DNA from: a virus
Taxonomy: Duplodnaviria; Caudoviricetes
Virus record (IMG/VR): IMGVR_UViG_3300032038_000076
Location: 845 to 64,844 of that record
DNA: 64,000 nucleotides
Reading direction: 5' to 3' (one strand)
The notes below the pieces were generated by a model. It ran no database searches and was not told the origin of the DNA. It was given only the letters and a program-made list of their open reading frames with translations. This document shows positions 1 through 64,000 of this stretch, piece by piece. The position numbers were made by a program, and so were the translations under genes. How positions within the stretch are numbered: the first letter of the stretch is position 1; every line of letters begins with the position of its first letter.

Positions 1-2
1 CA

Positions 3-3000
3 TTGATAGAAGATCTTAAAACTTTACAAGACTCTCAAATAATTACTAAAGAAAAATTTGAGTAGTTAAAAAAGGCTTTTGATGACGCGAATCAGGTTGG
101 AGCGTCTCAAGATCAAGTTATAAATTTTTATGAAAAATTAGATGCTGCATTAGAAGAATTGAGACCAAAATTAGATCCAGCTACTTTTGAAAAACTTTCT
201 GCGGCATTACATGGAGATTTTTCGCAGGCTGCAGATGAAGCGACTGAAAAAGTACGAACATTATCAGAAACTTTTTCAGATGCAATGGATCGAATGTTTA
301 ATGCTCAAAAATTAAAAACTTTTACTGATACGGTTGGAGCACTTGGTCGTATTGGTTCTGGAATTTCACAACTTAAAAATTTAGGTGGAATTTGGAATAA
401 AGAAGATGTCTCTATAGGAGATAAAATATTACAAACTTTAACAAGTGTTGGATTTGCTTTGCCGATGGTTGTTTCAGGAATAAAAAATCTTGGGGCAGCA
501 TTAAGTCTAACAGGAAAAACTTTATCAGCTTTTAATGGTATTGCAATTGCTTTTACCGCTATCACTACTGTTATTGGTTTTGTAAATTCTGCCTTAAAAT
601 AGCATCAAGAAAATTTAAGAAAATAGAAAGAGTAGGCTATTGAAACTCAAAATAAATTACAATAGCAAATTGTTAAACAAGAATAGTTATGTAAATCCTT
701 AGATGATTTAAATGAAAAAACTCAAAGTGGATAGTTAAGTAGAGCTGATTTAAGATCTGAAATAGATGAATTAGTTAAATCTTATGATATTGAAGATGAA
801 CGAATTAAACAATTAAAAGGAACTTATGAAGAGACGACAAAAGCTATTCGTTAGATGCGTGAATAGGCCTTAACATCTAAAGAAGAGTCAACAGCAACTG
901 AATTGGAAAATGCTCGTGGATTAGTTTGGAATAAAAATAAAAATGTTGGTGTTGGAACAGCAGAATGGCGAGACTATACTAATGGTAAATATAATTTAAC
1001 TTTATCTGAAAGTGCTCAATATGATGATCAAAATATTAGACAAACAATGATGTCTATATTGAAAAATAGTAGTCTTTATACTCAAATTGCTGGTGAAGAA
1101 TTTGATCCTAATGCTGAAGATCCTTACGCTTCTTTTTCGCAAATTGCTTTATCCACTGAAGATTCTGTAGAAGGTTTTATTAGTCTTTATGAAGAGCTAT
1201 TAAGAATACAAGAATAGGCTAGTAAACAATTAGGAGATAATGTTGAAAATTCACAATCGTTTCAATTAATTACAGATTGGTTAAATGGAATGTCTTAGGC
1301 TTATGATCAATATACTAAAGCTATAGAAGATCATAAGACTGCAGTTGCTCAATTATAGGCATTTAATTTATAGAATTAGTTTAAAAATATTAAATCTTAT
1401 ACAGATTATATTGAAGCTAAAAATAAATTAATTCAAAGTATGAAAAAGTCTGGAGATTACGGATAGGGTGAATCTCTTGATATGGAATCTTTATTGGCTG
1501 ATGCTGACAAAATAATGTCTGATATGTATTCAGATGTATTGGATAAATATTCTTTAATTGATCAAATAAAAAATAAATTTTCTGAGAGTTTTGGTGATTT
1601 GATGCCAATTGAAGCGATTCAAACCTTAGAAAATATGTCTATTGAACAGTTAGAAGAAGCTTTATCTTTAAAAAATACTTCTGTTATAAAGTCTTGGGAA
1701 GATTTTATAAAAATATTACAATAGACAGAAGAAGCTGCTGATGGTGTGGCGGCCGCAACAGAAGGGGCAAAAAAAGCTGGCGAAATTGTTCCTAAAGTTA
1801 CTCCAGAATAGATGCGTCAACAAGCTATTGATCAATATAAAAATTATACTTCTGTTGAAGATAAAGTTAGAAAAGGTTAGAATATTTCAGATGAACAATT
1901 CAGCTTATTAGATGCATAGGTTCAGCAAATGTTTGCAGATACAGCTGATGGTATGCATAAATTTATTGGTGATGCTGAAATATTTTATGAAAAAATCAAT
2001 AGTTTAAAGGTTGATGGTTTTGAAAATGCTATAAAATTTGTTCAAGACGAAATTGATAAATTATCTCAATATCAAAATCGTCAAAAATTTGATTATCAAA
2101 CATTAAACCAAGAAGCTTCAAGATCAGTAAAAGACACAAATGGTGTTGCTGTTAATTTAAATGAATTGATGGCTGCTCAACTTGATTATATAAAAACTTT
2201 TGGCAATGCATCCACTCAACAAATGGATATTTGGGAAAAGAATTTGGATGCATTAATGTCTGGTCAGCTTTTTGGTCAACCATTGCAAGATTTTGCTACT
2301 TAGTTAGCTAGTACCGTTAGCAATATAGGAATAGTTGATGTTGAAGGGCAATTAGCTACATTAAATCAACTTCTTCCTGGCTTATCTAATCAGTTAGCAG
2401 ATGCTAGTAAAGGTCCAAATGGATTATCCGCAGATTAGATTAGACAAAATGCTGCAGATGAATATAATAAGTATCAAGGTCTTATTGATGCTACTAAAGA
2501 TGGCGGAACTATTTCAGAATAGCTGTTTAATAGTTTAAATGAAGGCATCCAAGGATTCTTTGAAGTTGCTGGCGTTGGTATTTATAAATTAAAGGATAAT
2601 GCATAGGGATTTGAATAGGCAGTTAATAAAATAAGTTTAGATTCTTTACGTAAAGGGATTGAAGATTTAGAAACAGCAAAAGCTTCTGCCTAGAGTAATT
2701 TTAATAGAGGTAATTAGCTAAGAGATAGAGGTACTTATATTAATCAAGATACTTCTGCCGCAGATTTTGCTAAATATTCTAAGGATTATGATCTTTTAAA
2801 GAAACAAGCTGATTTTATAAGTAAAATGAATCCAGATGACGCTGACATTCAAAAACAAGTTGAAGGTTGGAAATAGATAATAGAAGCCGCGGAAAAAGCT
2901 GGTAGCGGAATTAAAAAGTCTATTTTAAATTAGATAATGTCTGGATTAGATAATGCTATTGCTCAAACTTCACTTTGGGGAAATGAATAGTAGGCTAAAT

Positions 3001-6000
3001 TAGCTACTATGAAATAGGAATTAGCTGTTTTACAGCAAATGGCTATTGAAGAAGCAAATAATAAAAAAATTGCAGAGGCTCAAAATCAAAAAGATTAGGC
3101 AATTAATCAAATACATAATTATGATGATGTTCAAAATGCTATACAAGGTGGAGAAACTATTACTGAAGATCAGTTTAATATGCTTCCAGATGCAGTAAAG
3201 GCTTATTTTGAAAATACTGGAGATTTTACATATGCAATAAAAGATGGTATGGAAGCTGTTGCTTCAGCAGTAGTAGACAGCGCTCGTCAATATGCCTTTG
3301 AACCAGCTCTGGCTACAATAGGAGATTAGCTTTATAAATTTGATCAATTAAAGGCTAATAATTTTGATTATTAGAATGTTCAAAAACAAAGTGACACTGA
3401 TCAATATGGTCAAATAAATAAAGATAATCTTGAATTAAAATTACAATATTTAGATGCTCTCGGTTTAGAAGATCAAAAAGTTCAAGATATTATTAATAAA
3501 GGCCGTGAGATGATTGAAAATGGCAAGGCTGATCATTAGGTTATACAAGATATTAATAAATTATATAATGAGCAAGGCGATCAAACTGAACAATTAACAG
3601 AAAGGCATAAAGAATTAAGTGAAATCCAATTAGGAATGCTAGAAGCTCAATAGGCATTAAATTAGCAAAATTCTTTTACTCTTGATTCAGATATTAAAGT
3701 TGATTAGTTAGAAGATCTTACTGAATATTTAATGGATTTTGCTAAATAGCTTGAAGATATTCCAGATTACTTAGAAGAAAACGAAGAAGCTGCGAGAGAT
3801 TATGCTCAATCTATTTTAAGATTTGATGATGCAATTAAAGATACTGTAAAAAATTATGATAAATGGTCTAAAGCTTTAGATAGTGGAAGTATTCAAGAGC
3901 AAGCTGAAGCAGTCGCCGAATTAAAAGATACTTATGCTGATTTATTAGACATTAGTGAAGAAAGTCTTACTCCAGAGTTTTTATCTGATCCACAAAATTT
4001 AGAAAATTTAAGAGCGGTTACTGAAGGAGCTGAAAATGCAGAGGAAGCATACCTTGCTTTACAAATGGCTGCGGCAGACGCTATTTTAATGGACGTAGAT
4101 ATGGATGCTTCCGGTTTTTATAATGAATTGGATGCATTAACTACTCAATATTTAGGTCAATCAATTGGTGAATTAACAGCAGATGCTAATTTAAATGATG
4201 ATCAGTTTTTAGCAGCATTAAGTAATTTATTATCTCAACTTGGTATTGGTGCGACTCAGGCTCGAGAGCTAATGAAAAATTTTGGTATGAATGTCAAAAT
4301 TAAAGAAGCTTAGCCAAAAACCCAACAAGTCTCAACGTCCGCACAATATTGGGTGCCTGCAACTTATGAAGTAGAACCTATGGATGTTAGTGGCTAGGAA
4401 AAACAAGGAACTTATTATGCTTTAAAAAAGGTTAGAGATGGTTATTGGGTTCCTAGAACTGAAACTCATACTGAATTAGTTGCACCTGGTGCTGGTGCGA
4501 TTTAGGTAGAAAATGCAGGGGTAACTGCTGGTGGTGATGTTAAATATGAAAACGCCACAAATGGTGGCGGTTCTGCCGGTGCAGCTCGTCGTGCTCCGTC
4601 TGGAGGTGGCGGAGGAGGCCGCGGTGGCGGAGGAGGCCGCGGTGGCGGAGGAGGAAAAAAAGGAGGCGGCGGAAAAGGCAAAAAAGGCAGCGGTTCTTCT
4701 AAAGAAAAAGAAAAATAGAAAGAAAAATAGAAAAAAGAAAAACATGAAGATTAGGTTGATATTTATCATGACGTAAATAAAGAACTTAGTAATATAGAAC
4801 GAGCTTTAGGACGCCTTCAAAAGAAACAGGATAAATTATGGGGTAAGCAATTACTTAATAATTTAAATAAACAATCCGCCTTACTTGAACAACATAAACA
4901 AAAGCTTCAAGAAAAACTTGCTTTACAGCAAAAAGACCTTGCTAATAAACGTAAAGATCTTGAATTACTTGGTGCTACATTTGATGAATATGGTAATATT
5001 TCTAACTATGTTGAACTTGTTAGTAAGAAACAATAGATCTTAAATAAATTAATTGATAAATATAATAAACTTGTTGAAAAATATAATAAAGCAACAAGTG
5101 AAAAAAAGAAAAAAGATCTTGAAGAACGTATTTAGAAGTTTGAAAAAGAAATTAAAGATGCTGAAAAATAGCTTGACGACTTAGAAGATAAGGTTAAAGA
5201 CTATGATTCTCTTCAAGAAGATATGGCAGATGTTCAAGATCAAATTGAAGATGATATTCAACAACAAATTTAGATCAATATAAAGAAGTTTAGAATGTCC
5301 ATTGAGATTCGTCTTGAGATGGGCTAGGCTGAACGTGATTGGAATAAATTTGTGCGAGAAGTTATGCATCATACCGATGTTATTAAAGATTCTCCATTCG
5401 ATAAAATTTTCCAAGATGCTAAACAGCAATTAGATGATGTAATGTCTTACTTTGATGTTCATGGTGCGGGAAGCACTTTAACTGCACTTGTAAATCAAAT
5501 GTATGCAACTAAAGATCAGATTGAACAAATTAATGCTACTGGGTGGTCTAGCATTTATGGTGATAATAATGGAACTGCTATGTAGGATCTTCAAAGTGAT
5601 CTTGATACATTAATGTCTCAAATGTAGGATATTGAATCCTTATTGGATAATATTGATCAAGCCTATCTTGATACTATAGATGATGTGCAGGATAATTTTG
5701 ATAAGCAAATAGATGACTATGAATATGTTACAGATTTAATTGAACATGATATTGATTTATTAGAACTTTTATATGGTGAAAAGAATTATAATGCTATGAA
5801 TGAGTATTATACAACCTTAGAAAGAAATCAAACTAATCAATTAGATGCATTGCGGAAGCAGGCAGAGTTCTGGAAAAAGCAATGGTAGGGAGCTGCCGCG
5901 GCAGGAGATTCTGAAGCTGCAAAGAAATTTGAAGAAAATTATAGATAGGCACTTAATAATTTAAATTCTGTTATTGAAGAAGCTGCACAAACCATTCAAA

Positions 6001-7763
6001 ATAAATATATTAATGTTATTGATAGAATTTTTGATACATTAGATAAAAAAATTTCCAATGGTCTTGGAACAGGTTATTTAGATATGTAGTGGTAGTTAAT
6101 GAATAAAAATGCTGAAACATATTTAGATACTGTTAATGCTGCTTTTGCAATTCAAGAATTACAAATAAAATATAATAAAGCTATTAACGATACTAAATCT
6201 ATTAAAAATCAACAGACATTAAAAGAATTAATGGATGAACAGTTAGAGAATTTAAGAAATAAGGAAAAGATATCTCAATATGATGTCGATAGAGCAGAAA
6301 AATTATTACAAATTGAACAAGCTAGAATTGCTTTAGAAGATGCCCAATCTAGTAAAACTTCTTTAAGATTAAAACGAGATTCTCAAGGTAATTATTCTTA
6401 TCAATATGTTTCTGACGCGGATAAGGCGTTATAGGCTCAATAGAAATTAAATGAAGCACAAAATGATTTATATAATTTTGATAAATAGGCTTATAAATCT
6501 AATTTAGATGAAATGCTTGCCATGTGGGAAGAATTTCAAGAAAAATATAGATAGATTGTTCTTGACACTTCTTTAACAGAAGAATAGAGAATTAGGGATT
6601 TAGCTTTATTAAGAGAAGAATATGGAGAAAAAATAAATGCTCTTACAGAAAAAAATTCCATTATAAGACAAAATCTTCTTAGTTCTACTTTTGATAATAT
6701 TAATAATTTATATCAGCAAGATGTGGCTAATTATCAACAAATGTCCGATGAATAGAAGAATATTTTAATGGGTGATTTAATTCCTATGTGGACTAGCGGC
6801 ATTCAGAAAATGGCTGATAAAGTGGCTAAATAGGGTGGATTTATTCCAATGTGTAAAGAAGCTTTTGAATAGGTCTATAACGCAACAAGAAAATATAAAG
6901 AAGAATTAAATGATATGGCTCGGGTTGCGGGCATTAGTTTAATGGATGTTAGATCTGGTGTAGATGAATTATCTATGTCTTTCCAAAATCTTATTATAGA
7001 TAATAATGAATTAATAAGTTGTATGTTCCAAGAAATAAGTGCAATTCAAGAGCTACGAATGGAAGCATAGGCTTTAGTAATGCAATATCAAAATGTTTAT
7101 TAGTCTGCACTACAAGCGGCATCTGCAATTCATGAGTTTATTCAGGCTCAACGGGCGCAAGCTGCTGCACAAGCCGAAATGGTAGCCGCTGTACAAGCGC
7201 AAGCACAACAAGCTCAACAACAAGCTGCTTCATCTTCTTCAAGCGGAGGCGGGAAAAATAAGAATAAAGGCGATCTTTGGGTTAAAAATGCTGATTCTAT
7301 AACTCTTGAAGATGGAACTTAGGTTATAACAGAACCTAATAAATGGTATAATTTAAACACTGGTTAGCAAGAAAATCCTCCAAAAAATAAAAATAAAAAT
7401 AATAAGAAAAATAAGAGTTCTAAATTCGATACTGGTGGATATACTGGAGATTGGCATTCTTCTGAAGGCAAATTCGCTGTGCTTCATGAAAAAGAATTAG
7501 TATTAAATCAATCAGATACTAAAAATCTTTTAAATTCTGTTTCAATTTTAAGAGATCTTGCTAATAATGCTCAAATTAATATAGCTTCTAAATTAGGAGA
7601 TTTAGGATCATTTGGTAATTCTATTTTTGAAAATAAAGATACAATAGAACAAAATGTGCAAATTTCTGCAACATTCCCGAATGTTAATAGTAAACAATAG
7701 ATTGAAGATGCTTTTAATGATTTAATTAATCTCGCCGCACAACGTGCAATGAGAAATAGATAA
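3..7763 (+). CDS. Tape measure protein (5'-truncated by window edge, >2580 aa, many in-frame TAG read-throughs)
   Basis: Track ORFs at 159, 903, 1482, 1929, 4065, 5352, 5643, 6099 and 7479 share one frame separated only by TAG; first TAA at 7761. Helical/coiled-coil composition; C-terminal FDTGGYTG...VLHEKELVLN motif typical of TMP ends. Confidence 0.85.
4605..4655 (+). repeat. 18-nt tandem repeat (ggtggcggaggaggccgc) encoding a Gly/Arg-rich linker in the TMP
   Basis: Two full and one partial copy; GC-rich patch in AT-rich DNA. Confidence 0.9.
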
Positions 7764-7771
7764 ATATAAAT

Positions 7772-7806
7772 AAAAAGAGAGAAGTATTGATTTACTTCTC
7801 TCTTTT
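7772..7806 (+). terminator. Rho-independent terminator after TMP
   Basis: aaaagagagaagta-ttgatt-tacttctctctttt hairpin. Confidence 0.8.
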
Positions 7807-7820
7807 GTTAAGGAGAAAAA

Positions 7821-7982
7821 ATGGATAGGAATGAAAAAAAGATGATTGAATATAAATGGAAAACTGGAACATATGGATTAAATGATATGATTAAATTAGT
7901 AAAAAAAGGAATTTTAAATTAGGCAGAATTTTTTTATATTACAAGATATAATTTTCAGGGAGTAAATAATAAGCAAGGTTAA
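7821..7982 (+). CDS. XkdX-like small tail-associated protein (53 aa, 1 TAG)
   Basis: AAGGAG RBS; MDRNEKKMIEYKWKTGTYGLNDMIKLVKKGILN*AEFFYITRY resembles the XkdX family. Confidence 0.6.
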
Positions 7983-7989
7983 ATTAGAT

Positions 7990-8018
7990 TTGAAAATTTA
8001 AAAATTTTATGTTATTAT
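7990..8018 (+). promoter_or_regulatory. sigma70/sigmaA-like promoter
   Basis: TTGAAA-17 nt-TATTAT with extended -10 TG, upstream of the 8049 gene. Confidence 0.55.
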
Positions 8019-8048
8019 ATAATAAGGAAATACAAGGAGGATTCATTG

Positions 8049-11000
8049 ATGAGCGTAAGTGAAAAAGTCCTTGATGCTATTGAATTATTAGCTGCAAATT
8101 CAGTTGAAAAAGCTGGATATGATAGAACAATTCAAGCTCAGATTTTATCATGTTAGGATGCTACTATTGGAAAATATAGATGTCGATATCAAGATGCTAT
8201 ATTTTATGCGTATTCTAATTCAACGGATATTAGTTATTCTGCTCGTTCTTATGTTTATATATTAATTCCAGGAAATGATATGAGTAGATAGAAAACCATT
8301 CTTGGTACTACTAAAAAATTAGGAATTAATTATATATCTGCCGCTTAGGGGAAATAGGCTTATAATATTATAGGTTCTAATGGAGTTGTGTCTAATGATA
8401 TTTATTATTTAGATACTAATTTAAATACTTATTCATATGTTATATATGATAGTGATAGAGATCAAAATACAATTGATATAGATGTAGATTCATTAGAAAG
8501 ATATATAAAATAGTCTTCTTCTTTAATTGCAGGAGCCACGTTTAAAACAAATATTCCATCAAATCATCAATCAAATGGTCATTATGGAATTACTTTTTAT
8601 TTAGAGTTTATAGATAACACTTCTTCAAATAAAAATGTTATTCGATCATATACTATTGATTAGGATAATATGGTGGATAATCCTTATAGATTGATTTATC
8701 CAACAGAGCAATACCAAATATTTGATATTGATGGAGTGAATTTTGTTAAATTAAAATCAATTTAGATTTTTTGTGAATAGTTTCCAGAGTCCGAAGGAAC
8801 AAGTGAATAGTTATTAACTTTTGGAGATATTTAGATTTCTGAATTGGAAATTTTTGGAGCAAATAGATTAACTGAAGAATAGTTGAATGGTGTTGCTATA
8901 ACATTTTTTACTCCATAGGGGAATTTTTTCCCACAAGGAAGTGGATCAAATACTTATAGAGATATAATTGCTCAAGTTAGAGTTAAAGGAAAATTAGTAT
9001 CAAGTGATCAGAATCTTTCATTTTATTGGGGAAGTGAAAATGTTGGTATTTTATCTAGCAGTGAAAATTATAATAAATATTTAGGGCGTGGTTGGTAGTG
9101 TCTAAATGATAAAAATATTGTAGCACCAGCAACTTTGACGACAGATCCTGTAATTGAATGGATACCTAGTACGGATACATATAGATTAAAATTTAATGAA
9201 GCGACTGCAAAAAATAATAGATTTAAAGTTGCAGTTATTTATGATGAAAATGTTATTACTAGAGAAATAAATATTCAAAATTTAGCAAAAAACGTTCCTT
9301 CTTTATCTATTGTTTCTAATAGTGGAATTAAATTTTATCATGATATTGGACATCCTACTTTAACTTGTTTGGTAAATGGACAAGAAAAATTAAATTATAC
9401 TTATGCGTGGGCAAAAGAAGATAATACAAGTAATTTTGTTCAATTACAAACAACAACAGAAGAAAATGATGCATATAATCAAGCTATTGCGGATTTCTCT
9501 GTATTACAACAAGCAATTGAAAATGGAACCAAATTTCAAAATAAAGAAAGTGAAGAGTTAGCAAGATTAACTTCTTTAATTAATAGTTTTAATTTCATTA
9601 CAAGAGTAGAAGGAAATAAACTTTATGATGTACAAATTAGAGATATTACAAATTTTGCTAATTTTAAATGTTCTGTATATAATGAAAATAATGTTTATTT
9701 AGGAACAACTTCTATTACTTTAATTAATTCTTTACAAACTGAAGATTTATATTCGTTAGTAATTAATAATGGAACTGTTGGGTTTAAATATAATGAAAAT
9801 GGTATTGCACCAAATAATAAAAGTTTAGATATGCCTCAAATTATTAAAAGTTTATCTTTTACTATTTATGATAATTTAGGCAATGCTATAGATAATGATA
9901 TAGTAACAAGATCAGCTGATTGTAAAATTCGATGGGCTTTTCCATTAAAAGATACATTATTAATAGATAGCGAAAATAATGGGGTTCCAAGTATAGAATC
10001 GACAGGAGAGTATTCATATTTTGATAACATACCTACATTAATGTATAATATTGCAACTAGGTATGATATAAAAAAACAAAATAATGAAATTAAATTAAAT
10101 GTAAAATTTAAAGGGTATACTTTAACTGCAGTTACTAATTTTACTTTTACTAAAGACGGAGATCCTGGAACAAATGGAACATAGTTTATTTTAAAAATCG
10201 TTCCTAGAACAAAAATGTCAAATCCACCATTATATCCAATGATTACAAAAGTAAATAATGGTGGGTATTATTTAAATTATGGAATAGATTCTACTGCAAC
10301 TGAGATGGAAATCAGTGCAAATAGTGAATATAGATTTTTTAATGCTGAACTATATCGAGATGGAGAATTAGTTTGGAATAGTACTGGAACTAATATTTAG
10401 AATGTTCAAACCACAATTGTTTGGAGTGTTTTAGCAAATAAATATAATAAAGATTATTCTGATAGTTCTGCTTTTATAGTCTCTAATGCTTCATCTGGTA
10501 GAATAAAATATACAGGAGATTATTTACAATCTGCTTTTACAACGCCTTTAGCAAATATTATAAAATGTAGTGTAGTATATAATGGAAAAACTTATTATGC
10601 TACAATGCCTATTATAACTGCATGGGTTTATAATGATAATTATAGAATAGCTTTAAAAGAATATACAGGATTTAGGTATGTAATTTATACATCAGATGGA
10701 GTATTACCTTCATATGATAATTCTCATCCTTTTGAATTTATTTGTAAAGAAAAAATTAATAATTTTGAAGAAGATATTTCTTTAATTAATAATGGGACTC
10801 ACAGAATTCAATATACAGCATCAGTTATTGGAAATATAAAATCAACATTTGATGGAACAGCTAGTAATAGTAATAATTTAACAATATTAACTAGTACGAG
10901 TGCTAGAAAAGGATTGACTAAAAACCAATTTCTTTTAAAACCTTCTGATAGATATAATGGTGAATGTGTAAATAATGCCTTACTTTGTGAATTTAAAAGA

Positions 11001-12566
11001 GAACAAGACAATGTTATTATAGGAAAAATTAACATTCCTATTCATCTTTTGTTAAATAAATTTGGGTTAGATAATATTAATGTTTGGGATGGCAATAGTA
11101 TTCAAATCAACCAAGATGGTGGATATATATTATCTCCTCAAATGGGCGCGGGCACTAAAGATAATAATAATAGATTTACTGGTGTCTTAATGGGATAGGT
11201 TAAAATTCCAGGAAAACAAGACTCTGATAAAGGATTATTAGGGTATCATCAGGGTGAAAGATCTTTCTTTTTAAGTAGTACAAATGGCTCTGGAATTTTT
11301 GGTAAAGCAGGTAAAGGACAAATTATTGTAGACCCAACTCAAAATCAGGCGTTATTATATAGTGGGAATTTTTGGACAACCTATAATACTTCGACTGGAT
11401 TACCGGCGTCATATGGCACTTCTAATTATAAAGAAGAAGGTTTATTAATTGATTTAACTACTCCTCAGATTATTTTTGGTAATGGAAATTTTAAAGTTGA
11501 TTCAAATGGACACTTGACCGCAAAAGGCGGTGGAACAATAGCTAAATGGAAAATTTTAGACGATCATTTAACTAGTGATACTAATAGTATTACTTTACAT
11601 TCAAATGGGACATTATATTCTGGATCTCATTCTGCTTTGGCAAATACTAGTAATGGTTTCTATATAGGATCAGATGGATTATCAATTGGTAGTAAATTTA
11701 AAGTTACAGCCACTGGAGAATTAGCTATTGGAAATGGAGCTACTGCTGGAAATTCTAAACATTGGAAAATAAATGGTGATAGTTCTAGATCATATATAGC
11801 TTATGGGGATAGTTCAAATGATACTTCTTTTGTTGCAGCAAATTCAAAAACAACTAATAAGAATCAAGTATATATAGGTACTGATGGAATTTCATTAGGA
11901 AGAAGATTTTCAGTTAGCGCAGCAGGAAATTTAATAGCTTATACAGGAAATATAGGTAGTTGGACTATTCAACCTGGCTCAATAACTTATAATACAACTG
12001 ATACATTTAATGGTAGTTCTGGAATTTATTTTGGGACTGGTGGTATTCGTTTAGGATCTGCTTTTAGTGTTACTGCAGGTGGAGTATTGAAATGTTCTGG
12101 GGCGACAGTTTCTGGTACACTATCTTCTAATGGTGGGACATTTACTAATATTACTGCATCTGGTGGGACATTTACAAGTATTACTGCAAATGGTGGCAAT
12201 TTTAATAATATTACTGCTTATGGGACTATATCTTCTACTGGAGGAACGTTTACTAATATTAGTGCGACTGGAGGAACATTTAGTAATATTTATGCAAGCG
12301 GCGGAACATTTAGTAATATAAATGCAAGTGGCGGAACATTTAGTAATATAAATGCTTCTGGAGCTACTATTAATTATTTATATTATGGAGGCAGTTATGT
12401 TTCTTGGCAAGCTATTAATGTTTTAACTGGAATTACAGCAGAAAAAGTGGCTGTAGCTTATGGCAATGGTTCTGTTAATGTAGTACAAAAATTACATCGA
12501 ACTTATACGACAATAACTTTTTTATGTCCTTCTTATAATTCTTGGTCTGATTATGATTATTCTTAA
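8049..12566 (+). CDS. Large tail/baseplate-hub-like protein (1505 aa, TAG read-through)
   Basis: GGAGG RBS; track ORFs 9135, 10215, 10605 and 11514 in one frame joined by TAG; beta-rich C-terminus with GWTI-like motifs; follows TMP. Confidence 0.7.
12132..12362 (+). repeat. 10-aa repeat GGTF(S/T)NI(N/T/Y/S)AS, about 7 copies
   Basis: Direct translation; near-identical 30-nt units at 12300-12360. Confidence 0.9.
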
Positions 12567-12584
12567 TATATAGGAGAAAAATAT

Positions 12585-12800
12585 ATGGATAAAGATTTTA
12601 ATTTAGTATGTGATGATTTGAAGATAAAACTTACAAATCTTATAAACGAAAGTGAATTACCTGTTGCGGCAACTTATTATATTTTAAAAGATATTTTTCA
12701 TAATGTAGAAAACTTTTATATTGGATATCTTAATGAGAAAAAAATAAAATAGGCAGCTGAACAACAGAAAAAAGATAAAGAAGATGAAGAAGAAGATTAA
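12585..12800 (+). CDS. Small acidic-tailed hypothetical protein (71 aa, 1 TAG)
   Basis: AGGAG RBS, ATG 12585, TAA 12798. Confidence 0.7.
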
Positions 12801-12813
12801 AAATATTTTTTAA

Positions 12814-12857
12814 AAAATAAAGGCTAATTATAAATATTATAATTAGCCTTTATTTTT
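12814..12857. terminator. Bidirectional terminator between convergent genes
   Basis: aataaaggctaattata-aatat-tataattagcctttatt hairpin with A/T tails on both sides. Confidence 0.8.
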
Positions 12858-13563
12858 ATTTTAAAGTCCAGAATCTTTTACCAATCCAACCTTTTTCATT
12901 TTTATATTCATTTAAAGAATGTTTATATTTTCCACTTTTAATAAATTTACTCCCTGCATCATATACAATAATATCATCATCAGTAATCTAACCAACAATT
13001 ACAACATGATGCCATCCTCTCCAAGTTGCGGGATTATTTTTATCAATCTAATTAGTAAAGAAATGAATAATATCTCCAACTTGTAAGTCTTTTTTACGTT
13101 TAATTGTTTCACCGCCAATTTTAACATATGTTAAACAACTTTTAATTTTCCCTTTAGGTAACAATCCTGCTTTATATAAGAAACTATTTATACCAAAGTT
13201 GCAACATGTTGTTTTATCTTTTTCTTTACATAATTTATCAATGCGGCCAGAGTTACATTTTCCCCTAGCCCCATTTATGTAGAATGGATTGCCGCCGCCC
13301 CATCTGTAATATGAAATTCCATTATTATAATCAAATCCATAAATTGACATTAGCCCCCAGACATATTCACTTACCTATTGAAATTCTTCAATAGTAGTAA
13401 CATGAGCATTTCCATCTGCATATTTTTTAAAAACGCCACCAAGCGACTTGATATATTTTTTATATCCACCAAACTATTTTAATTTTTTTTCATAATTACG
13501 ATTATTAAAATCATTTTTATGAGCTTCAATAATTTCTTTAGTTTCTTTAGAAAATTGTTTCAT
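12856..13563 (-). CDS. NlpC/P60-CHAP-like cell-wall hydrolase, putative endolysin (235 aa, 3 TAG)
   Basis: TTCCNFG (Cys), LQVGDIIHF, GWHHVVIV (His) and YDAG motifs; frame continuous through TAG. Confidence 0.6.
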
Positions 13564-13571
13564 CTTTTTTA

Positions 13572-14060
13572 TCACTCCCAATTAATCTAATTGTCAAATT
13601 TTTCCCAATAGGCATCAAATATACAAATAGCATCTGCCTAATCATCATTTACTTTTATATTATATTTATCCTATACATATTTAATGTCTTGCATTTTAAG
13701 CGGGTCTCTTTTTATACCTGGTCCCTGTTTTATTTTAAGCGCTGCCCGCCACGTTACAGCATTAATATATTCCTACTCAATAGAAGGATTAGCTTCATGC
13801 GCGGCGATGATAATTGCACCTTGCAACCACATTAATATTTTATTAGTGTGTGAATTATATTCTGGTCTAACCTACTATATAATAATTTTATCTATTTTAT
13901 TTTCTTTAATCAGCTTAGATATCTATTCCCGCATTTTTATTATTCTTTTAACTGTATCTTTTGATGCGGCAGTTATGCAACCATGCTTTTTAAGCTTACC
14001 ATTCTATCCTATTGCATATCCAGTTGAATGAGTTGAAGCATCTATTGATAATATTTTCAT
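13572..14060 (-). CDS. ruvC: RuvC-like Holliday junction resolvase (162 aa, 8 TAG)
   Basis: ILSIDASTHSTG ... DKIII**VRPE ... VTWRAAL ... NDD*ADAICI; not in the ORF track because of TAGs. Confidence 0.8.
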
Positions 14061-14245
14061 AATTTTCATCTCCTTTTCGAGGCCATTATAACAAAAATTT
14101 TTAAAAATATCAAGTCAAATTATTGGTCAAGGATTTATAATTTATTACAATAAATTTTGAAATATAGAGTAAGGATAATTTAATATTATTCTCATATACG
14201 CGTATAAGTTAGTTATTAAAGACGTCTCTCGGAGGTAGTAATTTT

Positions 14246-14545
14246 ATGGCAAATTACAATAATCCAAATATTGGTACATTGCAACAGCCTAATTTAATAG
14301 GTCAACAGCCGCAAATGCCAAGAGATATGATGCGTGATCCGCGGTAGGGTAGAAGCCCAATGCGCCGCCGCATGTATATGGAAGGTAAGGAAATGCATAA
14401 AGATACTAATTCTCAATTAAAAGAATTAGAGGCTTACTTACAAGAATTATCTAGTGATATTACTGAAATGATTAAGGATGCGTCTCCAGAAGAAAGGGCA
14501 ACGTTACATCAGAAGATGACAACGTTGGCTAATAAGATCGTTTAA
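14246..14545 (+). CDS. Conserved phage hypothetical protein (99 aa, 1 TAG)
   Basis: GGAGG RBS; MRDPR*GRSPMRRRMYME joins track ORF 14360. Confidence 0.75.
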
Positions 14546-14557
14546 AACTAAATAACA

Positions 14558-14869
14558 ATGTTTCTAAACAATGTTTATTGGAAACTGGCTTTTGTCTCTC
14601 CAGATTTTCCTCTTTTGCGGAGGATGTCTGGAGAGTACTCCATAGGTGCTTGTGATAATTTAACTAGAACTATTTATATAAATGAGACGCTATATGGTAG
14701 TTTATTAAAGAAGGTGCTTTGTCACGAAATCACCCACGCCGCGATGTTCTCTTATAATGTTGATCTTTCTATTGAACAAGAAGAATTAGTTGCGGATTTG
14801 ATCTCTACTTATGGAGATTAGATTATTTATATTACAAATAAAATTTTTATTAAATTGGGTAATATATGA
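14558..14869 (+). CDS. HExxH metallopeptidase-like protein (103 aa, 1 TAG)
   Basis: LCHEITHA ... EQEELVAD motif. Confidence 0.65.
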
Positions 14870-14991
14870 ATATAGAAAAATATGAGAAATAAATTATTTC
14901 TCTTTTTAAATAAATATATTTTTATTTATAAAATTATTAATGATTTAATATAATTAATAATTTTATAATATGGTGAAAAAAGGAGCATTTA

Positions 14992-15450
14992 ATGAGTATA
15001 TATGAATTATATAAAAGCATAATTTTTAATGGAAATTATGTTGTTTCAGATATGGAATAGAGAATTGAAACTGTTTATGCATCAGGAAAAATTACTGCAG
15101 AAGAAAGAGCTGAGCTTTTAAATTTAGCTGGTGAAAATGCAAAAGAAAGTGTTCAGATTGATGTAATGGCAAAACTTGCAGAATTTGAAGTTCGAATTAC
15201 AAGACTTGAAGCCAAAGGAGTTGTAGTTTGGACTTCTGGGCATATTACTGCTAAAGGAGAAACAGTTCTTTATGATGTTGATAAAGATGGAAAACTTGAA
15301 TATTGTAGATATGATGGTGGTAGATCTTCTACGACACTTAGTCCTGGTAAAATTGATGGATGGGTTGTCCTTAATGCAGAAGGCGGTTAGGTAGTTGGAA
15401 CACTGTAGAAAAATGAGAATGGGCAAATTGTTATTATTCCTGTTTAGTGA
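14992..15450 (+). CDS. Hypothetical virion-associated protein (about 152 aa, TAG read-through)
   Basis: AAGGAG RBS; frame of track ORF 15166; ends TAG TGA. Confidence 0.65.
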
Positions 15451-15595
15451 TTCAGATTAAAAGAAATAAAATAAACTATTATTAATAATAAATGCGGTAA
15501 TTAAATAAATATTCAAAAATAATATTATTGTTTACAGAAGAGATATGTTATTAATTACCGCATTTTAGTAACTTGTGGAGAAAGGAAGAATATTT

Positions 15596-17134
15596 ATGGA
15601 TAAAATGACTTCCATACGGATTAAACTTGAAAATGGGACATATTCGGAGAAAATACCTTTAAGTGTTCTTGCTACTAATATAAATTGGGATAATACTCAT
15701 TCATTAGTAGATGTTCTTGGAAATGTAGATCTTACAAAAGGAAATTTACAAGCACAAATTGATGAAAAAATTAATGTGCAAATAGATGATTCTTTATCTA
15801 TCGAAGGAGACGCCGCGGATGCTAAGATCGTTGGAGATAATTTTACAATATTAAATAATAATATTAGTACATTAGAAACAAATAAACAAAATATATTAAC
15901 ATTTGATAAGACTCCTGCGTCTGGTTCAACAAATCCAGTTACTTCTGGTGGCATTAAAGCTGCAATAAATAAAGTTGAACAAACTTGTTCTAATATTAGT
16001 ACTGAGTTAGGAAAATCTTATGTTAGTAAAAATTCACAAAATTTTACAAATGAATAGAAAGAACAGATAAGAAAAAATATAGGCTTATCAAATGGAGATG
16101 CTGCAGCTAATGGATTTAATGAAACAGTAAGAACTGCTTTTTTAAATGCTTTAGATCATTTAGTTTGGGATTCATCTGATCCTTCTGGCCAGACTTATAT
16201 AAATGCTATTAGGGAAGCTATTACTCCAAAAGTTCAATATATTATAACTATATTTGAAGCGCCAGAATCTGGATATGTTTAGTATACAGCACCTCAATCA
16301 GCTGTTCTTGAATAGATAAAAAAATATCTTACTGTTATAGCTAAATATACAGATGGCTCTTAGAAAGAAATTACAGAAAATTATTCAATTTCAGCATCAA
16401 TAGCTGAAAGTGGATTAGCTAGGGTTATAGTTACATATCAGGAGAAAACATCAACACCTTTTTAGGTTATGTGTAAAAATAAAAATAATTTATTATATGA
16501 TTGGAATTTTAAAACATCATTATTTGATAAAATTAATTATGTTAAGGCAGAAGTGTCTGCAGCAGATGGTGTATAGCCGCCAGCTAGGACAAGTGAAGGA
16601 GTAGTATTTAATGCATCAACTCAAAGGTTGTGTCTTGGATCTATTAATATGGTTGGAAAAACAATTGAATTTGTTATATCACAGTTTAATTTTGTAGGTA
16701 ATACTAAAAAACATTGTAGATTGTTAATGAATCAAAACAGTGAAGCATCAAATGCTGTTGGAGCTGGTGCTTTAGTATTCCGTTCTGGATATGGATGGTC
16801 TTCATATGGTTATACAGATGCTGAACATACTGAAGCTGGATATCGAGGATGGTCTGCTAATGGTTGGGGAAATTTATATAATCCTGATCAAATAAATTTC
16901 TTTAATAATAAGACAGTAAGAATTAAATATTGTTAGGATGGGTTTACTAGGAAACTTTATGTAGATGGAGAACTTATCGCTACGATGTCAGATATTTATT
17001 TTAATAAGAATTCTACAATTATTAGTTTTGGTGGCGGACCAACTTATTCACAAAATAGTGGCGATCAATGTTATAATATGACTATATCAGCTGTTCGTAT
17101 ATATAATAAAGATTTTTAGGAAGAAGGAGCATAA
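15596..17134 (+). CDS. Tail fibre/adhesin with Ig-like and ConA/LamG-like regions (512 aa)
   Basis: Track ORFs 15575 and 16628 in one frame; N-terminus paralogous to the 17992 gene; KKYLTVIAKYTDGS Ig-like motif; LYVDGEL LamG-like motif. Confidence 0.65.
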
Positions 17135-17140
17135 ATATAA

Positions 17141-17947
17141 ATGGGCGTATATTCTAAAAATGGTATTCAGTTAGATCAAACTTTTAATTATGATACTAGT
17201 ATAAAAAGTATTAATCATCGAGGTTTTTCCAACCTCGCTCCAGAAAATACTCTTCCCGCCTACGTATAGTCAAAACGTCATGGATATACTTATGTAGAAA
17301 CAGATGTTTCTTTTACTTCTGATAATATACCTGTATTACTTCATGATGCAACAATTGATAGAACATCTAATGGTACTGGTACATTATCTAAAATGACATA
17401 TGATCAAGTAAAAACATATGATTTTGGATCTTGGAAAGATGCTAAATATACAGGAGTATAGATTCCTACTTTGAATGATTTTTTAACAATATGTAAGTTA
17501 TTAGGATTAAAACCTTATATAGAATTAAAAGATAATGGAGCATATACAAATGCTCAAATTAAGCAAATTGTAGATATGGTTCAAAGACATGGGATGAAAG
17601 AAAACAGTACTTATATATCATTTAACGCAGATTATCTTCAAGCAATAAAAGAATTAGATAGCAAAGCGCGATTAGGATTTTTAAAAGGCGCTCAAGCTAA
17701 TTATACCTAGGATTTAGTTATTTGTAATAATTTAAAAACATCTACTAATAAAGTATTTTATGATGTTCGTTATGATAAGGTAACTTAGTAGATGATAGAA
17801 GCATTATCTGCGCAAGATATGCCTATTGAGGTATGGACAATTGATGATAAAGAGACTGTTTGGGATTTAGATGATTATATAACTGGAGTAACGACAAATT
17901 CATTAAATGTTGGAAAAATATTTGTTGAACATGTTTTATTGCAATAA
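17141..17947 (+). CDS. Glycerophosphodiester phosphodiesterase (GDPD), probably virion-associated (268 aa)
   Basis: INHRG...APENTLPA...YVETDV...LLHDATIDRT...IELK...EVWTID...GVTTN. Confidence 0.9.
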
Positions 17948-17991
17948 ATAATTAATTATAAAAATAAAAAGAAAGGACAGAGAAAATATTT

Positions 17992-20900
17992 ATGGATAAA
18001 TTAACTGCCATAAAAATTAAGCACGATGATGGAACATTGTCTAATGAAATTCCTATTAGTGTTTTTGTATAGAATATTGTATGGGACAATACTCATACTT
18101 TAGTTGATGTCCTCGGTAATGTTGATTTGATGTCAGGAACTATCCAGCAACAGATTAAGCAATTACTCAATAATAAAGTTGATTATACACAATTAGGAAA
18201 TTATGTAGATCGTCAAATTAGTATTGATGTAAAAAAATGGATGGATCAAAATATTAATTCGGCAGGTTCAGTTGTTATAGATACTAGTTTAACAGTATCT
18301 GGTGCTGCTGCAGAAGCTGAAGCAACTGGAAATAGAATTCAAACATTAACCACTCAAACTCAAAATCAAATACAAGCATTAAATACTTAGCTCACAGAGC
18401 AAATGCAAACTTTAAGTGATGATACTTAGGAAGCATTATCAACTTTAAGTTCTGAAACTCAAACACAAATGCAAACATTAAATACTCAACTTACAACGCA
18501 AATGCAAACATTGAGTGAAAAAACTTAGAGTTCTTTATAGACATTAAATAGTGATATTTATAATCGAATGCAAACATTGAGTAATTAGACTCAAAGTCAA
18601 TTAGAAGCATTAAATAGTACATTTTCAGATTAGTTAGATACATTGAGTGAATAGACTTAGACAAAATTACAAACATTAAGTACGCAAACTGCCACTCAAT
18701 TTTAGACAGTAAATGGTTAGATTCAAACTTTAACTAATAATTTAGCAACTACTAATGGTACAGTTGGTTCACTTTCTTCATCTCTTAGTACTCTTTCTGC
18801 AGATACCACTAATCAAGCTGAAGCATTAAGTTCCGAAATTCAGACTGTTGCAAATAATGTAGAAAATATTAACTCTACAGTTGACTCCGTTAATCTTGCC
18901 CTTGAAGATTTTGTTAATGATGGATATGTTGAAAATGGAGTCGCTTATTTTGTACATAATGGAGAAATACTCTTCCAAATCACTGGTATTGGTGGTGGCG
19001 GAGGAGGCGGTGGCGGCGGAGGCGGAGATACTAATAATGCCACACTTACCGTCGTTAATAATACTGGATGGTTATCAAGAACAATTGCCTCAGGTGCTTC
19101 TTGTCCAATTGTTATTAATTGGAGTTCTATAGAAGATAAGATGCCTACTGGGGATGGTACTGCACAAATTTCAATTAATGGAATTTTAAAATCAACTCAG
19201 GGCATTCGACAAGGAGATGTAACAATAGATATTGGAAGTTATGTATCTGCAGGTTCTAATATTGTAAAAGTAAGAATATCAGATGTTTATAATAATTCTA
19301 GAACTATTAATTTTAATGTAACAGTAGTAGTTTTATCTATTAGTTCTACATTTGATAGTTCTGTTGTTTATACAGATACGATTCCATTTCCATATACACC
19401 TGTTGGGGCAGTTCCTAAAACTGTTCATTTTGTTTTAGATGGAAGACAATTAACTACTCAACAGACTTCTGTGTCTGGAAGACAAATTACTTATGTTATT
19501 CCCGCACAAAGTACAGGAAGCCATTCTTTAAAAGTTTATTTTGAATCTGAAATTAATAATGAAGTAGTTAGTTCAAATGAATTATATTATGAGTTTATTT
19601 CAAGTGCTACAGGTAGTAATACTGTGATTATTACGAGTCCTTATAATAAGACTTCATAGCAACAATATACTTCAATTGTTATTCCATATACAGTATATAA
19701 TCCAAATAATTTAACTTCTGAAGTTAGTATATATGCAAATAATGAATTGTTATCTACTCAAATTGTAGATAGAACAGAGCAATCTTATACATATAGAGCA
19801 GAAGTTGATGGGCCCTTAGAAATTAAAATTCAAAGTGGTAGCGCAGTTAAAATAATTAATATTAATATTATAAAATTAAATATTAATGTAGCTGCATAGA
19901 CTGAAGATTTAGTTTTATATCTTACTTCAAAAGGAAGAAGTAATCGAGAACTTAATCCTGCAATATGGAAATATCATGATATTGATGCAACATTTACTAA
20001 TTTTAATTGGGTTTCAGATGGATGGCAAACAGATTCAGAAGGTATTGTTTGTTTAAGAGTTTCTGGAGATGCTAGAGTAACAATACCATATAAATTATTT
20101 GGCGCTGACTTTAGACGAGCTGGTAAAACAATTGAAATTGAATTTGCTACAAGAAATATTATTAATTATAATACAATAATTTTATCATGTTTTAGCGGTG
20201 GCCGTGGTTTGACCTTAACTTCACAAAGAGCTAGACTTGTTTCAGAGCAATCTACTATTAGTACTCAATATAAAGAAGATGAACATATTCGACTTACTTT
20301 TGTAGCTCAAAAATCTTCTGAAAATAGATTTTTAATGGTTTATATTAATGGTATTCCTTCTGGTGTTGTACAATATCCAGATGATAATGATTTCCAACAA
20401 GATCAACCTGTTGATATTACTATTGGTTCAAATGATTGTGCAATAGATATTTATAATATTAGAGTATATGATAATAGTCTTACTCATCAACAGGTATTGG
20501 ATAACTGGATTGCAGATACACAAAATGGAAGTTTAATGCTTGAACGCTATACACGAAATCAAGTTTATGATGAATACGGAAAAATTGTTACTACTAATCT
20601 TCCTGGTGATCTTCCATATTTTATTTTAAATGCAGAAGAATTGCCACAATTTAAGGGAGATAAAAAGATTATTTCTGGACAATATGTTAATCCAATGTAT
20701 CCATCTCAAAGTTTTACATTTACTGGCTGCCAAATTAATGTACAAGGTACATCTTCTGCACCATATGCAAGAAAAAATTATGACATGCAATTCAAAAATG
20801 GATTTGAAATTGGAAGCGAACATTCAAAGAATTATACACTTGATCCAAGTGTTCTTCCGTTTAATCGTTTTGTTTTAAAAGCTGATGTTGCTTCTTCTGA

Positions 20901-23900
20901 AGGCGCTAATAATGTTGAACTTGTAAAACTTTATAATGATGCTTGCCCATATAAAACACCAGAAATGGAAGAAGATCCAAAAGTTCGTTGGGGTATATTT
21001 GGATTCCCAATTGTTGTATTTTGGAATGATTTAGTTACTAATGAAGTAAAATTCCTTGGAAAATATAATTTTAATTTCCCAAAAAGAGCACCGGCTCCTT
21101 ATGGTTATAATCCAGATTCAGAAAATGAAGATATTGCAAAAATGGAATCTTGGGAATTCCAAAATAATGTATCTTCATTAATGTTATTCCAAAGTGACTA
21201 TTTTAATGAAGAAATGCGAACTGATCCAGATACCGGTGAGACAAAAGAAGCTTGGCGTTTTGATTATGAAGCAAGATTCCCATCTGATGAATGGGTTGAT
21301 TACAGTACAATACAAGAATTCCAAAGCTTTGTATATTCTACATGGAGAGAAAATGCGACGAATCAGACACTTAGTTCTCCAGTCACATATAATGGAGTTA
21401 AATACACTAAAGATACAGCTGAATATCGTCTTGCAAAGTTTAAAAATGAATTCCCAACTTATGCAGAATTAGATAGCTTTATTTTTTATTATATTTTTAC
21501 AGAATTGTTCTTATTAGTAGATAGCCGCGCTAAAAACCTTTTTATTGGTTTTAATGGATCTCCTGTTACAGTAGCAGGAAGAAAAGCTTTACGTAAAGCC
21601 ACGGCTCAACCATATGATATGGATACCGCTATCGGAACTAATAATGAAGGTACACTTGTTTATGGCTATAATCTTGAAGATATTGATCCAGGACAGATTT
21701 ATACTGGAAAAGGATCTGTACTCTGGGAAAATCTTCGTGATTCTTATTCAACAGAAATCGCAAGAATGTATCAAACTTTAAGAACTGGTAACATTTTATC
21801 ATATAATACAATTGAACAAAGATTTGAAGATCATCAAAGCAAATGGCCAGAAGCAATATGGATTGAAGATTCACAATTTAAATATCTTGATCCTCTTATT
21901 AATCCAGATCCTGGGAAAAAAGCGACATCTACTTATCTTCCAATGCTTCAAGGTTCAAAAGAACAGCAAAGAAAATGGTGGTTAAGTAATAGATTTAGAT
22001 ACATGGATAGTAAATGGCATGCGGGTGATGCATTAATTACACCAATTCAGTTAAGAGCATATTCTAAAGGCAATATTACTGTAACACCTTATTTTGATAT
22101 CTATCCGACTGTACGTTATGGTTCTCATACTGTTAGTGAACGTGGCATGCATTGGCAGCCAACCACTTTAGTTTGTCCAGCAGAAATACCTACATTTAAT
22201 GATACAGAAATTTATATATTCTCTGCTCCTCAAATTGCAAAGATTGGAGATTTATCTCCACTTAAAATTGGCCTTGCAGATTTTAGTGGTGCTATTAATT
22301 TACAAGAAGTAAAAATTGGTGATGCTTCTAGTTCATATGATAATACTAATTTATATCAAGTTAGTTTTGGTTCAAATGTATTGCTTAAAAAAATTGATAT
22401 ACGAAATTGTAGTGGACTTGGTGACACTACGATGGAAGGACATTCACAACAGACTGTTGATATTTCTAAATGTTCTGTTATTGAATAGGTATATTTTGAA
22501 GGAACTAAAATTACAGCTGTTACACTTCCAAATGGTGGTACATTAAGAGTCCTTCATTTACCCGCAACCATTACTAATCTGACACTTATAAATCAAAAAG
22601 CTTTAACTGATTTATCTGTTGCTGGATATAATAATATTTCTACATTAAGATTGGAGAACTTAGTTTCTAGTATTGATACGTTAGCTATTTTGAGAGCTGT
22701 ACCAATGGGAGCCAGAGTTCGTTTAATTAACATTAATTGGGAAACAGATGATTTAAGTAGTATTTTTACTTTATTAAATTCTATGAGAGGATTGGATGAA
22801 TCTGGTAATAATACAGATATAGCTCAAGTTAGTGGTACAATTACCACGACTAGTACAACTCAAGCTTTGATAGATGAATTTAATACAAAATATCCTTATA
22901 TAAATATTGTAGCAGATTAGATTATAACTACACTTACTTATAAGACTTGGAATGGAGATACTACTCTTAAAACTATTTTATGTAGAAATGGAGTACCGCA
23001 AGAAGAAGCGCCTGAAGTGCCTGCAAGAGAAGAAACTGCTCAATATGTATTTACTGCTGTAGGTTGGAATACTACACAAGATGCTTCAACAAATGATATT
23101 CATGTAAGATTAAATGTAACAAGTGATAGAATTGTTTATGCTGCATATAGTAGAGCTACTAAGGCTTATACTATAACTTGGATGAGTAATGGAACAGTTC
23201 TTAGAACTGATACAAATGTTCGTTATGGAACTAAACCTAATTGGGGAACTTCAATGCCAAAAGATGAATATGGCAGAACTGCAATTAGATGGGATTATAA
23301 TGTTAATACAGGTATTACTGGTGATACAATTATTAATGCTAAATATATTCCTGAATATACTGCAACATTTGTGTTAGCAGCAGTTGATAGTGACACTGAA
23401 AGTCAAAAAACGTTATATAGTTATAAACTTGATCAAGAAACTGTACCTGTATACGGTGGAAAGCCCCCAGTTTCAATACAGGGTAATTCTACTGATTTTA
23501 AATTTATTGGATGGAGTCCATAGTTAGCACCTATTCAAACTAATACAACCTATGTTGCACAATTTGAAGATAATAGAGCATTAACTCTTCAATATTTAAG
23601 TCGTACTATTAAAACATATGAATCCTCAGAACAAACTAAACTTCCAGCTTATTCATTTTATAATTCACCAAATTTAACTACTATAATTGCTCCTGTTACT
23701 TCTATTACTACATAGGCTTTAGAAGCCGTTCCTAATTTAAAAGTTCTTGATTTAGCAAGTCCTTTCAATGTGACAGTTAGTAATTCACTTTAGAATAAAC
23801 GAAAACTTGAACATTTAATTATTAGAAATACTTCATTAAATAGTTCATATTTATCATTAACAGGAACTCTAATTGAAAATCGGAGAGGTGCTATTTATGT

Positions 23901-24624
23901 ACCTACAAATTTAGTTTAGACCTATAAATCAAATGCTTATTGGGGTCGTTATATTATTGCAGATATTAATGATTATCCATTAACTGATTATAGCACAATT
24001 TTAGATGATTGGGATACTATTGTAGCTGGAACTAATTATCTTAATTATCCTATTGGTGGTACTAAGCTTTTAAATGTTGGAAATGTACAAGTTTATATGC
24101 AATTAGTAGCTAAGAATACAGACATTCTTTCACGAGATCATAGTTCTAAAGCAAAAATGACTTGGATAACCAGAGATATTTATACAAGACATGCAATGAA
24201 TACATCTGGTTCTAGTAATAATGGATGGGCTGGCACTGAAATTAGAACTTGGTTAAGAACTGTTGTATTGCCATTATTACCTGAAGTAATTCAAAACAAT
24301 ATAAAAGTAGTTGATAAAACTTATCGCACTAAAGTTCCAAATGATACAACTTTAACTATAGAAGATACAATTTGGATTCCTTCTCTTCGAGAAATAGGAT
24401 TAACTAATTCATCATATATTGAATCTGAAGGTCCTATATATTCATCATTATTTAATTCTGATGCAAGTAGAATTAAATATACATTTTCTAATGATCTTGA
24501 TTGGTGGTGGACAAGAACAACTTATAATTCAAATGGTCGTTTTTCATGTAGTAGTACCACTGGAACTCATACTTATAGTTCTAGTAGTAGTATCGGTGGA
24601 GTTGTTTTTGGTTTTTGTCTTTAA
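17992..24624 (+). CDS. Giant tail fibre/receptor-binding protein (2210 aa): coiled coil, LamG-like, CotH-kinase-like, LRR-like and DUF6273-like C-terminus
   Basis: Track ORFs 18127, 19141, 20209, 22651, 23017 and 24097 share one frame joined by TAG; IDIYNIRVYD, VDSRAKN, PYDMDT and WWWTRT...GVVFGFCL motifs. Confidence 0.75.
18340..18740 (+). repeat. 11-residue (hendecad) Q/T/L-rich coiled-coil repeat
   Basis: QNQIQALNT*L/TEQMQTLSDDT/*EALSTLSSET/QTQMQTLNTQL..., about 11 units. Confidence 0.85.
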
Positions 24625-24631
24625 TTTAATT

Positions 24632-24675
24632 TTAATTAAACTACCTTTTTATTATTAAAAAGGTAGTTTAATTAA
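24632..24675 (+). terminator. Terminator-like hairpin
   Basis: aattaaactaccttttt-attatt-aaaaaggtagtttaatt. Confidence 0.7.
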
Positions 24676-24693
24676 TAAATAGGAAGGAGAAAT

Positions 24694-25929
24694 ATGGCAA
24701 ATACAAGAGATTCTTTAGGGGATCAAGTTACTATAGATAGTTTAATAAATCGCACTTTAACTTAGTTAGAAGATGATGAAATTGTTGTACTTGGAAATCA
24801 TGCTTTATATTATAATACTGCATTAACATCACTTTATTTTCCAAATCTAATTAGAGTAGGAAATTATGCTTGTCGAGAATGTTCAAAATTAACATCTATT
24901 GAATTACCTAAAGTTTAGACTATTAACAATTATGGTTTTTATAACTGTAATTTAAAATCTATTGAATTACCTAAAATTAGGGCAATTAATACAGCAGCAT
25001 TTGGATATAATAGTCATCTTCAATTAGTAAATTTATCTAGTACATAGAAAAAAACTATTAGAGATAGTGCTTTTTATTGTAATTATAAATTAAAAAATAT
25101 AATAATTAATGGGCCAGAAGTAAGTACATTGTCATCTACATCAGCCTTTTCTTATACTCCGATTTGGAGAAAACAAGGAGCAATTTATGTGCCTACTAAT
25201 TTAGTTAAGTCTTATAAATCTGCTACCAATTGGAGTAATTTTCTTATTGCAGATATTAATGATTATCCATTAACTGATTACAGCACAATTTCAGATGATT
25301 GGGATACTATTATTAATAATGATAATTATATGACAGATTATAATATTGGTGATATAAAAATAATGAATTTAGGGTCATTTGGTAATGTATATTTTGAATT
25401 AGTTGGGAAAGGAATGGATATAAAAACAGATGGGTCTGGAACTGCTAGAATGACTTGGGTACTACTTGATCCTTTTGTAACTCAAAAATTTCAAAATACT
25501 GGATATGTAAAAAATTATAATGATTCAGATATAAAAAAATATTTAATGAATACTATATACCCAAAAATGCCAAATAATATTAAGAATGCAATTGTTCCTG
25601 TAAATAAAACATCTTCTGTTTATTAGGGAACGGTAATTAAAGATGGTTTAACTACTACAGAAACTATTTGGTTATTATCTGATCACGAAGTATTTAGTAA
25701 TGCTACAACATATGAACAAATTGGACCTAGTTATAATATGGCTAATAGATCAACAAGTCGTTATAAACATTTGAACGGAGTTATGGATTCTGATTATGGA
25801 ATTGCTTATTGGTTAAGATCAGTTAGTTACTCTTCAAGTGCTAATGTAGTGACTTATTATTATGGTAGTGGTTATACTTCTAATCAAAATAATAATAACG
25901 TTGGAGTGGTTTTTGGTTTTTGTATTTAA
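24694..25929 (+). CDS. BspA-type LRR plus DUF6273-like protein, second receptor-binding/tail-tip protein (411 aa)
   Basis: IELPKV*TINNYGF/IELPKIRAINTAAF repeats; YWLRS...GVVFGFCI C-terminus. Confidence 0.7.
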
Positions 25930-25943
25930 AAAAGGAGTTGCAT

Positions 25944-26135
25944 ATGATTATTACAGAATTTTTTAGAATGCGCGAAGATGGAATAAATTTATATAGAACT
26001 TATTCTGATCAAAATATGTGTATTCAAAGAGATGGTGAAATCTATGAAGAGGCAATTGATCCAGAAGGTACTAATAGAATTTATACAGAAACAAATATTC
26101 CAATTATTTTTCCTTAGGAAAATATACAATAGTAA
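25944..26135 (+). CDS. Small tail-fibre-associated protein (63 aa)
   Basis: AAGGAG RBS; LYRTYSD...YEEAIDP...YTET. Confidence 0.65.
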
Positions 26136-26148
26136 TATTATAAAAATA

Positions 26149-26200
26149 AAAATAGCCCCCTTAATAAAATATAAATATTTTATTAAGGGGGCTATATTTT
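26149..26200. terminator. Bidirectional terminator
   Basis: atagcccccttaataaaat...attttattaagggggctat hairpin between convergent genes. Confidence 0.85.
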
Positions 26201-26203
26201 TTT

Positions 26204-28972
26204 TTATACTTTTTCAAATTTAATAATAATATTTGATGGTTCAATAGGATAAGAATTCCCTGCGCTATCATATTTAAAATTAACATTTACAAATAAATTA
26301 TCAGATGCAGTAAATGTTTTTATATTGTCTCCTTGAACCCACCCTTGAATATTATTATAATCATCCGCTTTAGTATATTTATTTGATTCATAATTATATT
26401 TTAATAAATTAATAAATGAATATTGATTATTTGGAGTTATAGAAACAGTAATTTTATTTGCAGTTTTTGGAACTGGGATTGGATAATATTCGGTTAAAGT
26501 ATGCGAAACATAATCTGTATATGAAAGAATACCATTTAAAATACTTATAGTTCTTCTATATCGTGCTGCATTTGGTCTTGTTTCAATTAAACTAATATAT
26601 GCTCCAGTTAATGCATTAGATACTATATCAACATTTGCTGTAAGTTTTGTAAAACCATTTGTTGAAAAAGACCAATTCCAAATATCATAAAAATCAATAA
26701 CATTTGCAATTGTAAATGTAGTAGTTTTATTTTGATATGATATTGTTATAGTATTTTTCCCTTTTGTAAGTTTCCCATTTAATTGATATAATGTAACAAT
26801 AGCAGTTGAATTATCATCATAGTGAGCAGTAACAGTAAGATATTGTTTAAGAGTATTTAAATTATCAGTTGTATAAATTATATGATTATTGGCATTAAAT
26901 ACCGCAGTAATTGATGTTAATTTTCTAATTTCATTTGATGTATTTCTTTCTAAAACTCTAGTACAAGATAAATTCATTGTACTATTTGTATCTAAAGGTA
27001 AAGAAATTGATTTAATCATATAATCTCCATATATACCACTTTTTTCATCTTGTACTGTAATTCTTATATTTGGTTCTAAATAATAAATAGGAATCATTGT
27101 TAAAGAAATTTGTTCATTATAATTTGTATATTGATATAATTCTTTTTTTATTTCATCATAAGCAGATTTTAACATTCCGCCATTGGCTAACATTGAATAT
27201 ACTTCTGAACGAACTTGAGCATAATCTTGTTGTTTATTTTGACACTGAGTCTGTAAAGTATTTGCATTTTCAGATCCTGCCTCAATAATAACAATATCTG
27301 GATTATTAGGCATAAAAACACAATTAATAGAATCATCAACAATAGTTGTTGTTCTACGACCAATATTTTGAACATTAAATTCTGATAAATTGCTTGATGT
27401 ATCTATAAAATCTAAAAAGAAATCAATATCATTAGGATGAGAAACTGCATCTTTAAAAAATTGACCATTTTGAATATCATATACTTTAGGCCATTCATTT
27501 TTTAGTTCAGTAAAATAATAATTACTATCTAATCCAAAAGGTTCACTAATTACACCTGATAAATATAATTCTGTCCTATAATCTGTCGCGGTAATTGATT
27601 TTATCTAATAAGAAGTTTGTTTATAAGTTTTAGTATCTACAGACCATTCATATATAATACCAGTATTTGTTGCATAATAATAACCGCCTGGCTAACCAGT
27701 TTGAGGGAATAAATTACGTCCAGCAAACTAGTATGGTTTTTTTGCTTTTACAATTCCATCATCTGGATCTTTATAAAAAAATACATTATATTGATTACCT
27801 ATTTCTGGTTGAGTATCAATAGCAAGATGATATCTAATAGGAATTTCAAGACCTTCTATAGATTTTCGTTTTCCCCAAACTACAAAATCATTTTTTATTT
27901 TTTGATATTGCGGTGAATTTGAATATGATTGAATGATATTGGCATCTTCAAAAGTATATACTGACTTACCTCCAGAATAATCAACTAAATAATTGTCCTC
28001 ATTCATTTCATTAATTAAAAAAGTAGAATAAGAAGTATTTAAGTAATTCTTTATCTATTGAAATCTAAAATTTCCATCTATATCGTAAAAATATTCATAA
28101 TTACCAAGAATATTTTTTATTTGATCTAATATAGTAGTAATAGTATCTCCTGCTTTTCCGATTAATTCTGTTGGATAAACAAAATCAGTATAAATATAAC
28201 CGACATCTTCTCCATAAGAAAATTGTGTAATTGTTCCATTTTGAGTTTGTTTTGCAGATAACTAACTATAATCAGTACTAAAACTATGATACATTGTTCC
28301 ATCTTCTTGCAATTCAGAATATAAATATAAAGGAACCGACCCAGTCCATTTCATTACTTTTTTTATTTGATTATCTATATCACTAATAATAATTTTTCCA
28401 AGTTGCTCTCCGCCAAAATGATTAACTATTTCTTGAATAATTTGGTAAATAGTTGGTTGAGAAATTACTTTTACTCCATTCTCATTAACATCTTCTATTT
28501 CACTAAAAATAACGGCGGCAGGCAAGGTGCCTCCGCATTCTCCATTTAATAATGCCATTTTATCATGTAATGTTAAAGCAATATTAACTCCACCAGATCC
28601 ATGAGAAATATTTAAATTAATAATAACATAAATTCCTTGCGGGAACCATATAATAGGATAATCATTATATTCTCCTGAATTATTATTAAAACCAATTAAC
28701 ATTTCAATTTTTTTATTAATTGAAAGCAAACGTTTAATATCAACAAAATCATTCTCATACTCATCTGCTATTAAATTAATATTTGCTGTTCGTCGCATAG
28801 AAGAAGATCCATCTAATGCAATATTGCCGCCATTAACTTTACCTTGTATTTCAGCTATTGGCTTTTCATCAAAAGATAAAACAATGATTTTTACAAATTG
28901 TTCTTTTAATTTATTTTCATCAAATCTTTTTAAAAAAGCAGGGTTTTTTAAATATGGAAAATTATATACCAA
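26204..28972 (-). CDS. Tail protein (Tal/hub-like with C-terminal Ig-like module; 922 aa, TTG start)
   Basis: Track ORFs 28262, 27728 and 26204 in one frame joined by TAG; DGSSSMRRT, KNDFVVWG and GIYGDYMIKSISLPL motifs. Confidence 0.7.
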
Positions 28973-28978
28973 AATAAA

Positions 28979-31252
28979 TCACCCTCCTTTAATTATTTCG
29001 TATTGATAAGTAATAGTAGCTGAAACTGGAACGCCTACTTCATTAGCATCTACATCCACTAAATACCATTTCCCACCTCTATAAATATATACATTATAAT
29101 CTTCTTTGGTTAATAAAGAATAATCAATAGTAGGTTCAAGTAATACTCCCTATTCTGTTACTGTTAATAGTCTTGACTAATTATTATAATCTACATAATC
29201 ATGTACAGCATTGGTTCTATTAATAATCATTCTATAAAGAGTATTTGTTCTTGGGGACTTAGGAAAATCTTCATAATAACCATCTGCATATGTTTTTACT
29301 ATGGCCTAATGTTTACCGCAAAAATAACAATCTTTAATATATTCATTAACGCCTTGTAATGATAATACTTTATTTGCTGTAAGAATCGAACGAGATGACG
29401 CTTCTTTATCATCTAGTTTTTGAATCTAAAAAATGGCTCTATCTGTTGAAGGTTTAACATCTATTTTTAATATATTTATTAAATTTTTATTAGTAGATGA
29501 AGAAATTCGATTATAAATTTTATTAAAAATAGAATCAAATGCTTCAAAGCTTGCAGTAAAACTACCTTTACCATATTCATGAAAATAATTATTGACAATA
29601 TTATATTTTTTATAATTATCAATAGTAGGCTCATTAATTTCTACCGCAGTCGCGCTAAATGAATATAACCGTCGTCCTAATTCATTCATAGGTTGTAAAT
29701 TAATGTCCATTAATTTAACTAATATATTTCCCTAAGTTAAAGAACGAAATAATTTTGCATCATATTTATAAAGAAAATTTTCAACCTATTGTCTAAATTC
29801 TCTTTCATAAATATAATCTTGATATATATTAATATTATTATTTTCATTATAATTATCATATAAAGATTTAGAATTTTTATATAATTCAAATTTTGATGTA
29901 AATGGTTCTGCAACAATAGCTGAATGGAAATTGTTATCATAATAATTTGGATTATACCAATCAGCATTGTCTATTAAAGAAGTAATTAAGCCACCTATTG
30001 AAAAAGTTCTATAAAAATTATTCCCATTTCTTTTAATGTAAGGGAACTGAGAGCCTAAAGTAACTTGTTGAGATTCCATTACATTATATCTTAAATTAGA
30101 TACGATAGGATTAAATTGAATCTTTAATTGTTTTGATCCATTTGTTAAAAACATATCTTCAAAAACACACATAATAGGCTAATCACTATCAACTAACTTC
30201 CCAATTCCGCCTGTCTATTGAATTCTATATTTATACCACACTCCACTTTCAATTGAAGTATCATACCATATGAAGCCAGATTGAGGGGTTGCAGCATGTG
30301 GAATAGTTTTTATAGTTTCCCATTGAGTAAAATTATTTCTAGAAGAAGATCTTCTTATTATTAAATCTTTATCAGTATATATTGAATTATGAAAAGCAAC
30401 GCTAATTTTAATTCTTCCATTGTCTTCATCTGCCTCAAATGAAGTTATAGCATCTAATAAGAAACTTCTTTGAAAATTAATTTTAAAATTAAAACTTATT
30501 GTATCAGTATATAAATTTTTTGTAGTATAGTTTAAAACTAAAATATAGTTTATATCATTTAATAAGTCATATTTTATTTCACAATTAATTTCATTTGGAT
30601 TATAACTGTTTGTATAAATCTAATTACTTGTAAATATTAAATTATTATTAGATATAATATCTTGATATATTTTTATATTATAACTTCTTAAATATTCTTG
30701 CTCTTTAACATTGTTATTATAATACATTTTACCTACAATTTCTGTTAAAGGAGCCTATAAAATTGTTACTCCACCTAAATCAAAATTCTAAATAGAGATA
30801 CGTGGCTGTTCAATTCCTTTAATTAAACATACAATAGACCATTCTGAAAAATAATCTTTATTATCAGATAACCAAGTATTTAATTTTGTTCCTGTAGATG
30901 GCGGATCTGCTGCTTCTGTAGATGTAAATCTTAATTGAACTTTATAAAATTGATTTAACTAAAATACACCATTTACTAAATCAGAAGGAGCAATCTAAAT
31001 ATAATATTTATAGTTATCTAAAACCGACTAATCCTATTTAATAGTTGTAATTTTAATACCAGATGGATATAAATTAGTTTTAAAAGCAGAAGCATTTGTC
31101 TTCTGATTAATTAAAGTTACCTGAACATTTTTAATATCTTTTATTTGATTAAAAGATGAAAGAGAAAAATGTATTTTACACGTTACTGATCTAATAAATG
31201 CAGGTATAACATCAGGTATTATAGGTGGATATAAATTAGAGACGATACTCAT
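28979..31252 (-). CDS. Distal tail/baseplate-like structural protein (757 aa)
   Basis: Track ORFs 31034, 29786 and 29426 in one frame; NLYPPI N-terminus; FRSLT*GNILVKLMD; stop TGA at 28979. Confidence 0.65.
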
Positions 31253-31284
31253 ATTTTATTCTCCTTTTATCTCTTTTATATTAA

Positions 31285-31779
31285 TTAATTACAATAAATT
31301 ACTTTATTCTATTGCGGCGGTTGTTTTGGTAAAGCTCTTAATTCATTCATAAAACCAGCTATAAATGAATTGCCGCCTTCATCTTCATAATGTTGGTAGC
31401 GTCTTTCAAGACAATTAAGACTGAAATCATCAATCCAGCCAACTTGATAACAAAAATAATGATGCTCTCTTGTGATATATGATTTTATGTCATCCTTATC
31501 TGAATCTATTAACATATCAATTTTTGCTGATAAATTTTGAAGAATTTTATCAGTTGCCTATTGATTATTCTTTAAAATAGCTATTGTCTAATTCTATTCT
31601 TGTAATTCTTGTCTTAATTCTTCCTTACTATTTAATTTAGTATGTTCATAATTGAAAATTTTTTTTATTTGTTCATAAGCCCACTCTAAAAAAGTAATAA
31701 AACTTTTTAAAGCTAAAACTAAAAAAATAGTAAAAATTAATATTTCAGATAAGGAATAGCGCTAGAGCAATTCTATCAT
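31285..31779 (-). CDS. Holin-like membrane protein (164 aa, 5 TAG)
   Basis: AGGAGG RBS; N-terminal TM helix, coiled coil, then SDKDDIKSYIT...YEDEGGNSFI. Confidence 0.55.
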
Positions 31780-31861
31780 ACACATTCCTCCTTAGATAAA
31801 AGATTTCTCTTACAATTATTATTAAAATTTTTATAAATCAATTATCCAAGTTAAGCCAAAA

Positions 31862-31890
31862 AAGAGGGTATGCATAACGCATACCCTCTT
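31862..31890 (-). terminator. Terminator after DUF2828
   Basis: aagagggtatgc-ataac-gcataccctctt hairpin followed by a U-tract on the minus strand. Confidence 0.8.
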
Positions 31891-31893
31891 AAA

Positions 31894-33414
31894 TCATGCG
31901 ATCACCGCTTTGTAACGGTCAGACATCAGCTTCTCTAACATGAGATCATATCCGTCCTTGCCGCTCAAAATAGTTTCAATCATGACTGGCGAAAAACCGC
32001 TGACATAACTAAATCCTTCACCAATGGCTGGAATATTATTATGTCTAGCATTAAGATTCCAGAAGATTACCTGTGGTAAATCATAACCTTCAGCTTTCCA
32101 CTGTTTCTTAATTTTTTCAAGATCAGAATTAACTTCATCAATAGAATCAACTGTCTTTCCGTAACTCCAACCCCATGTATTACGCTTCTGATGGGTATCA
32201 AAAGTTACGCAGCCATCAAATTCCATATCACTGAAAATATAAATTCTACTAGGCATATCTTCAACTTTGACATGTCTATTTTTTGCAGTTTTAAGTAACA
32301 TATCAAATACTGCCTGCAAATTAGTATTCATACCCCAATTTGCACTTTCACAACGATGGAATTTGTCAACAATATCAACGCCTTCAAATTTTACTAACTC
32401 AGGTCTTTCAGAAAAGGTAATAAAATGATTAGCAAAAGGTCCGTGTGATTTGTCTGCAATATATGCGCCCATAGAAACTGCGGCTTCCATTGGAGTTCCC
32501 GTCATAGAACCAGACACATCAATTATTGCAATACCATTCTCTTTTCTACCATTGTAAAAATCTTTCAAATTATCCCAATATTTCTGAAGCATTAATCGTG
32601 TAGGATCATCAATAGAAACCAAATGATTATTCATTCGAAAAGCTTTATGAGCAACATCATGCGGATAAAGAACTTCTGCATTTACTTTTGTATCTTTATT
32701 CTTTGCAAATTCTTCATATTTCTTAGCTAAGATGTCGCGGCGAGCAAAGGCGTTTCGATATATAATACCAGCCCTAGAAGGAATTTTATCAAATTCGATT
32801 TTATCCCACTCACCTGCGCTCATAAGACGTTCAAGAACATTGATGCGTTCACGTAAAATAGAAAGAGTCTTACGATAATTACGACTCGTCATCCCAAGAT
32901 ATTTAGCGAGTTTGCGACCAAGTCGCTTAGTTTCAGAATTAGACGCATTCTGTGAAGGCATCCATTTAGCTAATAGTGAAGGTGTTTTACATTCAAGATC
33001 AAGAGCAAGCTGATGTTTAATAATATTAAAGGCTGCGGATTCGGCACCAGTCCCCTCCGTCGAATAAATAAGATCATCCCAACGACCATACTCGCTTACA
33101 TTGTTAAGATTCTTAATAGCAATCGTTGGATAATTTCTGCATAACCAGCGAAATGCGACTCTAAAGAATCGCCGCTCTCCCTGCCCTCCGCGTACATCTC
33201 TGAGATAGAACAGGCATTTCATAGCAAGATCTGGATTTTCTTCAAAAGCATTTTTAAACAACAGTATAACATCTTCATCTGATCTCTGCCGATATGCGCC
33301 GCCAACCGCAAACATATCAAGTACTTTAGACTCGGTCGTTTTTCTGGTCACGCCGCCATTTTCTGTGTAAGTAAGATTATCATTTTTAATCATCTGATTA
33401 AGAAAAGTATTCAT
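31894..33414 (-). CDS. DUF2828 family protein (TROVE-like plus vWA, Ro60-like; 506 aa, no TAG)
   Basis: TENGG, FYLRDVRGGQGER, YGRWDDL, AKWMP, IDVSGSM (MIDAS), IFSDMEFD, FWNL. Confidence 0.85.
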   Translation of the reverse strand: MNTFLNQMIKNDNLTYTENGGVTRKTTESKVLDMFAVGGAYRQRSDEDVILLFKNAFEENPDLAMKCLFYLRDVRGGQGERRFFRVAFRWLCRNYPTIAIKNLNNVSEYGRWDDLIYSTEGTGAESAAFNIIKHQLALDLECKTPSLLAKWMPSQNASNSETKRLGRKLAKYLGMTSRNYRKTLSILRERINVLERLMSAGEWDKIEFDKIPSRAGIIYRNAFARRDILAKKYEEFAKNKDTKVNAEVLYPHDVAHKAFRMNNHLVSIDDPTRLMLQKYWDNLKDFYNGRKENGIAIIDVSGSMTGTPMEAAVSMGAYIADKSHGPFANHFITFSERPELVKFEGVDIVDKFHRCESANWGMNTNLQAVFDMLLKTAKNRHVKVEDMPSRIYIFSDMEFDGCVTFDTHQKRNTWGWSYGKTVDSIDEVNSDLEKIKKQWKAEGYDLPQVIFWNLNARHNNIPAIGEGFSYVSGFSPVMIETILSGKDGYDLMLEKLMSDRYKAVIA

Positions 33415-33438
33415 ATCCTTTTATCTCCTTTACTTTTG

Positions 33439-33810
33439 TCAAAGTAATTCGTCATTACAATATTTTTCAATAAAACCTTCAGGATCGTCATAAAGCCATT
33501 TTTCAAGAGTATCTATATCATACTCTTTTATAATATTAGACTTTATTTTCCAAATTTCATAAGCAACATTTTCATTATAAATATCATAACGAAGTTCTTC
33601 AATATCATCTTCGCTCATATTTTCATCCGTAAAAGCTTCAACATCATTTTCTAATTCATCAATAATAAAGCTATAAAAATTCATAACATCTAAAGAAAGT
33701 TCTCTTGCTTCTTCAATGGCTTCTTCTTCTGTCCCTGTACTGATAGCCCAATCTTCTATCCCATGATATCCACCATATTTTTCTTCAAAAGCATGAATTA
33801 CATACCACAT
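33439..33810 (-). CDS. Acidic hypothetical protein (123 aa)
   Basis: Open ORF with AAGGAG RBS. Confidence 0.7.
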   Translation of the reverse strand: MWYVIHAFEEKYGGYHGIEDWAISTGTEEEAIEEARELSLDVMNFYSFIIDELENDVEAFTDENMSEDDIEELRYDIYNENVAYEIWKIKSNIIKEYDIDTLEKWLYDDPEGFIEKYCNDELL

Positions 33811-33834
33811 TATATGAGTCTCCTTTTTTAAATA

Positions 33835-33989
33835 TATATGGGATAAGGATTTGCACCTTATATGCTAATTCAATTAGGTTCTGTTCGGAACACATTAGCA
33901 ATCCATCCTCGTCTTTACGATTTCCTCACAGTATCATTATTTACTGTTACTACCTACATTGCTGCGTCTACCTTTTCCGCCACCCATAT
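33835..33989 (-). ncRNA. Expanded tRNA-like RNA (155 nt) with inserts in the anticodon and variable arms
   Basis: Acceptor ATATGGG/CCCATAT+A; D region GGCGGAAAAGGTAGACGC; AGCAAT/ATTGCT stem enclosing about 57 nt; T arm ATAAGG-TGCAAAT-CCTTAT. Confidence 0.7.
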
Positions 33990-34028
33990 ATTATTTATTT
34001 ATTATAAATATATTATAACAAAAATTTT

Positions 34029-34376
34029 TTATAAAGTCAATTTATCTACTTTTTTCCAACGACCATTACCATTTTCTTCATATCTGACCCAAATACCAGG
34101 AGAAGTAATAAAATCATACCATTCACACCAGCCGCAATACTCAGCTAACCAAATGAAATCTTTAAATTCTTTTTCATCATGAAGAATGACTTTTTCACTA
34201 TAATTATAATATTTTTCGTTTAAGAGATCATCTAAATCAAATCCTAATGTTATATTATCTTTTGTGTAGATAAGAACATTTTCTAAATTTAAATGTTCCT
34301 TTTTTTCTTCATAAAAAAGACAATCATATTCATTATCAAAAATAGTTCCATCATCTGCTTCATAAAGAATATTCAT
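34029..34376 (-). CDS. Hypothetical protein (115 aa)
   Basis: AAGGAG RBS; true start MNILYEADDG inside the track ORF. Confidence 0.65.
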   Translation of the reverse strand: MNILYEADDGTIFDNEYDCLFYEEKKEHLNLENVLIYTKDNITLGFDLDDLLNEKYYNYSEKVILHDEKEFKDFIWLAEYCGWCEWYDFITSPGIWVRYEENGNGRWKKVDKLTL

Positions 34377-34386
34377 ATTATTCTCC

Positions 34387-34791
34387 TTACCAATCACTGT
34401 ATACATCCAATATTCCATGCGGGCAGCCGGTGTCATATACCTTCCCGCGATACCCAAAAGGTGTTTCAACCACCGTATATGGCGGTAAATCAACCGATGC
34501 TAAAATTATATATCCATCCGCATCGCATACAAAACCATCTGAATTAACATGTCTACCTTCAACAGGAGTTGAAGTCTAGCCAGGAAACATACTTAGAGTA
34601 TAATATGTCCAAGTCCAGCCGCCCCAATCTATCATTCCTTGATATTGAAATTCTGCTATGCTTATTTCTCTTGGCAGACTTACTTCATCATTGATTATAT
34701 GCTAATAATTTTTAACATTCTAATTATAACAATAGTTAAGATGAATGGGGAATATAATAAAGAAGCATGCTAATAATATTAATAGATTCAT
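34387..34791 (-). CDS. Membrane/secreted protein with 3D-domain-like C-terminus (134 aa, 3 TAG)
   Basis: GGAGG RBS; hydrophobic N-terminus; ETPFGYRGKVYDTGC...ILDVY. Confidence 0.55.
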
Positions 34792-34804
34792 ATTTAAACC
34801 TCCA

Positions 34805-35572
34805 TTATATATCTTTTGAATCTTTTAGATTATAATGGCGGGTGACCGTAGAAATAAATATCGAGTCTTTTCCAGATGGAAGATTAGATCCTAAAAGCAT
34901 TGTACCATCTTTTTTAAAGGTAATACCTTCAAGCTCATATTTACCTGCGGTAGCTTTTTTACTTAAATAAATAACATCAGGTTCTGTTGCGTATATGCCG
35001 CTTTTTAATATTACATTTGATTGATAATCTTGATTTGTGAAAACCACATAAATTGATTTGCTATTTGAATTATAGGCCATACCTTGAGATATTGTATATC
35101 CTTGATTAGCTTTTGTATTATTCACAGTCCAGCTATTTAATTCAATTAATCTTGAGCCTTCGCGCTGTACGATAGCAATCTTATATGTGGCACCCGCTTC
35201 ACATAAAACAAAAAACTTATTATTCTTATAATGTGCTATTGCATTAATATGTAAATTACAATCGAGTCTAGTAAATTCCCAAGTCTATGTAGATATTAAA
35301 CCACAAAAATTACTACATGGAGCAATATATAACTAATTATTGTAATAAGCCATATCATTTCCATGTAGTAAACAGTCTTTATATTTATGAGTTATATGTT
35401 TTGTTTTGGTATAATTCTAATAAACAGAAATTGCGGAGACTCGATTGTTACGTTTAGTTTTTATTGTATATAGTTTGTTATCAACTATCTACAAACTACC
35501 AAAATTTGTGCATTGACCAGAATTTTTAATTTGAATTCCTTTTTGCTACTAAAGTTTTATAGTCATAATCAT
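34805..35572 (-). CDS. Beta-propeller-like protein (255 aa, multiple TAG)
   Basis: HGNDMAY, SQGMAY and ELEGITF blade-like motifs; extends track ORF 34805 through TAGs. Confidence 0.55.
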
Positions 35573-35592
35573 CACTCCTTTTTTATTATGAC

Positions 35593-35666
35593 CAGCCCAG
35601 GCTGGATTCGAACCAGCGAAAATGCAGGAGTCAAAGTCCTGTGCCTTACCACTTGGCGACTGGGCT
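35593..35666 (-). tRNA. trnQ: tRNA-Gln(UUG)
   Basis: Cloverleaf, loop CT-TTG-AC, A1-U72, G73. Confidence 0.9.
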
Positions 35667-35674
35667 ATATAAAA

Positions 35675-35787
35675 CAAGACACATAGTTATGCATTGATCT
35701 TCCAATTGATCGACATTTCTATCAAAGAAATGATGGGATTCGAACCCACAATATCTTGCGATATAGCATTTTGCTGAATGTGTCTTT
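35675..35787 (-). ncRNA. CAGCAA-stem RNA E1: circularly permuted tRNA mimic (YrlA-like architecture)
   Basis: Terminal stem aagacacat/atgtgtctt; order T arm, loop-closed 7-bp acceptor-like stem, D-like arm. Confidence 0.7.
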
Positions 35788-35789
35788 AA

Positions 35790-35860
35790 TCGAAATAGTG
35801 CGACTCGAACGCCTCCTCTTCATCCCAAATGAAGTGTGCTACCATTACACTACTATCTCG
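35790..35860 (-). tRNA. trnP: tRNA-Pro(UGG), atypical T stem
   Basis: CTTCA-TT TGG GA-TGAAG anticodon arm; C1-G72, A73. Confidence 0.75.
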
Positions 35861-35864
35861 TTAA

Positions 35865-35956
35865 CAAGGGACTCTATAATGTTTTAATATATATATTAAT
35901 TAAACTTCAAAAATTTTAATTAAATCATTCTGTAAAATATTGCTGTTTGTCCCTTT
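35865..35956 (-). ncRNA. CAGCAA-stem RNA E2
   Basis: aagggac-aaacagcaa...gtccctt; begins just after a sigmaA promoter. Confidence 0.6.
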
Positions 35957-35994
35957 ATCTTATAAATATATTATATCAAAATTTTTTTAAAAAA

Positions 35995-36162
35995 TCAAGT
36001 ATTAGCTTTATTATCATTAGAAATATGAACTTCAAAAGTAGAAGGTAAATTTAAACCTTTTATATTAATTATTTGTCCATAATCATATTGATATAATTTT
36101 CTTGTGATGGACTATCTTCCGCCATTACTAAAATTGGCAGTAATTATATTAATTCCCATCAT
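35995..36162 (-). pseudogene. Truncated BppU-like (baseplate upper protein) N-terminal fragment (55 aa)
   Basis: TRKLYQYDYGQIINIKGLNLPSTFEVHISN, then TGA. Confidence 0.5.
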
Positions 36163-36246
36163 TTTTCCTTCCTTATTTTTATATTAAAAAATGAATTGAA
36201 TTTATTAATTAATTCAATCCATTACATTTTTATATTTAATTAAGAC

Positions 36247-36789
36247 TTAGGGCCATTCTCCAAGTGGCTTCCCTAACTTACGTTCTACATCTGTACAATA
36301 GCAAACACAACCACCTGTATAATGCATATCTTTAAAAACTTCTGCGGCAATGTCCTGATAAAGGGTACTAACAACTCCATGAGGATCATTTAAATTATCA
36401 TTGAAGAACTGAACCACGCAATTTTTAAATACAACATATGTAAAATCAATCCACTGATATCCCTCTTGAGCTGGAGCCACACAATATGCAAATGCAGGAT
36501 TCTTTTCAAAAGCAACTTCAAATAATTCTTTTGCAGATGTAAAAGCTCTATTACTAAATGGACCGTCGATATTAATTGTTAATATAACATTGCCAAACAT
36601 TTTTGTTGGCGGAAGAAGAATTGCAAGAGCAGTTGCTTTATCTCCATTATTTGTTGCAAGAGTAATTGAAGGTTCAGAAGCACTCCAATTAATATTACAA
36701 GCAATTTGCGGGTCTCCGTCAAAAAGTGCCTGAATCTAGTTCATATAAGTAATCCAAGGCGGCGCAAGTTTAAGTCTTACGTTATTCAT
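36247..36789 (-). CDS. Conserved phage hypothetical protein (180 aa, 1 TAG)
   Basis: AAGGAG RBS; LAPPWITYMN*IQALFDGDP extends track ORF 36247. Confidence 0.75.
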
Positions 36790-37010
36790 TTATTTATCTC
36801 CTTTTTACATGTAAAAATAAAATAATATCATTAAAAAAGCCAGATGAGGATATTCTACTTATAGCTATTAGCTTCACTACTTTCCAATCCACCATTATCA
36901 TCTCTCTGGCAGAGACTGTTTACTTATCGTGGTTAACTCACGCCTGTTGACTAGATAATACTATTTCAAATATTACCATACCTAGGTTACTATATGTCAA
37001 CTTAGGATAA

Positions 37011-37094
37011 TGCGGCTGGCGGGATTTGAACCCGCATGGTATCTCTACCGAGGGATTTTAAGTCCCTTGCGCCTACCTGTTTCGCCACAGCCGC
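37011..37094 (-). tRNA. trnL: tRNA-Leu(UAA)
   Basis: AGGGA-CT TAA AA-TCCCT, long variable arm. Confidence 0.92.
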
Positions 37095-37100
37095 AAATAA

Positions 37101-37173
37101 TACTCGATGTTGGACTTGAACCAACGACTTCGACTTTGTAAGAATCGCATTCTCCCAGCTGAATTAATCGAGC
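37101..37173 (-). tRNA. trnV: tRNA-Val(UAC)
   Basis: CGATT-CT TAC AA-AGTCG. Confidence 0.85.
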
Positions 37174-37309
37174 CTATAGGTAGTTTCCATCTCTGCTCGC
37201 TGAAACTACCAAACCTGAGGATCTTCCATTGTGTACACGGAATATAATTAGTTTAATGTCATAATTTATTAATGGTTGTGTCAAAACTAATAAAGATGCA
37301 ACCAGAAAA

Positions 37310-37382
37310 TGGAGTCAGAGAGAATCGAACTCTCGGCCTCATCCTTGCAAAGGATGTGCTCTCCCAATTGAGCTATGACCTC
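37310..37382 (-). tRNA. trnA: tRNA-Ala(UGC)
   Basis: CATCC-TT TGC AA-GGATG; G3.U70. Confidence 0.88.
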
Positions 37383-37454
37383 TTATGAAACTCTCCAAGC
37401 GTCTCAAATCCTTAATCTATTAATTATAAGTCAATTGCGCCACAGCCGCAAATT

Positions 37455-37566
37455 CAAGTCACATTTTTAAGTCTGGATTCGAACCAGAAATGTCTATTTT
37501 TCAGATAGATGCCTTAACCGTTTGGCTACTCTCGGAAGGACCGAGTAAAATTGCTGTATGTGACTT
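37455..37566 (-). ncRNA. CAGCAA-stem RNA E3 carrying a tRNA-Phe(GAA)-like core
   Basis: aagtcacat-acagcaa...atgtgactt enclosing D arm, TCTAT-CT GAA AA-ATAGA and a T arm. Confidence 0.7.
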
Positions 37567-37579
37567 ATTTATATTTTTA

Positions 37580-37709
37580 CAAGACCATAACGAGGTTTTT
37601 AGTTGAGTAATAGAGTTACAAAATTTCCTCGTCCACTAAATCTACTCCATCAGGTGTTAGCCGACCTTTCTATTCCAACTGTCGTATGTGATTGGCTGGA
37701 ATGGTCTTT
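37580..37709 (-). ncRNA. CAGCAA-stem RNA E3b (variant ccagccaa)
   Basis: aagaccat-tccagccaa...atggtcttg. Confidence 0.5.
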
Positions 37710-37718
37710 ATTTATTTA

Positions 37719-37789
37719 AGTAACTGAAGGGATTTGAACCCTCACCATAACTTTGGAAAAGTTATATGCTACCATTACACTACAATTAC
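37719..37789 (-). tRNA. trnG: tRNA-Gly(UCC)
   Basis: TAACT-TT TCC AA-AGTTA; U73. Confidence 0.9.
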
Positions 37790-37906
37790 ACGCGTACCGC
37801 CGCAGTGATTAACGAGATGCTTCGCGGTTTTCCTGGGTTTCATTCTCGAAGAAAGAGATGGGTGATCAAATCCTTATAAGCGATCTCTTACTTAGTCCTC
37901 GCTTCG

Positions 37907-38431
37907 TGGGCCGTGATGGAGTTGCACCACCCGAGTCAATTGACAACGCATTTATTCCTGGTTCGAGAATTGAACTCGATATTGAAAAGTTTGAAATCCT
38001 TGATTATTTTTTGTTGGTTCAAAACGTAAAGTAATTTGTTTCCTATTACCAGCTTCAATAATATCTTTTACTGGAATATTCCACATATTTAATTCGTTAT
38101 CCACACAAAATAAATAATCAAGCTCAAGATGATTGAAAATATTATCATATTCTGTACCTTTTGTTCCGCCACTTGATCTTAAGCTAATAGTTTTATCTTC
38201 AGTAGCAGTAGCTTTACATTGAACAGTATAAAATTTATTATCTTTTTCAATCACCAAATCATACCATTGAGTGTCATTCATTGGAATGGAAATAGTATAT
38301 TTATTAATTGTAAAATAATTAATAGCCATACTTAATCCTAATCTTCCCAACTATTTACGGTTAATTTTACTCATTTTCAAATCACCTATCCAGACCAGTG
38401 CGCCCCGCTACTACTTACGGTATAACGACCC
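37907..38431 (-). tRNA. trnY: Split tRNA, probably Tyr(GUA): 5' exon 38396-38431, 3' exon 37907-37954, 441-nt insertion
   Basis: GGGTCGT/ACGGCCC+A acceptor, GCGCA/TGCGT anticodon stem, long variable arm; loop CTG|TAAA. Confidence 0.75.
37952..38374 (-). mobile_element. PD-(D/E)XK (PDDEXK_5/I-Ssp6803I-like) homing-type endonuclease ORF inside the tRNA (140 aa, 1 TAG at codon 8)
   Basis: SIPMNDTQWYDLVIEKD...VQCKAT...LDYLFCV; ATG at 38374. Confidence 0.8.
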
Positions 38432-38440
38432 AAATAAAAA

Positions 38441-38524
38441 CAAGATACATTCAAAGGGTTTGAACCTTTTTAATTATTTTAGCCTAAATAATTTTTATCC
38501 TCCGAAATTGCTGTATGTATCTTT
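38441..38524 (-). ncRNA. CAGCAA-stem RNA E4 with degenerate tRNA-like core
   Basis: aagatacat-acagcaa...atgtatctt; internal hairpin and T arm AAAGG-TTCAAAC-CCTTT. Confidence 0.65.
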
Positions 38525-38525
38525 A

Positions 38526-38596
38526 AGCCCCCACCCCGACTTGAACGGGGATTGAGTGATTACAAGTCACTTCGCCTACCATTAGCGGATAAGGGC
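38526..38596 (-). tRNA. trnT: tRNA-Thr(UGU)
   Basis: AGTGA-CT TGT AA-TCACT. Confidence 0.9.
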
Positions 38597-38599
38597 AAC

Positions 38600-39250
38600 A
38601 TCTGGTTTGTTTAGGTGCTTGCCACCCAATTGAAAGCATTCCACTTTCATGCGAAATCAACTATTTCGTAAAGTGTGTGCAAAGTTTTTACGTTGCCAGA
38701 CCAACGATAGATCTTTTTGCGATCTATATACGCGGCTACATGTCCACTGCACCAGTACATTACATTGGTTCTCTGAATTTAATCAGTATGTTATGATTTT
38801 ACACTATACAGTACCATGGCTCCCGCACATAACTACTCACGAGTATAGTAGTTTGACAGCTTTTACCTCTTGTCTTTTTTACACACTCGCAGAGGAATCG
38901 TTCATTAAGGACATGAACTCATTAACGACCGCTATCACCGCAAGCACGGAGATATTCTTCTTGAATATCTAAGTCACTCTCTTTGTTTTAAGAACAAAAG
39001 TAGAAAAGAAACTTTTATTAAAATATATTTTTGTGCGTGATATATTTTAATAGACTTCGTCGAGTGTGCAGTCATAAATCGGTTTCAACCCAGCATTTAC
39101 TCAATCACACGCATTTCAAATGGATTCCACAACTTTTAATTATCTCATCCTCGCGCTTCATATCGGATAGATTGTGAGTTAGTCCTCACAGTGTTCCATT
39201 ATATGAACTTTATTTTCTTCTCGGCTTTTAATGCTTGCCTATCGACGAAA
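38600..39250 (-). ncRNA. Candidate large structured ncRNA (about 650 nt)
   Basis: No credible RBS-led ORF; lies between two tRNAs; many hairpins. Confidence 0.5.
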
Positions 39251-39324
39251 TTGCGGCGGGTGGGATTTGAACCCACGATTTTCTCCTTATGAGGGAGATG
39301 AGATAACCACTTCTCTACCCCGCA
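39251..39324 (-). tRNA. trnM: tRNA-Met(CAU), initiator-like body with bulged acceptor
   Basis: TCTCC-CT CAT AA-GGAGA; TGCGGGG 5' end. Confidence 0.75.
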
Positions 39325-39803
39325 TAATAATGCTTTTTATTTTAATCCGAAAGGAGCATTAACCAAAGAACAAACCTAAGTAGTTTTTTGTTAAGGGAAA
39401 ATAAGAAGTAAAACTATTGGTCTTCCGTCAAATCATAACTTCTTATCTAGGAAATAAAACATATTACTATGTTTCTTCATATTTTTTATTTCCTAACCTT
39501 TATAAATATATTATATAATATTTTTTTAAAAAAATCAAAAATAAGGATTTTTATCGGATAAACCCTTAAAACCATCACTAGCTTGTTGGCTTATATTAGC
39601 ACAATGGACTGTACCTCCATTTCTAAAAATTTCATCAAGCTAATGGAGAGTTGACAATTTCATGCATCTCCTGATAAATTCTACAAAGATTTATCTTCCA
39701 TGAGATTTTCCATAAAGAGAGTTGTCTTCCTACTTCTGATTTTTTCTATACCGCCGCGAAGTCCAAGCGGTAGAACCAGTTCTTAGTGACCTCGTCGGTC
39801 AAA

Positions 39804-39877
39804 TCACCCGACTGGGATTCGAACCCAGGATCCACTGATTTAGAGTCAGTTATGTTAGACCGCTCCACCATCGGGCG
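39804..39877 (-). tRNA. Amber suppressor tRNA (anticodon CUA)
   Basis: CGCCCGA TG GTGG AGCGGTCTA ACAT A ACTGA-CT CTA AA-TCAGT GGATC CTGGG TTCGAAT CCCAG TCGGGTG A. Confidence 0.93.
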
Positions 39878-39879
39878 AT

Positions 39880-40410
39880 GGGAACAGGTTTAAGGTCTCT
39901 GTCCCGACCGCTCTCTTCTCAATCAAGTTTCACATGAGCAATGTAAACGGCAGTTTTATATCTTGTCGGATAGAGAGTTTTTTGATATAGTCGTAACTTT
40001 ATCAACCTATACAGCTCACAAGGTATAATGTGGGTAAATGTTCTCTCTCTGCCTGTCCCACCTTGTTGACCACATCTTGCTTTCAATCCATTGATAAATT
40101 CAGTCTATCGTTTATCAATCCCACTATTTTTACAAGTAGATGTATAGCCGAGAGTTTCAACAGCTCTTATCCTCAGGCCCAGCGCTTCCTTATCCTGTGT
40201 TCTATTAAAGTCACAATGCTTTAATCTGTGGTCAAAATAAGATTTATATGAATATAGCTTTGTCCATTTCTTAGGCTCCCTACTCACTATAGCCTAAATT
40301 CCACTGGTCATGACTCCAGCTCCTAGGTAGTCTGCTATGGTCTCTCGCTTCCGACCGCCGCACGTGTGGTGGACTCTCTGATTGTTTATGTACACTATTA
40401 AAATCAGTTA
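39880..40410 (-). ncRNA. Candidate large structured ncRNA (about 530 nt) immediately 5' of the suppressor tRNA
   Basis: Hairpin-dense, no RBS-led ORF. Confidence 0.45.
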
Positions 40411-40430
40411 CCATTGCTATATATTATATA

Positions 40431-40595
40431 TCAAAATGCAAATTCATTATCTCTATCCAGCCGCTCAAAATAAACGACTCCAAAACGATCTTCAAGGAAC
40501 TTAACTTCTGAATAGCTTCTTACAAAAGTTATATGCTTTTTGTTGAAATCATCTTTATAAGTTACCATATAAATAACTACTCTGGTGTTTTCCAT
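40431..40595 (-). CDS. Small protein (54 aa) MENTRVVIYMVTYKDD...
   Basis: Own promoter and AAGGAGG RBS; below the track cut-off. Confidence 0.7.
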   Translation of the reverse strand: MENTRVVIYMVTYKDDFNKKHITFVRSYSEVKFLEDRFGVVYFERLDRDNEFAF

Positions 40596-40679
40596 AGCAA
40601 CGCCTCCTTAAAGATGTTGTTTATCACTTTTGTTATATATATTATAACAAAAATTTTATTAAAAATCAATAAATGATTT

Positions 40680-40986
40680 TTAATCTGGTAGTTTAGGTTT
40701 ACCTCCGCGACGAACTCTACCAAACTGGAGGAAAATTGGCTTATCCTGGTACGCATTACAAGCGTGATGAGTACTGATATAAATGGGTTTACTTTGTCTC
40801 CTTATATACCGTTTGTCACAAAAGCCACATACCATACGCCTCCAGGCGGGCTGAATAGAAACAATCAAAGTCCTGAATATTTGGTTATGTCAGTGGTAGT
40901 TTAACCCTAATCCATACTAACGGTGATTTTAATGTCTTATCTGACAAACACACTTATAATGGCTCAGGCGGGATACCCTCACCAAA
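40680..40986 (-). ncRNA. Candidate structured RNA 3' of tRNA-Asn
   Basis: Shares 5' motif with 41062-41332; 3' pseudoknot potential. Confidence 0.45.
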
Positions 40987-41060
40987 CTGCCAGAGAGAGG
41001 CTTGAACTCTCGACCTTCGGTTTAACAGACCGACGCTACCACCAACTGAGCTATCTGGCA
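40987..41060 (-). tRNA. trnN: tRNA-Asn(GUU)
   Basis: TCGGT-CT GTT AA-ACCGA; U1-A72, G73. Confidence 0.9.
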
Positions 41061-41061
41061 T

Positions 41062-41332
41062 TAATGTAGATGCTTGCCACAGCTTCAACCTTGTTCAGGT
41101 GTCTACATCACCTTACTCCAACATATCTCTTGGATGAAAGAACCTCTTTTCCTATCCCGAGGTAAAGGTATCTATAGATTATGGCTTATAGACTATGTGC
41201 CAGACCGTATTATAACTCTCAATCGGACGAACGACTGTATCCTCGACAGCTCAGATTTATATTGGCTGAGATAAATCAACTCAATACAATAAATACACTT
41301 ATGATGGTTCAGGCGGAACATCCTAAACCAAA
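41062..41332 (-). ncRNA. Candidate structured RNA between tRNA-like gene and tRNA-Asn
   Basis: Shared 5' motif; several hairpins. Confidence 0.45.
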
Positions 41333-41403
41333 TTGACAAAAAAGGATTCGAACCTTTATTTCTCCTTTTCACGGGAGCGTCTTCTCCTTTAGACGATTTG
41401 CCA
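41333..41403 (-). tRNA. Degenerate tRNA, anticodon ambiguous (GTG or GAA)
   Basis: Good acceptor, D and T arms; anticodon arm CTCC-CGTGAAAA-GGAG non-canonical. Confidence 0.55.
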
Positions 41404-41518
41404 AAACTCCATTTCTAGCGCGCCTAATGGAGCCAAGAAGATGCGCATCTTCTCTAAGATTTTTTTTGTTAATTTTAGGATAAAATCTCTAAAAATTCCT
41501 TTTATTGTTTTATAAAAA

Positions 41519-41656
41519 CAAGACAACAAGTTCCTTTTCTAAAACCAATATGGTGACCTACCAAATTAAAACCACTAAACTTCGATACTTTTGGAGCTTT
41601 TTTCATCAAAAAGCATATTTTCCTTATTTACTTTGTTTTGCTGTTCTGTTGTCTTT
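41519..41656 (-). ncRNA. CAGCAA-stem RNA E5
   Basis: aagacaaca-gaacagcaa...gttgtcttg; begins right after a sigmaA promoter. Confidence 0.6.
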
Positions 41657-41894
41657 ATCTTTATATAAATATTATATCATAAATTTTTTAAAATTTCAAA
41701 TTTCTTGATCATCCTCGCAAGGAGCGGCGCTTAGCTCGACCCTTACGAGAACAATTATAACCTCTTGAAATTTCTTTTTTATTATGTATATATTATAACA
41801 AAATTTTTTAAAAAAATCAATGAAAAAATCTCTTTTAGAGGTCTATTTTTATTTAAAAATAAATAAGATTACTTAGATAACATTGTCCAAAAAA

Positions 41895-42539
41895 TTATTT
41901 TCTCTCCCATTGATGTTTTGCTTTTGATTGCTCTTTCCACGATCTTTGAACGCATCTTGAACGATCATCCCACCAATGAGGTATTCCATGTCTGCTTCCT
42001 CTATTAAATTCTTTATAATCTGGATTTGCAAACATTCGTATAATTCTTGCGGTGCCTGGTCCAGAGTGAGAAGAGCCGCCGCGCCATTTATGAACAAAAG
42101 GAACAGGATCTTTTCTGTATTCAAACATAGTTTTTCTTTTGCTTAAATATTCATATTTTTTCTTATTATGAATTTTAAACTTATATCTATACTTCCAATG
42201 AATATTTTCCCAATAACATTTCTTAAGCGATGACCCATCTGCTTTCCATTTTTTATAAAGATCAAATGCTTTTTCTTTAAAATCACGAGCATTAATAATT
42301 CTATTATAGTTGTCATAAAACATATAACGTCTATAATAGCAATCTCCCTGTTTAAACAGGTCTTTAATATCACAAGTGCATTGCTCAAGAAAAGAATTGT
42401 AAGTTATACCCCAGAAATCATCATGAAACCATCTGGCAATAAAATTCACAATTTCATCTTCTGAATAAAAATAATCTGTGATTTCATCATATTCTGCATC
42501 ATAAAGTTTATAAAAATATTCATTAGAGATTTTATACAT
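41895..42539 (-). CDS. Hypothetical protein (214 aa) with basic, Trp-rich C-terminus
   Basis: Open ORF, RBS AAGGAG. Confidence 0.75.
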   Translation of the reverse strand: MYKISNEYFYKLYDAEYDEITDYFYSEDEIVNFIARWFHDDFWGITYNSFLEQCTCDIKDLFKQGDCYYRRYMFYDNYNRIINARDFKEKAFDLYKKWKADGSSLKKCYWENIHWKYRYKFKIHNKKKYEYLSKRKTMFEYRKDPVPFVHKWRGGSSHSGPGTARIIRMFANPDYKEFNRGSRHGIPHWWDDRSRCVQRSWKEQSKAKHQWERK

Positions 42540-42560
42540 AATAGATCTCCTTTCCCCGAA

Positions 42561-42634
42561 TGGATCATATAGGACTTGAACCTATGACCTTGGAGTTATG
42601 AGCTCCCTGCTCTCACCAACTGAGCTAATGATCC
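42561..42634 (-). tRNA. trnI: tRNA-Ile2(CAU, lysidine type)
   Basis: GGATCAT/ATGATCC+A body resembling Firmicutes Ile2; CT CAT AA loop. Confidence 0.7.
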
Positions 42635-42771
42635 TAAGAAATCTATCAAATTAAAGTTTCCCTTAATTTGATAGATATATTTAAGCAGATTATATTGGGA
42701 ACCTCAAATCTGGATTGCCTACCAGAGTATCTATTCATCGCGCGGATAACTCTTACCCAATTTCCATACTT

Positions 42772-43089
42772 TTATGCACAGCAATAATTTTTTACTTTCG
42801 CCGCCTTATTTACATATGAACAAAATGCTTTAGCATCTCTTTCTTTTGCAAAAGAAAAATGCAAATAGTTAGTAGGTTTATAGTAAAAAAAATCTTGTGC
42901 ATTAAATTTTATTAATAAATTAATATATTCATCAATAGAAAGATTAAGAATTCTCATTGGAGTGTACCATCTACTAGATCGTCCACTTAGGTTTTTAACA
43001 TCATTAACATACCATTTTTTCGTTGGAGATTCCCAACTAGTCATTTGATAGAGATGCACTCCCATAATAAGCTCCTTATGACAACCCAA
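42772..43089 (-). CDS. Hypothetical protein
   Basis: Open ORF, start uncertain. Confidence 0.6.
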   Translation of the reverse strand: MGCHKELIMGVHLYQMTSWESPTKKWYVNDVKNLSGRSSRWYTPMRILNLSIDEYINLLIKFNAQDFFYYKPTNYLHFSFAKERDAKAFCSYVNKAAKVKNYCCA

Positions 43090-43396
43090 GCTGATTTAAC
43101 AACATAGCCAATCTTTCTTTTTCTTCTGCGGATGGCTCCTGCGGAATCTGTTCATTCGTCCCTGTGGGCTTTACATCTGCGGTTGCCGCATTTTCCTCAC
43201 CAGGCAGCGCCACATCTTCACCACCTTCAACCGCAACTTTAGCTGCGGTTAATGTTACTTTTATCTGCAGCCGCTCCCCATTCTCAAGCCCGTTAATACG
43301 GATTTCTTTACCATCATTATATAAAAAGCTGCCTGGAAATGCCTTAAGAATCTTTTCAGACACTTCCTTTTTCAGAATACTTCCTTTTGCCGCCAT
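43076..43396 (-). CDS. Conserved phage hypothetical protein (106 aa)
   Basis: MAAKGSILK..., AAGGAG RBS. Confidence 0.75.
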   Translation of the reverse strand: MAAKGSILKKEVSEKILKAFPGSFLYNDGKEIRINGLENGERLQIKVTLTAAKVAVEGGEDVALPGEENAATADVKPTGTNEQIPQEPSAEEKERLAMLLNQLGLS

Positions 43397-43452
43397 ATGA
43401 TTTTCTCCTTTTATTTATTATACATATATTATATAATAAAATTTTAAAAAAA

Positions 43453-44247
43453 TCAATTTTTCTTCTTCATGCTTCGTATAATAATATGACTTTTCTCTAA
43501 TGTTTTTCCTAATTCCGCAAATCTTTCACAAATATTGCAGCTGCCTGGCTTATACATACAGCGCTTGCCGCATTTTGAACGAATTCTTCCAAAGCTACTT
43601 AAAACATATTTGTTATCTAAATCATGTTTAAAAGTAGGGATAATTTCATTAATTAATCCCATCCATTTTTCTTGTTTATAAATTTTAAAAATTACTTGCT
43701 GTCTTTCTTTGTCAGACACTAATTCAAATACATCTACAAAAGTAGAATAAATTGATATATCATTAGGACGAATAAAAAAAGTTTTTAAACTAGGGGTTTC
43801 CGCCCAACTAGACTGACAAATATTAGGATATACTCTTACTTTTATATGATTTTTATGCAAAATTTCACTAACTTTATCTAAAAAGAATCCCAATTCTTCA
43901 CAAATATACATATCAGTAGGATGGTATGCAATTAGCCCTTGCATTTGATCTATTGACGTTACTGGATTTGAAAAAAAATGCGGAATTTCATATTGTTCAA
44001 TTAATTTTAATGTTTCTTTATCATAAAAATCAACAATTAATTTAATTTTTGGATATTTTTTACAAAGTTCACTAAATAATTTAGCATCCTATTCTGTAAA
44101 AATATCAATTATATCAATGACAATTGATTTCTTTTTATAAACTTCAAGAAAATCTACTAATGTGCGATCGGCGGGCTTATATTTAATTCTTAACTAATCC
44201 GCATCTTCAATATATTTTTGATTTGGATAATAATTCAAACAAAACAT
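43453..44247 (-). CDS. U32-peptidase-like protein (264 aa, 2 TAG)
   Basis: GGAGG RBS; EDAD*LRIKY; KVRVYPNICQ, FFIRPNDI and C-terminal RSKCGKRC...CNIC. Confidence 0.55.
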
Positions 44248-44312
44248 ATTTTTCCTCCACGAAAAGTAAGGGAAGAGAAATCTTCCCTTACTTACTAGAT
44301 AAGTTATTTTAT

Positions 44313-44729
44313 TTATTCAGCATCGGTATCAGCGTCAGCAGCATCCGCAAGCTTATATGCCATTCTCTTGTTACCGTCAACCTTTACGGTTTCCTTTACA
44401 ATAGCACCACTCTTAAAGAGCTTGCCAAGACGAGCGGTGACCTTATTACGAGTAACGTCTTCGCGGTTAATGGCAATAACGATTTCATCAACAGTAACCA
44501 GATCTTCTCCAATAAGTCCAAGGATCTCCTCGGTGAGAGCGTCAGACTCTTCCTTCTTCTTTGCGGCTCGATCCGCGGCTGCCGCCTTACGTTTGACCAA
44601 AAGCTCAATCTGCTTATCAATAAAATCTACCAATTCATTCTGCTTCTCTTCATCTTTAACAACATCAATAACAATTTCACGAAGTTCCTCAAAGAGCATA
44701 GTCTTAGTTTTCTTTGTCGTATTTTCCAT
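44313..44729 (-). CDS. Winged-HTH protein, distant member of the early paralog family (138 aa)
   Basis: FIDKQIELL...VTVDEI...TRNKVTARLGKL. Confidence 0.7.
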   Translation of the reverse strand: MENTTKKTKTMLFEELREIVIDVVKDEEKQNELVDFIDKQIELLVKRKAAAADRAAKKKEESDALTEEILGLIGEDLVTVDEIVIAINREDVTRNKVTARLGKLFKSGAIVKETVKVDGNKRMAYKLADAADADTDAE

Positions 44730-44822
44730 AAATAATTCTCCTTTTTAAGCTGTTTTTTCTTCTTTATCTTATGAATTTATTATATCAAAAATTTTTAAAA
44801 TTTTCAAGCGCGATTGCTATTT

Positions 44823-46356
44823 TTAGCTTATGCACGCGTTTATATATCGAATCTCACGATCTGTCAGTTTTGAATATGAAAGATCATAATTAGCAAGAAT
44901 TTTCTCAAATTCATCAAAATTAATAGTAGCACAGGGATAATTTTTGATGTCTCTGATCACAGCGTTAATTTTACCCGCTCTAGTGGGCAATAAACCTTCA
45001 GCTTCCGCCATATAAAAAGTCTGCCAAATATTCATCATATTTTCTCCTAAATTAATAACAGTCAACAGAGAAATTACAATCTTCCGATTCATTAGCTTCT
45101 TTAAAATCAAAAACAGTACCTTCTAAAATGGGCTTAAGTCTCTGAATTTCAATAATTTCATCTTTCCCATAATCTTTTTCAAGAAGCTTCATTGCTTCCA
45201 TGAAATTTTTTGCGGGAACTACTCCACAACGAGTCTCTTCCAGCTGATCAACTTCATTCCACCAGAGAAGTCTATATTCATAGTACCAAATCATCATTTA
45301 TATCCCCTTTCTTTTTCTTTATCTTATAAATATATTATATTATATTTTTTTTAAAAAATCAAAAGGAGTCTTTATATCTGTCATATTCAAAATCTGCCTT
45401 ATCAGCTTCGTAATCTTCTTTTGAATAATAAAACGGGCACTCTTCGCAATCATGATCGTAGCCGCGGCCGCACCATGCCTCGGGCGGTTCATAAAAATTC
45501 CCCACCCAAGTTTCTCTATAAACACAATCATCATTGAACATGATTTTTCTCCTTTTATTCAATCCAATAGACAATACGAATCTGGCTAAAATCGTCTCGC
45601 CAATCCCATCCATCCATAACCTCAAGAAATGCATCTACTCTTTCTTTAAGTTTCTTCATAGGAGTTGGCATAAAAATCTTTTCAGTGTTTTCTCCTTCAT
45701 AGTCCATAGCTTCATAATCTATTGCCTTTGGATGCTCAAGACAATAAATATACATATCTGCATAGCTAAACCAACGTACAGTAGGAGTGTAAAGATGCTT
45801 TTCACCCGCATATTCAGTTTCATAACAACACTGATCATAATTTTCTTTAATTTCTTTTGCTACATTTTCAGGAAGACCCTGATGAATACCTCTCATCGCT
45901 GGAAGATCATCATAACTATTATTTTCTACAATAGAGAAAAGATCATGACATCCATTATACGGAAACAGCTCTGCGGGTTCCTGTTTAGTATGATCATAAT
46001 TCCATACGATTGGGTGCTGCATTTCATATTTACCAGTATTACGATCAAATCGCTCAACGAAGAAAAAAGGGCTTCTACTCATTTGTTTACTCCTCCTTTA
46101 TCTTTCTATAAATATTATAACAAAAATTTTTGTAAAAAACAATAGAAGATTAATAATCCCGCATCATATCTTCTATGTCACGTTCTTTAATCTTAGCTAT
46201 TTTCTGTTTTTTGAGATTGCCGCGGGCTGCCGCACCTCCCTTTTTAGGTTTATATTTTTTACAAATCTGACATGCTTTTTTGAAAGTTCCTTCTCTACCC
46301 TTTAAACATTCACCTTCATAGACATAATAAACACATGCCACTTCTCTATCAGTCAT
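44823..46356 (-). other. Run of five small hypothetical CDS (44823-45038, 45052-45297, 45359-45541, 45555-46082, 46150-46356)
   Basis: RBS-led ORFs ending TAA/TGA, no internal TAG. Confidence 0.7.
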
Positions 46357-46366
46357 TTTTTCTCCT

Positions 46367-47068
46367 TTAATCTAAAAAATTTGCATAATCTAATATTGCG
46401 GGCGTCCCATTTAAACGGTAACCAATGTTACTCATATGAGCATCCGCAAGAATATCTAAATCTATATTATTACAATACCATAAAAATCTTTCTACTTTAG
46501 ATTTTCCGTATTTATCCAAACAAAGCGCTATCCATTCTGAGTCAACTGCTATTGTTCCTTCTTCTACCCATTTAGAAACAATTTGCCTAGACCGCTCAGA
46601 AGGAATTGTTTCTGAACAGCAATCATCACAAGGGATGATTTTTTCTTGTATAAACACTCTTACATTATCTATTGTTTTATATAAAAATGTTTTTGCAACA
46701 AAGCAATCCAATCTATAAGCTTTTAATCTATTATATTTTTCATATTCTGCTAAACAGTAGTCAGTTCTATCTGATCCTGGTGCCCAATAGAAAGGGGACC
46801 AATTAATGCTTCCATCTTCATCTTCAAAATAAGATCCATTAAATGGAATTTTTATAACTACATTTTGAATATTTGGAGATAAAATTACTAATTTAGTTGC
46901 TCCAAAATAGATACATGCTTCTGGATCAACTTCAAAAAGAGCTTCCATAAGAAGCTCTTTATTAATAGGTTCACTTGAATCTGAAAAACAACATACTAAC
47001 CCAAATTCTTCAGGAAGAGGAAAAATACTTTCCAAAATTTTATCAATTTTTTTATGATCAAATGTCAT
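46367..47068 (-). CDS. Protein-kinase-like fold protein (233 aa)
   Basis: FGATKLV, VVIKIP, FIQEK, DAHMSNIG and ILDY motifs. Confidence 0.65.
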   Translation of the reverse strand: MTFDHKKIDKILESIFPLPEEFGLVCCFSDSSEPINKELLMEALFEVDPEACIYFGATKLVILSPNIQNVVIKIPFNGSYFEDEDGSINWSPFYWAPGSDRTDYCLAEYEKYNRLKAYRLDCFVAKTFLYKTIDNVRVFIQEKIIPCDDCCSETIPSERSRQIVSKWVEEGTIAVDSEWIALCLDKYGKSKVERFLWYCNNIDLDILADAHMSNIGYRLNGTPAILDYANFLD

Positions 47069-47070
47069 TT

Positions 47071-47970
47071 TTATTCTCCCACTACTTTAACAATACATCT
47101 TGTTAAATATGTGTTACGGATTCCCATATATTCATCAAATTTTTTAATAGTTCCAGTTAAATCAACAGTGTCCCCAACTGCAAATCCAAGATCATATTTT
47201 GCAGTCATCCACACAAAAACATAATCTTCAGAAGTAAAAGTACAAACATTAGTATAACCAAAAGCTCCCTCAAAACCGCGAATATTGCTAACTTTTGCCG
47301 TAATATTGCGGATACGCTCTTTTTCTTCTCCAGGATAGTACTTAGAGGTGGAAGGCCCTTTCAATTCTGCAATGCGGCGAGATACAATAGTCTTAGCATC
47401 TTCTTTAAAAGTAGCCCATTTTGCCTGCGGGCTGTAGTCATAAAGCTCATCGAAACTCATCTCGCAGAGCTTATAACCATCAGGCAGCGCAACTTCATTG
47501 GGGAAGAACCATTTCAGAGTCGGATCAAATCTGGCTCCGAGCTTTTTTAACTCATCCTTAATGGCAAAAGTATCATCACCATAGACAAGATAAGCTTTCT
47601 CTTCTTCACCAAATCCAAGCTTCAATGCAACTTCATGCTTATACTGCGCAGCGTTTTCAACAAGATCGCGTGCCTTAGCTTCTTTTTCTGCTTCTCTCTT
47701 GGCGCGAGCACGTTCATTTGCAGCCTGCATACGGTTATATTCTTTTTCAGTGTATGCGCGAACTTTCTGGATAATAATACCAGAGCCATTACAGCCGTAA
47801 CAACGGGTCCCATCCATCTGATTGTACGAATAATGTCCACTTCCACCACACCGCGGACAAGTACCTTTAACCTTTACGAAAAGACGCCCTTTTTCATTTT
47901 CAAAAGGCTCAGAAACAATCTGCATATCCTTATAAGAATCAGCTACAAAGATTTTTTCCATACTCATCAC
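47071..47970 (-). CDS. Zn-finger (CxxCxGxG x2) plus C-terminal OB-fold protein (299 aa)
   Basis: CPRCGGSG...CYGCNGSG; VDLTGTIKKFDEYMGIRNTYLTRC. Confidence 0.65.
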   Translation of the reverse strand: MMSMEKIFVADSYKDMQIVSEPFENEKGRLFVKVKGTCPRCGGSGHYSYNQMDGTRCYGCNGSGIIIQKVRAYTEKEYNRMQAANERARAKREAEKEAKARDLVENAAQYKHEVALKLGFGEEEKAYLVYGDDTFAIKDELKKLGARFDPTLKWFFPNEVALPDGYKLCEMSFDELYDYSPQAKWATFKEDAKTIVSRRIAELKGPSTSKYYPGEEKERIRNITAKVSNIRGFEGAFGYTNVCTFTSEDYVFVWMTAKYDLGFAVGDTVDLTGTIKKFDEYMGIRNTYLTRCIVKVVGE

Positions 47971-48059
47971 CTTTTCTTTCTTTATCTTATATATATATTA
48001 TATAATAAATTTTTAAAAAAATAAAGCTGCGGATCCGCAGCTTTAAATTTGTAAGATAT

Positions 48060-49119
48060 TTAGATGGAATAAATATAATTTTTTCTAGCTTTATTAAGAG
48101 CATCTACTGCATCAAAAGCGTTATCATAAAAAGCATTTAAATAATAATCATTAGGAGCTTTAATTTCATACCAAAAAGTGCCTTTAAAATGATTCATAAC
48201 AAAAATTAATTTCCAGCCATCTGGATCTTCCATTACAATTGATTCATCTTCTTCATGCCAAACTAAATCTTCTTTTCTCATCCTTTCAATTGCTCCCACT
48301 CCTTTTCATGAAAAAATTTTGTATACAATAGATCTATAGTTAAGCCAATAGGACAAGTGTCACAGTCCCCATAAGACCGCATAACACCAAATTCACAATT
48401 ATAACAATCTTGATTACAATCAGGAATAAAATTATTTAGTTTATCAATTATATATCTTGCTTCCTCTGTATTCATTTCTTTTTCCTCTTGAAAAAAAGGA
48501 AGTTGCGCTTTAGCGCAACATTCCTTTTACCACCATATCGCATCGCGCTGTGCAGCTTCGATCTTCCAAATAAAAATTTTATCAGTCAACAATTACTTTA
48601 TCCGCAAGTAAATTAAATATTGTTTTGATAAAATTTCTATCTTCATTAGTAGATAAATATTCAGTATCAACATGTAACTCATTGTCCTGCCAATAGAGAA
48701 TAAATTGTCCAAATCCAATGGGGCCAGACCAATTGACCCCAATACCACCATTCGGAACAAAATCTGTCCTAACAGGCCAAACTTCATCAATAGAATAATC
48801 CATTTTTATACCCCTCCTTTTACCACCACATTGCATCACGCTGCGCAGCTTCGATTTCCCAAATAGGAATGTTTTCTTCAGGATTCTGTGGGAACCACCA
48901 GTTTCTGGCGGCAAGCATATAATCATAATCTGCGCCAGGGAACCAGTCCTTACCCATCAAAGCACACGCCGCAAGTATTTCGGGGTCCGTTACATCAGAA
49001 TGAGAATACCAGCTGTAGACTCTATTGACGACAGATTTTTCGTCATAGGTAATATGATTAGCTTCAAAATTTTCAAAAACCATAGTTACCGCCATATCGA
49101 CTGTTGAATATCTCTGCAT
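48060..49119 (-). other. Four small hypothetical CDS (48060-48299, 48278-48475, 48582-48803, 48820-49119)
   Basis: RBS-led ORFs. Confidence 0.65.
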
Positions 49120-49227
49120 AACAACAACCCCTTTCTTATTTCTTTTTTTATCTTACAAAAATATTATACAATATTTTTTTGTAAAAATCAATAGAAGAGA
49201 AATGATAGGAGAGTAAATTTTGACAAA

Positions 49228-50780
49228 ATGAAAAAATTATTATATAATATAGTTAAGAAAATAAAAGAAAAGGAGTTATATGTAAATATGACAACAGAAA
49301 AAGAATATATCACTAAGGCGCTTATGGATAATTCACTTGCGGTTATTTATCCAAGAGATGGAAAAGAAAAGTCTGCGGAGCTGCTTGTGAATATGGTGGA
49401 TGCGGCTATTGGTATTGCTGAATTTAAAGATGAAAATGATGTTTCTAAATGGGGGGTCTTAATTGATAAGAATAAACTTAAGAAATTAGATCTTTCTGAG
49501 GATGAAGAAAAATGACAGTAAAATGTAAAATGACACAGTGCCCCTATCATAGCGGATAGGGGTTTTGTGCCAAAGCGAAAGTTGTTTGTATTGATGAAAA
49601 TGGAATGTGTAGTGTATTATGGAAACGCGGGCAGCAATTTATGAGACAAAAAGACGTTTATTTAAAAGAACCTATGATTATTATTGATGCTGCGGAAACC
49701 GAGCTGCATGACGTCAAGGAAGCAAAGAAAGAGGAAGGAGAGAAACCCGTCGAAGAGATCTCTTAAACGGGGACGCCGCATGAACGAATTAGGTATAGTA
49801 TTAGGATTAATGTTTGTATTGATGCTTTTGATATTTGTAGTTTTAATAAATATTGCATATCATGTAAGTTTAGGTGTTGATATACATCTTGAAACTGTAA
49901 AATGTTATCAAATGTTATCTGAAATTCAAAGAATTAATGAAAATATTTATTATAAATTAGATGAACTTCAGGAAAAAGAAGAGGATGATTGTAAATGAAT
50001 AGAGCTGAAAGACGACATATTATGAAGACGGTTCCTGGTTACAAGAAAGCGCTGAAAACCGCAACAGAAAAAGCGGTAGATGATCTTGAAAATATGTTTA
50101 AACAGAATTGGGATGATGAAACATTAAATGAAGGAAAATAGAGTGAAGACGAGGACGATGAGTTCTACGATTAATTTTAATGATTGTGTAAAGGCAACGT
50201 TAAGTGCATTAAATTATTAGGATTATATTGCGGCTATTGATAGAATTAAAAATTTGGAAACAGAAGTGAAAAGAATGAAGAAGAGAGCGTGGAAGAAGCA
50301 TTTTTAATATTAGGGCGGCAATGGGATCACTTGTGGATATTAAAAGTAGAAATGTGAGGAGAGAAGAAAATTGGAATGAAAAAATCAAAAATTACAAAAG
50401 AAGAATGGGATAAGCGAGATTTAACAGATATATTAAATAAGTATGATATTAATTTTTATGATTTCATGAATTATTTAATTGAATTTGAATTGCCAGAACT
50501 TGATCTGAATTATAAAGTAAAGGAAGAAGATTGCAGAGAGCTCATCTAAGCGGTACGGAGTGAAAAAATGGATATTAAAACTTTGAAGATAAAAGAAAAT
50601 GATATATTAATTCTTGTTGTGCCTATTGATAAAGAAGGAAATTTAATATATGATATGGATTCCGTTTCATCTATTATTAAACAATTTAATAATAATGAAG
50701 TAGGTATTTCTATAGCAGCTCTTCCAGAAAATTTTTCATTAATTCATCTTGAAGTAGATAAAAGCGGGGAACTCGTTTAA
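49228..50780 (+). other. Plus-strand run of small CDS (49228-49515; Cys-rich 49512-49766; membrane 49780-49998; 49995-50174; 50158-50307; 50568-50780), several with TAG
   Basis: Overlapping start/stop coupling; TAG read-through gives coherent ORFs. Confidence 0.6.
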
Positions 50781-50921
50781 GCGGGTATTACACCACGGAT
50801 CGCCGCATTTCATATGGGTAAAAAATATTAAAGTAGGTAAGCGGGCCAGAAGTGAATAAATAATTTCAAATAGTTTTTATATTATTTGAAAGGAGTTGTT
50901 GCAATTGCAACAAAATAAATA

Positions 50922-51704
50922 ATGAGAATGACAATTGAAGAAATAAGTGAAATGTATGGGTATTCTGTTGTATCTATTCAAAGGAATTTTAAAAGAACCG
51001 CACAATCTATTCAAAAAAAATATGGAATGGATTTATTTAAATGTTAGGGGCCTGATGGAAAAATATTTTATTAGGTATCTTCGCCTCGCGCAGTTACTAT
51101 GTATAGAGAAGTTAAAGATGAATTATATGTTCCTATTGAATCTATAAAAATGGATGATTTAGCTTGTTTTGTTTTAATAGGAGTTGCCGCAACGCCGCAG
51201 GGGGTATTTAGGGGTACTAGACAAAATTTTCTTGATTATATTGGATTATCGCATAATAAAAAAAATATTGAATTATTAAATTAGGTTTTAAATAATTTTA
51301 TAGCTCAAGAAGATTCACCATTAATTTGGCAAGAAGATGATAATTATATTGTTATTTATATAAAAAGAGATTTTGAAAAAAAACAAATTTTAACGATTAA
51401 TATGTTACGAGAATGTCAAAAAATTGCTCAAAAGCATAATAAACAAGCTATGAAGGTTGTTCAATTATTAAAAGTATGGCAAGCTTATAGAATTAATGAA
51501 CAAAAAGGTGTAAATCCGTTAACTAATAAAAATTTACAAGAGTATATTGATTTAAGTGAAAAACAAATTCGTGATGCTCGAAAATTATTATAGGGGGCAG
51601 AAGTTCTTACTACTATGAGAGTTGGAACTCCTACTAAAAGATAGGGGACCGCTTTTTCATTAAATGCATTTACTGATGATAAATTTGTTGTAATAAAAGA
51701 TTAA
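50922..51704 (+). CDS. Putative replication initiator/wHTH DNA-binding protein (260 aa, 5 TAG)
   Basis: Track ORFs 51099 and 51402 in frame; N-terminal HTH-like MTIEEISEMYGYS; C-terminal LTNKNLQEYIDLSEKQIRDARKLL. Confidence 0.5.
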
Positions 51705-52499
51705 AAATAGGCAAATGCAACAGATTTAATAATTTTGGTAAGGTATAGTAATATATAATATACCTTACCAAAAATTCCAAAATTGTTGCATTAATTAAAG
51801 AGTATTTATTTGGGAGGGCTTCGCCCTCCCAAACCGAGCGAATCTCGAGACGTGGGTGAATAAAAGCAAGTACGAAAAGCCGCCGCGATAATGGATTAGG
51901 AAATCGAAAGCAAAATCGTAAGAAAATAAAAAGTTGAAAAAGGTATGGTTGTGTGTGAGGGCGAATATTATAAATATCTAAAAAAATGAATAAAATTGTC
52001 GTAAAATGAGGGGAAAATGAAATTAAAAAATTGGGGATAACCGCCGCACATTAGGAGCTATTGAAAAAATGAAATGAAAATTTTGAAAAATGATTGAGGA
52101 ACATTTGAAAAAATGAAATGAAAAACGAAAGGAAAGATTAAATGTTTAAAGGTATATTAGGTGTTTTAGGTTTTTATCTGTTGTTAATAGGTATTTTGTC
52201 TTTTATTGTATTAGTGATTTTATTTGCGTTTTTGCGGATTTTGGAGAAGTATTTTAAGAAGCATGAGATTAATGATGAGTATATAAATGAGAGGAGAGGT
52301 AGGTATTTATGATGCGGCTGTTGGGGAATAGGGAGGATTGGATTGGAGTTGGAAGGATTTGGTTCTTTTGGTTTTTGATATGAATAAAAAATATCCGCAA
52401 TGCGGGATTGCGGATAAGGAGGCTATTGTTTTTATAAAAAAATGAGATGCGGATGGATTTTTGCATGGATTTATGGAAAATATATAAAAAGTAAGAGAA

Positions 52500-52965
52500 A
52501 TATGCAAGTAAGTTTGTAAGGAATGTAAAAAATAATAAAGGTTACGAAATAATTGATAAAAATTATTATAAGAGAAGAAAATATTAAAAAATTATAAAAA
52601 GATACGAAGAAGCTAAGAAAAATTATGAAAAAATATAAAAATTGGATGGAGTTACTAGAAAATATTAAAATATTAATGAAAATTATAAAAAATTGATGAA
52701 AATCGGATGGAAACGCAAGAAATTATTAAAAATTGTAAAGAATTACAAGGAAATTATGAATAATTATAATAAATTATTATAAATTATAAATAATTATAAA
52801 ATAATCACTAGAAATCATAAAAAAATATTGGCGGTTGGGAAGAATATGAAAAATATAAAAAGATTGCTAAAATTATGAAAAATTGTTAAAAATTATGAAA
52901 AACTGTTAAAAACTGTTAAAAACTGTTAAAAACTGTTAAAAACTGTTAAAAACTGTTAAAAACTG
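52500..52965 (+). repeat. Degenerate 10-bp periodic AT-rich array ending in (aactgttaaa)x6
   Basis: Six perfect copies 52901-52960, preceded by aattatgaaa/aattgttaaa variants. Confidence 0.85.
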
Positions 52966-53074
52966 CGAGTGAGGGTGGCGCGATGCGTCCCATGAAATTC
53001 ACTATCCAATTCCAGAAGCGACCGCTCTCGTAAACCAGGTAGAATCTAAATTCTACCTGGAATCCGCGCATCAA

Positions 53075-53551
53075 TTATTTAAGACTGTCAAGGAACTCTT
53101 TGATAATATCATCGTCAGTTTTAAATTTTGTATCAAAAACAACTTTCTTTTTAGGTTTCTCTTCTTTTGTTTCACTCTTGTTTTTTGAAAGAACTGTACT
53201 CCAAATTTTGTCTAAATCGTCCCAACTTTTAATCCAACTAAGACTCTTTTCCCAACTAGACTCAAGATCTTTCAGTTCCTGTACTATTTCTCCAGCGGTT
53301 AAATTCTTACAATTTTCTTTGCCAAAAACCATTTCAAAGTATTCTTCTAGATCTCCCGCGACTATTGAGCGCAGATCATTGAGTTCCTCTTCATGCTGCT
53401 GCTTTTCAGCTTCCTTTTTCTCATCTTCTTCCTTTTGATAACGGGCCTTGGCGGCAGCCAGATCAGTCATGAACTGATTCTGGAGCTCGTCCGCAGAGAG
53501 TCCAGATTTTAGTGCTTCGTATAAATCCATACCTGTATTTTTATTATCCAT
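53075..53551 (-). CDS. Hypothetical protein (158 aa)
   Basis: RBS AAGGAG and own promoter; convergent hairpin at 53027-53052. Confidence 0.75.
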   Translation of the reverse strand: MDNKNTGMDLYEALKSGLSADELQNQFMTDLAAAKARYQKEEDEKKEAEKQQHEEELNDLRSIVAGDLEEYFEMVFGKENCKNLTAGEIVQELKDLESSWEKSLSWIKSWDDLDKIWSTVLSKNKSETKEEKPKKKVVFDTKFKTDDDIIKEFLDSLK

Positions 53552-54727
53552 AATTTTTCTCCTTTTTATTTTTTACAATTTTATTATACCAAAAATTTTT
53601 AAAGTTTTCAAGTCTGCGCGGATTCTCTCAGCCTTTTTTTTAATTATAACAAAAATTTTTTAAATTTTCAAGTTAAGAATCCACGAGACGCGGCCATATA
53701 AGAAAGGATGCAGGTCCCGCAGCCCGGTGTGAATTTCGGGAATCCATGGGACGCGGCCATATGGGCCAAGGTTCCAGAAAAAAAGCCCATATGGTACTAG
53801 AAGGGGAGATCGCGGCCTCGGCCCGGGTGCCAGCGGCCCGGCCATTCGCATAATTATTCATTAATCCAGTTAATCCAGCTAAAACCGCATTAAAGCAGGA
53901 TCCGGGCGCAAAATGAGGTAGATTAATCTACCTCATAAATATACATTTCAACTTTTTCTTTTTCCCATTTCTCCCATGCTTTATCTATAGCTTCTTCTTC
54001 CGTAGCGGCTTCAATTTCTTCTTCAAAAAATTTTTCAATACTAATTTTAAATTTCTTCATAATTATTCTTCCTCTTCCACAAAATAATCGTCGTCTTCAT
54101 CCCAAAAGAATGCGGCATCATCACACTCTTTAACGGGGTCTCCGCCCTTATCAACTATTTTACAAGTACTATCATTTTTCCAATAAGGACAATCCCAACC
54201 ATTTACAGGACAATAAAATTTCTTTTTCATTTTTAATCCTCTTTTAAAATTTCAAAGATATAACTTTTAGAATCAATTTTTGTTATGGTAGTTATAAAAT
54301 CATAAATTTCTTGTAAATTAGTGGTTATAACACTGAGCTGTTTAAAATCATCTTCTTTTCTGATAGTATAACAAATCCACATTTTTATTATTCCCTTTTT
54401 ATTCAGTCAAATCGCCAAAAAGTCAAAAAGTGCGCACAGGCTAGACCAAAGATCATCATCTTGAACAATAGTCGTTGCTGTATTCCTTATTATCCAATCA
54501 GTCCATGTGATTAAATCATGATTATCACCATTCTTATTAATAAAATCATTCATCTGTCTAAAAAAGTTTATTCTAAGGGTAACAAGATCAACAGTGGTAT
54601 TTGTCATTTTTTTATTCCCCTTTCTTTTGATAAGTCTATTATAACAGATTAAATCTAAATGTCAAGCGGTTTTTTAAAAAATTTTTTGTTATTGTTTTAA
54701 CAAGCGACCGGGCGCCACTTCCGCACA

Positions 54728-55441
54728 TTAAAGTGCGAAAGTGTTTTCAAGGTCAATTTGTTTTGCAATTTTTTGAACATTCCGCCAACAAGCTGAATAG
54801 GGGTTACATTTCATATTTTCGTTTGCCATTTTCAGACAATTCATTAAGATTTCAACCTCAATTTTAACATCTTCAAGACCTGTGTGACTTTCTGCAAAAA
54901 TAGGGTCATTTTTCAGATAACGATAAGCACATTCCGCACTTGTCTGAATATTTCCCGCATCAGATACAAAACCATGAATTGTCGCATAATTTACATAATT
55001 TATTGAATTAAGTAGACCGCTTGTACAAGCCATGTGCCAAATACAGAAAAATTCAGTGCCATAAGGGAAGAACCATTTGATCATTGAACCGCTTAAATAA
55101 CGAATGTCGTTTCTTGTTGCCCTATTATCAAAACCCATGTTGTAAGCACCGACCTTAGTTACATTAAAATGATTCATGTCTGATTTAATTTCTTTGCGGA
55201 TATTGCAAATTGATTTCATTATCCGTTTGCCTGCTTTTAAATCATCCCAATACATCGGAATCTTTTCAGCAAAGTAAGCGTTTTTCATAAGTTCTTTATC
55301 AAGAAAGATTTCAGCGACAACGAAAGATTTTTCTGTTAAAATCTCACCTGTTTCAGTGTCAACAATAGCATAACCCACGTCATACGGAAGCGGCTGTTCT
55401 ACAGAGTTTGCGGTTTCAGTGTCGATAACTAATACATTCAT
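54728..55441 (-). CDS. DEDDh 3'-5' exonuclease (237 aa)
   Basis: VIDTETA, AYNMGFD and HTGLEDV motifs. Confidence 0.85.
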   Translation of the reverse strand: MNVLVIDTETANSVEQPLPYDVGYAIVDTETGEILTEKSFVVAEIFLDKELMKNAYFAEKIPMYWDDLKAGKRIMKSICNIRKEIKSDMNHFNVTKVGAYNMGFDNRATRNDIRYLSGSMIKWFFPYGTEFFCIWHMACTSGLLNSINYVNYATIHGFVSDAGNIQTSAECAYRYLKNDPIFAESHTGLEDVKIEVEILMNCLKMANENMKCNPYSACWRNVQKIAKQIDLENTFAL

Positions 55442-55875
55442 GATTTTTTGAATTCCTTTCTTTTGATAAATTTATTATAACGCCCTTTTATTAGATTGTC
55501 AAGAATTTTTTTATACTAATATTGTTTCTATTTCTTTGGGTGTGATTCCATGATTCCAATTATAAGGAGTGGAATCAAGTCCGTCATGTTCACAAATAAT
55601 ATTGCAATAATGATTAAAGGGGCATTTACAACAATTATTCCATTCCCCATTTTCCATACAGGCCGCTTGAATATTCAACATAGCGGACTTCATTTTATCT
55701 ATCCAAGACATTTTTTATTTCCTTTCTTCATTTGATGATTAGATTATAGCATGAGGTTATAAGATTGTCAACACTTTTTAAAAAAATTCTTTGTTAAGTT
55801 TCTGTCAAAGCGCCCGGCCGCCTTAAAAAATGACCAACTTTTCATTGTTTTTTAATAAAAAGTTGGTCAAAAATT

Positions 55876-56268
55876 CTATTTCTTTGGCGGCCGCTGTTTA
55901 ATTAAATCTAATTTATAGTGATTTTCACCAACATTAAACTCAATTATCTTGCTTTTGTTGGTAATTTCTACAAAATATCCTGTATTTTTCAGGCAATCCG
56001 CAATTATTTTTATCAGATTTTCTTTTTCTTCATCGGGTTTTCTTTCTCTTTTTACTGCTTTTCTAGGTTTGTCGGCTTTTGCATCATGCCCCACTTTATT
56101 GATTTTGGCTTTTTCGGTCAGCTCTTCTACCACTTCATTTTCAAGATACCCTTCATCTTCAAGCCATAACTGAACAGCTTCATCGTGGGAAAGTTTGAGC
56201 AATTTCATACTCTTTTCAATTTCCGTATCGGGGATGCGGATAGATTTACCATTAAAATTATAGATCAT
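55876..56268 (-). CDS. Early protein family B, copy 1
   Basis: Similar to 58255-58596 (RKERK..., F...YxxxLIKxRP). Confidence 0.75.
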   Translation of the reverse strand: MIYNFNGKSIRIPDTEIEKSMKLLKLSHDEAVQLWLEDEGYLENEVVEELTEKAKINKVGHDAKADKPRKAVKRERKPDEEKENLIKIIADCLKNTGYFVEITNKSKIIEFNVGENHYKLDLIKQRPPKK

Positions 56269-56433
56269 AAATCACACCTCTCTTTCTTTTGGTAATTGAA
56301 TTATACCATGGATGTTTTTATTTGTCAACCCCTTTTGTGAAAAAATCGCCCGGGCCGTTAGACGCCCCTAATCAATGGATTTTTAAATTATGATTAGGGG
56401 CGTTGGTTGTGAGTAAGGGGCAAAGCCCCTATC

Positions 56434-56775
56434 TCACGCAATGGAGTAGTACGGAGTCTTTTTCACATAGTTCTTTTTAAGAGTGCCACTCTTGAAAAGA
56501 TCTGTAAGCATGTGAGTAATGCGCTGATTAGTCAGCCCCGCAAGGGACGGCATTTCAGTCTGAAGTTCCTTAATGGTTTTAGGCGCATCCGCATCCTTAA
56601 GATAGTCCACGATTTCAGTCTTGAAGGTTTCATTCTCAAGCTGATTTTTAGTCGGCTTGCGAACAGCAGAGGACTTGCGGTTCAGCAGTTCAATTTCGTG
56701 GTTGATGAATTCCACCATTTCAGCATTGTCAGCAACAACAGTAAGGATCTCATTGTACATTTCTCTTTTAGTCAT
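56434..56775 (-). CDS. Early wHTH family A, copy 1
   Basis: MTKREM...FINHEIELLNRKS...LTNQRITHMLTDL. Confidence 0.85.
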   Translation of the reverse strand: MTKREMYNEILTVVADNAEMVEFINHEIELLNRKSSAVRKPTKNQLENETFKTEIVDYLKDADAPKTIKELQTEMPSLAGLTNQRITHMLTDLFKSGTLKKNYVKKTPYYSIA

Positions 56776-57296
56776 AATACATACCCTCTTTCTTTTGATG
56801 TTTGTTTTTCTTTCTTACATCTTTATTATACTGCAAGGCTTTTGGTTTGTCAAGAGGAAAATTTCTTTTTTTGAAATTTTTCAGTTCGCTTGTGTTGCCG
56901 TTGCTCGAGTCGGTTTCCGCTTACCCCTATCCTCTTGACTCTTTTATTATATCACAAGGCTTTTGGTTTGTCAAGAACTTTTTTTACTTTTTTAAAAGTT
57001 TTTTTGTGGTTGACTTCTTTGACTTCCCTTACCTTGTAAATATATTATAATAAATTTTTTTAAAAATGTCAATGGGGGAATAATGCACTAATTTCGGGAT
57101 TTATAGGGTGAAATCTTTGTGCGGTTTGTCTATTGACAAAAAGTGCGGGATGTGGTATAATGGGCTGCTGCGGCGCGATCCGGTCGGTCGCGCGCCGCTG
57201 ATTTTTGTATAATTACACAAAAAATTGGGGTTGCACCCTTTATAACAGAATGCAACCCCAAAACAAAAAAGGAGGAATGAAAAAAAGAAAATCAAA

Positions 57297-57368
57297 TGCG
57301 CTTGGCGGGAATCGAACCCGCATTTTCACGATTAAAAGTCGTGTGCCATACCTTTAGGCGACAAGCGC
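57297..57368 (-). tRNA. trnK: tRNA-Lys(UUU)
   Basis: CACGA-CT TTT AA-TCGTG; GCGCTTG/CAAGCGC. Confidence 0.9.
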
Positions 57369-57406
57369 TTGTTGCGGTTTTAAGGGATGACCGCAAACCC
57401 TGTGAC

Positions 57407-57766
57407 TCATTCGTCAGCTTCTTCTGCGCCAATGGCGAAGTAAGGAACTTTCTTCACGTACTCACGCATGATCTTTCCGTCCTTGCGGAGATCAGTCAAC
57501 ATGTGAGTGATACGCTGATTGGTGAGTCCTGCGATTGCCGCACATTCAGTCTGAAGCTCTTTAATCGTCATAGCACGATCGGCATGTTCAAGAGTGGCAA
57601 GGATAGCGGCTTTGAACTGTTCGTTCTCAACCTGCGTCTTGGTCGGCTTGCGCTCACCGCTCGACTTACGGTTAAGAAGCTCGATTTCATGATCAATGAA
57701 AGCTACCATTTCAGCGTTGTCAGCTACGATGTTACGGATTTCAGCAAACATTTCTCTCTTGGTCAT
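57407..57766 (-). CDS. Early wHTH family A, copy 2
   Basis: Paralogous to 56434 and 59486. Confidence 0.85.
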   Translation of the reverse strand: MTKREMFAEIRNIVADNAEMVAFIDHEIELLNRKSSGERKPTKTQVENEQFKAAILATLEHADRAMTIKELQTECAAIAGLTNQRITHMLTDLRKDGKIMREYVKKVPYFAIGAEEADE

Positions 57767-58254
57767 AATGGACACATCCTTTCTTTTGTGTGGCTTTCGC
57801 CTTTCTTTATCTTATGTATTTATTATACTATATTTTTTTAAGATTGTCAAGAGTTTTTTTTATTTTTTTTATTTCGCGGGCTTGGGTGGGCGTCCCCACC
57901 CTCACCGCTTGGACATTCCTCAGAATCATTTATGTCATTGCGCCCCATGCCCCAAAGGGCGCTTGTTTCCTATACCTCATCAGATGTCTTGCACTTCCTT
58001 TCTTTATCTTATGTATTTATTATAACATAAGATTTTTTATTTGTCAATAAGTTTTTTTATTTTTTTGAAGTGCTTTCTGTCTTTCAAATGATCAAATGGC
58101 GCTAGGCTCATTCAACCACCCTATTCGATTTTGTTGCCATTCCCTTACCTTGTAACTGTATTATAACAAATGGCTTTTCAAATGTCAAGAGTTTTTTTAA
58201 AAATTTCTTTGTTAAGTTTTTAACGAGCGCCCGGGCGCGTCCAAAGGGGATTTG

Positions 58255-58596
58255 TCAATCCCCTTTTTCAGCTTTTTTCGGGCGATGCTTAATTAATTTT
58301 ACACTGTATTCATTGTCTCCAAATTCAAAAGAAAATTCCGTTTCAGTTTTTACATTTTTAATACAAGTTTCTGCGTTGATTGTGGCGATCAAAAGATCAA
58401 GTAAATACTTTTTATCAGTATCCACTTTCCGCTCTTTCTTTGCGGGTTTGCGGGGTTTATCAGACTGTTCATAATGTTTGAGCGCACCCGCTTTGATTTC
58501 CATCTCCGCCATTTCTTCAGCTTCTTCTCTTGTAACAGGCTCTCCGTCCTGTTCGCACTCTTTCATAATGCGGATGATCAGCTGTTCTTTTGTCAT
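58255..58596 (-). CDS. Early protein family B, copy 2
   Basis: Paralogous to 55876. Confidence 0.75.
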   Translation of the reverse strand: MTKEQLIIRIMKECEQDGEPVTREEAEEMAEMEIKAGALKHYEQSDKPRKPAKKERKVDTDKKYLLDLLIATINAETCIKNVKTETEFSFEFGDNEYSVKLIKHRPKKAEKGD

Positions 58597-59485
58597 AGAT
58601 CAATCCCCCTTTGAATATTCTTCAAAACCGTGATATTTTGCATTATCGTATTCTACGATAAAATAATGATCACTTTCTCCGACGATTTTGCCCCAACCAT
58701 ATTTTTTAGACCATACCTCTAAACCAATCATTTTCATTTCCCCTTTCTTGATTATAGTATAGCATCAACTATTGATTTTATCAAGACTTTTTTTTCTTTT
58801 TTTTATGTTTTATTTCTCTAAATTCATTGGCTTCATACCAATCAAAATCAACAAGCCCATAATCAAATTCTACCCAACGGTCACCTTCTGAAAAATACTG
58901 TTTTGCCTGTTCAAGAGTAGGATAAATTGCTTTTACATCAGTATCATGTCCAAACCCATCTGCCCATCTTAAGACTGCAATCATTTTCATTTCTCCTTTC
59001 TTTTGATAAGTTTATTATAATAGATTCCAAAAAAGTTGTCAAGCGGTTTCTGCAAATTATTTTTTTAACAAGCCGCCCGGGCGCAAGGCACCTTCAACTG
59101 AATTGAGGGTGCCAAAAATCATCATTATTATAATTATTTTCCTATCCCTACAACAAGATCATCGGTTTCACAATCTACAATTAGAGCGGCGTCAAAATTA
59201 TACTCATTCATGAGACCAACCGCTTTGTCAATATACTCTTGTAAAACATGATAGTCATCATTCATGCCGTGGTAAGTCATACCATCGTTAAAACAAATGT
59301 CAGCTTTCAGAGTACCAAGGTAGTTAATAGTCATTTGATGTACCTCTCTTTCTTTTGATAAGTCTATTATAACAGATTGAATTCAAATGTCAAGTGTTTT
59401 TTTGAAAAAAGTTGTTTGAGCAAGTTGGCGCCCGGGCGCCCATGGGGCAAGCCACCAAAGGTAGCCGCCCCAAAAGGATTGCCGC

Positions 59486-59830
59486 TCATGCGGCGATGGA
59501 ATAGTAGGGAGTTTTCTTAACGTACTTTTTAATAAGAGTCCCGTTCTTGAAAAGATCTGTCAGCATATGAGTAATGCGCTGATTAGTGAGTCCATCGAGT
59601 TCAGTAACCTCTGTCTGAAGTTCCTTGATGGTTTTAGGAGCGTCGACTTCGGTGAGGTAGCCAACGATCACCGCTTTAAAGGCATCGTTCTCCATCTGCG
59701 TTTTTGTCGGCTTCTTGGGGGAAGTGGATTTGCGGTTGAGAAGTTCGATTTCATGGTCGATGAAAGCAACCATCTCTGCGTTGTCGATAACTACGTTGCG
59801 GATCTCTGCGAACATTTCTCTCTTTGTCAT
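59486..59830 (-). CDS. Early wHTH family A, copy 3
   Basis: Highly similar to copies 1 and 2. Confidence 0.85.
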   Translation of the reverse strand: MTKREMFAEIRNVVIDNAEMVAFIDHEIELLNRKSTSPKKPTKTQMENDAFKAVIVGYLTEVDAPKTIKELQTEVTELDGLTNQRITHMLTDLFKNGTLIKKYVKKTPYYSIAA

Positions 59831-60124
59831 AATGATATTCCACCTTTCTTTGTTGGGAGCTTTGCTCCATCTCTTTGATGATTTTATTATAGCACCTTAT
59901 TCAGTTAGTGTCAAGAGGTTTTTAAAAAAATTTTTTAAAAATCGAGGTTTTCCTGCTACGCTTTACGCGCTCTAGTTATTCTCTCTCGAAGACTCCACCT
60001 TTGGGCGCCTCCCCTTGACAATTATGATTATAGCAAAAGCCGATTAGAATGTCAACAGTTTTTTAAAATTTTTTTGAAGAAAGTTGTTTGAACAAGTGTG
60101 GGCCGCCCGGGCGTCAAAGCTACC

Positions 60125-60673
60125 TCAATTGAGATAGCTTGCAACCGCTTCATTAAAGTTTACAACGGGAATATCTACGCCCATAAATCTATCATTTTTC
60201 TGAAAAGTGTGAGGAAATTCTTTAATAAATTTTGCTCTGCAATAACTTTCTGCGCCTTCTGCGGGTAAGTCCCCGCAATCAAAAACACTTTCAATAACTG
60301 CGTATCCAATGCTAAAATTTTTTCTATAGCTTTTGATTTCTTCTTTTAAACGCTGAGAAACTTTTCTTGTGGTTGTTCCAACTTTTGTAAATAAGAAGTC
60401 TCCTGCTTCATCATAGAATTTAAACAAATAGACTTTTTCTCCCGCTTCTTCTCCATTATCGACAAGAGAAATGATGGTATCTGAAAATGTTTTGACTGTT
60501 TTAACAATCATGTTTTCAGCATCTAAAATATATTTTCGGGCAAGGCTTTTTACTTTTGAATAAATTGTCTCTAAAGCTTCCCACCAATGTTTTTTCCATC
60601 TGATATTAGTATTCTCAAAACGATAAAGCGCACCCTCAAAATCATTGTCGTTAATATAATCTTGTCTGCTCAT
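60125..60673 (-). CDS. GIY-YIG/T5orf172-like protein (182 aa)
   Basis: VYLFKF...KVGTTTRKVSQRL...AE motif. Confidence 0.55.
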   Translation of the reverse strand: MSRQDYINDNDFEGALYRFENTNIRWKKHWWEALETIYSKVKSLARKYILDAENMIVKTVKTFSDTIISLVDNGEEAGEKVYLFKFYDEAGDFLFTKVGTTTRKVSQRLKEEIKSYRKNFSIGYAVIESVFDCGDLPAEGAESYCRAKFIKEFPHTFQKNDRFMGVDIPVVNFNEAVASYLN

Positions 60674-61309
60674 AATTAAATTTCCTTTGTGCTATTGTCT
60701 TTTGATGATTTAATTATAATACATGGGGAAAGAATTGTCAAGGGGTTTTTAAAAAATTTTTCGGCGCCGGGCAGGAGTTAGTCTGAACTAACTCCGCCTG
60801 CACCTCGCAATTCTCTGTTGATACTTCTGATAATCTGCTTTGTGTCAACTATCCCAATAGCGTCAATAGTAGAAGCTACAAGGTCTTCAAACAGCTGATG
60901 ATGAAGAGCAACCATACGTTCATGTTCGCGTTCTGCGCGCATTTTCTGCACCAATTCAAGGCAGGCATCAGTTTCTTCTTTTGTTAAGGTATAGCCTTTA
61001 ATAATTTCCATAGTTTTTTCCCCTTTCATGATTAGAGTATAGCACATCGGGTTTCATTTGTCAAGGGGTTTTCTAGTTGTTTTTTGTGAAGAGTTTTGAT
61101 TTTACTTACATCGGGTTATGCGCCCGAGAGAGGTTGTTTTCTTTCTCCCCTTGACAATTATTATTATAGCAAAAGGGTATTAGAATGTCAACAGTTTTTT
61201 TAAAAAAGTTGTTTAAACGAGTGGTGAAGCCCGGGCACGTCCCAAAACGCCCTCAATCTACGGATTTATTTCAATCACGATTCGGCACGTTTTGGGACGG
61301 TGGTGAGGG

Positions 61310-61651
61310 TTAAGCCCCCTCAGCCACACGGAAATAGGTTACCCGCTTCTCAGTGATACGTTCAAGAGTCTGAGCATCAACAAGCTGTTTCAGCAGAGCC
61401 GAAGCTTTCTGACCACTGAGATTGAAGTACGCCGCAACCTCAGAGGCACGCTTTGCGCCGTTCTCACTCACATAGGCGAAAATATCTTCCTTAAGGGACT
61501 CGTTCTCTACCTGCACCTTAGTGGGCTTCCGCTCACCACTTGCACGTTTCATCAGCTGACCCCTAAGGGCTTCAAGCTTCTCACGAACCTCATCATTGTC
61601 AACAGTAGCAAGGACATAATCAAGAGCGTTTACATAAGTCATTTTCGTCAT
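61310..61651 (-). CDS. Early wHTH family A, copy 4 (divergent)
   Basis: RKPTKVQVENE...LSGQKASALLKQL...KRVTYF. Confidence 0.75.
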   Translation of the reverse strand: MTKMTYVNALDYVLATVDNDEVREKLEALRGQLMKRASGERKPTKVQVENESLKEDIFAYVSENGAKRASEVAAYFNLSGQKASALLKQLVDAQTLERITEKRVTYFRVAEGA

Positions 61652-61769
61652 GGTTCATACCACCTTTCTTTTGTGAGCCGTAAGGCTTTCTTTGTTCTTT
61701 GTGATTTTATTATAATACCTATTCAGTTGTTTGTCAAGAGTTTTTTTAAAATTTTTTTAACTCTTGAAG

Positions 61770-61844
61770 CCCCCTCTGCGGGATTCGAACCCGCATTCAA
61801 CTCATCTGCAATGTAGCTGTTCTAACCAATTAAACTAAGAGGGG
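61770..61844 (-). tRNA. Degenerate tRNA (disrupted anticodon stem, possibly UGC)
   Basis: CCCCTCT/AGAGGGG acceptor, intact D and T arms. Confidence 0.55.
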
Positions 61845-63240
61845 AGATTTTGTAAGGGTTTTTGTTTCCCTCACCTTGTAACTGTATTATAACAAAGGGA
61901 TTTTGATTTGTAAACTGGTAAAATGCACAAAAATGAAATTAATTTTTGAAGTGTAGTTGTGCAGTTTTGCGGGCGCCCGGGGCGATTTGAGGGCCGAAGC
62001 CCTCTTAATTCAAACCTTAAATCTAATTTCTTCATAAATTTCACAAGCCCATTTTGCAAGATAATAGGCGTGAACAGGAAAGTTTAATTTACTAGCACAT
62101 TCAAAAATCCAAGGAACGATTTGATCATTCTTATCAAACCAATCGCACAGCTTAAAATCTGAAAAATAAAAAATACTATCGGGGTGTTTAGTGCTTGCTC
62201 CCCAAAGTTCCAAAATGGTTTCATGATCACTGATTCTTGAATACAGTTTATACATTTTAATTTTTCCTTTCTTAAATTAAACTTAAAATCTTTGCAACAG
62301 TAGGAATAAATAATGCCATAACCAACCAAAGAAGTAGATAATTATTGGTTTTAAAACCGCCTTCTCCATCAATATCACTTTGATGAATACAAGCAAGGAA
62401 TAATACAAAACACCAAATGAAAATATAAGCAACCATTAAGAATTTCATTTTTAAATACCTCTCTTTCATGATTAGATTATAGCAAATCAAGGAACCAATG
62501 TCAATCCCATTTTTAAATTTTTTTGCGGCGACCATGAATTTTTATATTATGCAGAACCATGACATCTAAACCTGTAGATTCTGCATCTTTGGCGTCGCTT
62601 TCCGCGACAAAACCATTAGTTTCAACAGTCCACATTGCGTAAGAATCTTCATCGGTATTTTTTACCATAACAATAAATTCATAATCTTCCGCCCAAGAAG
62701 GATAATCAAATTTCATTTTTAAAATCTCCTTTTCTTTTGATAATTGAATTATAACAAATTGAGGAACGATTGTCAATACCCTTTTTAAAATTTTGTGCGG
62801 TTGGCGCCCGGCTGGAGTTAGGTCGCCCCAACTCCAGATGCATTTATATAACTAGGTGCATGTTCTAATTCTTTTTTAAATTTCTGCCTTTCCGCAATCT
62901 TGCGCACTCTTGCTTTTGCGTATTCCTTTTCTTTCTCTGTGCGCTCATCGACTTCAGTCAGAAAAGTTTCGACAATCCGCGCACCATCTGCGGTTGCTTC
63001 TGTATAAGAAGTAGTTACGAAAGTTTCATTTCCACGGCGAACCTTATAATTTACACGTCTCATTTTTTATTCCCCTTTCAGTGTTTACGTTTTTCTTTTG
63101 ATAATGTTATTATAGCACACTCTAAAAATAATGCAAGTAATTTTTAAAGAAAAGGCGGAAAAATTTTATGCAAAAATTATAGGAAAAACAGCGCGGTTTT
63201 TGTGCAAGATGACTAAGTGCCCGGGCGCGACCTCAAGAGA

Positions 63241-63681
63241 TTAAAATCTCTTAAGGGTCGCAAGAATTTCTGTTACATCAAAGGCTTTGCCTGTCCAATT
63301 AATTCTATTTTTTTCTTCATCGTCAAAAAGGATATCATTTTCAGTTTTTGCAAAAATTTCTTTGGGAGTTCCGTATTTTACAATGTGGACTTCATCAAAT
63401 GCAACGCTTGCAAGATGTTTTCTCAGCCATTCCTGTTTTGCTTTTGTTACTTTTTCGTCATAATCTGTGGTGCTGTTTTTCGCTAACCAACTAATTACAC
63501 CGATTTTATAACCCTGTTTCTGCAGTCTGTTCAGAATCTTTGCAAGTGCGCTTAATCTAATCAGCGGTTTTGCGATTTCATAAGGCAGAGCATCCGCATT
63601 AATAAGATGTTCTAACCAATTTTCTACTCCATACAGATCGGCAATTGTTCCGTCCATGTCGAAGAAAATTGTTGCTGTCAT
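63241..63681 (-). CDS. HAD-family 5'(3')-nucleotidase-like protein (146 aa)
   Basis: FFDMDGT, ISW, K and LFDD motifs. Confidence 0.85.
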   Translation of the reverse strand: MTATIFFDMDGTIADLYGVENWLEHLINADALPYEIAKPLIRLSALAKILNRLQKQGYKIGVISWLAKNSTTDYDEKVTKAKQEWLRKHLASVAFDEVHIVKYGTPKEIFAKTENDILFDDEEKNRINWTGKAFDVTEILATLKRF

Positions 63682-64000
63682 TTTTTATTCCCCCTTTCTT
63701 TTTGTATCTTCATTATACTGCCATTCGTTCAATCTGTCAAGCGTTTTTAAAGAAATTTTTTTATATTTGATAGTCCGATTATCTAAACACCAATCGCAAC
63801 TACCATGATTCCGACAAGTGCAATCAATAGCTTTGCTTCCTCTATAGGGCTTTCTATGTTCTTTTCCGCTGTTTATTGCTTTATTAAGTGCCATTTTTAT
63901 TTCCCCCTTTTGTTTTTCTAATGATATTATAATATATTTTAAAAATTTTGTCAAGGGTTTATTTTAAAAATCCATATGGGGCGCCCGGGTAAATCGCCAA

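Follow-up and report, generated by a model that had tools for sequence, protein, structure and literature searches.

Comparison of the coding frames of a rumen-type large phage with those of its relatives indicates that TAG is very probably a sense codon for glutamate in this virus, read by the phage's own tRNA(CUA), and that TAA and TGA stay stops. The window, i.e., the whole stretch of 64,000 nucleotides that was analysed, belongs to a contig of 64.8 kb representing about half of a genome, complete relatives measuring 133-144 kb.

Regarding frame structure, 220 TAG codons are distributed across 75 ORFs, and TAG alone interrupts frames as long as 7.7 kb, with no TAA or TGA inside, as had been described in the initial annotation, every coordinate of which holds. 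Reading through TAG yields ORFs of 2586, 1506, and 2210 aa (3..7763, 8046..12566, and 17992..24624) that contain 69, 16, and 19 TAG, respectively, and zero TAA or TGA; the first of these, the tape measure ORF, begins upstream of the window and has 74 TAG over its entire length. TAA is the terminator of most long ORFs and is internal to none. Treating the TAG codons as true stops, with the genes broken, the assembly in error or read-through at a low level, has nothing in its favour beyond the standard meaning of TAG and is refuted by the frame structure, as no TAA or TGA accompanies the 220 in-frame TAG in conserved frames, and the same TAG use recurs in dozens of independent contigs, which leaves this explanation with practically no chance of being correct. 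The density of TAG is 16.3 per 1000 codons in the first part of the window (1-31.8 kb) versus 6.1 per 1000 elsewhere; beyond 31.9 kb many genes are without any TAG, and the final long ORF with TAG stops at 51704. If read as glutamate, TAG would account for about one Glu codon in four in the block of virion, tail, and recombination genes (1-31.8 kb), being scarcer outside it. The TAG-bearing genes are as follows:

1..7763, plus strand: tail tape measure gene, C-terminal 2586 codons (phrog_4211 match, E 1e-12)
8046..12566, plus strand: virion/tail protein gene, 1506 aa, 16 TAG
13572..14069, minus strand: RuvC-like Holliday junction resolvase gene, 8 TAG (Pfam RuvC, E 1.1e-5; phrog_827, E 5e-15)
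14246..14545, plus strand: small late gene, 1 TAG
14558..14869, plus strand: small late gene, 1 TAG
14992..15450, plus strand: small late gene, 4 TAG
15575..17134, plus strand: 519-aa gene, 8 TAG
17141..17947, plus strand: glycerophosphodiester phosphodiesterase (GDPD) gene, 5 TAG (Pfam GDPD, E 1e-36)
17992..24624, plus strand: tail-fibre-like gene (CotH, DUF6273), 2210 aa, 19 TAG
24694..25929, plus strand: LRR_5/DUF6273 gene, 4 TAG
26204..28972, minus strand: 922-aa gene, 5 TAG (phrog_32343)
28979..31252, minus strand: 757-aa gene, 15 TAG
31285..31785, minus strand: 166-aa gene, 5 TAG
50922..51704, plus strand: 260-aa gene, 5 TAG, the final long ORF with TAG

Translations of the ORFs in which TAG was rendered as X were compared by tblastn with 148 related IMG/VR loci and the subject codons were read directly, the tally covering 168 of the 220 TAG sites in a non-overlapping gene set. 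Signals for Leu, Trp, and Tyr in a first tally were false, originating from off-frame ORFs, and have no basis in the non-overlapping set. The codons opposite TAG were GAA (404), TAG (148), GAG (111), and CAA (61), and the residues were E (515), D (121), K (118), and Q (81). The log-likelihood is highest for glutamate, followed by glutamine (585 units below), lysine (904 below), and aspartate (992 below), and in the 57 loci free of in-frame TAG a glutamate stood opposite TAG 116 times and a glutamine fewer than 22 times. The tally of consensus residues proposed in the initial annotation gave glutamate at 41 of the 56 conserved TAG sites, with 4 D, 4 K, and 1 Q, while genuine Glu codons in the same alignments are met by 72% E, 9% D, and 6% K and genuine Gln codons by 68% Q. 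On the evidence of these alignments, conserved TAG columns behave as genuine Glu codons and unlike Gln codons, a match confined to conserved sites, as Glu makes up about one third of the aligned residues over all TAG columns versus 48% for genuine Glu codons (first tally). By the same scoring, most relatives with sufficient TAG sites also come out as TAG=Glu.

The reading of UAG as glutamate in the initial annotation is thus favoured by a wide margin in the codon comparison, and its further option of mixed Glu/Gln decoding is not needed, since Gln accounts for about 5% of observations at all TAG columns, the share seen at genuine Glu columns, and no Gln component is required. The ordinary phage code 15, known from crAss-like, Lak, and phAss-1 phages, assigns glutamine to TAG, which is the sole meaning on record for this codon in phages (10.1101/2021.08.26.457843; PMC9523058; PMC10607447), and database proteins of the clade do show Q at TAG columns; those Q, however, are TAG codons under table 15 translation, and the likelihood deficit of glutamine together with the single Q among the conserved sites make code 15 very unlikely for this phage.

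Regarding individual genes, five conserved TAG columns of the tape measure (aa 2157, 2477, 2533, 2559, and 2848) have E in 8-10 of 8-11 relatives, and three columns of the 1506-aa gene (aa 37, 279, and 713) have E in 8/10. Similarly, E was found at aa 34 of gene 14246..14545 (9/10 relatives), aa 88 of gene 14558..14869 (8/9), aa 636 of the 2210-aa gene (37/43), aa 306 of the 922-aa gene (17/18), aa 507 of the 757-aa gene (window position 29732; 20/20), and aa 66 of the 166-aa gene (9/11). Seven motifs (asterisk, TAG) had been listed in the initial annotation as normally carrying E; six of them do so in relatives, i.e., RSLT*GN (20/20), SKQ*IEDAF (10), DPR*GRS (9), TYGD*II (8), TNGT*F (8), and DAD*L (2), and the seventh, YMN*IQ, is mixed (K 4, E 3). 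In the GDPD gene no TAG falls on a catalytic position, and its five TAG columns are uninformative because the residues there vary in alignments with PDB structures. Exceptions are aa 291 (Q in 12/13 relatives) and aa 351 (K in 11/13) of the 1506-aa gene, aa 489 of the 757-aa gene (K in 18/21), aa 64 of the 166-aa gene (G in 12/15), and aa 34 of the gene at 39919..40395 (CAG in 4/4). The few conserved non-Glu columns, among them the Q at aa 291, the CAG at aa 34, and the K at aa 489, are points against TAG=Glu.

The RuvC-like resolvase provides a TAG at a probable catalytic residue, as the initial annotation had proposed. The TAG pair within III-TAG-TAG-V is present at aa 65-66 (13872-13877, minus strand), as are the TAG at aa 144 (13638-13640, DD-TAG-AD) and at aa 161 (DN-TAG-INWE). 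No canonical RuvC was detected in the five Bacillota genomes examined, and the E. coli RuvC was therefore used as the alignment reference (hhalign, E 3e-5, probability 73%). X65 (13875-13877), which corresponds to the first TAG of the pair, aligns with the catalytic E66 of the E. coli enzyme and D10 aligns with D7, while D143 and D146 match D138 and D141 through motif spacing alone. In relatives, position 65 is occupied by GAA, GAG, or TAG only and position 66 by the same codons plus one GAT. Code 15 would place glutamine on this probable catalytic Glu, and under any mixed decoding the site argues for mainly Glu. The many Q shown by database homologues of the RuvC-like protein at TAG columns are an artefact of TAG=Q translation; every such Q that was checked is a TAG codon, the records having been translated only with TAG=Q.

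Two repeats had been cited in the initial annotation. The TAG codons of the tape measure at 1878 and 2520 are present, but the argument from internal repeats fails, as blastp of the protein found no significant internal repeats (no off-diagonal matches) and relatives have K, Q, R, E, and D at these sites, with no clear Glu signal. The Q/T/S-rich repeat of 11 residues in the 2210-aa gene (approximately 18.26-18.78 kb; 18262-18780) does have most of its TAG codons in a column rich in Gln, as had been noted, and counts for little because the stretch is not conserved among relatives.

The likely reader of TAG is a suppressor tRNA of the phage, which is compared here with an ordinary tRNA-Gln of the same genome:

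39804..39877, minus strand: suppressor tRNA with anticodon CUA (ARAGORN; Rfam tRNA, 61 bits)
35593..35666, minus strand: ordinary phage tRNA-Gln(UUG), contrast case

Homologues of tRNA(CUA) are present in six relatives and the stems covary across the seven related phages, and this conservation of a dedicated tRNA is a further point against TAG as a true stop. The tRNA has C1-G72, G2.U71, C3-G70, A73, U11-A24, G13.A22, a 9-nt D loop, A at position 38, and a 5-nt variable loop. Of the 120 bacterial tRNAs matched by its acceptor and T-loop frame, 105 are tRNA-Glu, and nearly all of these come from Bacillota. A73, U11-A24, a 13:22 pair that is not Watson-Crick, and a D loop of at least 8 nt are found together in 43 of the 53 distinct tRNA-Glu but in none of the other class I isotypes, and tRNA(CUA) has all four (D loop in the 8-9-nt class); it is a derivative or look-alike of tRNA-Glu, not tRNA-Glu proper. 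Reference tRNA-Gln (n=37) have U1-A72 (35/37), G73 (31/37), and a 7-nt D loop (37/37), and the phage tRNA-Gln(UUG) combines A1-U72 and G73 with a 7-nt D loop and scores best on the Gln profile (40.6 bits); tRNA(CUA) lacks the tRNA-Gln marks U1-A72, G73, 7-nt D loop, and C11-G24, a further point against code 15.

Isotype scoring of the whole tRNA(CUA) is ambiguous (Lys 29, Glu 28.6, Asp 27.5, Gln 21 bits). These nearly equal scores on the Lys, Glu, and Asp profiles, together with A38, which is typical of Lys tRNAs, would be consistent with TAG encoding another residue such as Lys or Asp; this is nevertheless extremely improbable given the likelihoods of both residues in the codon comparison and the features of the reference tRNAs (C11-G24 and a Watson-Crick 13:22 pair in Lys tRNAs, G73 in Asp tRNAs), which tRNA(CUA) does not share. 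The C1-G72 pair instead of the G1-C72 of tRNA-Glu, A38, and the ambiguous whole-body scores are also points against TAG=Glu. Covariance modelling of the suppressor family gave 55-62 bits for Lys, Arg(UCU), Glu, and Asp tRNAs alike and a clearly lower 37-44 for Gln, so that the model proved too generic to pick an isotype and excludes Gln only. Ranking of tRNA(CUA) against phage tRNAs by simple identity had no discriminating power, and its exact 23-nt 3' half is absent from the bacterial genomes searched.

No GluRS or GlnRS domains were detected in the five complete relatives, and charging would fall to the host. The host is probably a Gram-positive member of the Bacillota, in which Gln-tRNA is usually made via Glu-tRNA and GlnRS is usually missing. 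Its glutamyl-tRNA synthetase (GluRS) may charge tRNA(CUA) with glutamate, as the marks of Bacillota tRNA-Glu in the acceptor stem and D arm are kept. GluRS normally reads the anticodon, and the CUA anticodon of the suppressor thus counts against charging with Glu. The host amidotransferase GatCAB would then leave this glutamate unamidated, because tRNA(CUA) has a strong C1-G72 pair and a long D loop and not U1-A72 with a short D loop; the bacterial enzyme recognises the first base pair and the D loop and tells U1-A72 from G1-C72 (PMC2811023). As the host probably makes Gln-tRNA by way of Glu-tRNA (PMC2811023), partial conversion is conceivable, and a suppressor carrying both Glu and Gln, through partial amidation or two charging routes, would give mixed TAG sites, in keeping with the few conserved TAG columns that are Gln in relatives and with the Gln-rich column of the repeat at 18.26-18.78 kb. 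Such ambiguous decoding is unlikely, the share of Gln at TAG columns being that of genuine Glu codons and the U1-A72 pair and short D loop used by GatCAB being absent from tRNA(CUA).

The related phage G011 (IMGVR_UViG_3300001528_000534; 139,691 bp, terminal repeats) served as a control. It resembles the phage studied here in having a comparable genome size, TAG as a sense codon, and a common 922-aa protein (46% identity), and it comes out as TAG=Gln under the same scoring (locus L010; CAA 201, CAG 56, GAA 71), with 16 Q versus 3 E at strong sites. Its tRNA genes, located at the ends of the record, include a CUA suppressor, and ARAGORN found no tRNA at 44-92 kb. This suppressor is a copy of the adjoining tRNA-Gln, has U1-A72, and scores best on the Gln profile. 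The two phages thus differ in both respects, with Gln columns and a tRNA-Gln-type suppressor in G011 and Glu columns and a Glu-type suppressor in the phage studied here, which suggests that the host synthetase set decides the possible meaning of a captured stop codon. A tentative extension, which we consider possible and somewhat less than even in probability, is that all suppressors of this phage group are charged with Glu by the host GluRS, and that the marks for GatCAB (U1-A72, short D loop) decide between Glu and Gln, giving one stop codon two meanings by one route; what the codon means would then hinge on a base pair remote from the anticodon together with the host synthetase set.

No report of TAG=Glu in a phage was found in the literature, where the descriptions of recoded phages found give TAG=Gln or TGA=Trp, and none of the NCBI tables 11, 15, 30, and 31 combines TAG=Glu with TAA and TGA stops; if true, the code would be new. 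Gene callers switch to table 15 on detecting TAG recoding, and the proteins of this clade are stored with Gln at every TAG, including the probable catalytic Glu site, so that under the glutamate reading they would be wrong at approximately 1.6% of late-gene residues.

Regarding known systems, the phage resembles those of table 15 (crAss-like, Lak, phAss-1, and the clades of Borges et al.) in using TAG as a sense codon, above all in late and structural genes, in encoding a tRNA(CUA), in keeping TAA and TGA as stops, and in encoding no cognate aminoacyl-tRNA synthetase (here judged from complete relatives), but would differ in that TAG is Glu here and Gln there, and its suppressor is not a tRNA-Gln derivative. 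With Bacillota tRNA-Glu (UUC/CUC) the suppressor shares G2.U71, C3-G70, A73, U11-A24, a purine-purine 13:22 pair, and an 8-9-nt D loop, as well as a 5-nt variable loop that is the minority form there (16/53), whereas those tRNAs have G1-C72, C38, and a YUC anticodon in place of C1-G72, A38, and CUA. UAG as glutamate is shared with NCBI tables 30 (peritrich ciliates) and 31 (Blastocrithidia); in both of these TAA is also Glu, and in table 31 TGA is Trp, whereas TAA is the main stop here. Those codes belong to eukaryotic nuclei, whereas here the change would be carried by a virus whose host presumably uses the standard code.

Regarding reading frames, the first 31 kb of the window yields only many short ORFs when translated with table 11; with TAG read through, it holds a few long ORFs of 2586, 1506, 2210, 922 and 757 codons. 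Across the window, 220 in-frame TAG codons are distributed over 75 non-overlapping ORFs, all of which terminate at TAA or TGA, and every coordinate of the initial annotation was checked and found to be correct. TAG accounts for 16.3 of every 1000 codons in 1-31.8 kb (TAG 172, GAA 528 and GAG 59 codons) compared to 6.1 per 1000 elsewhere in the window, and several genes beyond 31.9 kb have no TAG at all, a distribution that agrees with the late-gene bias of the recoded codon in recoded phages (10.1101/2021.08.26.457843). In the late block (1-31785), GAG is scarcer than in 31894-64000 (5.6 vs 12.2 per 1000 codons), TAG being three times as frequent as GAG, and CAA is more common (38 vs 14 per 1000 codons).

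The meaning of TAG was assessed by translating TAG in the ORFs as X, a symbol that scores equally against every residue, aligning the products by tblastn with 148 related IMG/VR loci and reading the subject codon, not the subject protein, beneath each X. As the subject codons were read directly, database translations have no influence on this tally, which covers 168 of the 220 TAG sites. Across the 148 loci, the codons aligned to TAG were GAA (404), TAG (148), GAG (111), GAT (106), AAA (85) and CAA (61), and the residues were E (515), D (121), K (118), A (109), T (93) and Q (81). The commonest partner codon, GAA, is two mutations away from TAG, so that selection on the residue, and not mutational neighbourhood, accounts for the pattern. 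Using substitution frequencies drawn from the same alignments, Glu was the best-supported meaning, with Gln 585, Lys 904 and Asp 992 log units worse. The 57 loci without any in-frame TAG had E 116 times and Q fewer than 22 times at the TAG columns.

Since the loci are kin and single observations are not independent, sites were also counted; a site was taken as conserved if five or more observations other than TAG were available and 60% of them agreed. The consensus at these TAG sites was E at 41, D at 4, K at 4, A at 2, H at 2 and Q, T and G at one each. Under the same filter, genuine Glu codons of the phage gave 72% E, 9% D and 6% K, and genuine Gln codons 68% Q and 12% E; conserved TAG columns are indistinguishable from Glu columns. 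Raising the filter to at least eight observations and 80% agreement left 17 TAG sites with E, two with K and one each with Q and G. Individual sites include:

28979..31252 (757-aa protein), TAG at aa 507: E in 20 of 20 relatives
26204..28972 (922-aa protein), TAG at aa 306: E in 17 of 18 relatives
17992..24624 (2210-aa tail-fibre-like protein), TAG at aa 636: E in 37 of 43 relatives

Exceptions among the conserved TAG columns had Q (12/13), K (18/21 and 11/13) or G (12/15), and one further TAG column had CAG in 4/4. The Q/T/S-rich repeat at 18.26-18.78 kb, put forward in the initial annotation as counter-evidence, does have TAG in a Gln-rich column; this stretch shows no conservation in relatives. 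The argument for Glu drawn from tape measure repeats does not hold. None of these points outweighs the tallies. The codon tally, the likelihood and the conserved-site counts all support the earlier interpretation, and TAG very probably encodes Glu in the window phage.

A RuvC-like gene carries TAG at a probable catalytic position:

13572..14069 (-), RuvC-like gene, motif III-TAG-TAG-V at aa 65-66

The protein was assigned by Pfam (E 1.1e-5) and phrog_827 (E 5e-15), and alignment of its homologue profile with Escherichia coli RuvC (hhalign E 3e-5, probability 73%) pairs D10 with D7 and X65 with the catalytic glutamate E66, one of four acidic residues that RuvC needs for cleavage. In relatives, aa 65 is encoded by GAA, GAG or TAG only, and aa 66 by GAA, GAG, TAG and one GAT. 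A search of a large protein collection returned full-length RuvC-like homologues (P0001-P0120) with many Q at TAG columns, including Q 47 vs E 73 at aa 65 and one record with Q at all eight columns. The encoding contigs yield these proteins only 'with TAG=Q', and in four loci (L269-L272) every such Q is a TAG codon. Table 15 was thus used in calling the proteins of this clade in the public collection, and Q there was discarded as evidence for Gln because the underlying codons examined are TAG. If TAG encodes Glu, these database proteins are mistranslated, also at the probable catalytic Glu of the resolvase.

Each relative was run through the same pipeline starting from its own TAG sites, and most of those with enough sites scored Glu (for example locus L028, with partners GAA 277, GAG 49 and CAA 36). 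The related phage G011 (IMGVR_UViG_3300001528_000534, locus L010; 139,691 bp), with 46% identity to the window phage in the 922-aa protein, scored Gln (CAA 201, CAG 56, GAA 71), its conserved TAG sites being Q at 16 vs E at 3. The method is therefore capable of a Gln result, and the related phages include both readings of TAG. G011 has a normal tRNA-Glu(UUC) and the window has none. More distant relatives, namely L054, L056, L061 and several 3300045988 contigs (L030, L031, L038, L040, L055, L058), lean towards Gln at few sites, and the CUA tRNAs of L054, L056 and L061 have other body types. The group may include several independent recodings.

Regarding tRNAs, the likely TAG reader and the elements near the tRNA array are:

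39804-39877 (-), tRNA(CUA), good cloverleaf, Rfam 61 bits
41332-41404 (-), tRNA-like gene, Rfam 46 bits, no ARAGORN assignment, Glu-like D arm; the anticodon stem seems to enclose an 8-nt loop (CGUGAAAA)
37470-37530 (-), incomplete tRNA match that covers Rfam model positions 6-65 and lacks an acceptor stem, Gln-like D arm, GAA anticodon loop; may belong to the small-RNA family of the initial annotation
37952-38443 (-), PD-(D/E)XK nuclease ORF (Pfam PDDEXK_5, E 8.5e-14) within the array; likely start M24, which may put two of the three 'in-frame' TAG upstream of the gene
31894-33414 (-), TAG-free gene for a 506-aa TROVE-like (DUF2828/DUF7788, vWA) RNA-binding protein, widely conserved (69 IMG/VR loci), adjoining the tRNA and small-RNA region

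The stems of tRNA(CUA) covary across seven phages, and it has C1-G72, G2.U71, C3-G70, A73, U11-A24 and G13.A22; its D loop spans 9 nt and its variable loop 5 nt. When the search pattern was confined to acceptor positions 2-6 and 67-71 of this tRNA and its T loop, at least 120 bacterial tRNAs matched; among the matches listed, 105 were tRNA-Glu and nearly all were from Bacillota. In the 557 distinct tRNAs of the loci among the matches listed, the combination of A73, U11-A24, a non-Watson-Crick 13:22 pair and a D loop of at least 8 nt, features outside the search pattern, occurs in 43 of 53 tRNA-Glu and is absent from other class I isotypes. In the same set, tRNA-Gln is marked by U1-A72 (35/37), G73 (31/37) and a 7-nt D loop (37/37), all three of which tRNA(CUA) lacks; in the tRNA-Gln(UUG) that the phage itself encodes, the first pair is a weak A1-U72, position 73 is G and the D loop spans 7 nt. 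Whole-tRNA profile scores of tRNA(CUA) tie Lys, Glu and Asp (29.2, 28.6 and 27.5 bits) above Gln (21.4 bits), and Glu scores best for its nearest relatives. Similarly, a covariance model of the suppressor family left Lys, Arg, Glu and Asp tRNAs of five Bacillota genomes unseparated, only Gln being clearly lower. The first pair is C-G in tRNA(CUA), whereas tRNA-Glu has G-C. As sequence features, these results fit Glu and argue against Gln, and alone are insufficient to settle the amino acid. The G011 suppressor (G011:1695-1767 (-), equal to L309:1695-1767) adjoins the tRNA-Gln of that phage, has U1-A72, shares the D and anticodon arms of this neighbour and scores highest as Gln; it is plainly a derivative of the neighbouring tRNA-Gln.

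The window represents bases 845-64844 of one 64,844-bp contig, has a G+C content of about 30%, and contains tape measure and tail-fibre-like genes and genes for a GDPD phosphodiesterase, a RuvC-like resolvase and a TROVE/vWA RNA-binding protein, as well as an array of 14 tRNA genes. Complete IMG/VR relatives are 133-144 kb in size, with terminal repeats, and the contig is therefore about half a genome. The best-matching named phages are those of Lactobacillus, Staphylococcus and Enterococcus, and these matches together with the tRNA results point to a probable Bacillota host. MT835469.1, a 176-kb 'Bacteriophage sp.' record of human faecal origin that carries no annotation, has 73% nucleotide identity to parts of 26956-31502 (query 753-5299), and relatives therefore occur in more than one sample type.

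GluRS or GlnRS domains were not found in five complete relatives, and charging of tRNA(CUA) therefore probably needs a host enzyme. In many Bacillota, tRNA-Gln is charged with Glu and subsequently amidated by GatCAB to Gln-tRNA. The elements that GatCAB recognises are the D loop and the first base pair, where it tells U1-A72 from G1-C72 (PMC2811023). If the host GluRS of such Bacillota accepted a CUA tRNA, this tRNA would carry Glu; a CUA tRNA without the GatCAB marks, as in the window, would retain Glu, and one with these marks, as in G011, would become Gln-tRNA.

Regarding known systems, full-text searches of the literature turned up no phage recodings other than TAG=Gln and TGA=Trp or Gly, and the authors describing Lak phages noted some TAG aligned with E yet concluded Q (PMC8346664). 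TAG=Glu would be a new form of phage stop-codon recoding. In NCBI tables 30 and 31, TAG encodes Glu, as read here for the window, but TAA also encodes Glu.

What the first reader, a model, noticed from the sequence alone, without database searches (positions are those of the whole stretch)
31894..41656. Possible phage Ro60-like RNP system: DUF2828 (TROVE-vWA) next to Y-RNA-like RNAs
Seen: a 506-aa DUF2828 gene with a vWA MIDAS motif lies about 2 kb from the RNA island on the same strand, and contains no TAG, so it can be made before suppression. Established: bacterial Ro60/Rsr is TROVE+vWA, binds the stem formed by Y-RNA 5'/3' ends, and is encoded beside Y RNAs, including tRNA-mimicking YrlA. 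Inference: DUF2828 binds the CAGCAA stem and uses the RNAs as adaptors or decoys, for example for RNA decay or repair or against host anticodon nucleases. The bulge differs from the recalled YrlA GNCGAA motif, suggesting a distinct family.
Basis: inference. Interest (0 to 1): 0.82.

Follow-up and report, generated by a model that had tools for sequence, protein, structure and literature searches.

The report
Phage Ro60-like protein with partner RNAs
This stop-codon-recoded phage encodes a ring protein predicted to fold like the RNA-surveillance protein Ro60, plus six small RNAs in its tRNA cluster that share one conserved "handle"; the same RNA-protein pairing sits in very different phages and I found no paper or RNA catalogue entry for it.

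Summary
The 506-aa DUF2828/DUF7788 gene (31894-33414, minus strand) has no in-frame TAG and an intact MIDAS motif. Its AlphaFold model (pLDDT 92.7) matches Ro60 over both domains: Z 20.6 to Xenopus Ro60 with 415 residues aligned, while the best non-Ro hit scores 9.8.

The tRNA island 2.3-8.2 kb upstream on the same strand holds six handle RNAs, not five. Each has a covarying closing stem (AAAGAC...GUCUUG) and a conserved single-stranded ACAGCAA. The payloads vary: one is a permuted tRNA mimic laid out like YrlA, one a tRNA core without a free acceptor end.

The same handle lies beside DUF2828 genes in Listeria, Staphylococcus, Bacillus, Felix O1-type and Mycobacterium phages. In IMG/VR, 48 of 52 handle-bearing loci lie on contigs that carry the gene; the 4 exceptions are fragments, and 0 of 18 chance motif matches do. 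All 32 in-locus cases are on the gene's strand.

The best reading is a divergent Ro60/Y-RNA-type particle. Binding and function are inferred, not shown. Rfam has no family for the handle, and no paper in the held library describes it. It closely matches Dictyostelium Class I RNAs. This scan has found the same pairing before on other DNA.

The parts
31862..31890 (-). Intrinsic terminator closing the DUF2828 transcription unit
   Evidence: 13-bp stem with 6 GC pairs followed by a T run, 4 nt after the stop codon.
31894..33414 (-). Gene for the Ro60-like ring protein (DUF2828 N-terminal helical ring plus DUF7788/vWA with MIDAS), 506 aa, no TAG
   Evidence: Pfam. PHROG 850 'RNA-binding protein', E 2.6e-123. 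AF2 pLDDT 92.7. Foldseek top 12 hits are all Ro60/Rsr. VIA Z 20.6 to 1yvr over residues 9-486. 0 TAG.
33439..33810 (-). Small co-transcribed ORF (123 aa, no TAG), function unknown; not conserved next to DUF2828 in relatives
   Evidence: ORF list. Only a weak sub-threshold DUF3284 hit. No PHROG hit. In many relatives a tRNA-Cys gene lies directly upstream of the DUF2828 gene instead.
33835..33989 (-). Structured tRNA-like leader RNA between the promoter and the operon's first ORF; not a handle RNA
   Evidence: Read directly from the sequence. Fold gives -38.1 kcal/mol, z -2.5, with an acceptor-like closing stem and a T-arm. No R1 hit.
34012..34040 (-). Promoter of the leader-orf123-DUF2828 unit
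   Evidence: TTGACT-17-TATAAT with TG extension, 11 of 12 consensus positions.
35676..35786 (-). E1: handle RNA carrying a circularly permuted tRNA mimic (T-arm, acceptor-like stem-loop, D-arm), the YrlA layout
   Evidence: Rfam YrlA 32.1 bits, full-length alignment. R1 104.7 bits. MFE fold z -2.8. Lies 3 nt after tRNA-Pro and 8 nt before tRNA-Gln.
35866..35955 (-). E2: handle RNA with an AU-rich payload, starting just downstream of a promoter
   Evidence: Handle scan. R1 28.4 bits. Promoter TTGATT-17-TATAAT at 35998-35970. tRNA-Pro starts 5 nt after its 3' end.
37455..37567 (-). E3: handle RNA carrying a tRNA core (D-arm, anticodon arm with GAA, T-arm) but no free acceptor end
   Evidence: Rfam tRNA 46.9 bits over model positions 6-65 only. 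Not called by ARAGORN. Fold -29.6 kcal/mol, z -4.0. R1 27.7 bits.
37575..37714 (-). E6: sixth handle RNA, with a 9-bp closing stem AAAGACCAU/AUGGUCUUG and variant loop CAGCCAA
   Evidence: R1 19.3 bits, E 0.11, with filters off. Sequence and fold. The weakest member.
38442..38523 (-). E4: short handle RNA with a degenerate T-loop-like hairpin
   Evidence: Handle scan. R1 34.8 bits. Starts 2 nt after tRNA-Thr.
41520..41655 (-). E5: handle RNA with a 10-bp closing stem, starting just downstream of a promoter
   Evidence: Handle scan. R1 18.4 bits. Promoter TTGAAA-17-TATAAT at 41699-41671.
35592..42634 (-). tRNA island in which the handle RNAs are interleaved; includes suppressor tRNA(CUA) at 39803-39878
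   Evidence: ARAGORN finds 12 tRNAs. Rfam tRNA hits.

Best explanation
The DUF2828 gene encodes a divergent Ro60-type protein: a helical-repeat ring plus a vWA/MIDAS domain. The six handle RNAs are its Y-RNA-like partners. They are made inside polycistronic tRNA transcripts or directly from strong promoters. The enzymes that trim the flanking tRNAs (RNase P and the 3' processing nucleases) probably release them; this step is inferred. Their 5' and 3' ends pair into a 7-10 bp closing stem next to a single-stranded ACAGCAA. This invariant handle is the likely docking site for the ring, in the place that the conserved helix and GNCGAA/CGAA motif occupy in known Y RNAs. The variable payload (a permuted tRNA mimic, an acceptor-blocked tRNA core, or plain hairpins) would then present tRNA-like surfaces to other factors, as YrlA tethers PNPase to Rsr. 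The gene has no TAG, its own promoter and its own terminator, so it can be made before amber suppression sets in. Shown here: the fold, the RNA family and its covariation, and the cross-lineage linkage. Inferred: binding, processing and every downstream function.
For: Protein:
- The AF2 model has pLDDT 92.7 and pTM 0.91.
- The 12 best Foldseek PDB hits are all Ro60, Rsr or Thermus phage phiLo Ro60, aligned full length.
- VIA gives Z 20.6, rmsd 4.0, 415 residues aligned to 1yvr; the best non-Ro hit is 9.8 and covers the vWA only.
- MIDAS residues are invariant.
- Homologs in Mycobacterium phage records are annotated 'Ro-like RNA binding protein', and the protein matches PHROG 850, 'RNA-binding protein'.

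RNA:
- Ten permuted-tRNA members give a consensus fold with 16 of 23 pairs compensated.
- In 135 distinct sequences the closing helix is 99.5% paired, and all 7 pairs show double changes. Sliding the partner drops pairing to about 40%.
- E1 aligns end to end with Rfam YrlA.

Linkage:
- The model finds handles beside DUF2828 genes in Bacillus, Mycobacterium, Staphylococcus and Felix O1-type phages. Three tandem handles sit upstream of the Listeria phage gene.
- In five whole phage genomes, the best hit in each record lies within 4 kb of the gene on its strand.
- In IMG/VR, 48 of 52 handle-bearing loci are on contigs with the gene, against 0 of 18 chance matches.
- 32 of 32 in-locus cases are on the same strand, 106-2286 nt from the gene, at 24-52% protein identity.
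- Within 4 kb of 75 genes there are 172 handles on the gene strand and 29 on the other strand.
- The handles stay with the gene where no tRNA array is near: Staphylococcus, Mycobacterium, L052 and L055.

Precedent: TROVE-type Ro60 with adjacent same-strand Y RNAs in bacteria and phages (PMC4201824), and phiLo Ro60 binding Yrl1 and Yrl2 (PMC12135203).
Against: - No binding or expression data exist for this protein or these RNAs.
- At sequence level the protein does not match Pfam TROVE. A profile search of the PDB reaches TROVE proteins only at E 1.7, over the vWA.
- The handle motif differs from every described Ro-binding motif.
- In this window the gene is separated from the RNAs by 2.3 kb, with other ORFs and its own promoter in between, so they are not one operon here.
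- A Vibrio Schizotequatrovirus locus shows no clear handle within 4 kb.
- 11 of 75 loci have none by my scan; some of these are cut short upstream.
- Some model hits are tandem-tRNA artefacts (T-arm of one tRNA plus D-arm of the next), as PMC4201824 warns.
- Linkage could reflect a shared module rather than direct contact.
Confidence: 0.7

Rival explanations
1. The handle RNAs are real small RNAs, but their handle is recognised by some other factor: a host or phage nuclease, RNase III-type processing of a leader-trailer stem, or an RRM protein. DUF2828 is only a genomic neighbour because both belong to a mobile 'tRNA island' module.
For: In this window and its close relatives the RNAs are interleaved with tRNAs, not fused to the gene. 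The gene has its own promoter and terminator. In Dictyostelium the only proven direct binder of the look-alike Class I RNAs is the RRM protein Rnp1A (PMC7919456).
Against: Where the gene is not next to a tRNA array, the handles still abut it: Staphylococcus phage at 14 nt downstream, DirkDirk at about 100 nt, and L052 and L055, which have no tRNAs in the locus. The handle sequence is kept exactly while the neighbouring protein drops to 24% identity. That fits a conserved specific partner encoded alongside it.
Confidence: 0.15
2. The handles are mainly cis-acting elements, such as autoregulatory leader sites, attenuators or processing punctuation for the tRNA transcripts, rather than stable trans-acting partner RNAs.
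For: In several lineages tandem handles lie in the 5' untranslated region directly upstream of the gene: Listeria phage, L050, L053 and L054. Some are followed by U runs. All sit flush against tRNA ends.
Against: There are six copies spread over 6 kb here. Payloads are elaborate and themselves covary as tRNA-like modules. In other phages the handles lie downstream of the gene. Only a minority have terminator-like tails, and none is called as a terminator. This rival also does not exclude binding by the protein.
Confidence: 0.1
3. The elements are miniature mobile DNA with terminal inverted repeats, spread through the island by the PD-(D/E)XK or other homing endonucleases. They are not functional RNAs.
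For: They are multi-copy, with inverted terminal sequences. A PD-(D/E)XK_5 ORF (37952-38350) sits in the island.
Against: The stem positions covary instead of being conserved on both arms. There is complete bias to the gene's strand. The conserved ACAGCAA is present on one arm only. Payloads differ completely between copies.
Confidence: 0.03

Closest known systems
Bacterial and phage Ro60 (Rsr, TROVE + vWA) with YrlA/YrlB/Yrn1 Y RNAs (Chen et al. 2014, PMC4201824; Rfam RF02553)
   Same: A ring-plus-vWA protein fold. Partner RNA genes lie within a few kb on the same strand. The RNA has a stem formed by its 5' and 3' ends, with a conserved motif on the 5' side. The tRNA-like module carries T and D arms, in both the YrlA order (E1) and the Yrn1 order (E3). 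There are several RNAs per locus, some without a tRNA module (like YrlB).
   Different: The protein belongs to Pfam DUF2828/DUF7788, not TROVE, with only 11-16% identity to solved Ro60 structures. The motif is ACAGCAA, not GNCGAAN0-1G. E1 scores 32 bits against the Rfam cut-off of 69. There are up to six copies here, more in relatives, embedded in a phage tRNA array.
Thermus phage phiLo Ro60 with Yrl1/Yrl2 (PMC12135203; PDB 9KOP, 9L5Y)
   Same: A phage-encoded Ro60-type ring with phage-encoded Y-like RNAs upstream of the gene. The structures match the model at Z 14-15 over about 400 residues.
   Different: phiLo Ro60 is a recognisable TROVE protein and its RNAs carry the CGAA motif. Binding and PNPase recruitment were shown experimentally there and nothing has been shown here.
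Dictyostelium Class I RNAs (Aspegren 2004; Kjellin 2021, PMC7919456; search pattern in PMC5054030)
   Same: Almost the same handle. The RNA starts AAG, has a short covarying stem joining the 5' and 3' ends, carries the motif CCUUACAGCAA directly after the 5' strand, has a variable interior, and ends CUGU. The published pattern is GTTGRCCTTACAGCAA...GTCAACTG. The phage handles read AAAGACACAUACAGCAA...GUGUCUUGU, and the Listeria phage copies end CUGU.
   Different: They are eukaryotic and 42-65 nt long, with a DUSE promoter and no tRNA-like payload. They are reported as unique to Dictyostelia, and the known binder is the RRM protein Rnp1A. I could not test whether Dictyostelium has a DUF2828 protein, so common descent is not established.

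Membership tests
Ro60/Rsr (TROVE + vWA) proteins | Sequence match to the TROVE domain (Pfam PF05731) | tested here: not met
   hmmscan finds only DUF7788, DUF2828 and weak VWA_2 at E <= 0.01. Four homologs show no TROVE hit at E <= 1. A profile search of the PDB reaches TROVE chains at E 1.7, on the vWA part only.
Ro60/Rsr (TROVE + vWA) proteins | Helical-repeat ring followed by a vWA domain, as in solved Ro60 structures | tested here: met
   Z 20.6, rmsd 4.0, 415 residues aligned, model 9-486 to 1yvr 10-536. All ten best entries are Ro60/Rsr, and the next hit scores 9.8 on the vWA only. Foldseek E 4.7e-7 to 2e-4. This rests on a predicted model.
Ro60/Rsr (TROVE + vWA) proteins | MIDAS motif in the vWA domain | tested here: met
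   D299-x-S301-x-S303, T364 and D396 are invariant in 81 sequences.
Ro60/Rsr (TROVE + vWA) proteins | Binds Y RNA and misfolded RNA | not testable with these tools
   Only genomic linkage was shown.
YrlA (Rfam RF02553) | Score at or above the family's gathering cut-off (69 bits) | tested here: not met
   E1 scores 32.1 bits, E 7e-4, full-length alignment. The other five elements give no hit at E <= 5.
YrlA (Rfam RF02553) | T-arm, acceptor-like stem-loop and D-arm in permuted order inside a stem formed by the RNA ends | tested here: met
   Seen in the E1 alignment to the model and in its MFE fold. Ten relatives covary in all four helices. Only E1 of the six has this layout.
YrlA (Rfam RF02553) | GNCGAAN0-1G motif near the 5' end (PMC4201824) | tested here: not met
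   All members carry (A/U)CAGCAA at that place.
YrlA (Rfam RF02553) | Encoded within 4 kb of the Ro60-type gene, on the same strand | tested here: met
   E1 and E2 lie 2.3-2.5 kb upstream on the same strand; E3-E6 lie 4.0-8.2 kb away. In other phages the distance is 14-2286 nt.
Dictyostelium Class I RNAs | AAG start, short covarying terminal stem, 11-nt CCUUACAGCAA motif after the 5' strand, CUGU end | tested here: inconclusive
   The phage handles share the AAG start, the covarying stem, 7-8 of the 11 motif positions (UACAGCAA) and a CU(U)GU end (compared with PMC5054030 and PMC7919456). No covariance model of Class I RNAs was available, and no amoeba genome could be searched.

The most novel reading that the evidence does not exclude
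DUF2828 rings and ACAGCAA-handle RNAs form an old, undescribed sister branch of the Ro60/Y-RNA particle. It is shared by phages of Firmicutes, Actinobacteria and Proteobacteria and by uncultured gut and rumen phages. The orphan Class I RNAs of Dictyostelium, which have nearly the same handle, would be its eukaryotic members, with a DUF2828-type protein as their missing partner. In this recoded phage the particle would display acceptor-blocked tRNA mimics early in infection, to manage or shield the phage's own tRNA pool.
Probability: 0.25. Interest if true: 0.85.

Novelty: new variant of a known kind. Interest (0 to 1): 0.72.

Why it matters
Ro60/Y-RNA particles are a classic RNA-surveillance system, studied in animals, a few bacteria and a handful of TROVE-encoding phages. 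If the reading here is right, a second and much more widespread phage branch exists. DUF2828 genes occur in 702 of 50,697 phage records, including model phages such as Felix O1 types, Listeria P100/A511 types and mycobacteriophages. This branch has its own RNA handle and interchangeable tRNA-like payloads.

That would give phage tRNA islands a new component and offer a testable link between tRNA mimicry and phage-host conflict over tRNAs. It would also suggest a concrete protein partner to test for the Dictyostelium Class I RNAs, whose mechanism has been open since 2004. Culturable carriers make direct experiments easy.

Tried and rejected
- A sequence search of the protein against PDB chains found nothing, and the profile search gave only weak vWA-level matches. 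Only the fold comparison was informative.
- Rfam at gathering thresholds found only tRNAs. At E <= 5 the only relevant hit was sub-threshold YrlA on E1.
- CAGCAA alone is not enriched in the window. The signal lies in the motif-plus-stem context.
- Single-sequence folding gave weak z-scores for E2, E4 and E5. Their support comes from comparative data.
- I rejected the mobile-element and terminator readings because of covariation, strand bias and the lack of terminator calls.
- PHROG and Pfam scans of neighbouring ORFs found no RNA ligase, kinase, PNPase or other repair enzyme next to the gene here.
- Two attempts to learn whether Dictyostelium or other eukaryotes carry close DUF2828 relatives were uninformative. 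The ESM Atlas and a homolog search seeded with a giant-virus copy returned only viral and metagenomic proteins without organism names.
- The supplementary tables of PMC4201824, which list the 22 phages, were not held. I could not check whether any DUF2828-type phage was already on that list.
- Aligning the four GC-rich ORF-free blocks of the island showed no common family.

Full report
**Context**

The window is almost all of a 64.8-kb viral contig. The genome is low in GC (about 30%) and reads TAG as a sense codon. Long frames open only when TAG is read through: a 2586-aa ORF has 69 TAGs and a 2210-aa ORF has 19. A tRNA with anticodon CUA lies at 39803-39878. Relatives in IMG/VR are phages of 130-197 kb.

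**The protein**

- The ORF at 31894-33414 (-) is 506 aa, runs ATG to TGA and has no in-frame TAG.
- Pfam gives DUF7788 (vWA, 6.9e-49) and DUF2828 (6.1e-30). There is no TROVE hit.
- It matches PHROG 850, 'RNA-binding protein'.
- Thousands of close homologs exist, and 6705 cluster representatives match at E <= 0.001.
- An 81-sequence alignment shows an invariant MIDAS motif: D299, S301, S303, T364, D396.
- AlphaFold2 on that alignment gives pLDDT 92.7 and pTM 0.91.
- The 12 best Foldseek PDB hits are all Ro60, Deinococcus Rsr or Thermus phage phiLo Ro60, aligned full length.
- VIA-align gives Z 20.6, rmsd 4.0 and 415 residues aligned (model 9-486 to 1yvr 10-536). Every Ro60 entry ranks above the first unrelated hit, which scores Z 9.8 on the vWA only.
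- The protein is therefore a full-length structural homolog of Ro60, although sequence methods barely see it.
- This kinship is already reflected in annotation. Homologs in Mycobacterium phages are named 'Ro-like RNA binding protein'. A jumbo-phage survey mentions ROT/TROVE proteins with tRNA-like partners (PMC7824862).

**The transcription unit**

The gene has its own unit:
- a strong promoter at 34040-34012;
- a structured tRNA-like leader at 33989-33835;
- a 123-aa ORF;
- the DUF2828 gene;
- a 13-bp terminator at 31890-31862.

**The RNAs**

Five minus-strand CAGCAA copies in the island each sit after a 5' strand beginning AAG. The complement of that strand, ending CUUG, lies 82-136 nt downstream. 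A covariance model built from ten relatives (R1) recovers four of the five at E <= 0.002 and E5 at 18 bits. It adds a sixth element at 37714-37575 with the loop CAGCCAA. All six are on the gene's strand.

The payloads differ:
- E1 carries a permuted tRNA mimic (T-arm, acceptor-like stem-loop, D-arm). It aligns end to end with Rfam YrlA at 32 bits, below the cut-off of 69.
- E3 carries a D-arm, an anticodon arm and a T-arm but has no free acceptor end. Rfam tRNA matches model positions 6-65 only.
- E2, E4, E5 and E6 carry hairpins.

E2 and E5 begin a few bases downstream of strong promoters. E1, E4 and E6 start within about 10 nt of an upstream tRNA 3' end, and E1 and E2 end 5-8 nt before the next tRNA. 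I infer that tRNA-processing enzymes would release them.

**Comparative support for the RNA**

- In 69 IMG/VR loci with DUF2828 homologs, a motif-plus-stem scan finds about 110 elements. Nearly all are upstream of the gene on its strand, and the stem sequences differ while pairing is kept.
- Ten permuted-tRNA members give a consensus fold in which 16 of 23 pairs have compensatory changes.
- In 135 distinct model-aligned sequences the closing helix is 99.5% paired, and all 7 pairs show double changes. Sliding the 3' partner drops pairing to about 40%. That alignment is fitted to the model, which favours it somewhat.
- Some of the 152 model hits are tandem-tRNA artefacts.

**Linkage to the gene across lineages**

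R1 hits fall beside DUF2828 genes in very different phages:
- Bacillus phage MrDarsey has four, one at 56.6 bits with a permuted tRNA payload.
- Mycobacterium phage DirkDirk has one about 100 nt downstream of the gene. Rfam YrlA also scores it at 39.8 bits.
- A Staphylococcus Sextaecvirus has three in tandem, starting 14 nt after the gene.
- A Felix O1-type phage has one in the tRNA array beside the gene.
- A Listeria Pecentumvirus has three tandem handles, with stems GGAAUC, GAGAGC and GGAAGC, each followed by ACAGCAA and each closing ...CUGU, directly upstream of the gene.

A whole-genome search of these five records puts the best hit in each within 4 kb of the gene on its strand. The proteins are DUF2828/DUF7788, not TROVE.

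A blind scan of IMG/VR for AAAGACACNTACAGCAAA gave 72 hits in 70 loci.
- 54 hits in 52 loci have a closing stem. Of these loci, 48 lie on contigs carrying the gene. The other four contigs are only 4-66% complete.
- The 18 hits without a closing stem (best stem 3-6 bp) include none with the gene. The locus spans the whole contig for nine of them, and for the other nine the whole contig was searched.
- In all 32 in-locus cases the RNA is on the gene's strand, 106-2286 nt away, while protein identity to ours runs from 24 to 52%.
- Within 4 kb of 75 DUF2828 genes there are 172 handles on the gene strand and 29 on the other strand. 64 of the 75 loci have at least one.
- Handles stay with the gene where no tRNA array is near. 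That argues against mere co-residence in tRNA islands.
- A Vibrio Schizotequatrovirus locus shows no clear handle.

**What is known**

TROVE-type Ro60 with same-strand Y RNAs within 4 kb is established in 254 bacteria and 22 phages. Those RNAs carry a GNCGAAN0-1G motif and tRNA-like modules (PMC4201824). Thermus phage phiLo Ro60 binds two phage-encoded Y-like RNAs and assembles with host PNPase (PMC12135203).

I found no paper linking DUF2828 to an RNA partner and no Rfam family for the handle.

A lead from earlier notes of this scan pointed to Dictyostelium Class I RNAs. Their published pattern is GTTGRCCTTACAGCAA...GTCAACTG (PMC5054030). Their described features are an AAG start, a 6-bp covarying terminal stem, an 11-nt motif after the 5' strand, a variable interior and a CUGU end (PMC7919456). 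These match the phage handle closely. That paper reports Class I RNAs as unique to Dictyostelia, with the RRM protein Rnp1A as a direct binder. I could not test whether amoebae carry DUF2828.

**Verdict**

The most likely reading (0.7) is a divergent Ro60/Y-RNA-type particle. The handle serves as the docking site, and the tRNA-like payloads act as adaptors or decoys.

The function is open. Expression without TAG and placement among the phage's own tRNAs, including the amber suppressor, point to an early role tied to tRNA handling.

This is a new variant of a known kind of system. It has been seen repeatedly by this scan on other DNA.

Noticed in passing
window 38600-39250, 39330-39800, 40690-40986, 41062-41331 (minus strand): These are ORF-poor blocks of 270-650 nt between tRNAs, richer in GC than the rest of the genome. 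They have no Rfam hit at E <= 5. The blocks after tRNA-Asn and after the odd tRNA share a 40-nt start (UUGGU..CCGCCUGA.CCAU.AUAAGUGU). The blocks before tRNA-Asn and tRNA-Thr share GGUGGCAAGCAYCUA. They could be undescribed structured RNAs.
   Followed up: partly
window 33835-33989 (-): A 155-nt tRNA-like leader with an acceptor-like closing stem, a T-arm and large insertions lies between the promoter and the first ORF of the DUF2828 unit. It contains GACGCAGCAAU but has no handle-type closing stem and gives no R1 hit.
   Followed up: partly
window 41332-41404 (-): ARAGORN calls a tRNA with a two-base 'anticodon' (ga), that is, an abnormal anticodon loop. Rfam tRNA scores it 46.2 bits. It may be another tRNA mimic.
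   Followed up: no
window 37952-38350 (-): A PD-(D/E)XK_5 endonuclease ORF (Pfam 2.4e-13, PHROG 5018) sits inside the tRNA island. It is possibly a homing-type nuclease.
   Followed up: no
window 35960-36015, 39500-39555, 40631-40686, 41661-41716, 41782-41837: There are five copies of a 56-nt promoter cassette (TTGATT, a T/A-rich 17-nt spacer, TATAAT) on the minus strand. Two of them drive handle RNAs directly.
   Followed up: partly
window, whole: TAG use is segregated. There are 0 TAGs in DUF2828, orf123 and most ORFs at 33-48 kb and 53-64 kb. The large ORFs at 1-31 kb have 4-69 each. No listed ORF ends in TAG.
   Followed up: partly
L004 852-924 / 937-1012; L037 4240-4315 / 4320-4396; L046 7689-7799 / 7810-7886: In three relatives a handle RNA ends 5-13 nt before the suppressor tRNA(CUA). 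This is not so in this window, and it may be chance in a dense array.
   Followed up: no
L072 2470-3021 (Listeria phage LMLPA3): A ROOL RNA hit at 89 bits, just under the cut-off of 99, lies in the tRNA array 1 kb upstream of the DUF2828 gene. An RtcB-type RNA ligase gene lies 1.3 kb downstream of it.
   Followed up: no
L070 3185-4081 (Mycobacterium phage DirkDirk): A band-7-like membrane protein gene lies 0.9 kb upstream of the DUF2828 'Ro-like' gene, on the same strand.
   Followed up: no
L008 6561-6635; L009 8425-8702: One relative carries a tRNA with anticodon UUA (reads TAA) in addition to tRNA(CUA). Another carries a tmRNA gene in the island.
   Followed up: no

Follow-up and report, generated by a model that had tools for sequence, protein, structure and literature searches.

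A split tRNA-Tyr gene in a phage genome carries a candidate mobile intron bounded by a tRNA-like minihelix and without a detectable ribozyme

A tRNA-Tyr(GTA) gene on the minus strand of the window (the whole 64,000-nucleotide stretch of phage DNA analysed here; gene at 38431-37907) is interrupted at G34|U35 by a 441-nt insert (38395-37955). The insert extends exactly from position +1 to the discriminator N73 of an inner tRNA-like minihelix, in which the reading frame of a homing endonuclease replaces the D and anticodon arms. Judging from this sequence and its relatives, we lean towards the view that this is a mobile, endonuclease-encoding tRNA-Tyr intron without a ribozyme, one that would be excised by RNase P together with an RNase Z-type enzyme and sealed by an ATP-dependent RNA ligase. 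Such an intron appears to borrow the cell's own tRNA end-processing machinery. A preliminary description of the locus had already proposed, as one option, a mobile intron that proteins would splice, which still seems the best reading; the key feature that it overlooked is the end minihelix, flush with both splice sites.

Results

Layout and junction of the split gene

The features of the locus are collected in Table 1. Our analysis confirmed, to the nucleotide, the limits previously given for the 441-nt insert between the two tRNA halves. The same holds for two further points made in that description, namely that the 3' exon supplies the TAA stop of the endonuclease gene (37954-37952, corresponding to U35-A36-A37) and that only about 21 nt of the insert are non-coding (21 nt, 38395-38375). 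The Tyr(GUA) junction at 34/35 that it favoured was borne out by comparison with an intronless allele: a related phage, L001, carries the same odd exons with an uninterrupted anticodon loop, CTGTAAA, and because this allele fixes the junction, G34|U35 is the unique solution.

The outer tRNA of the window departs from the canonical form in its odd D region and its T loop, UGCAACU. ARAGORN recognised the in-silico spliced product as tRNA-Tyr(GTA) only with its threshold relaxed by 10% (-ps90), and at the default threshold it rejected all spliced variants of the window's gene; run with its intron options, it made no call in this region and returned only artefacts across the window. The intronless allele in L001 was also missed by Rfam and by ARAGORN at its default, the tRNA itself being atypical. 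A blastn search of the region against GenBank phages gave no match, and a second copy of the locus, L098, is 99% identical and has the same structure.

Table 1. Features of the split tRNA-Tyr locus (window coordinates)
Feature	Position	Strand	Evidence
5' exon, tRNA-Tyr(GTA) positions 1-34	38396..38431	-	sequence; same exon in intronless L001
5' exon parts: acceptor strand GGGTCGT; anticodon-stem strand GCGCA (38403-38399); C32 U33 G34		-	
Intron, 441 nt	37955..38395	-	presence/absence polymorphism vs L001; limits flush with the minihelix across 33 non-redundant relatives
Inner acceptor-like 5' strand GUCUGGA (intron nt 1-7)	38389..38395	-	pairing; relatives
Leader with Shine-Dalgarno-like UAGGUGA, directly behind the acceptor-like strand and up to the ATG	38375..38388	-	sequence
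I-Ssp6803I-type PD-(D/E)XK homing endonuclease ORF, 140 codons + TAA	37952..38374	-	PF11645; phrog_5018; 2OST fold
Inner T-arm-like hairpin UCGAG-UUCAAUU-CUCGA, inside the last ORF codons	37963..37979	-	sequence, fold, relatives
Inner acceptor-like 3' strand ACCAGGA (66-72), directly 3' of the T-like stem	37956..37962	-	pairing; relatives
Unpaired 'discriminator' A (N73), final intron nt; no CCA	37955..37955	-	CCA comparison
3' exon, tRNA-Tyr positions 35-73	37907..37954	-	sequence; L001 comparison; ARAGORN
3' exon start: U35 A36 A37 A38, then anticodon-stem strand UGCGU (37950-37946), long variable arm		-	
3' exon end: T arm GGUGG-UGCAACU-CCAUC, acceptor strand ACGGCCC, A73; CCA not encoded		-	

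The endonuclease gene

The reading frame opens with an ATG at 38374 and is coding down to 37955; at the position of the window's Shine-Dalgarno-like motif, relatives carry AGGAG or GGAGG. It holds one in-frame TAG, at codon 8 (38353-38351), which is consistent with a TAG-recoded phage: in-frame TAGs number up to 69 in ORFs of the window, which also has a tRNA(CTA) at 39803-39878. The product matches the Pfam family PDDEXK_5 (PF11645) over residues 5-134 (E 1.6e-14, 54.5 bits against a cut-off of 26.1) as well as phrog_5018. When its AlphaFold model (mean pLDDT 75.6) was compared with the PDB using Foldseek, the best four matches were chains of 2OST, I-Ssp6803I (E 5.5e-6 to 1.5e-5, TM 0.58-0.65); searching PDB sequences with a profile of the endonuclease alignment gave no match.

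The ORF is intact and shares 50-83% identity with its relatives, and it is present and intact in every minihelix-bearing copy. Codon positions 1 and 2 are conserved above position 3 across its whole length, and RNA-type conservation is seen in the last 10 codons only. The final 20 or so residues, which are coded by the minihelix, are predicted to be disordered. Free-standing relatives of the endonuclease that lack an intron consistently adjoin intact tRNA-Tyr genes, in agreement with its predicted role as an enzyme that targets DNA.

Intron ends that fold as an acceptor/T-arm minihelix

A tRNA-like minihelix that RNase P and RNase Z would accept as substrate has an acceptor stem of seven positions stacked on a 5-bp T stem with a 7-nt loop (U54 U55 C56 R57 A58), and then N73 with or without CCA. 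In the window, positions 2-6 of the inner acceptor-like stem pair with 37957-37961, leaving mismatches at 1-72 (GxA) and 7-66 (AxA). The T-like hairpin has a fully paired stem (5/5 bp) and a 7-nt loop with U54 U55 C56 A57 A58, and Rfam returned a 10-bit match to the 3' end of tmRNA at 37964-37978. The earlier observation that the insert's ends can pair holds in that the nested structure, including the UCUGG/CCAGG pairing, emerges in an unconstrained minimum free energy (MFE) fold of the 525-nt precursor; as evidence from a single copy, however, it is weak, since the 5/7 acceptor pairs are equalled at 14 of 300 nearby offsets. The window's end pairing is significant only when the relatives are taken together.

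We therefore turn to 33 non-redundant split tRNA-Tyr genes, whose boundaries were set from the outer tRNA alone, by its CTGTAAA loop and the 5-bp stem below it, in a scan whose requirement for an intact outer loop and stem is an ascertainment bias. In all 33, the intron begins at +1 of a minihelix and stops precisely at its N73 or N73CCA. A one-base displacement of the junction in one group (CTGT|AAA as opposed to CTG|TAAA) is matched by the register of the minihelix. Acceptor-like pairs number 204 of 231, against 141.6 (sd 5.15, max 165) in 100000 permutations of the partners. A whole-intron MAFFT alignment misaligned the ends between intron types; the pair counts and permutations were computed in Python. 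Three loci that fit the outer criterion by chance (L131, L138 and L157) reach only 1-4 of the 7 acceptor pairs.

The inner 1-72 pair is G-C in 25 of the 33 relatives, N+1 is G in 30 and N73 is A in 26. The T-like stem is paired at 4-5 of 5 positions across the 33 loci, with compensatory changes, and its loop reads TTCAAAT or TTCAATT in 25. Third-codon positions in the region of the T-like hairpin are 92-100% conserved, as compared with 54-79% in the rest of the ORF; the RNA-level constraint is limited to the intron ends. Furthermore, an inner NCCA tail is found at 12/12 loci with CCA encoded in the outer gene, L020 and L037 being examples of CCA-ending introns, and at 0/21 of those without an encoded CCA, the pattern that shared 3' processing would predict. 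In two complete genomes the split gene is the sole tRNA-Tyr gene. Phage tRNA sets are partial in any case.

Known splicing signals and enzymes

In group I introns the last base of the 5' exon is a U, paired as U.G in P1, and the final intron base is a G (omega-G). Here the 5' exon of the window ends in G34 and the intron in A, and among the 33 relatives N-1 is G in 27, T in 5 and A in 1, while the final intron nucleotide is G in 0/33. The Rfam covariance model Intron_gpI (RF00028), which detects the conserved catalytic core (P3-P9), gave no match in 34000-44000 at E<=1, nor with lax filters in 37850-38480 at E<=10, where the insert offers 21 nt outside the ORF. The Rfam search, the G before the intron and the A at its end thus uphold the preliminary description, which had seen no group I core. 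Likewise, no small self-cleaving ribozyme was matched by Rfam in the 631-nt region at E<=10.

A bulge-helix-bulge (BHB) motif consists of two 3-nt bulges that hold the splice sites, with a 4-bp helix between them. It is absent from the MFE fold, in which the splice sites lie opposite one another, without a 4-bp stagger, in an internal loop that separates the outer anticodon stem from the inner acceptor-like one. EndA is generally missing from bacteria, and genes for RtcB (PF01139) and EndA (PF01974) were each found in 0/5 complete intron-bearing phage genomes in searches whose positive controls matched. The route suggested earlier, a splicing endonuclease with an RtcB-like ligase, is probably wrong given the absence of both from the five complete relatives and a minihelix that suggests RNase P and RNase Z.

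In genomes of 90% completeness or more, an ATP-dependent RNA ligase is encoded by 7/9 of those that bear the intron and by 2/8 of those with only free-standing relatives of the endonuclease, a co-occurrence that is only suggestive (Fisher p = 0.057, a statistic that ignores kinship). An Rnl5-like enzyme (PF21189 OB domain plus PF09414) that matches NgrRnl 5cot with E 1.6e-25 is encoded by each of the three complete genomes that share the window's intron type; in the nearest complete relative an Rnl5-like ligase lies at L093:805-2073. Two intron-bearing relatives have genes of the Rnl1 type. No clear RNA ligase is present in G004 and G015, both complete genomes with the intron; the second of these, a type-2 genome, holds a visibly decayed copy of the locus (L050). 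The window's own contig, a 49%-complete fragment, has no RNA ligase.

Discussion

A proposed splicing route

We infer from the flush boundaries and the CCA correlation that RNase P would cut at -1/+1, immediately 5' of intron nucleotide +1 (38396|38395 in the window), and that an RNase Z-type endonuclease would cut past N73 (37955|37954), or past N73-CCA in relatives with CCA-encoding tRNA genes. Some RNase Z enzymes cut right behind the discriminator in CCA-less precursors and right behind the CCA in CCA-containing ones, and for those enzymes the acceptor stem alone suffices (PMC7479834). The outer acceptor and anticodon stems would keep the exon halves together, so that excision would leave a nick in the anticodon loop with 3'-OH and 5'-phosphate ends. 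Because RNase P and RNase Z leave ends of this kind, sealing would call for an ATP-dependent RNA ligase in place of RtcB; it is probably a phage enzyme of the Rnl5 or Rnl1 type encoded elsewhere in the genome. Sealing would yield ...GCGCACUG linked to UAAAUGCG..., and the freed intron would be a tRNA-capped mRNA for the endonuclease, which in turn is predicted to cut intronless tRNA-Tyr genes and so bring about homing.

Several points count against this route or qualify it. The relatives that end in CCA call for a bacterial enzyme able to cut exactly behind the CCA; the usual bacterial route, by RNase E and exonucleases, would leave an imprecise end at the 3' exon. Rnl5 enzymes are known to seal nicks in duplex RNA, not in anticodon loops. 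Finally, the intact exons could stem from recent homing into working genes and not from selection after the insertion.

Alternative explanations

Unlikely, but still to be reckoned with, is the possibility that the minihelix serves as a processing and stability signal only, through which RNase P and RNase Z free a tRNA-capped endonuclease mRNA from the transcript of the tRNA cluster while the halves are never rejoined and the tRNA-Tyr gene is dead. The flush ends, the covariation and the CCA correlation would be explained equally well, no ligase would be necessary, and the intron-bearing genomes without a clear RNA ligase (G004 and G015), the partial tRNA sets of phages and the decayed relatives (L017/18, L050, L035 and the L049 and L051 groups) all fit. 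What weighs against it is the state of the exons: in the viral set a foldable outer tRNA-Tyr is kept at 11/13 minihelix-bearing loci, and the outer exons of the relatives, despite very different sequences, retain anticodon stems paired at 5/5 positions and acceptor stems mostly at 7/7. Moreover, excision restores exactly CTGTAAA even where the junction has shifted by one base, and RNA ligases are enriched in intron-bearing genomes, with the decayed G015/L050 among those that lack one. Far harder to credit is a plain disrupted pseudogene, in which an endonuclease gene landed in the anticodon loop and its ends pair by chance. The window's 5/7 pairing and non-canonical tRNA would suit this, as would the L049 and L051 group, where the endonuclease gene occupies this site, the T-like hairpin is lacking and the 3' exon is damaged; family-wide covariation, flush boundaries, a canonical T loop and the CCA rule, on the other hand, cannot be chance, and the 99% identical L098 keeps the same structure. 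The inactivating insertion offered as an alternative in the preliminary description accordingly seems true of some decayed relatives, and less likely here, with a covarying minihelix and intact exons.

Other protein machinery might recognise the minihelix or the junction loop, be it the PD-(D/E)XK protein itself acting on RNA or some other phage enzyme. The archaeal splicing endonuclease EndA has a fold related to PD-(D/E)XK nucleases, and the ORF is never missing or broken in minihelix-bearing copies, where the minihelix codes for its disordered C-terminal residues. We nevertheless regard this explanation as improbable: the protein is nearest to the DNA homing endonuclease 2OST, with free-standing relatives beside intact tRNA-Tyr genes, no bulge-helix-bulge is present, EndA is absent from 5/5 genomes, and the CCA correlation points specifically to host 3' processing. 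A cryptic self-splicing or self-cleaving ribozyme that overlaps the ORF, group I-like or of another type, is very improbable. Its case is that 441 nt would fit a small ribozyme and that the same endonuclease family resides in the group I intron of a cyanobacterial tRNA-fMet gene; it is opposed by the failure of any Rfam ribozyme or intron family to match the 631-nt region at E<=10, by exon and intron ends of the wrong kind (a 5' exon ending in G in 27/33, an intron ending in G in 0/33) and by codon-type conservation that persists through the ORF, with RNA-type conservation confined to its last 10 codons.

Comparison with known systems

The intron proposed here has elements in common with several known systems. 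The Synechocystis PCC 6803 tRNA-fMet group I intron (I-Ssp6803I) shares the endonuclease family, the insertion in the anticodon loop and a presumed homing. There, however, a self-splicing group I ribozyme surrounds the ORF, whereas here there is no core but tRNA minihelix ends, a 5' exon that does not end in U, no terminal G and 21 nt of non-coding sequence. Archaeal BHB introns with homing endonuclease genes (for example those in rRNA with LAGLIDADG ORFs) are spliced by EndA and RtcB. Like the intron described here, they are ribozyme-free and mobilised by a homing endonuclease, with a small RNA structure at the junction as the signal for splicing by proteins, as predicted in our case; unlike them, the present intron has an acceptor/T-arm minihelix in place of the BHB and is found in phage genomes without EndA and RtcB. 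The predicted ends also differ, being 3'-OH and 5'-P here and 2',3'-cyclic-P and 5'-OH in archaeal BHB introns, and a ligase of a class other than the archaeal one would therefore be needed.

The tRNA-like modules of tmRNA, of the mitochondrial tRNA punctuation model and of the MALAT1 mascRNA are cut by RNase P and RNase Z (or other 3' processing), which sets the ends of the adjoining RNAs. In tmRNA the topology is the same as here, with an ORF enclosed by an acceptor/T-arm domain. In all three the flanks are not rejoined, whereas the present module lies within an anticodon loop, and its excision would restore a loop of 7 nt. For the sealing step, the repair of anticodon loops in phage T4, which involves the PrrC nuclease, Pnkp and Rnl1, offers a parallel in which an ATP-dependent RNA ligase of the phage closes a nicked anticodon loop. 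In T4 the damage comes from host defence and the ends must be healed; in our proposal the nick would come from programmed excision and its ends would already be ligatable.

The sole published precedent that we found is that of the Lak megaphages, TAG-recoded phages with 'enigmatic' tRNA introns, including one in tRNA-Tyr(GTA), of which one 'may encode a tRNA'; they fall in no Rfam class and their mechanism is unexplained (Devoto et al. 2019, PMC6784885). Going by their description, they may share with the present intron, in outline, their place in phage tRNA genes, resistance to classification by Rfam and a tRNA-like element, but they are short, with no endonuclease gene and no flush minihelix reported. 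Our literature search found no later paper that explains them, and none that describes RNase P and RNase Z removing an intron.

Origin and implications

The intron appears to have arisen from free-standing endonuclease genes beside tRNA-Tyr, whose C-terminal codons, TTAGTCAAAATATAA, lie few changes from the T-arm hairpin TTAGTTCAAATCTAA. A succession of evolutionary stages appears to survive among the related loci, from the free-standing gene beside its target tRNA, through an inactivating insertion and a spliceable intron, to decayed remnants.

The chances seem to us evenly balanced that these 'tRNA-mimic' introns are an undescribed class, with a flush minihelix as its sole splice signal, that relies on RNase P and RNase Z, universal enzymes of tRNA end maturation, for excision, on an ATP-dependent RNA ligase for rejoining and on a PD-(D/E)XK homing endonuclease for mobility, and that would be widespread in TAG- or TGA-recoded phages from metagenomes. 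The splicing of tRNA introns by enzymes is a hallmark of archaea and eukaryotes; bacteria and their phages are not known to have introns other than the self-splicing ones of group I and group II. If the splicing reading is true, this would be a new kind of intron, in which splicing is improvised from housekeeping tRNA-trimming enzymes and a ligase, with an RNA signal of about 30 nt and no ribozyme. A cassette bounded by such a minihelix could also serve as a simple design for excisable inserts in bacterial RNAs. tRNA gene finders miss split genes of this type, and phage tRNA-Tyr is therefore under-annotated. The same mechanism, if true, would explain the tRNA introns of the Lak megaphages too, and phage ligases of the Rnl5 and Rnl1 types would gain a constitutive role besides the repair of damage inflicted by host defence.

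A tRNA-Tyr gene interrupted in the anticodon loop

All tRNA genes in the window lie on the minus strand. One of them, a class II tRNA-Tyr without an encoded CCA, is divided by an insert of which only 21 nt are non-coding (see the table of features); the preliminary description of the split tRNA and its ORF proved exact, coordinates included. In L001, a related viral contig, the same odd tRNA is uninterrupted and has the anticodon loop CTGTAAA; another contig (L002/L004) has exons nearly identical to this tRNA with the insert present. Together they show the insert to be present or absent at one and the same phosphodiester bond, a polymorphism that fixes the junction uniquely between G34 and U35. 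Splicing in silico at this position yields a tRNA-Tyr(GTA) that ARAGORN recognises with its threshold lowered by 10%. Since Rfam and default ARAGORN miss the intronless allele (L001) too, the tRNA of the window's lineage is atypical.

Features of the split tRNA-Tyr gene and other elements in the window
Feature	Position	Strand	Remarks
5' part of tRNA-Tyr (class II)	38431-38396	-	acceptor strand GGGTCGT, unusual D region, anticodon-stem strand GCGCA, C32 U33 G34
Insert	38395-37955	-	441 nt
Endonuclease ORF	starts 38374	-	TAA stop = U35-A36-A37 of 3' exon
T-like hairpin	37979-37963	-	UCGAG-UUCAAUU-CUCGA; canonical T loop; opens last 25 nt of intron
Acceptor-like 3' strand	37962-37956	-	7 nt, directly after hairpin; five nt pair with intron nt 2-6
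Single unpaired A (N73)	37955	-	last nt of intron
3' part of tRNA-Tyr	37954-37907	-	U35 A36 A37 A38, stem strand UGCGU, long variable arm, T arm GGUGG-UGCAACU-CCAUC, acceptor strand ACGGCCC, A73
Suppressor tRNA(CTA)	39803-39878	-	within tRNA cluster
tRNA-like gene	41332-41404	-	atypical; ARAGORN 'tRNA-???' with 2-nt anticodon
tRNA-like match	37470-37530	-	Rfam tRNA, 46.9 bits, model positions 6-65; missed by ARAGORN; anticodon loop CTGAAAA (Phe-like), acceptor stem not clear; atypical
YrlA (Y RNA-like) match	35673-35786	-	between tRNA-Gln and tRNA-Pro; full-length, sub-threshold in Rfam (32 bits, gathering score 69); ~2 kb from Ro60-like ORF
ORF of 506 aa	31894-33414	-	phrog_850 'RNA-binding protein', E 2.6e-123; Pfam DUF2828 + DUF7788 + weak VWA; architecture reminiscent of Ro60

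The Ro60-like ORF and the YrlA-like match may constitute a phage Ro/Y-RNA pair.

The endonuclease ORF and stop-codon recoding

The ORF within the insert matches PDDEXK_5 (PF11645, E 1.6e-14). Its AlphaFold model (mean pLDDT 75.6) has I-Ssp6803I as the closest fold, with 2OST chains at ranks 1-4 (E about 1e-5), and predicts disorder for the final ~20 residues. The single in-frame TAG, at codon 8, is expected because the window's left ~36 kb (1-36800) is unreadable unless TAG is a sense codon, with three ORFs there, of 2586, 1506 and 2210 codons, containing 69, 16 and 19 TAGs, respectively; right of ~41 kb (41000-64000), ORFs are mostly free of TAG. Together with the suppressor tRNA(CTA), the TAG-rich left part is the usual late-gene pattern of stop-codon recoding. 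Besides tRNA(CTA), the complete related phage genomes G001 and G005 encode a tRNA with anticodon TTA, which reads UAA (L182:10222-10296 and L185:12177-12251, respectively); it is unusual for a single phage to have two distinct suppressor tRNAs. Some free-standing relatives of the endonuclease (L007-L009) carry TGA in frame at the position of the conserved Trp, which means that their phages translate TGA as Trp.

The insert is not a group I intron

The preliminary description saw no group I core, and this holds: Rfam returned no intron or ribozyme family at the split tRNA, even with lax filters and hits admitted up to E<=10. In the window, G is the final base of the 5' exon and A that of the intron; none of 33 relatives has an intron ending in G. 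Along the endonuclease ORF, conservation at codon positions 1 and 2 (0.71-0.97) exceeds that at position 3 (0.54-0.79), which draws level solely in the last ten codons, with 92-100% third-position identity within one hairpin. RNA-level constraint thus lies at the ends of the insert and not in any hidden core, and on this evidence, with the Rfam result and the terminal bases, a group I intron was rejected.

The intron ends form a tRNA-like minihelix

That the insert ends can pair had already been recognised; what had been overlooked is that, together with the T-like hairpin and a discriminator, they are predicted to fold like the acceptor stem of a tRNA stacked on its T arm. In the window, the intron begins at +1 of this minihelix and finishes at its N73, and the nested tRNA/minihelix structure also comes out when the complete 525-nt precursor is folded by MFE without constraints. 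The 5/7 acceptor-like pairs in the window alone are not significant, being matched by 14 of 300 nearby offsets, and the idea was therefore tested on relatives.

With the endonuclease protein as query, IMG/VR and metagenome contigs gave 160 loci beyond the first ten. Intron boundaries were set from the outer, split tRNA alone, as CTGTAAA divided 3+4 or 4+3 with a 5/5 paired anticodon stem, which yielded 40 split tRNA-Tyr genes (33 after removal of redundancy) whose tRNA-Tyr backbones differ widely. In every one of these 33, the intron runs exactly from minihelix +1 to N73 or N73-CCA. The acceptor-like stem forms 204 of 231 possible pairs, as against a mean of 141.6 (sd 5.15, maximum 165) when partners are permuted among loci (100000 permutations), and several kinds of pair occur at each of its positions. 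In the T-like stem 4-5 of 5 pairs form, with compensatory changes, and its loop reads TTCAAAT in 19 loci, TTCAATT in 6 and a close variant in the others. Of the 33 loci, 30 have G at N+1 and 26 have A at N73. The window's copy has mismatches at 1-72, which is G-C in 25/33 loci, and at 7-66, where AxA is common to 18/33, all but one of the CCA-less type. AT-rich chance matches to the outer-tRNA definition (L131, L138, L157) have only 1-4 of 7 acceptor-like pairs.

In one group (e.g. L022, L037, L038, L062, L140) the junction is CTGT-AAA instead of CTG-TAAA; the minihelix register is shifted by one base along with it, and the 7-bp stem is perfect. The boundaries follow the minihelix rather than one set position in the anticodon loop. 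Moreover, the intron ends in N73-CCA in 12/12 loci whose outer tRNA gene encodes CCA and in N73 alone in 21/21 whose outer gene encodes none. The endonuclease of L098 (Ga0326511_10000533, a 33 kb metagenome contig) is 99% identical to that of the window, with identical minihelix and exon junction; it probably belongs to the same phage population.

Origin and variant forms

Most relatives of the endonuclease (L021, L023-L028, L033, L034, L041-L048, L052, L059, L060, L064 and others) are free-standing genes adjoining an intact tRNA-Tyr(GTA), mostly just upstream of it, at a distance of a few to about 20 nt. This location fits a homing endonuclease targeting the tRNA-Tyr gene. A few substitutions separate the C-terminal codons of the free-standing form (...YLVKI-stop, TTAGTCAAAATATAA) from the T-arm hairpin (TTAGTTCAAATCTAA) seen in CCA-type introns. 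The ORF of the window's type continues through hairpin and acceptor-like strand to the anticodon UAA, adding about four residues.

Several other loci look like decayed or non-spliceable dead ends. At L049:1285-1893 and in L051/L053-L055/L071, the endonuclease gene sits directly after CTG, with no T-like hairpin and a damaged 3' exon lacking TAAA; L017/L018 have lost the variable arm; L050, whose genome (G015) has no RNA ligase, carries a deletion from the outer D loop to ORF codon ~35; and only the outer acceptor strands remain in L035. In L004/L014 (IMGVR_UViG_3300031760_004865), an extra A in an A-run frameshifts the ORF ~15 codons before its end, with minihelix and exons intact, reflecting either a homopolymer sequencing error or a first step of endonuclease loss.

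Proposed excision by tRNA end-processing and rejoining of the exons

Given the junction that shifts with the minihelix and the CCA rule, the natural reading is that the intron would be excised by tRNA end-processing. Some archaeal RNase Z enzymes cut after the discriminator in CCA-less precursors and after CCA if it is present, requiring little beyond the acceptor stem (PMC7479834). RNase P would cut between 38396 and 38395, and an RNase Z-type enzyme between 37955 and 37954; the CCA-type relatives would call for a bacterial enzyme cutting precisely after CCA. The halves, held together by the outer acceptor and anticodon stems, would then bear an anticodon-loop nick with 3'-OH and 5'-phosphate ends, which an ATP-dependent RNA ligase could seal directly and RtcB could not. 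Full-text searches of the literature yielded no description of an intron of this kind. Devoto et al. 2019 (PMC6784885) described 'enigmatic' introns in tRNAs of Lak megaphages, tRNA-Tyr(GTA) among them, and said of one intron that it 'may encode a tRNA'; no mechanism was offered and no endonuclease reported there, whereas the window's intron encodes one.

It is also conceivable, if rather unlikely, that the minihelix serves only to release a tRNA-capped mRNA for the endonuclease, leaving the tRNA-Tyr dead, which would fit most of the structural evidence no less well. What speaks against it is that the exons are intact and the 7-nt anticodon loop is restored exactly, although intact exons could come from recent homing and our scan, by demanding an intact outer loop and stem, was biased towards them. 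RNA ligases are also enriched in intron-bearing genomes: among those at least 90% complete, an ATP-dependent enzyme is encoded by 7/9, as against 2/8 holding only free-standing endonuclease relatives (Fisher p = 0.057, uncorrected for relatedness). It is Rnl5-like, with an N-terminal OB domain (PF21189) and PF09414, in G001, G002, G003 and G005 (best PDB match Naegleria RNA ligase, E 1.6e-25), is represented by a PF09414 match in G012, and is of T4 Rnl1 type in G011 and G014. RtcB and EndA are absent from the five complete intron-bearing genomes searched, and the window's record, a 64.8-kb fragment that is 49% complete, contains no RNA ligase. In the complete genomes G001 and G005, the split gene is the sole tRNA-Tyr. 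From these sequence data we infer that, following excision by tRNA end-processing, the exons would be rejoined.

Follow-up and report, generated by a model that had tools for sequence, protein, structure and literature searches.

Which amino acid does an amber-reading tRNA deliver in a phage that uses TAG as a sense codon? The question is raised by a tRNA gene with anticodon CUA at positions 39804-39877 (minus strand) of a 64,000-nucleotide stretch of DNA from a large cattle-rumen phage, hereafter called the window, which makes up nearly all of a 64.8-kb IMG/VR record (32% G+C, estimated to be about half complete). That TAG is a sense codon in this phage is clear from its reading frames. The standard code leaves only fragments, and reading through TAG gives frames of 2586, 2210, and 1506 amino acids with 69, 19, and 16 TAGs, respectively, which TAG alone interrupts. 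The first of these is a tape-measure-like late gene whose 5′ end is cut by the window (3-7763, plus strand), and the second a tail-fibre-like gene (17992-24624, plus strand). TAG terminates none of the 30 longest ORFs of the window. In-frame TAG is found mostly in late genes, and many genes of the part between 31 and 64 kb have none at all. The frequency of GAG also varies between the two kinds of genes, from 16.2 per thousand in the TAG-free ones to 5.4 per thousand in the TAG-containing ones, where TAG itself occurs at 16 per thousand. GAG is hence three times rarer in the latter, as if TAG had taken part of its share.

The CUA tRNA is a real and conserved tRNA. ARAGORN and the Rfam model RF00005 (61.0 bits, E 4e-11, model positions 1-71 of 71) place it in the same interval on the minus strand, and direct reading together with a structural parse gives an ordinary cloverleaf of 74 nt with no encoded CCA. 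The 5′ strand of the acceptor stem (C1 G2 C3 C4 C5 G6 A7; 39871-39877) pairs with 39805-39811 by a Watson-Crick pair, a wobble, and five further Watson-Crick pairs (C1-G72, G2.U71, C3-G70, C4-G69, C5-G68, G6-C67, and A7-U66); the 3′ strand, U66 to G72, extends over 39804-39811 when the discriminator A73, at 39804, is included. The D arm (39852-39868, 17 nt) contains G10.U25, U11-A24, G12-C23, and G13.A22 in its stem and has a 9-nt loop, with three nucleotides (U, C, and U) between G18G19 and A21. The anticodon C34 U35 A36 (39841-39843), which reads TAG, lies in the loop CUCUAAA, one base (C36 to A36) from the loop of a cellular tRNA-Glu(CUC) in locus L139. The variable loop is 5 nt long. In 11 related phage loci there are homologues whose stems have compensatory changes, which rules out a chance match. 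These features had been described in an earlier reading of the DNA made without database searches (the sequence-only reading), and all of them are as claimed. The same holds for the two phage tRNAs to which it contrasted the suppressor: the tRNA-Gln(UUG) at 35593-35666 (minus strand; ARAGORN, Rfam, and parse) has A1-U72, G73, and a short D arm (15 nt), and the tRNA-Asn(GUU) at 40987-41060 (minus strand; ARAGORN and Rfam) has U1-A72 and G73.

Other descriptions of this gene were discarded. ARAGORN labels it tRNA-Pyl, a name that follows from the anticodon alone. Pyrrolysine tRNAs have a compact D loop, a 3-nt variable loop, and a lengthened anticodon stem, and the tRNA of the window has an ordinary cloverleaf with 9-nt D and 5-nt variable loops. 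A 76-nt version of the ARAGORN fold, with an additional U(-1)-A73 pair, is not kept in relatives, as L002 and L042 have G at position -1. Minimum-free-energy folding of the tRNA does not give the cloverleaf (z -1.75), which is usual for single tRNAs.

The meaning of TAG was assessed by comparison with related phages. A total of 69 related loci were retrieved through the DUF2828 gene, which is free of TAG, and four relatives were retrieved whole (94 to 100% estimated completeness, 133 to 181 kb). All frames were translated with X at TAG, and the ORFs of the window were aligned to those of the relatives. Opposite the TAGs of the window, the relatives have mostly E (88 cases), followed by K (32), N (19), and Q (13), and opposite the TAGs of the relatives the window has E in 106 cases and Q in 28; because counts over related loci are not independent, weight is placed on the results per site and per genome and on a control with a Gln outcome. 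Per site, the majority partner of TAG is E at 18 sites of the window and Q at 2, and fractional counts over the 143 aligned TAG sites give 39.9 for E and 5.5 for Q. The Glu partner codon is mostly GAA, which is two changes away from TAG. Per genome, the partners of TAG were fitted by likelihood to the substitution profile of each amino acid in the same alignments. For the window and for its relatives G002 and G003, every pair fits Glu best, and Gln comes second in most comparisons; such a signal gives the residue that selection expects at TAG, and a minor share of Gln would escape it. In the control, the same method applied to G006 and G007, two distant relatives of the same family, gives Gln as the best fit in every pair. 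These comparisons strongly support that TAG means Glu in this phage and not Gln, which is the outcome that the sequence-only reading had predicted from the tRNA. To judge from the same alignments, the phage family holds both codes, and the window falls in the Glu group.

The RuvC-like resolvase gene (13575-14060, minus strand; Pfam RuvC, E 1.1e-5) provides a more specific example. It has eight in-frame TAGs, two of them in the motif III-TAG-TAG-V, which is found in the window, G002, and G003; at these two codons G006 and G007 have E-D. A profile of five RuvC proteins of the family, aligned with the E. coli RuvC structure 1hjr, puts the first of the two TAGs (13875-13877) on E66. The match is weak (E 0.004) and agrees with Pfam; the RuvC protein of the window taken alone has no match in PDB, 1hjr being reached by the five-sequence profile only. 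Glu66 of E. coli RuvC is one of its four catalytic acidic residues.

Three other genes say little about the residue. The five TAGs of the GDPD gene (17141-17947) fall in variable columns of the alignments to solved structures, and a search for relatives of this gene in viral contigs found one locus. For the PD-(D/E)XK ORF (37955-38443), whose TAGs are at the N-terminal edge, no structural homologue of use was found. The internal repeats of the tail fibre first seemed to indicate Gln at TAG, but Glu fits equally well, so they are no evidence.

Of the 69 related loci, 14 have a CUA tRNA; two more come from the whole genomes G006 and G007. Each phage was called as Glu or Gln from its alignments, except L004, which was put in the Glu clade by neighbourhood only, and nine representative suppressors (five from the TAG=Glu clade and four from TAG=Gln phages) were parsed arm by arm. 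The Glu phages are the window, L002, L005, L008, L009, L010, L013, L038, and L042, with L004, L014, and L037 as probable members; the Gln phages are G006, G007, L039, L041, and, weakly, L046. The type of suppressor follows the meaning of TAG across the family. Suppressors of Glu phages have a Watson-Crick pair at 1-72 (C1-G72 or G1-C72), mostly G2.U71, A or C at position 73, mostly three nucleotides after G18G19, and no extra arm. Suppressors of Gln phages have an unpaired U1 facing C72 or U72, G2-C71, G73, a shorter D loop in four of the five (L046 has three nucleotides after GG), and, in G006 and G007, an extra arm of about 20 nt. Among the nine parsed suppressors the split is clean, and those of the Glu clade mostly have a 17-nt D arm. 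The ARAGORN folds of L041 (which equals L039 at these positions), L013, and L042 fit the two classes. The folds of L009, L014, L037, and L038, with U at position 1 or irregular, neither confirm the split nor clearly break it; two of these, L014 and L038, which are of the Glu clade, also admit a fold with U1-A72 at the price of one extra linker nucleotide, and this would weaken the rule that Glu suppressors have no U1.

The extra arm of G006 (L092:4263-4353) and G007 (L099:16319-16408) measures about 20 nt and forms a stem-loop within the variable region, as in class II tRNAs. Apart from it, the body of these suppressors is Gln-like, with an unpaired U1 and G73. To our knowledge, there is no tRNA-Gln with such an extra arm.

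The D arm of the L004 type, used as a pattern against one genome per species (185,579 species), gives 54 cellular matches, 47 of which are tRNA-Glu, mostly from Bacillota. The matched Bacillota tRNA-Glu genes have G1-C72, G2.U71, C3-G70, C4-G69, C5-G68, A73, and U11-A24, so what the sequence-only reading had taken as established for tRNA-Glu holds in them. Compared with a Clostridia tRNA-Glu(CUC), the L004 suppressor is the same at 14 of 15 acceptor positions and at all 17 positions of the D arm. Its identity to the suppressor of L010 is 83%, and the latter is 86% identical to that of the window; by this chain the tRNA of the window belongs to the L004 lineage. Like Bacillota tRNA-Glu (CUC and UUC), the tRNA of the window has G2.U71, C3-G70, C4-G69, C5-G68, and A73, that is, the whole acceptor set except 1-72. 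It also has the tRNA-Glu features of the D arm, namely U11-A24, an unpaired purine-purine 13.22, and three nucleotides after G18G19. With the CUC isoacceptor it shares in addition C34, U35, A37, and A38; among the anticodon determinants of tRNA-Glu, U35 and A37 are thus present, and C36 is replaced by A36. It differs from Bacillota tRNA-Glu in this A36, in the inverted first pair (C1-G72, where other TAG=Glu relatives have G1-C72), in the sequence of the D stem and of the T arm, and in the variable loop, which has 5 nt instead of the 4 nt typical of tRNA-Glu, in which nucleotide 47 is missing. The sequence-only reading had already set the variable loop apart as not Glu-like; the suppressors of L004 and L005 have 4 nt there. 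The exact D-arm type of the window combined with its T loop has no match among the 185,579 prokaryote species genomes, and hence this D-arm type is phage-specific.

How would such a tRNA be charged? In complete relatives, neither a GluRS/GlnRS-type class Ic synthetase domain (PF00749, searched in five genomes) nor a release factor domain (PF00472, searched in three E-type genomes and G007) is found, and therefore host enzymes must do the charging. The known identity rules for glutamine are informative here. GlnRS identity lies in G73, U1-A72, G2-C71, G3-C70, G10, U35, G36, A37, and U38, and for E. coli GluRS C36 is a determinant (PMC9976931). The amidotransferase GatCAB is driven mainly by U1, as U1-G72 costs 6-fold and G1-C72 100-fold, and G1-C72 together with an extra D-loop U abolishes amidation (PMC1635274); bacterial GatCAB is also hindered by an extra D-loop base (PMC2811023). 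These two studies agree with the premise that GatCAB needs U1-A72 and is blocked by additional nucleotides in the D loop. Where GlnRS has G73, a weak or open U1-A72, G2-C71, G3-C70, and U38 as its set, the tRNA of the window has A73, C1-G72, G2.U71, C3-G70, and A38, and where GatCAB uses U1 and a D loop without extra bases, it has C1-G72 and one nucleotide more after G19. The suppressors of the Gln type in the sister phages conform to the GlnRS rules and to the GatCAB rules alike.

The CUA tRNA is probably the decoder of TAG in this phage, one that would deliver glutamate. It would be expressed from the tRNA island, and its CCA end, because none is encoded, would be added by a host enzyme. The GluRS of the host would then charge it with Glu, which G2.U71, C3-G70, C4-G69, C5-G68, A73, U11-A24, the Glu-sized D loop, C34, U35, and A37 would allow. 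Position 36 is the sole difference from tRNA-Glu(CUC) in this list of GluRS features, and the tolerance of A36 is the least secure step. The firm C1-G72 pair, A73, and G2.U71/C3-G70 would oppose GlnRS, which prefers a weak or open 1-72 pair, G73, G2-C71, and G3-C70, and the lack of U1 together with the extra D-loop nucleotide would oppose GatCAB. Late genes, with virion, lysis, and recombination functions, would thereby be read with TAG as Glu.

Which of the two escapes matters depends on the host and on the route that it uses for Gln. The route proposed in the sequence-only reading, a non-discriminating GluRS in a Firmicutes host that lacks GlnRS, followed by escape from GatCAB, may be the one in use. 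The glycerophosphodiesterase of the virion module and the tRNA-Glu ancestry of the suppressor point to a Bacillota host. The five gut Clostridia examined all carry the GlnRS marker, and GatB was found in no more than two of them; among Erysipelotrichaceae the GlnRS marker domain is present in 4 of 41 genomes, and U1-A72 is kept. Among the cellular genomes examined, tRNA-Gln with A1-U72 occurs in Christensenella (G012), in both of its genes (L225 and L229); this genome has a GlnRS-type gene, and GatB was not detected in it. This would fit a rule by which U1 is retained only in organisms that form Gln-tRNA by way of GatCAB. Because the tRNA-Gln of the phage has A1 and so lacks the U1 that GatCAB requires, and because all five gut Clostridia have GlnRS, a GlnRS-bearing host is no less likely, and we lean slightly toward it. 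In such a host, the operative step would be escape from GlnRS rather than from GatCAB. A contig of the phage family (L116:1-6552) is binned in an Erysipelotrichaceae MAG. The contig is a tRNA island with 14 tRNA genes, one of which, at 4782-4855, encodes a CUA tRNA of the Glu type, and the identity of its proteins to those of related loci ranges from 51 to 71%; the bin is a weak hint about the host or a binning artefact.

If GlnRS could read C34 and U35 of this tRNA, or if GatCAB acted on it slowly, the tRNA would be charged partly with Glu and partly with Gln, and TAG would be ambiguous and tolerated at most sites. GlnRS is apt to charge amber suppressors (quoted in 10.1101/2021.08.26.457843), Gln is the second-best fit in most comparisons, and a few sites of the window align mainly with Q, such as those at 30997 and 31764. 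However, the ratio of E to Q (39.9 to 5.5) is like that at genuine Glu codons and unlike that of a mixture, TAG is found at a catalytic Glu that Gln should not replace, several features of the tRNA oppose Gln identity, and the sister phages in which TAG is Gln carry a clearly different suppressor. Mixed decoding is thus unlikely.

Delivery of Glu by other than ordinary charging is also rather improbable. The tRNA would then be charged by a dedicated factor, either another GluRS-like enzyme of the host or a phage protein so far unrecognised, or a phage product would retune a host synthetase. In favour of this, A36 stands in the place of a GluRS determinant, much of the phage proteome belongs to no known family, and in some bacteria two GluRS enzymes divide the tRNA specificity between them (PMC9976931). 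Against it, a search of five complete relatives gave no class Ic synthetase domain, and the acceptor end and D loop copy those of cellular tRNA-Glu, which argues for the ordinary enzyme. Charging by the ordinary GluRS of the host is the simplest reading.

In recoded gut phages, only the changes of TAG to Gln and of TGA to Trp have been seen (Borges et al., 10.1101/2021.08.26.457843), and Gln at TAG has been confirmed by proteomics (Peters et al., PMC9523058). The phage of the window is like these code 15 phages in several respects. As for the suppressors of crAss-like and Lak phages, the CUA tRNA is encoded by the phage, the synthetase is not, and a host enzyme is used; in-frame TAG is found mostly in structural, lysis, and recombination genes and is absent from many early genes. 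It is unlike them in the residue, since TAG is Gln in code 15 phages by prediction and proteomics and aligns with Glu in the window, as assessed by comparison, and in the suppressor, which lacks Gln determinants and has the acceptor and D-loop features of tRNA-Glu. That TAG would nevertheless be ordinary code 15 Gln, delivered by a Gln-accepting suppressor, is very improbable. Code 15 is the sole TAG reassignment reported for phages, and CUA is one base from CUG, but the TAG sites are not Gln in homologues: over the 143 sites E widely exceeds Q, as it does in every comparison, and the same method does give Gln in G006 and G007. Furthermore, TAG falls on the RuvC catalytic site, and the Gln determinants of the acceptor end are all absent (U1 or a weak 1-72 pair, G73, G2-C71, and G3-C70), as is U38.

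Glutamate at TAG is known from a very different system. In the nuclear code of peritrich ciliates (NCBI table 30), TAA and TAG are both Glu. The likeness lies in a cognate suppressor tRNA through which TAG means Glu; unlike the ciliate code, which is eukaryotic, applies to the whole genome, and includes TAA, here a virus would impose a TAG-only reading on a host with the standard code. In the literature searched, no phage code with TAG as Glu was found, the matches for glutamate reassignment being ciliates and notes on contamination. What would be new is TAG as Glu by means of a suppressor with Glu-type identity marks, the recoding of late-gene TAG by a phage suppressor tRNA being known. The list of natural genetic codes would gain a new member, used by a virus of bacteria. 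The Glu reading would also mean that annotation of the clade with table 15 (TAG=Gln) puts a wrong residue at roughly 1.6% of late-gene codons, catalytic sites included, which would affect protein databases, structure predictions, and proteomic searches. Sister phages with Glu-reading and Gln-reading suppressors would provide a natural test of the Glu/Gln identity positions in gut Bacillota, and natural amber suppressor tRNAs that insert Glu are possible tools.

The body of the tRNA is less uniformly Glu-like than its acceptor end. When the anticodon is masked, the nearest cellular tRNAs are tRNA-Asp (29) and tRNA-Glu (28), which cannot be separated. The acceptor end with position 73 matches tRNA-Glu at 9 to 11 of 15 positions, the G006 and G007 suppressors at 7, and tRNA-Asp at 3. 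The D arm matches tRNA-Asp at 15 of 17 positions, the sister Gln-type suppressors at 11 to 13, and tRNA-Glu at 12. The T arm, by contrast, equals that of the G006 and G007 suppressors at 17 of 17 positions and cellular tRNA-Glu at 10 to 13, and over all arms, leaving out the variable region and the anticodon, 47 of 66 positions agree with the G006 and G007 suppressors and 41 to 42 with cellular tRNA-Glu. Hence the tRNA-Glu-like body described in the sequence-only reading stands for the acceptor end, position 73, and the size of the D loop, but not for the T arm, which is that of the sister Gln-type suppressors, nor for the D stem or the variable loop. That TAG would be Asp is hardly credible, since this tRNA-Asp-like D arm, the 5-nt variable loop, the masked alignment, and the frequency of D opposite TAG against distant relatives are outweighed by a likelihood for D that lies 56 and 63 log units below that of E against close relatives (-56 and -63), by A73 in the place of G73, by the lack of G34 and C36, and by the acceptor stem.

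The tRNA looks like the suppressor chassis of the family fitted with the acceptor end of a tRNA-Glu and a D loop of Glu size. With the Gln-type suppressors of G006, G007, L039, L041, and L046 it shares the phage family, the gene neighbourhood, and the anticodon loop, and identity outside the variable region is 71 to 79%. One may then tentatively suppose, although we think it doubtful, that the meaning of TAG flipped between Gln and Glu within this family of rumen and gut phages, possibly more than once, by a remodelling of only the identity positions (1-72, 2-71, 73, D-loop length, and extra arm) of one suppressor lineage. The Glu suppressor of the window has its whole T arm in common with the Gln suppressors of the family and a tRNA-Glu-like acceptor end, and its close relative L002 shares 9 of 10 anticodon-stem positions with these Gln suppressors. 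In a quick tree of the single gene DUF2828, Glu and Gln phages are sister groups in two places. This tree was set aside for the order of events, as it derives from an unfinished search and one gene and conflicts with RuvC similarity for L013. If true, such a flip would be a natural switch of tRNA identity that alters the genetic code of a virus, and two amber codes would compete in the same habitat.

The suppressors of L013 (949-1024) and L010 (1006-1081) are only one base apart, and the DUF2828 proteins of these loci have 60% and 79% identity, respectively, to that of the window. By RuvC, the L013 genome groups with the Glu clade. This pattern suggests mosaic genomes or transfer of the tRNA island.

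The island in which the CUA tRNA lies is a region poor in TAG. It contains two further elements of irregular type, a tRNA-like one at 41332-41404 with an irregular anticodon loop (no isotype from ARAGORN, which gives '???'; Rfam 46 bits) and a partial tRNA match at 37470-37530 (model positions 6-65, 47 bits) for which ARAGORN makes no call. In a close relative, L075:10222-10296 (G002:90222-90296) is a tRNA-like gene whose anticodon, UUA, would make it a reader of TAA; ARAGORN calls it tRNA-Stop, and it has a Glu-type D arm and a weak acceptor stem with mismatches.

In public phage records, the segment 39000-43000 has no match at megablast level. Contigs from rumen metatranscriptomes match parts of the island with zero mismatches, and none of the RNA or DNA contigs listed from the rumen searches covers 39804-39877. 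For the segment 38500-43500, at least half of the sampled words are present in nine runs from eight studies and 48-49% in five more runs from five further studies; most of these runs are labelled bovine gut metagenome. Bovine gut metagenomes of at least a dozen studies contain the DNA of the window.
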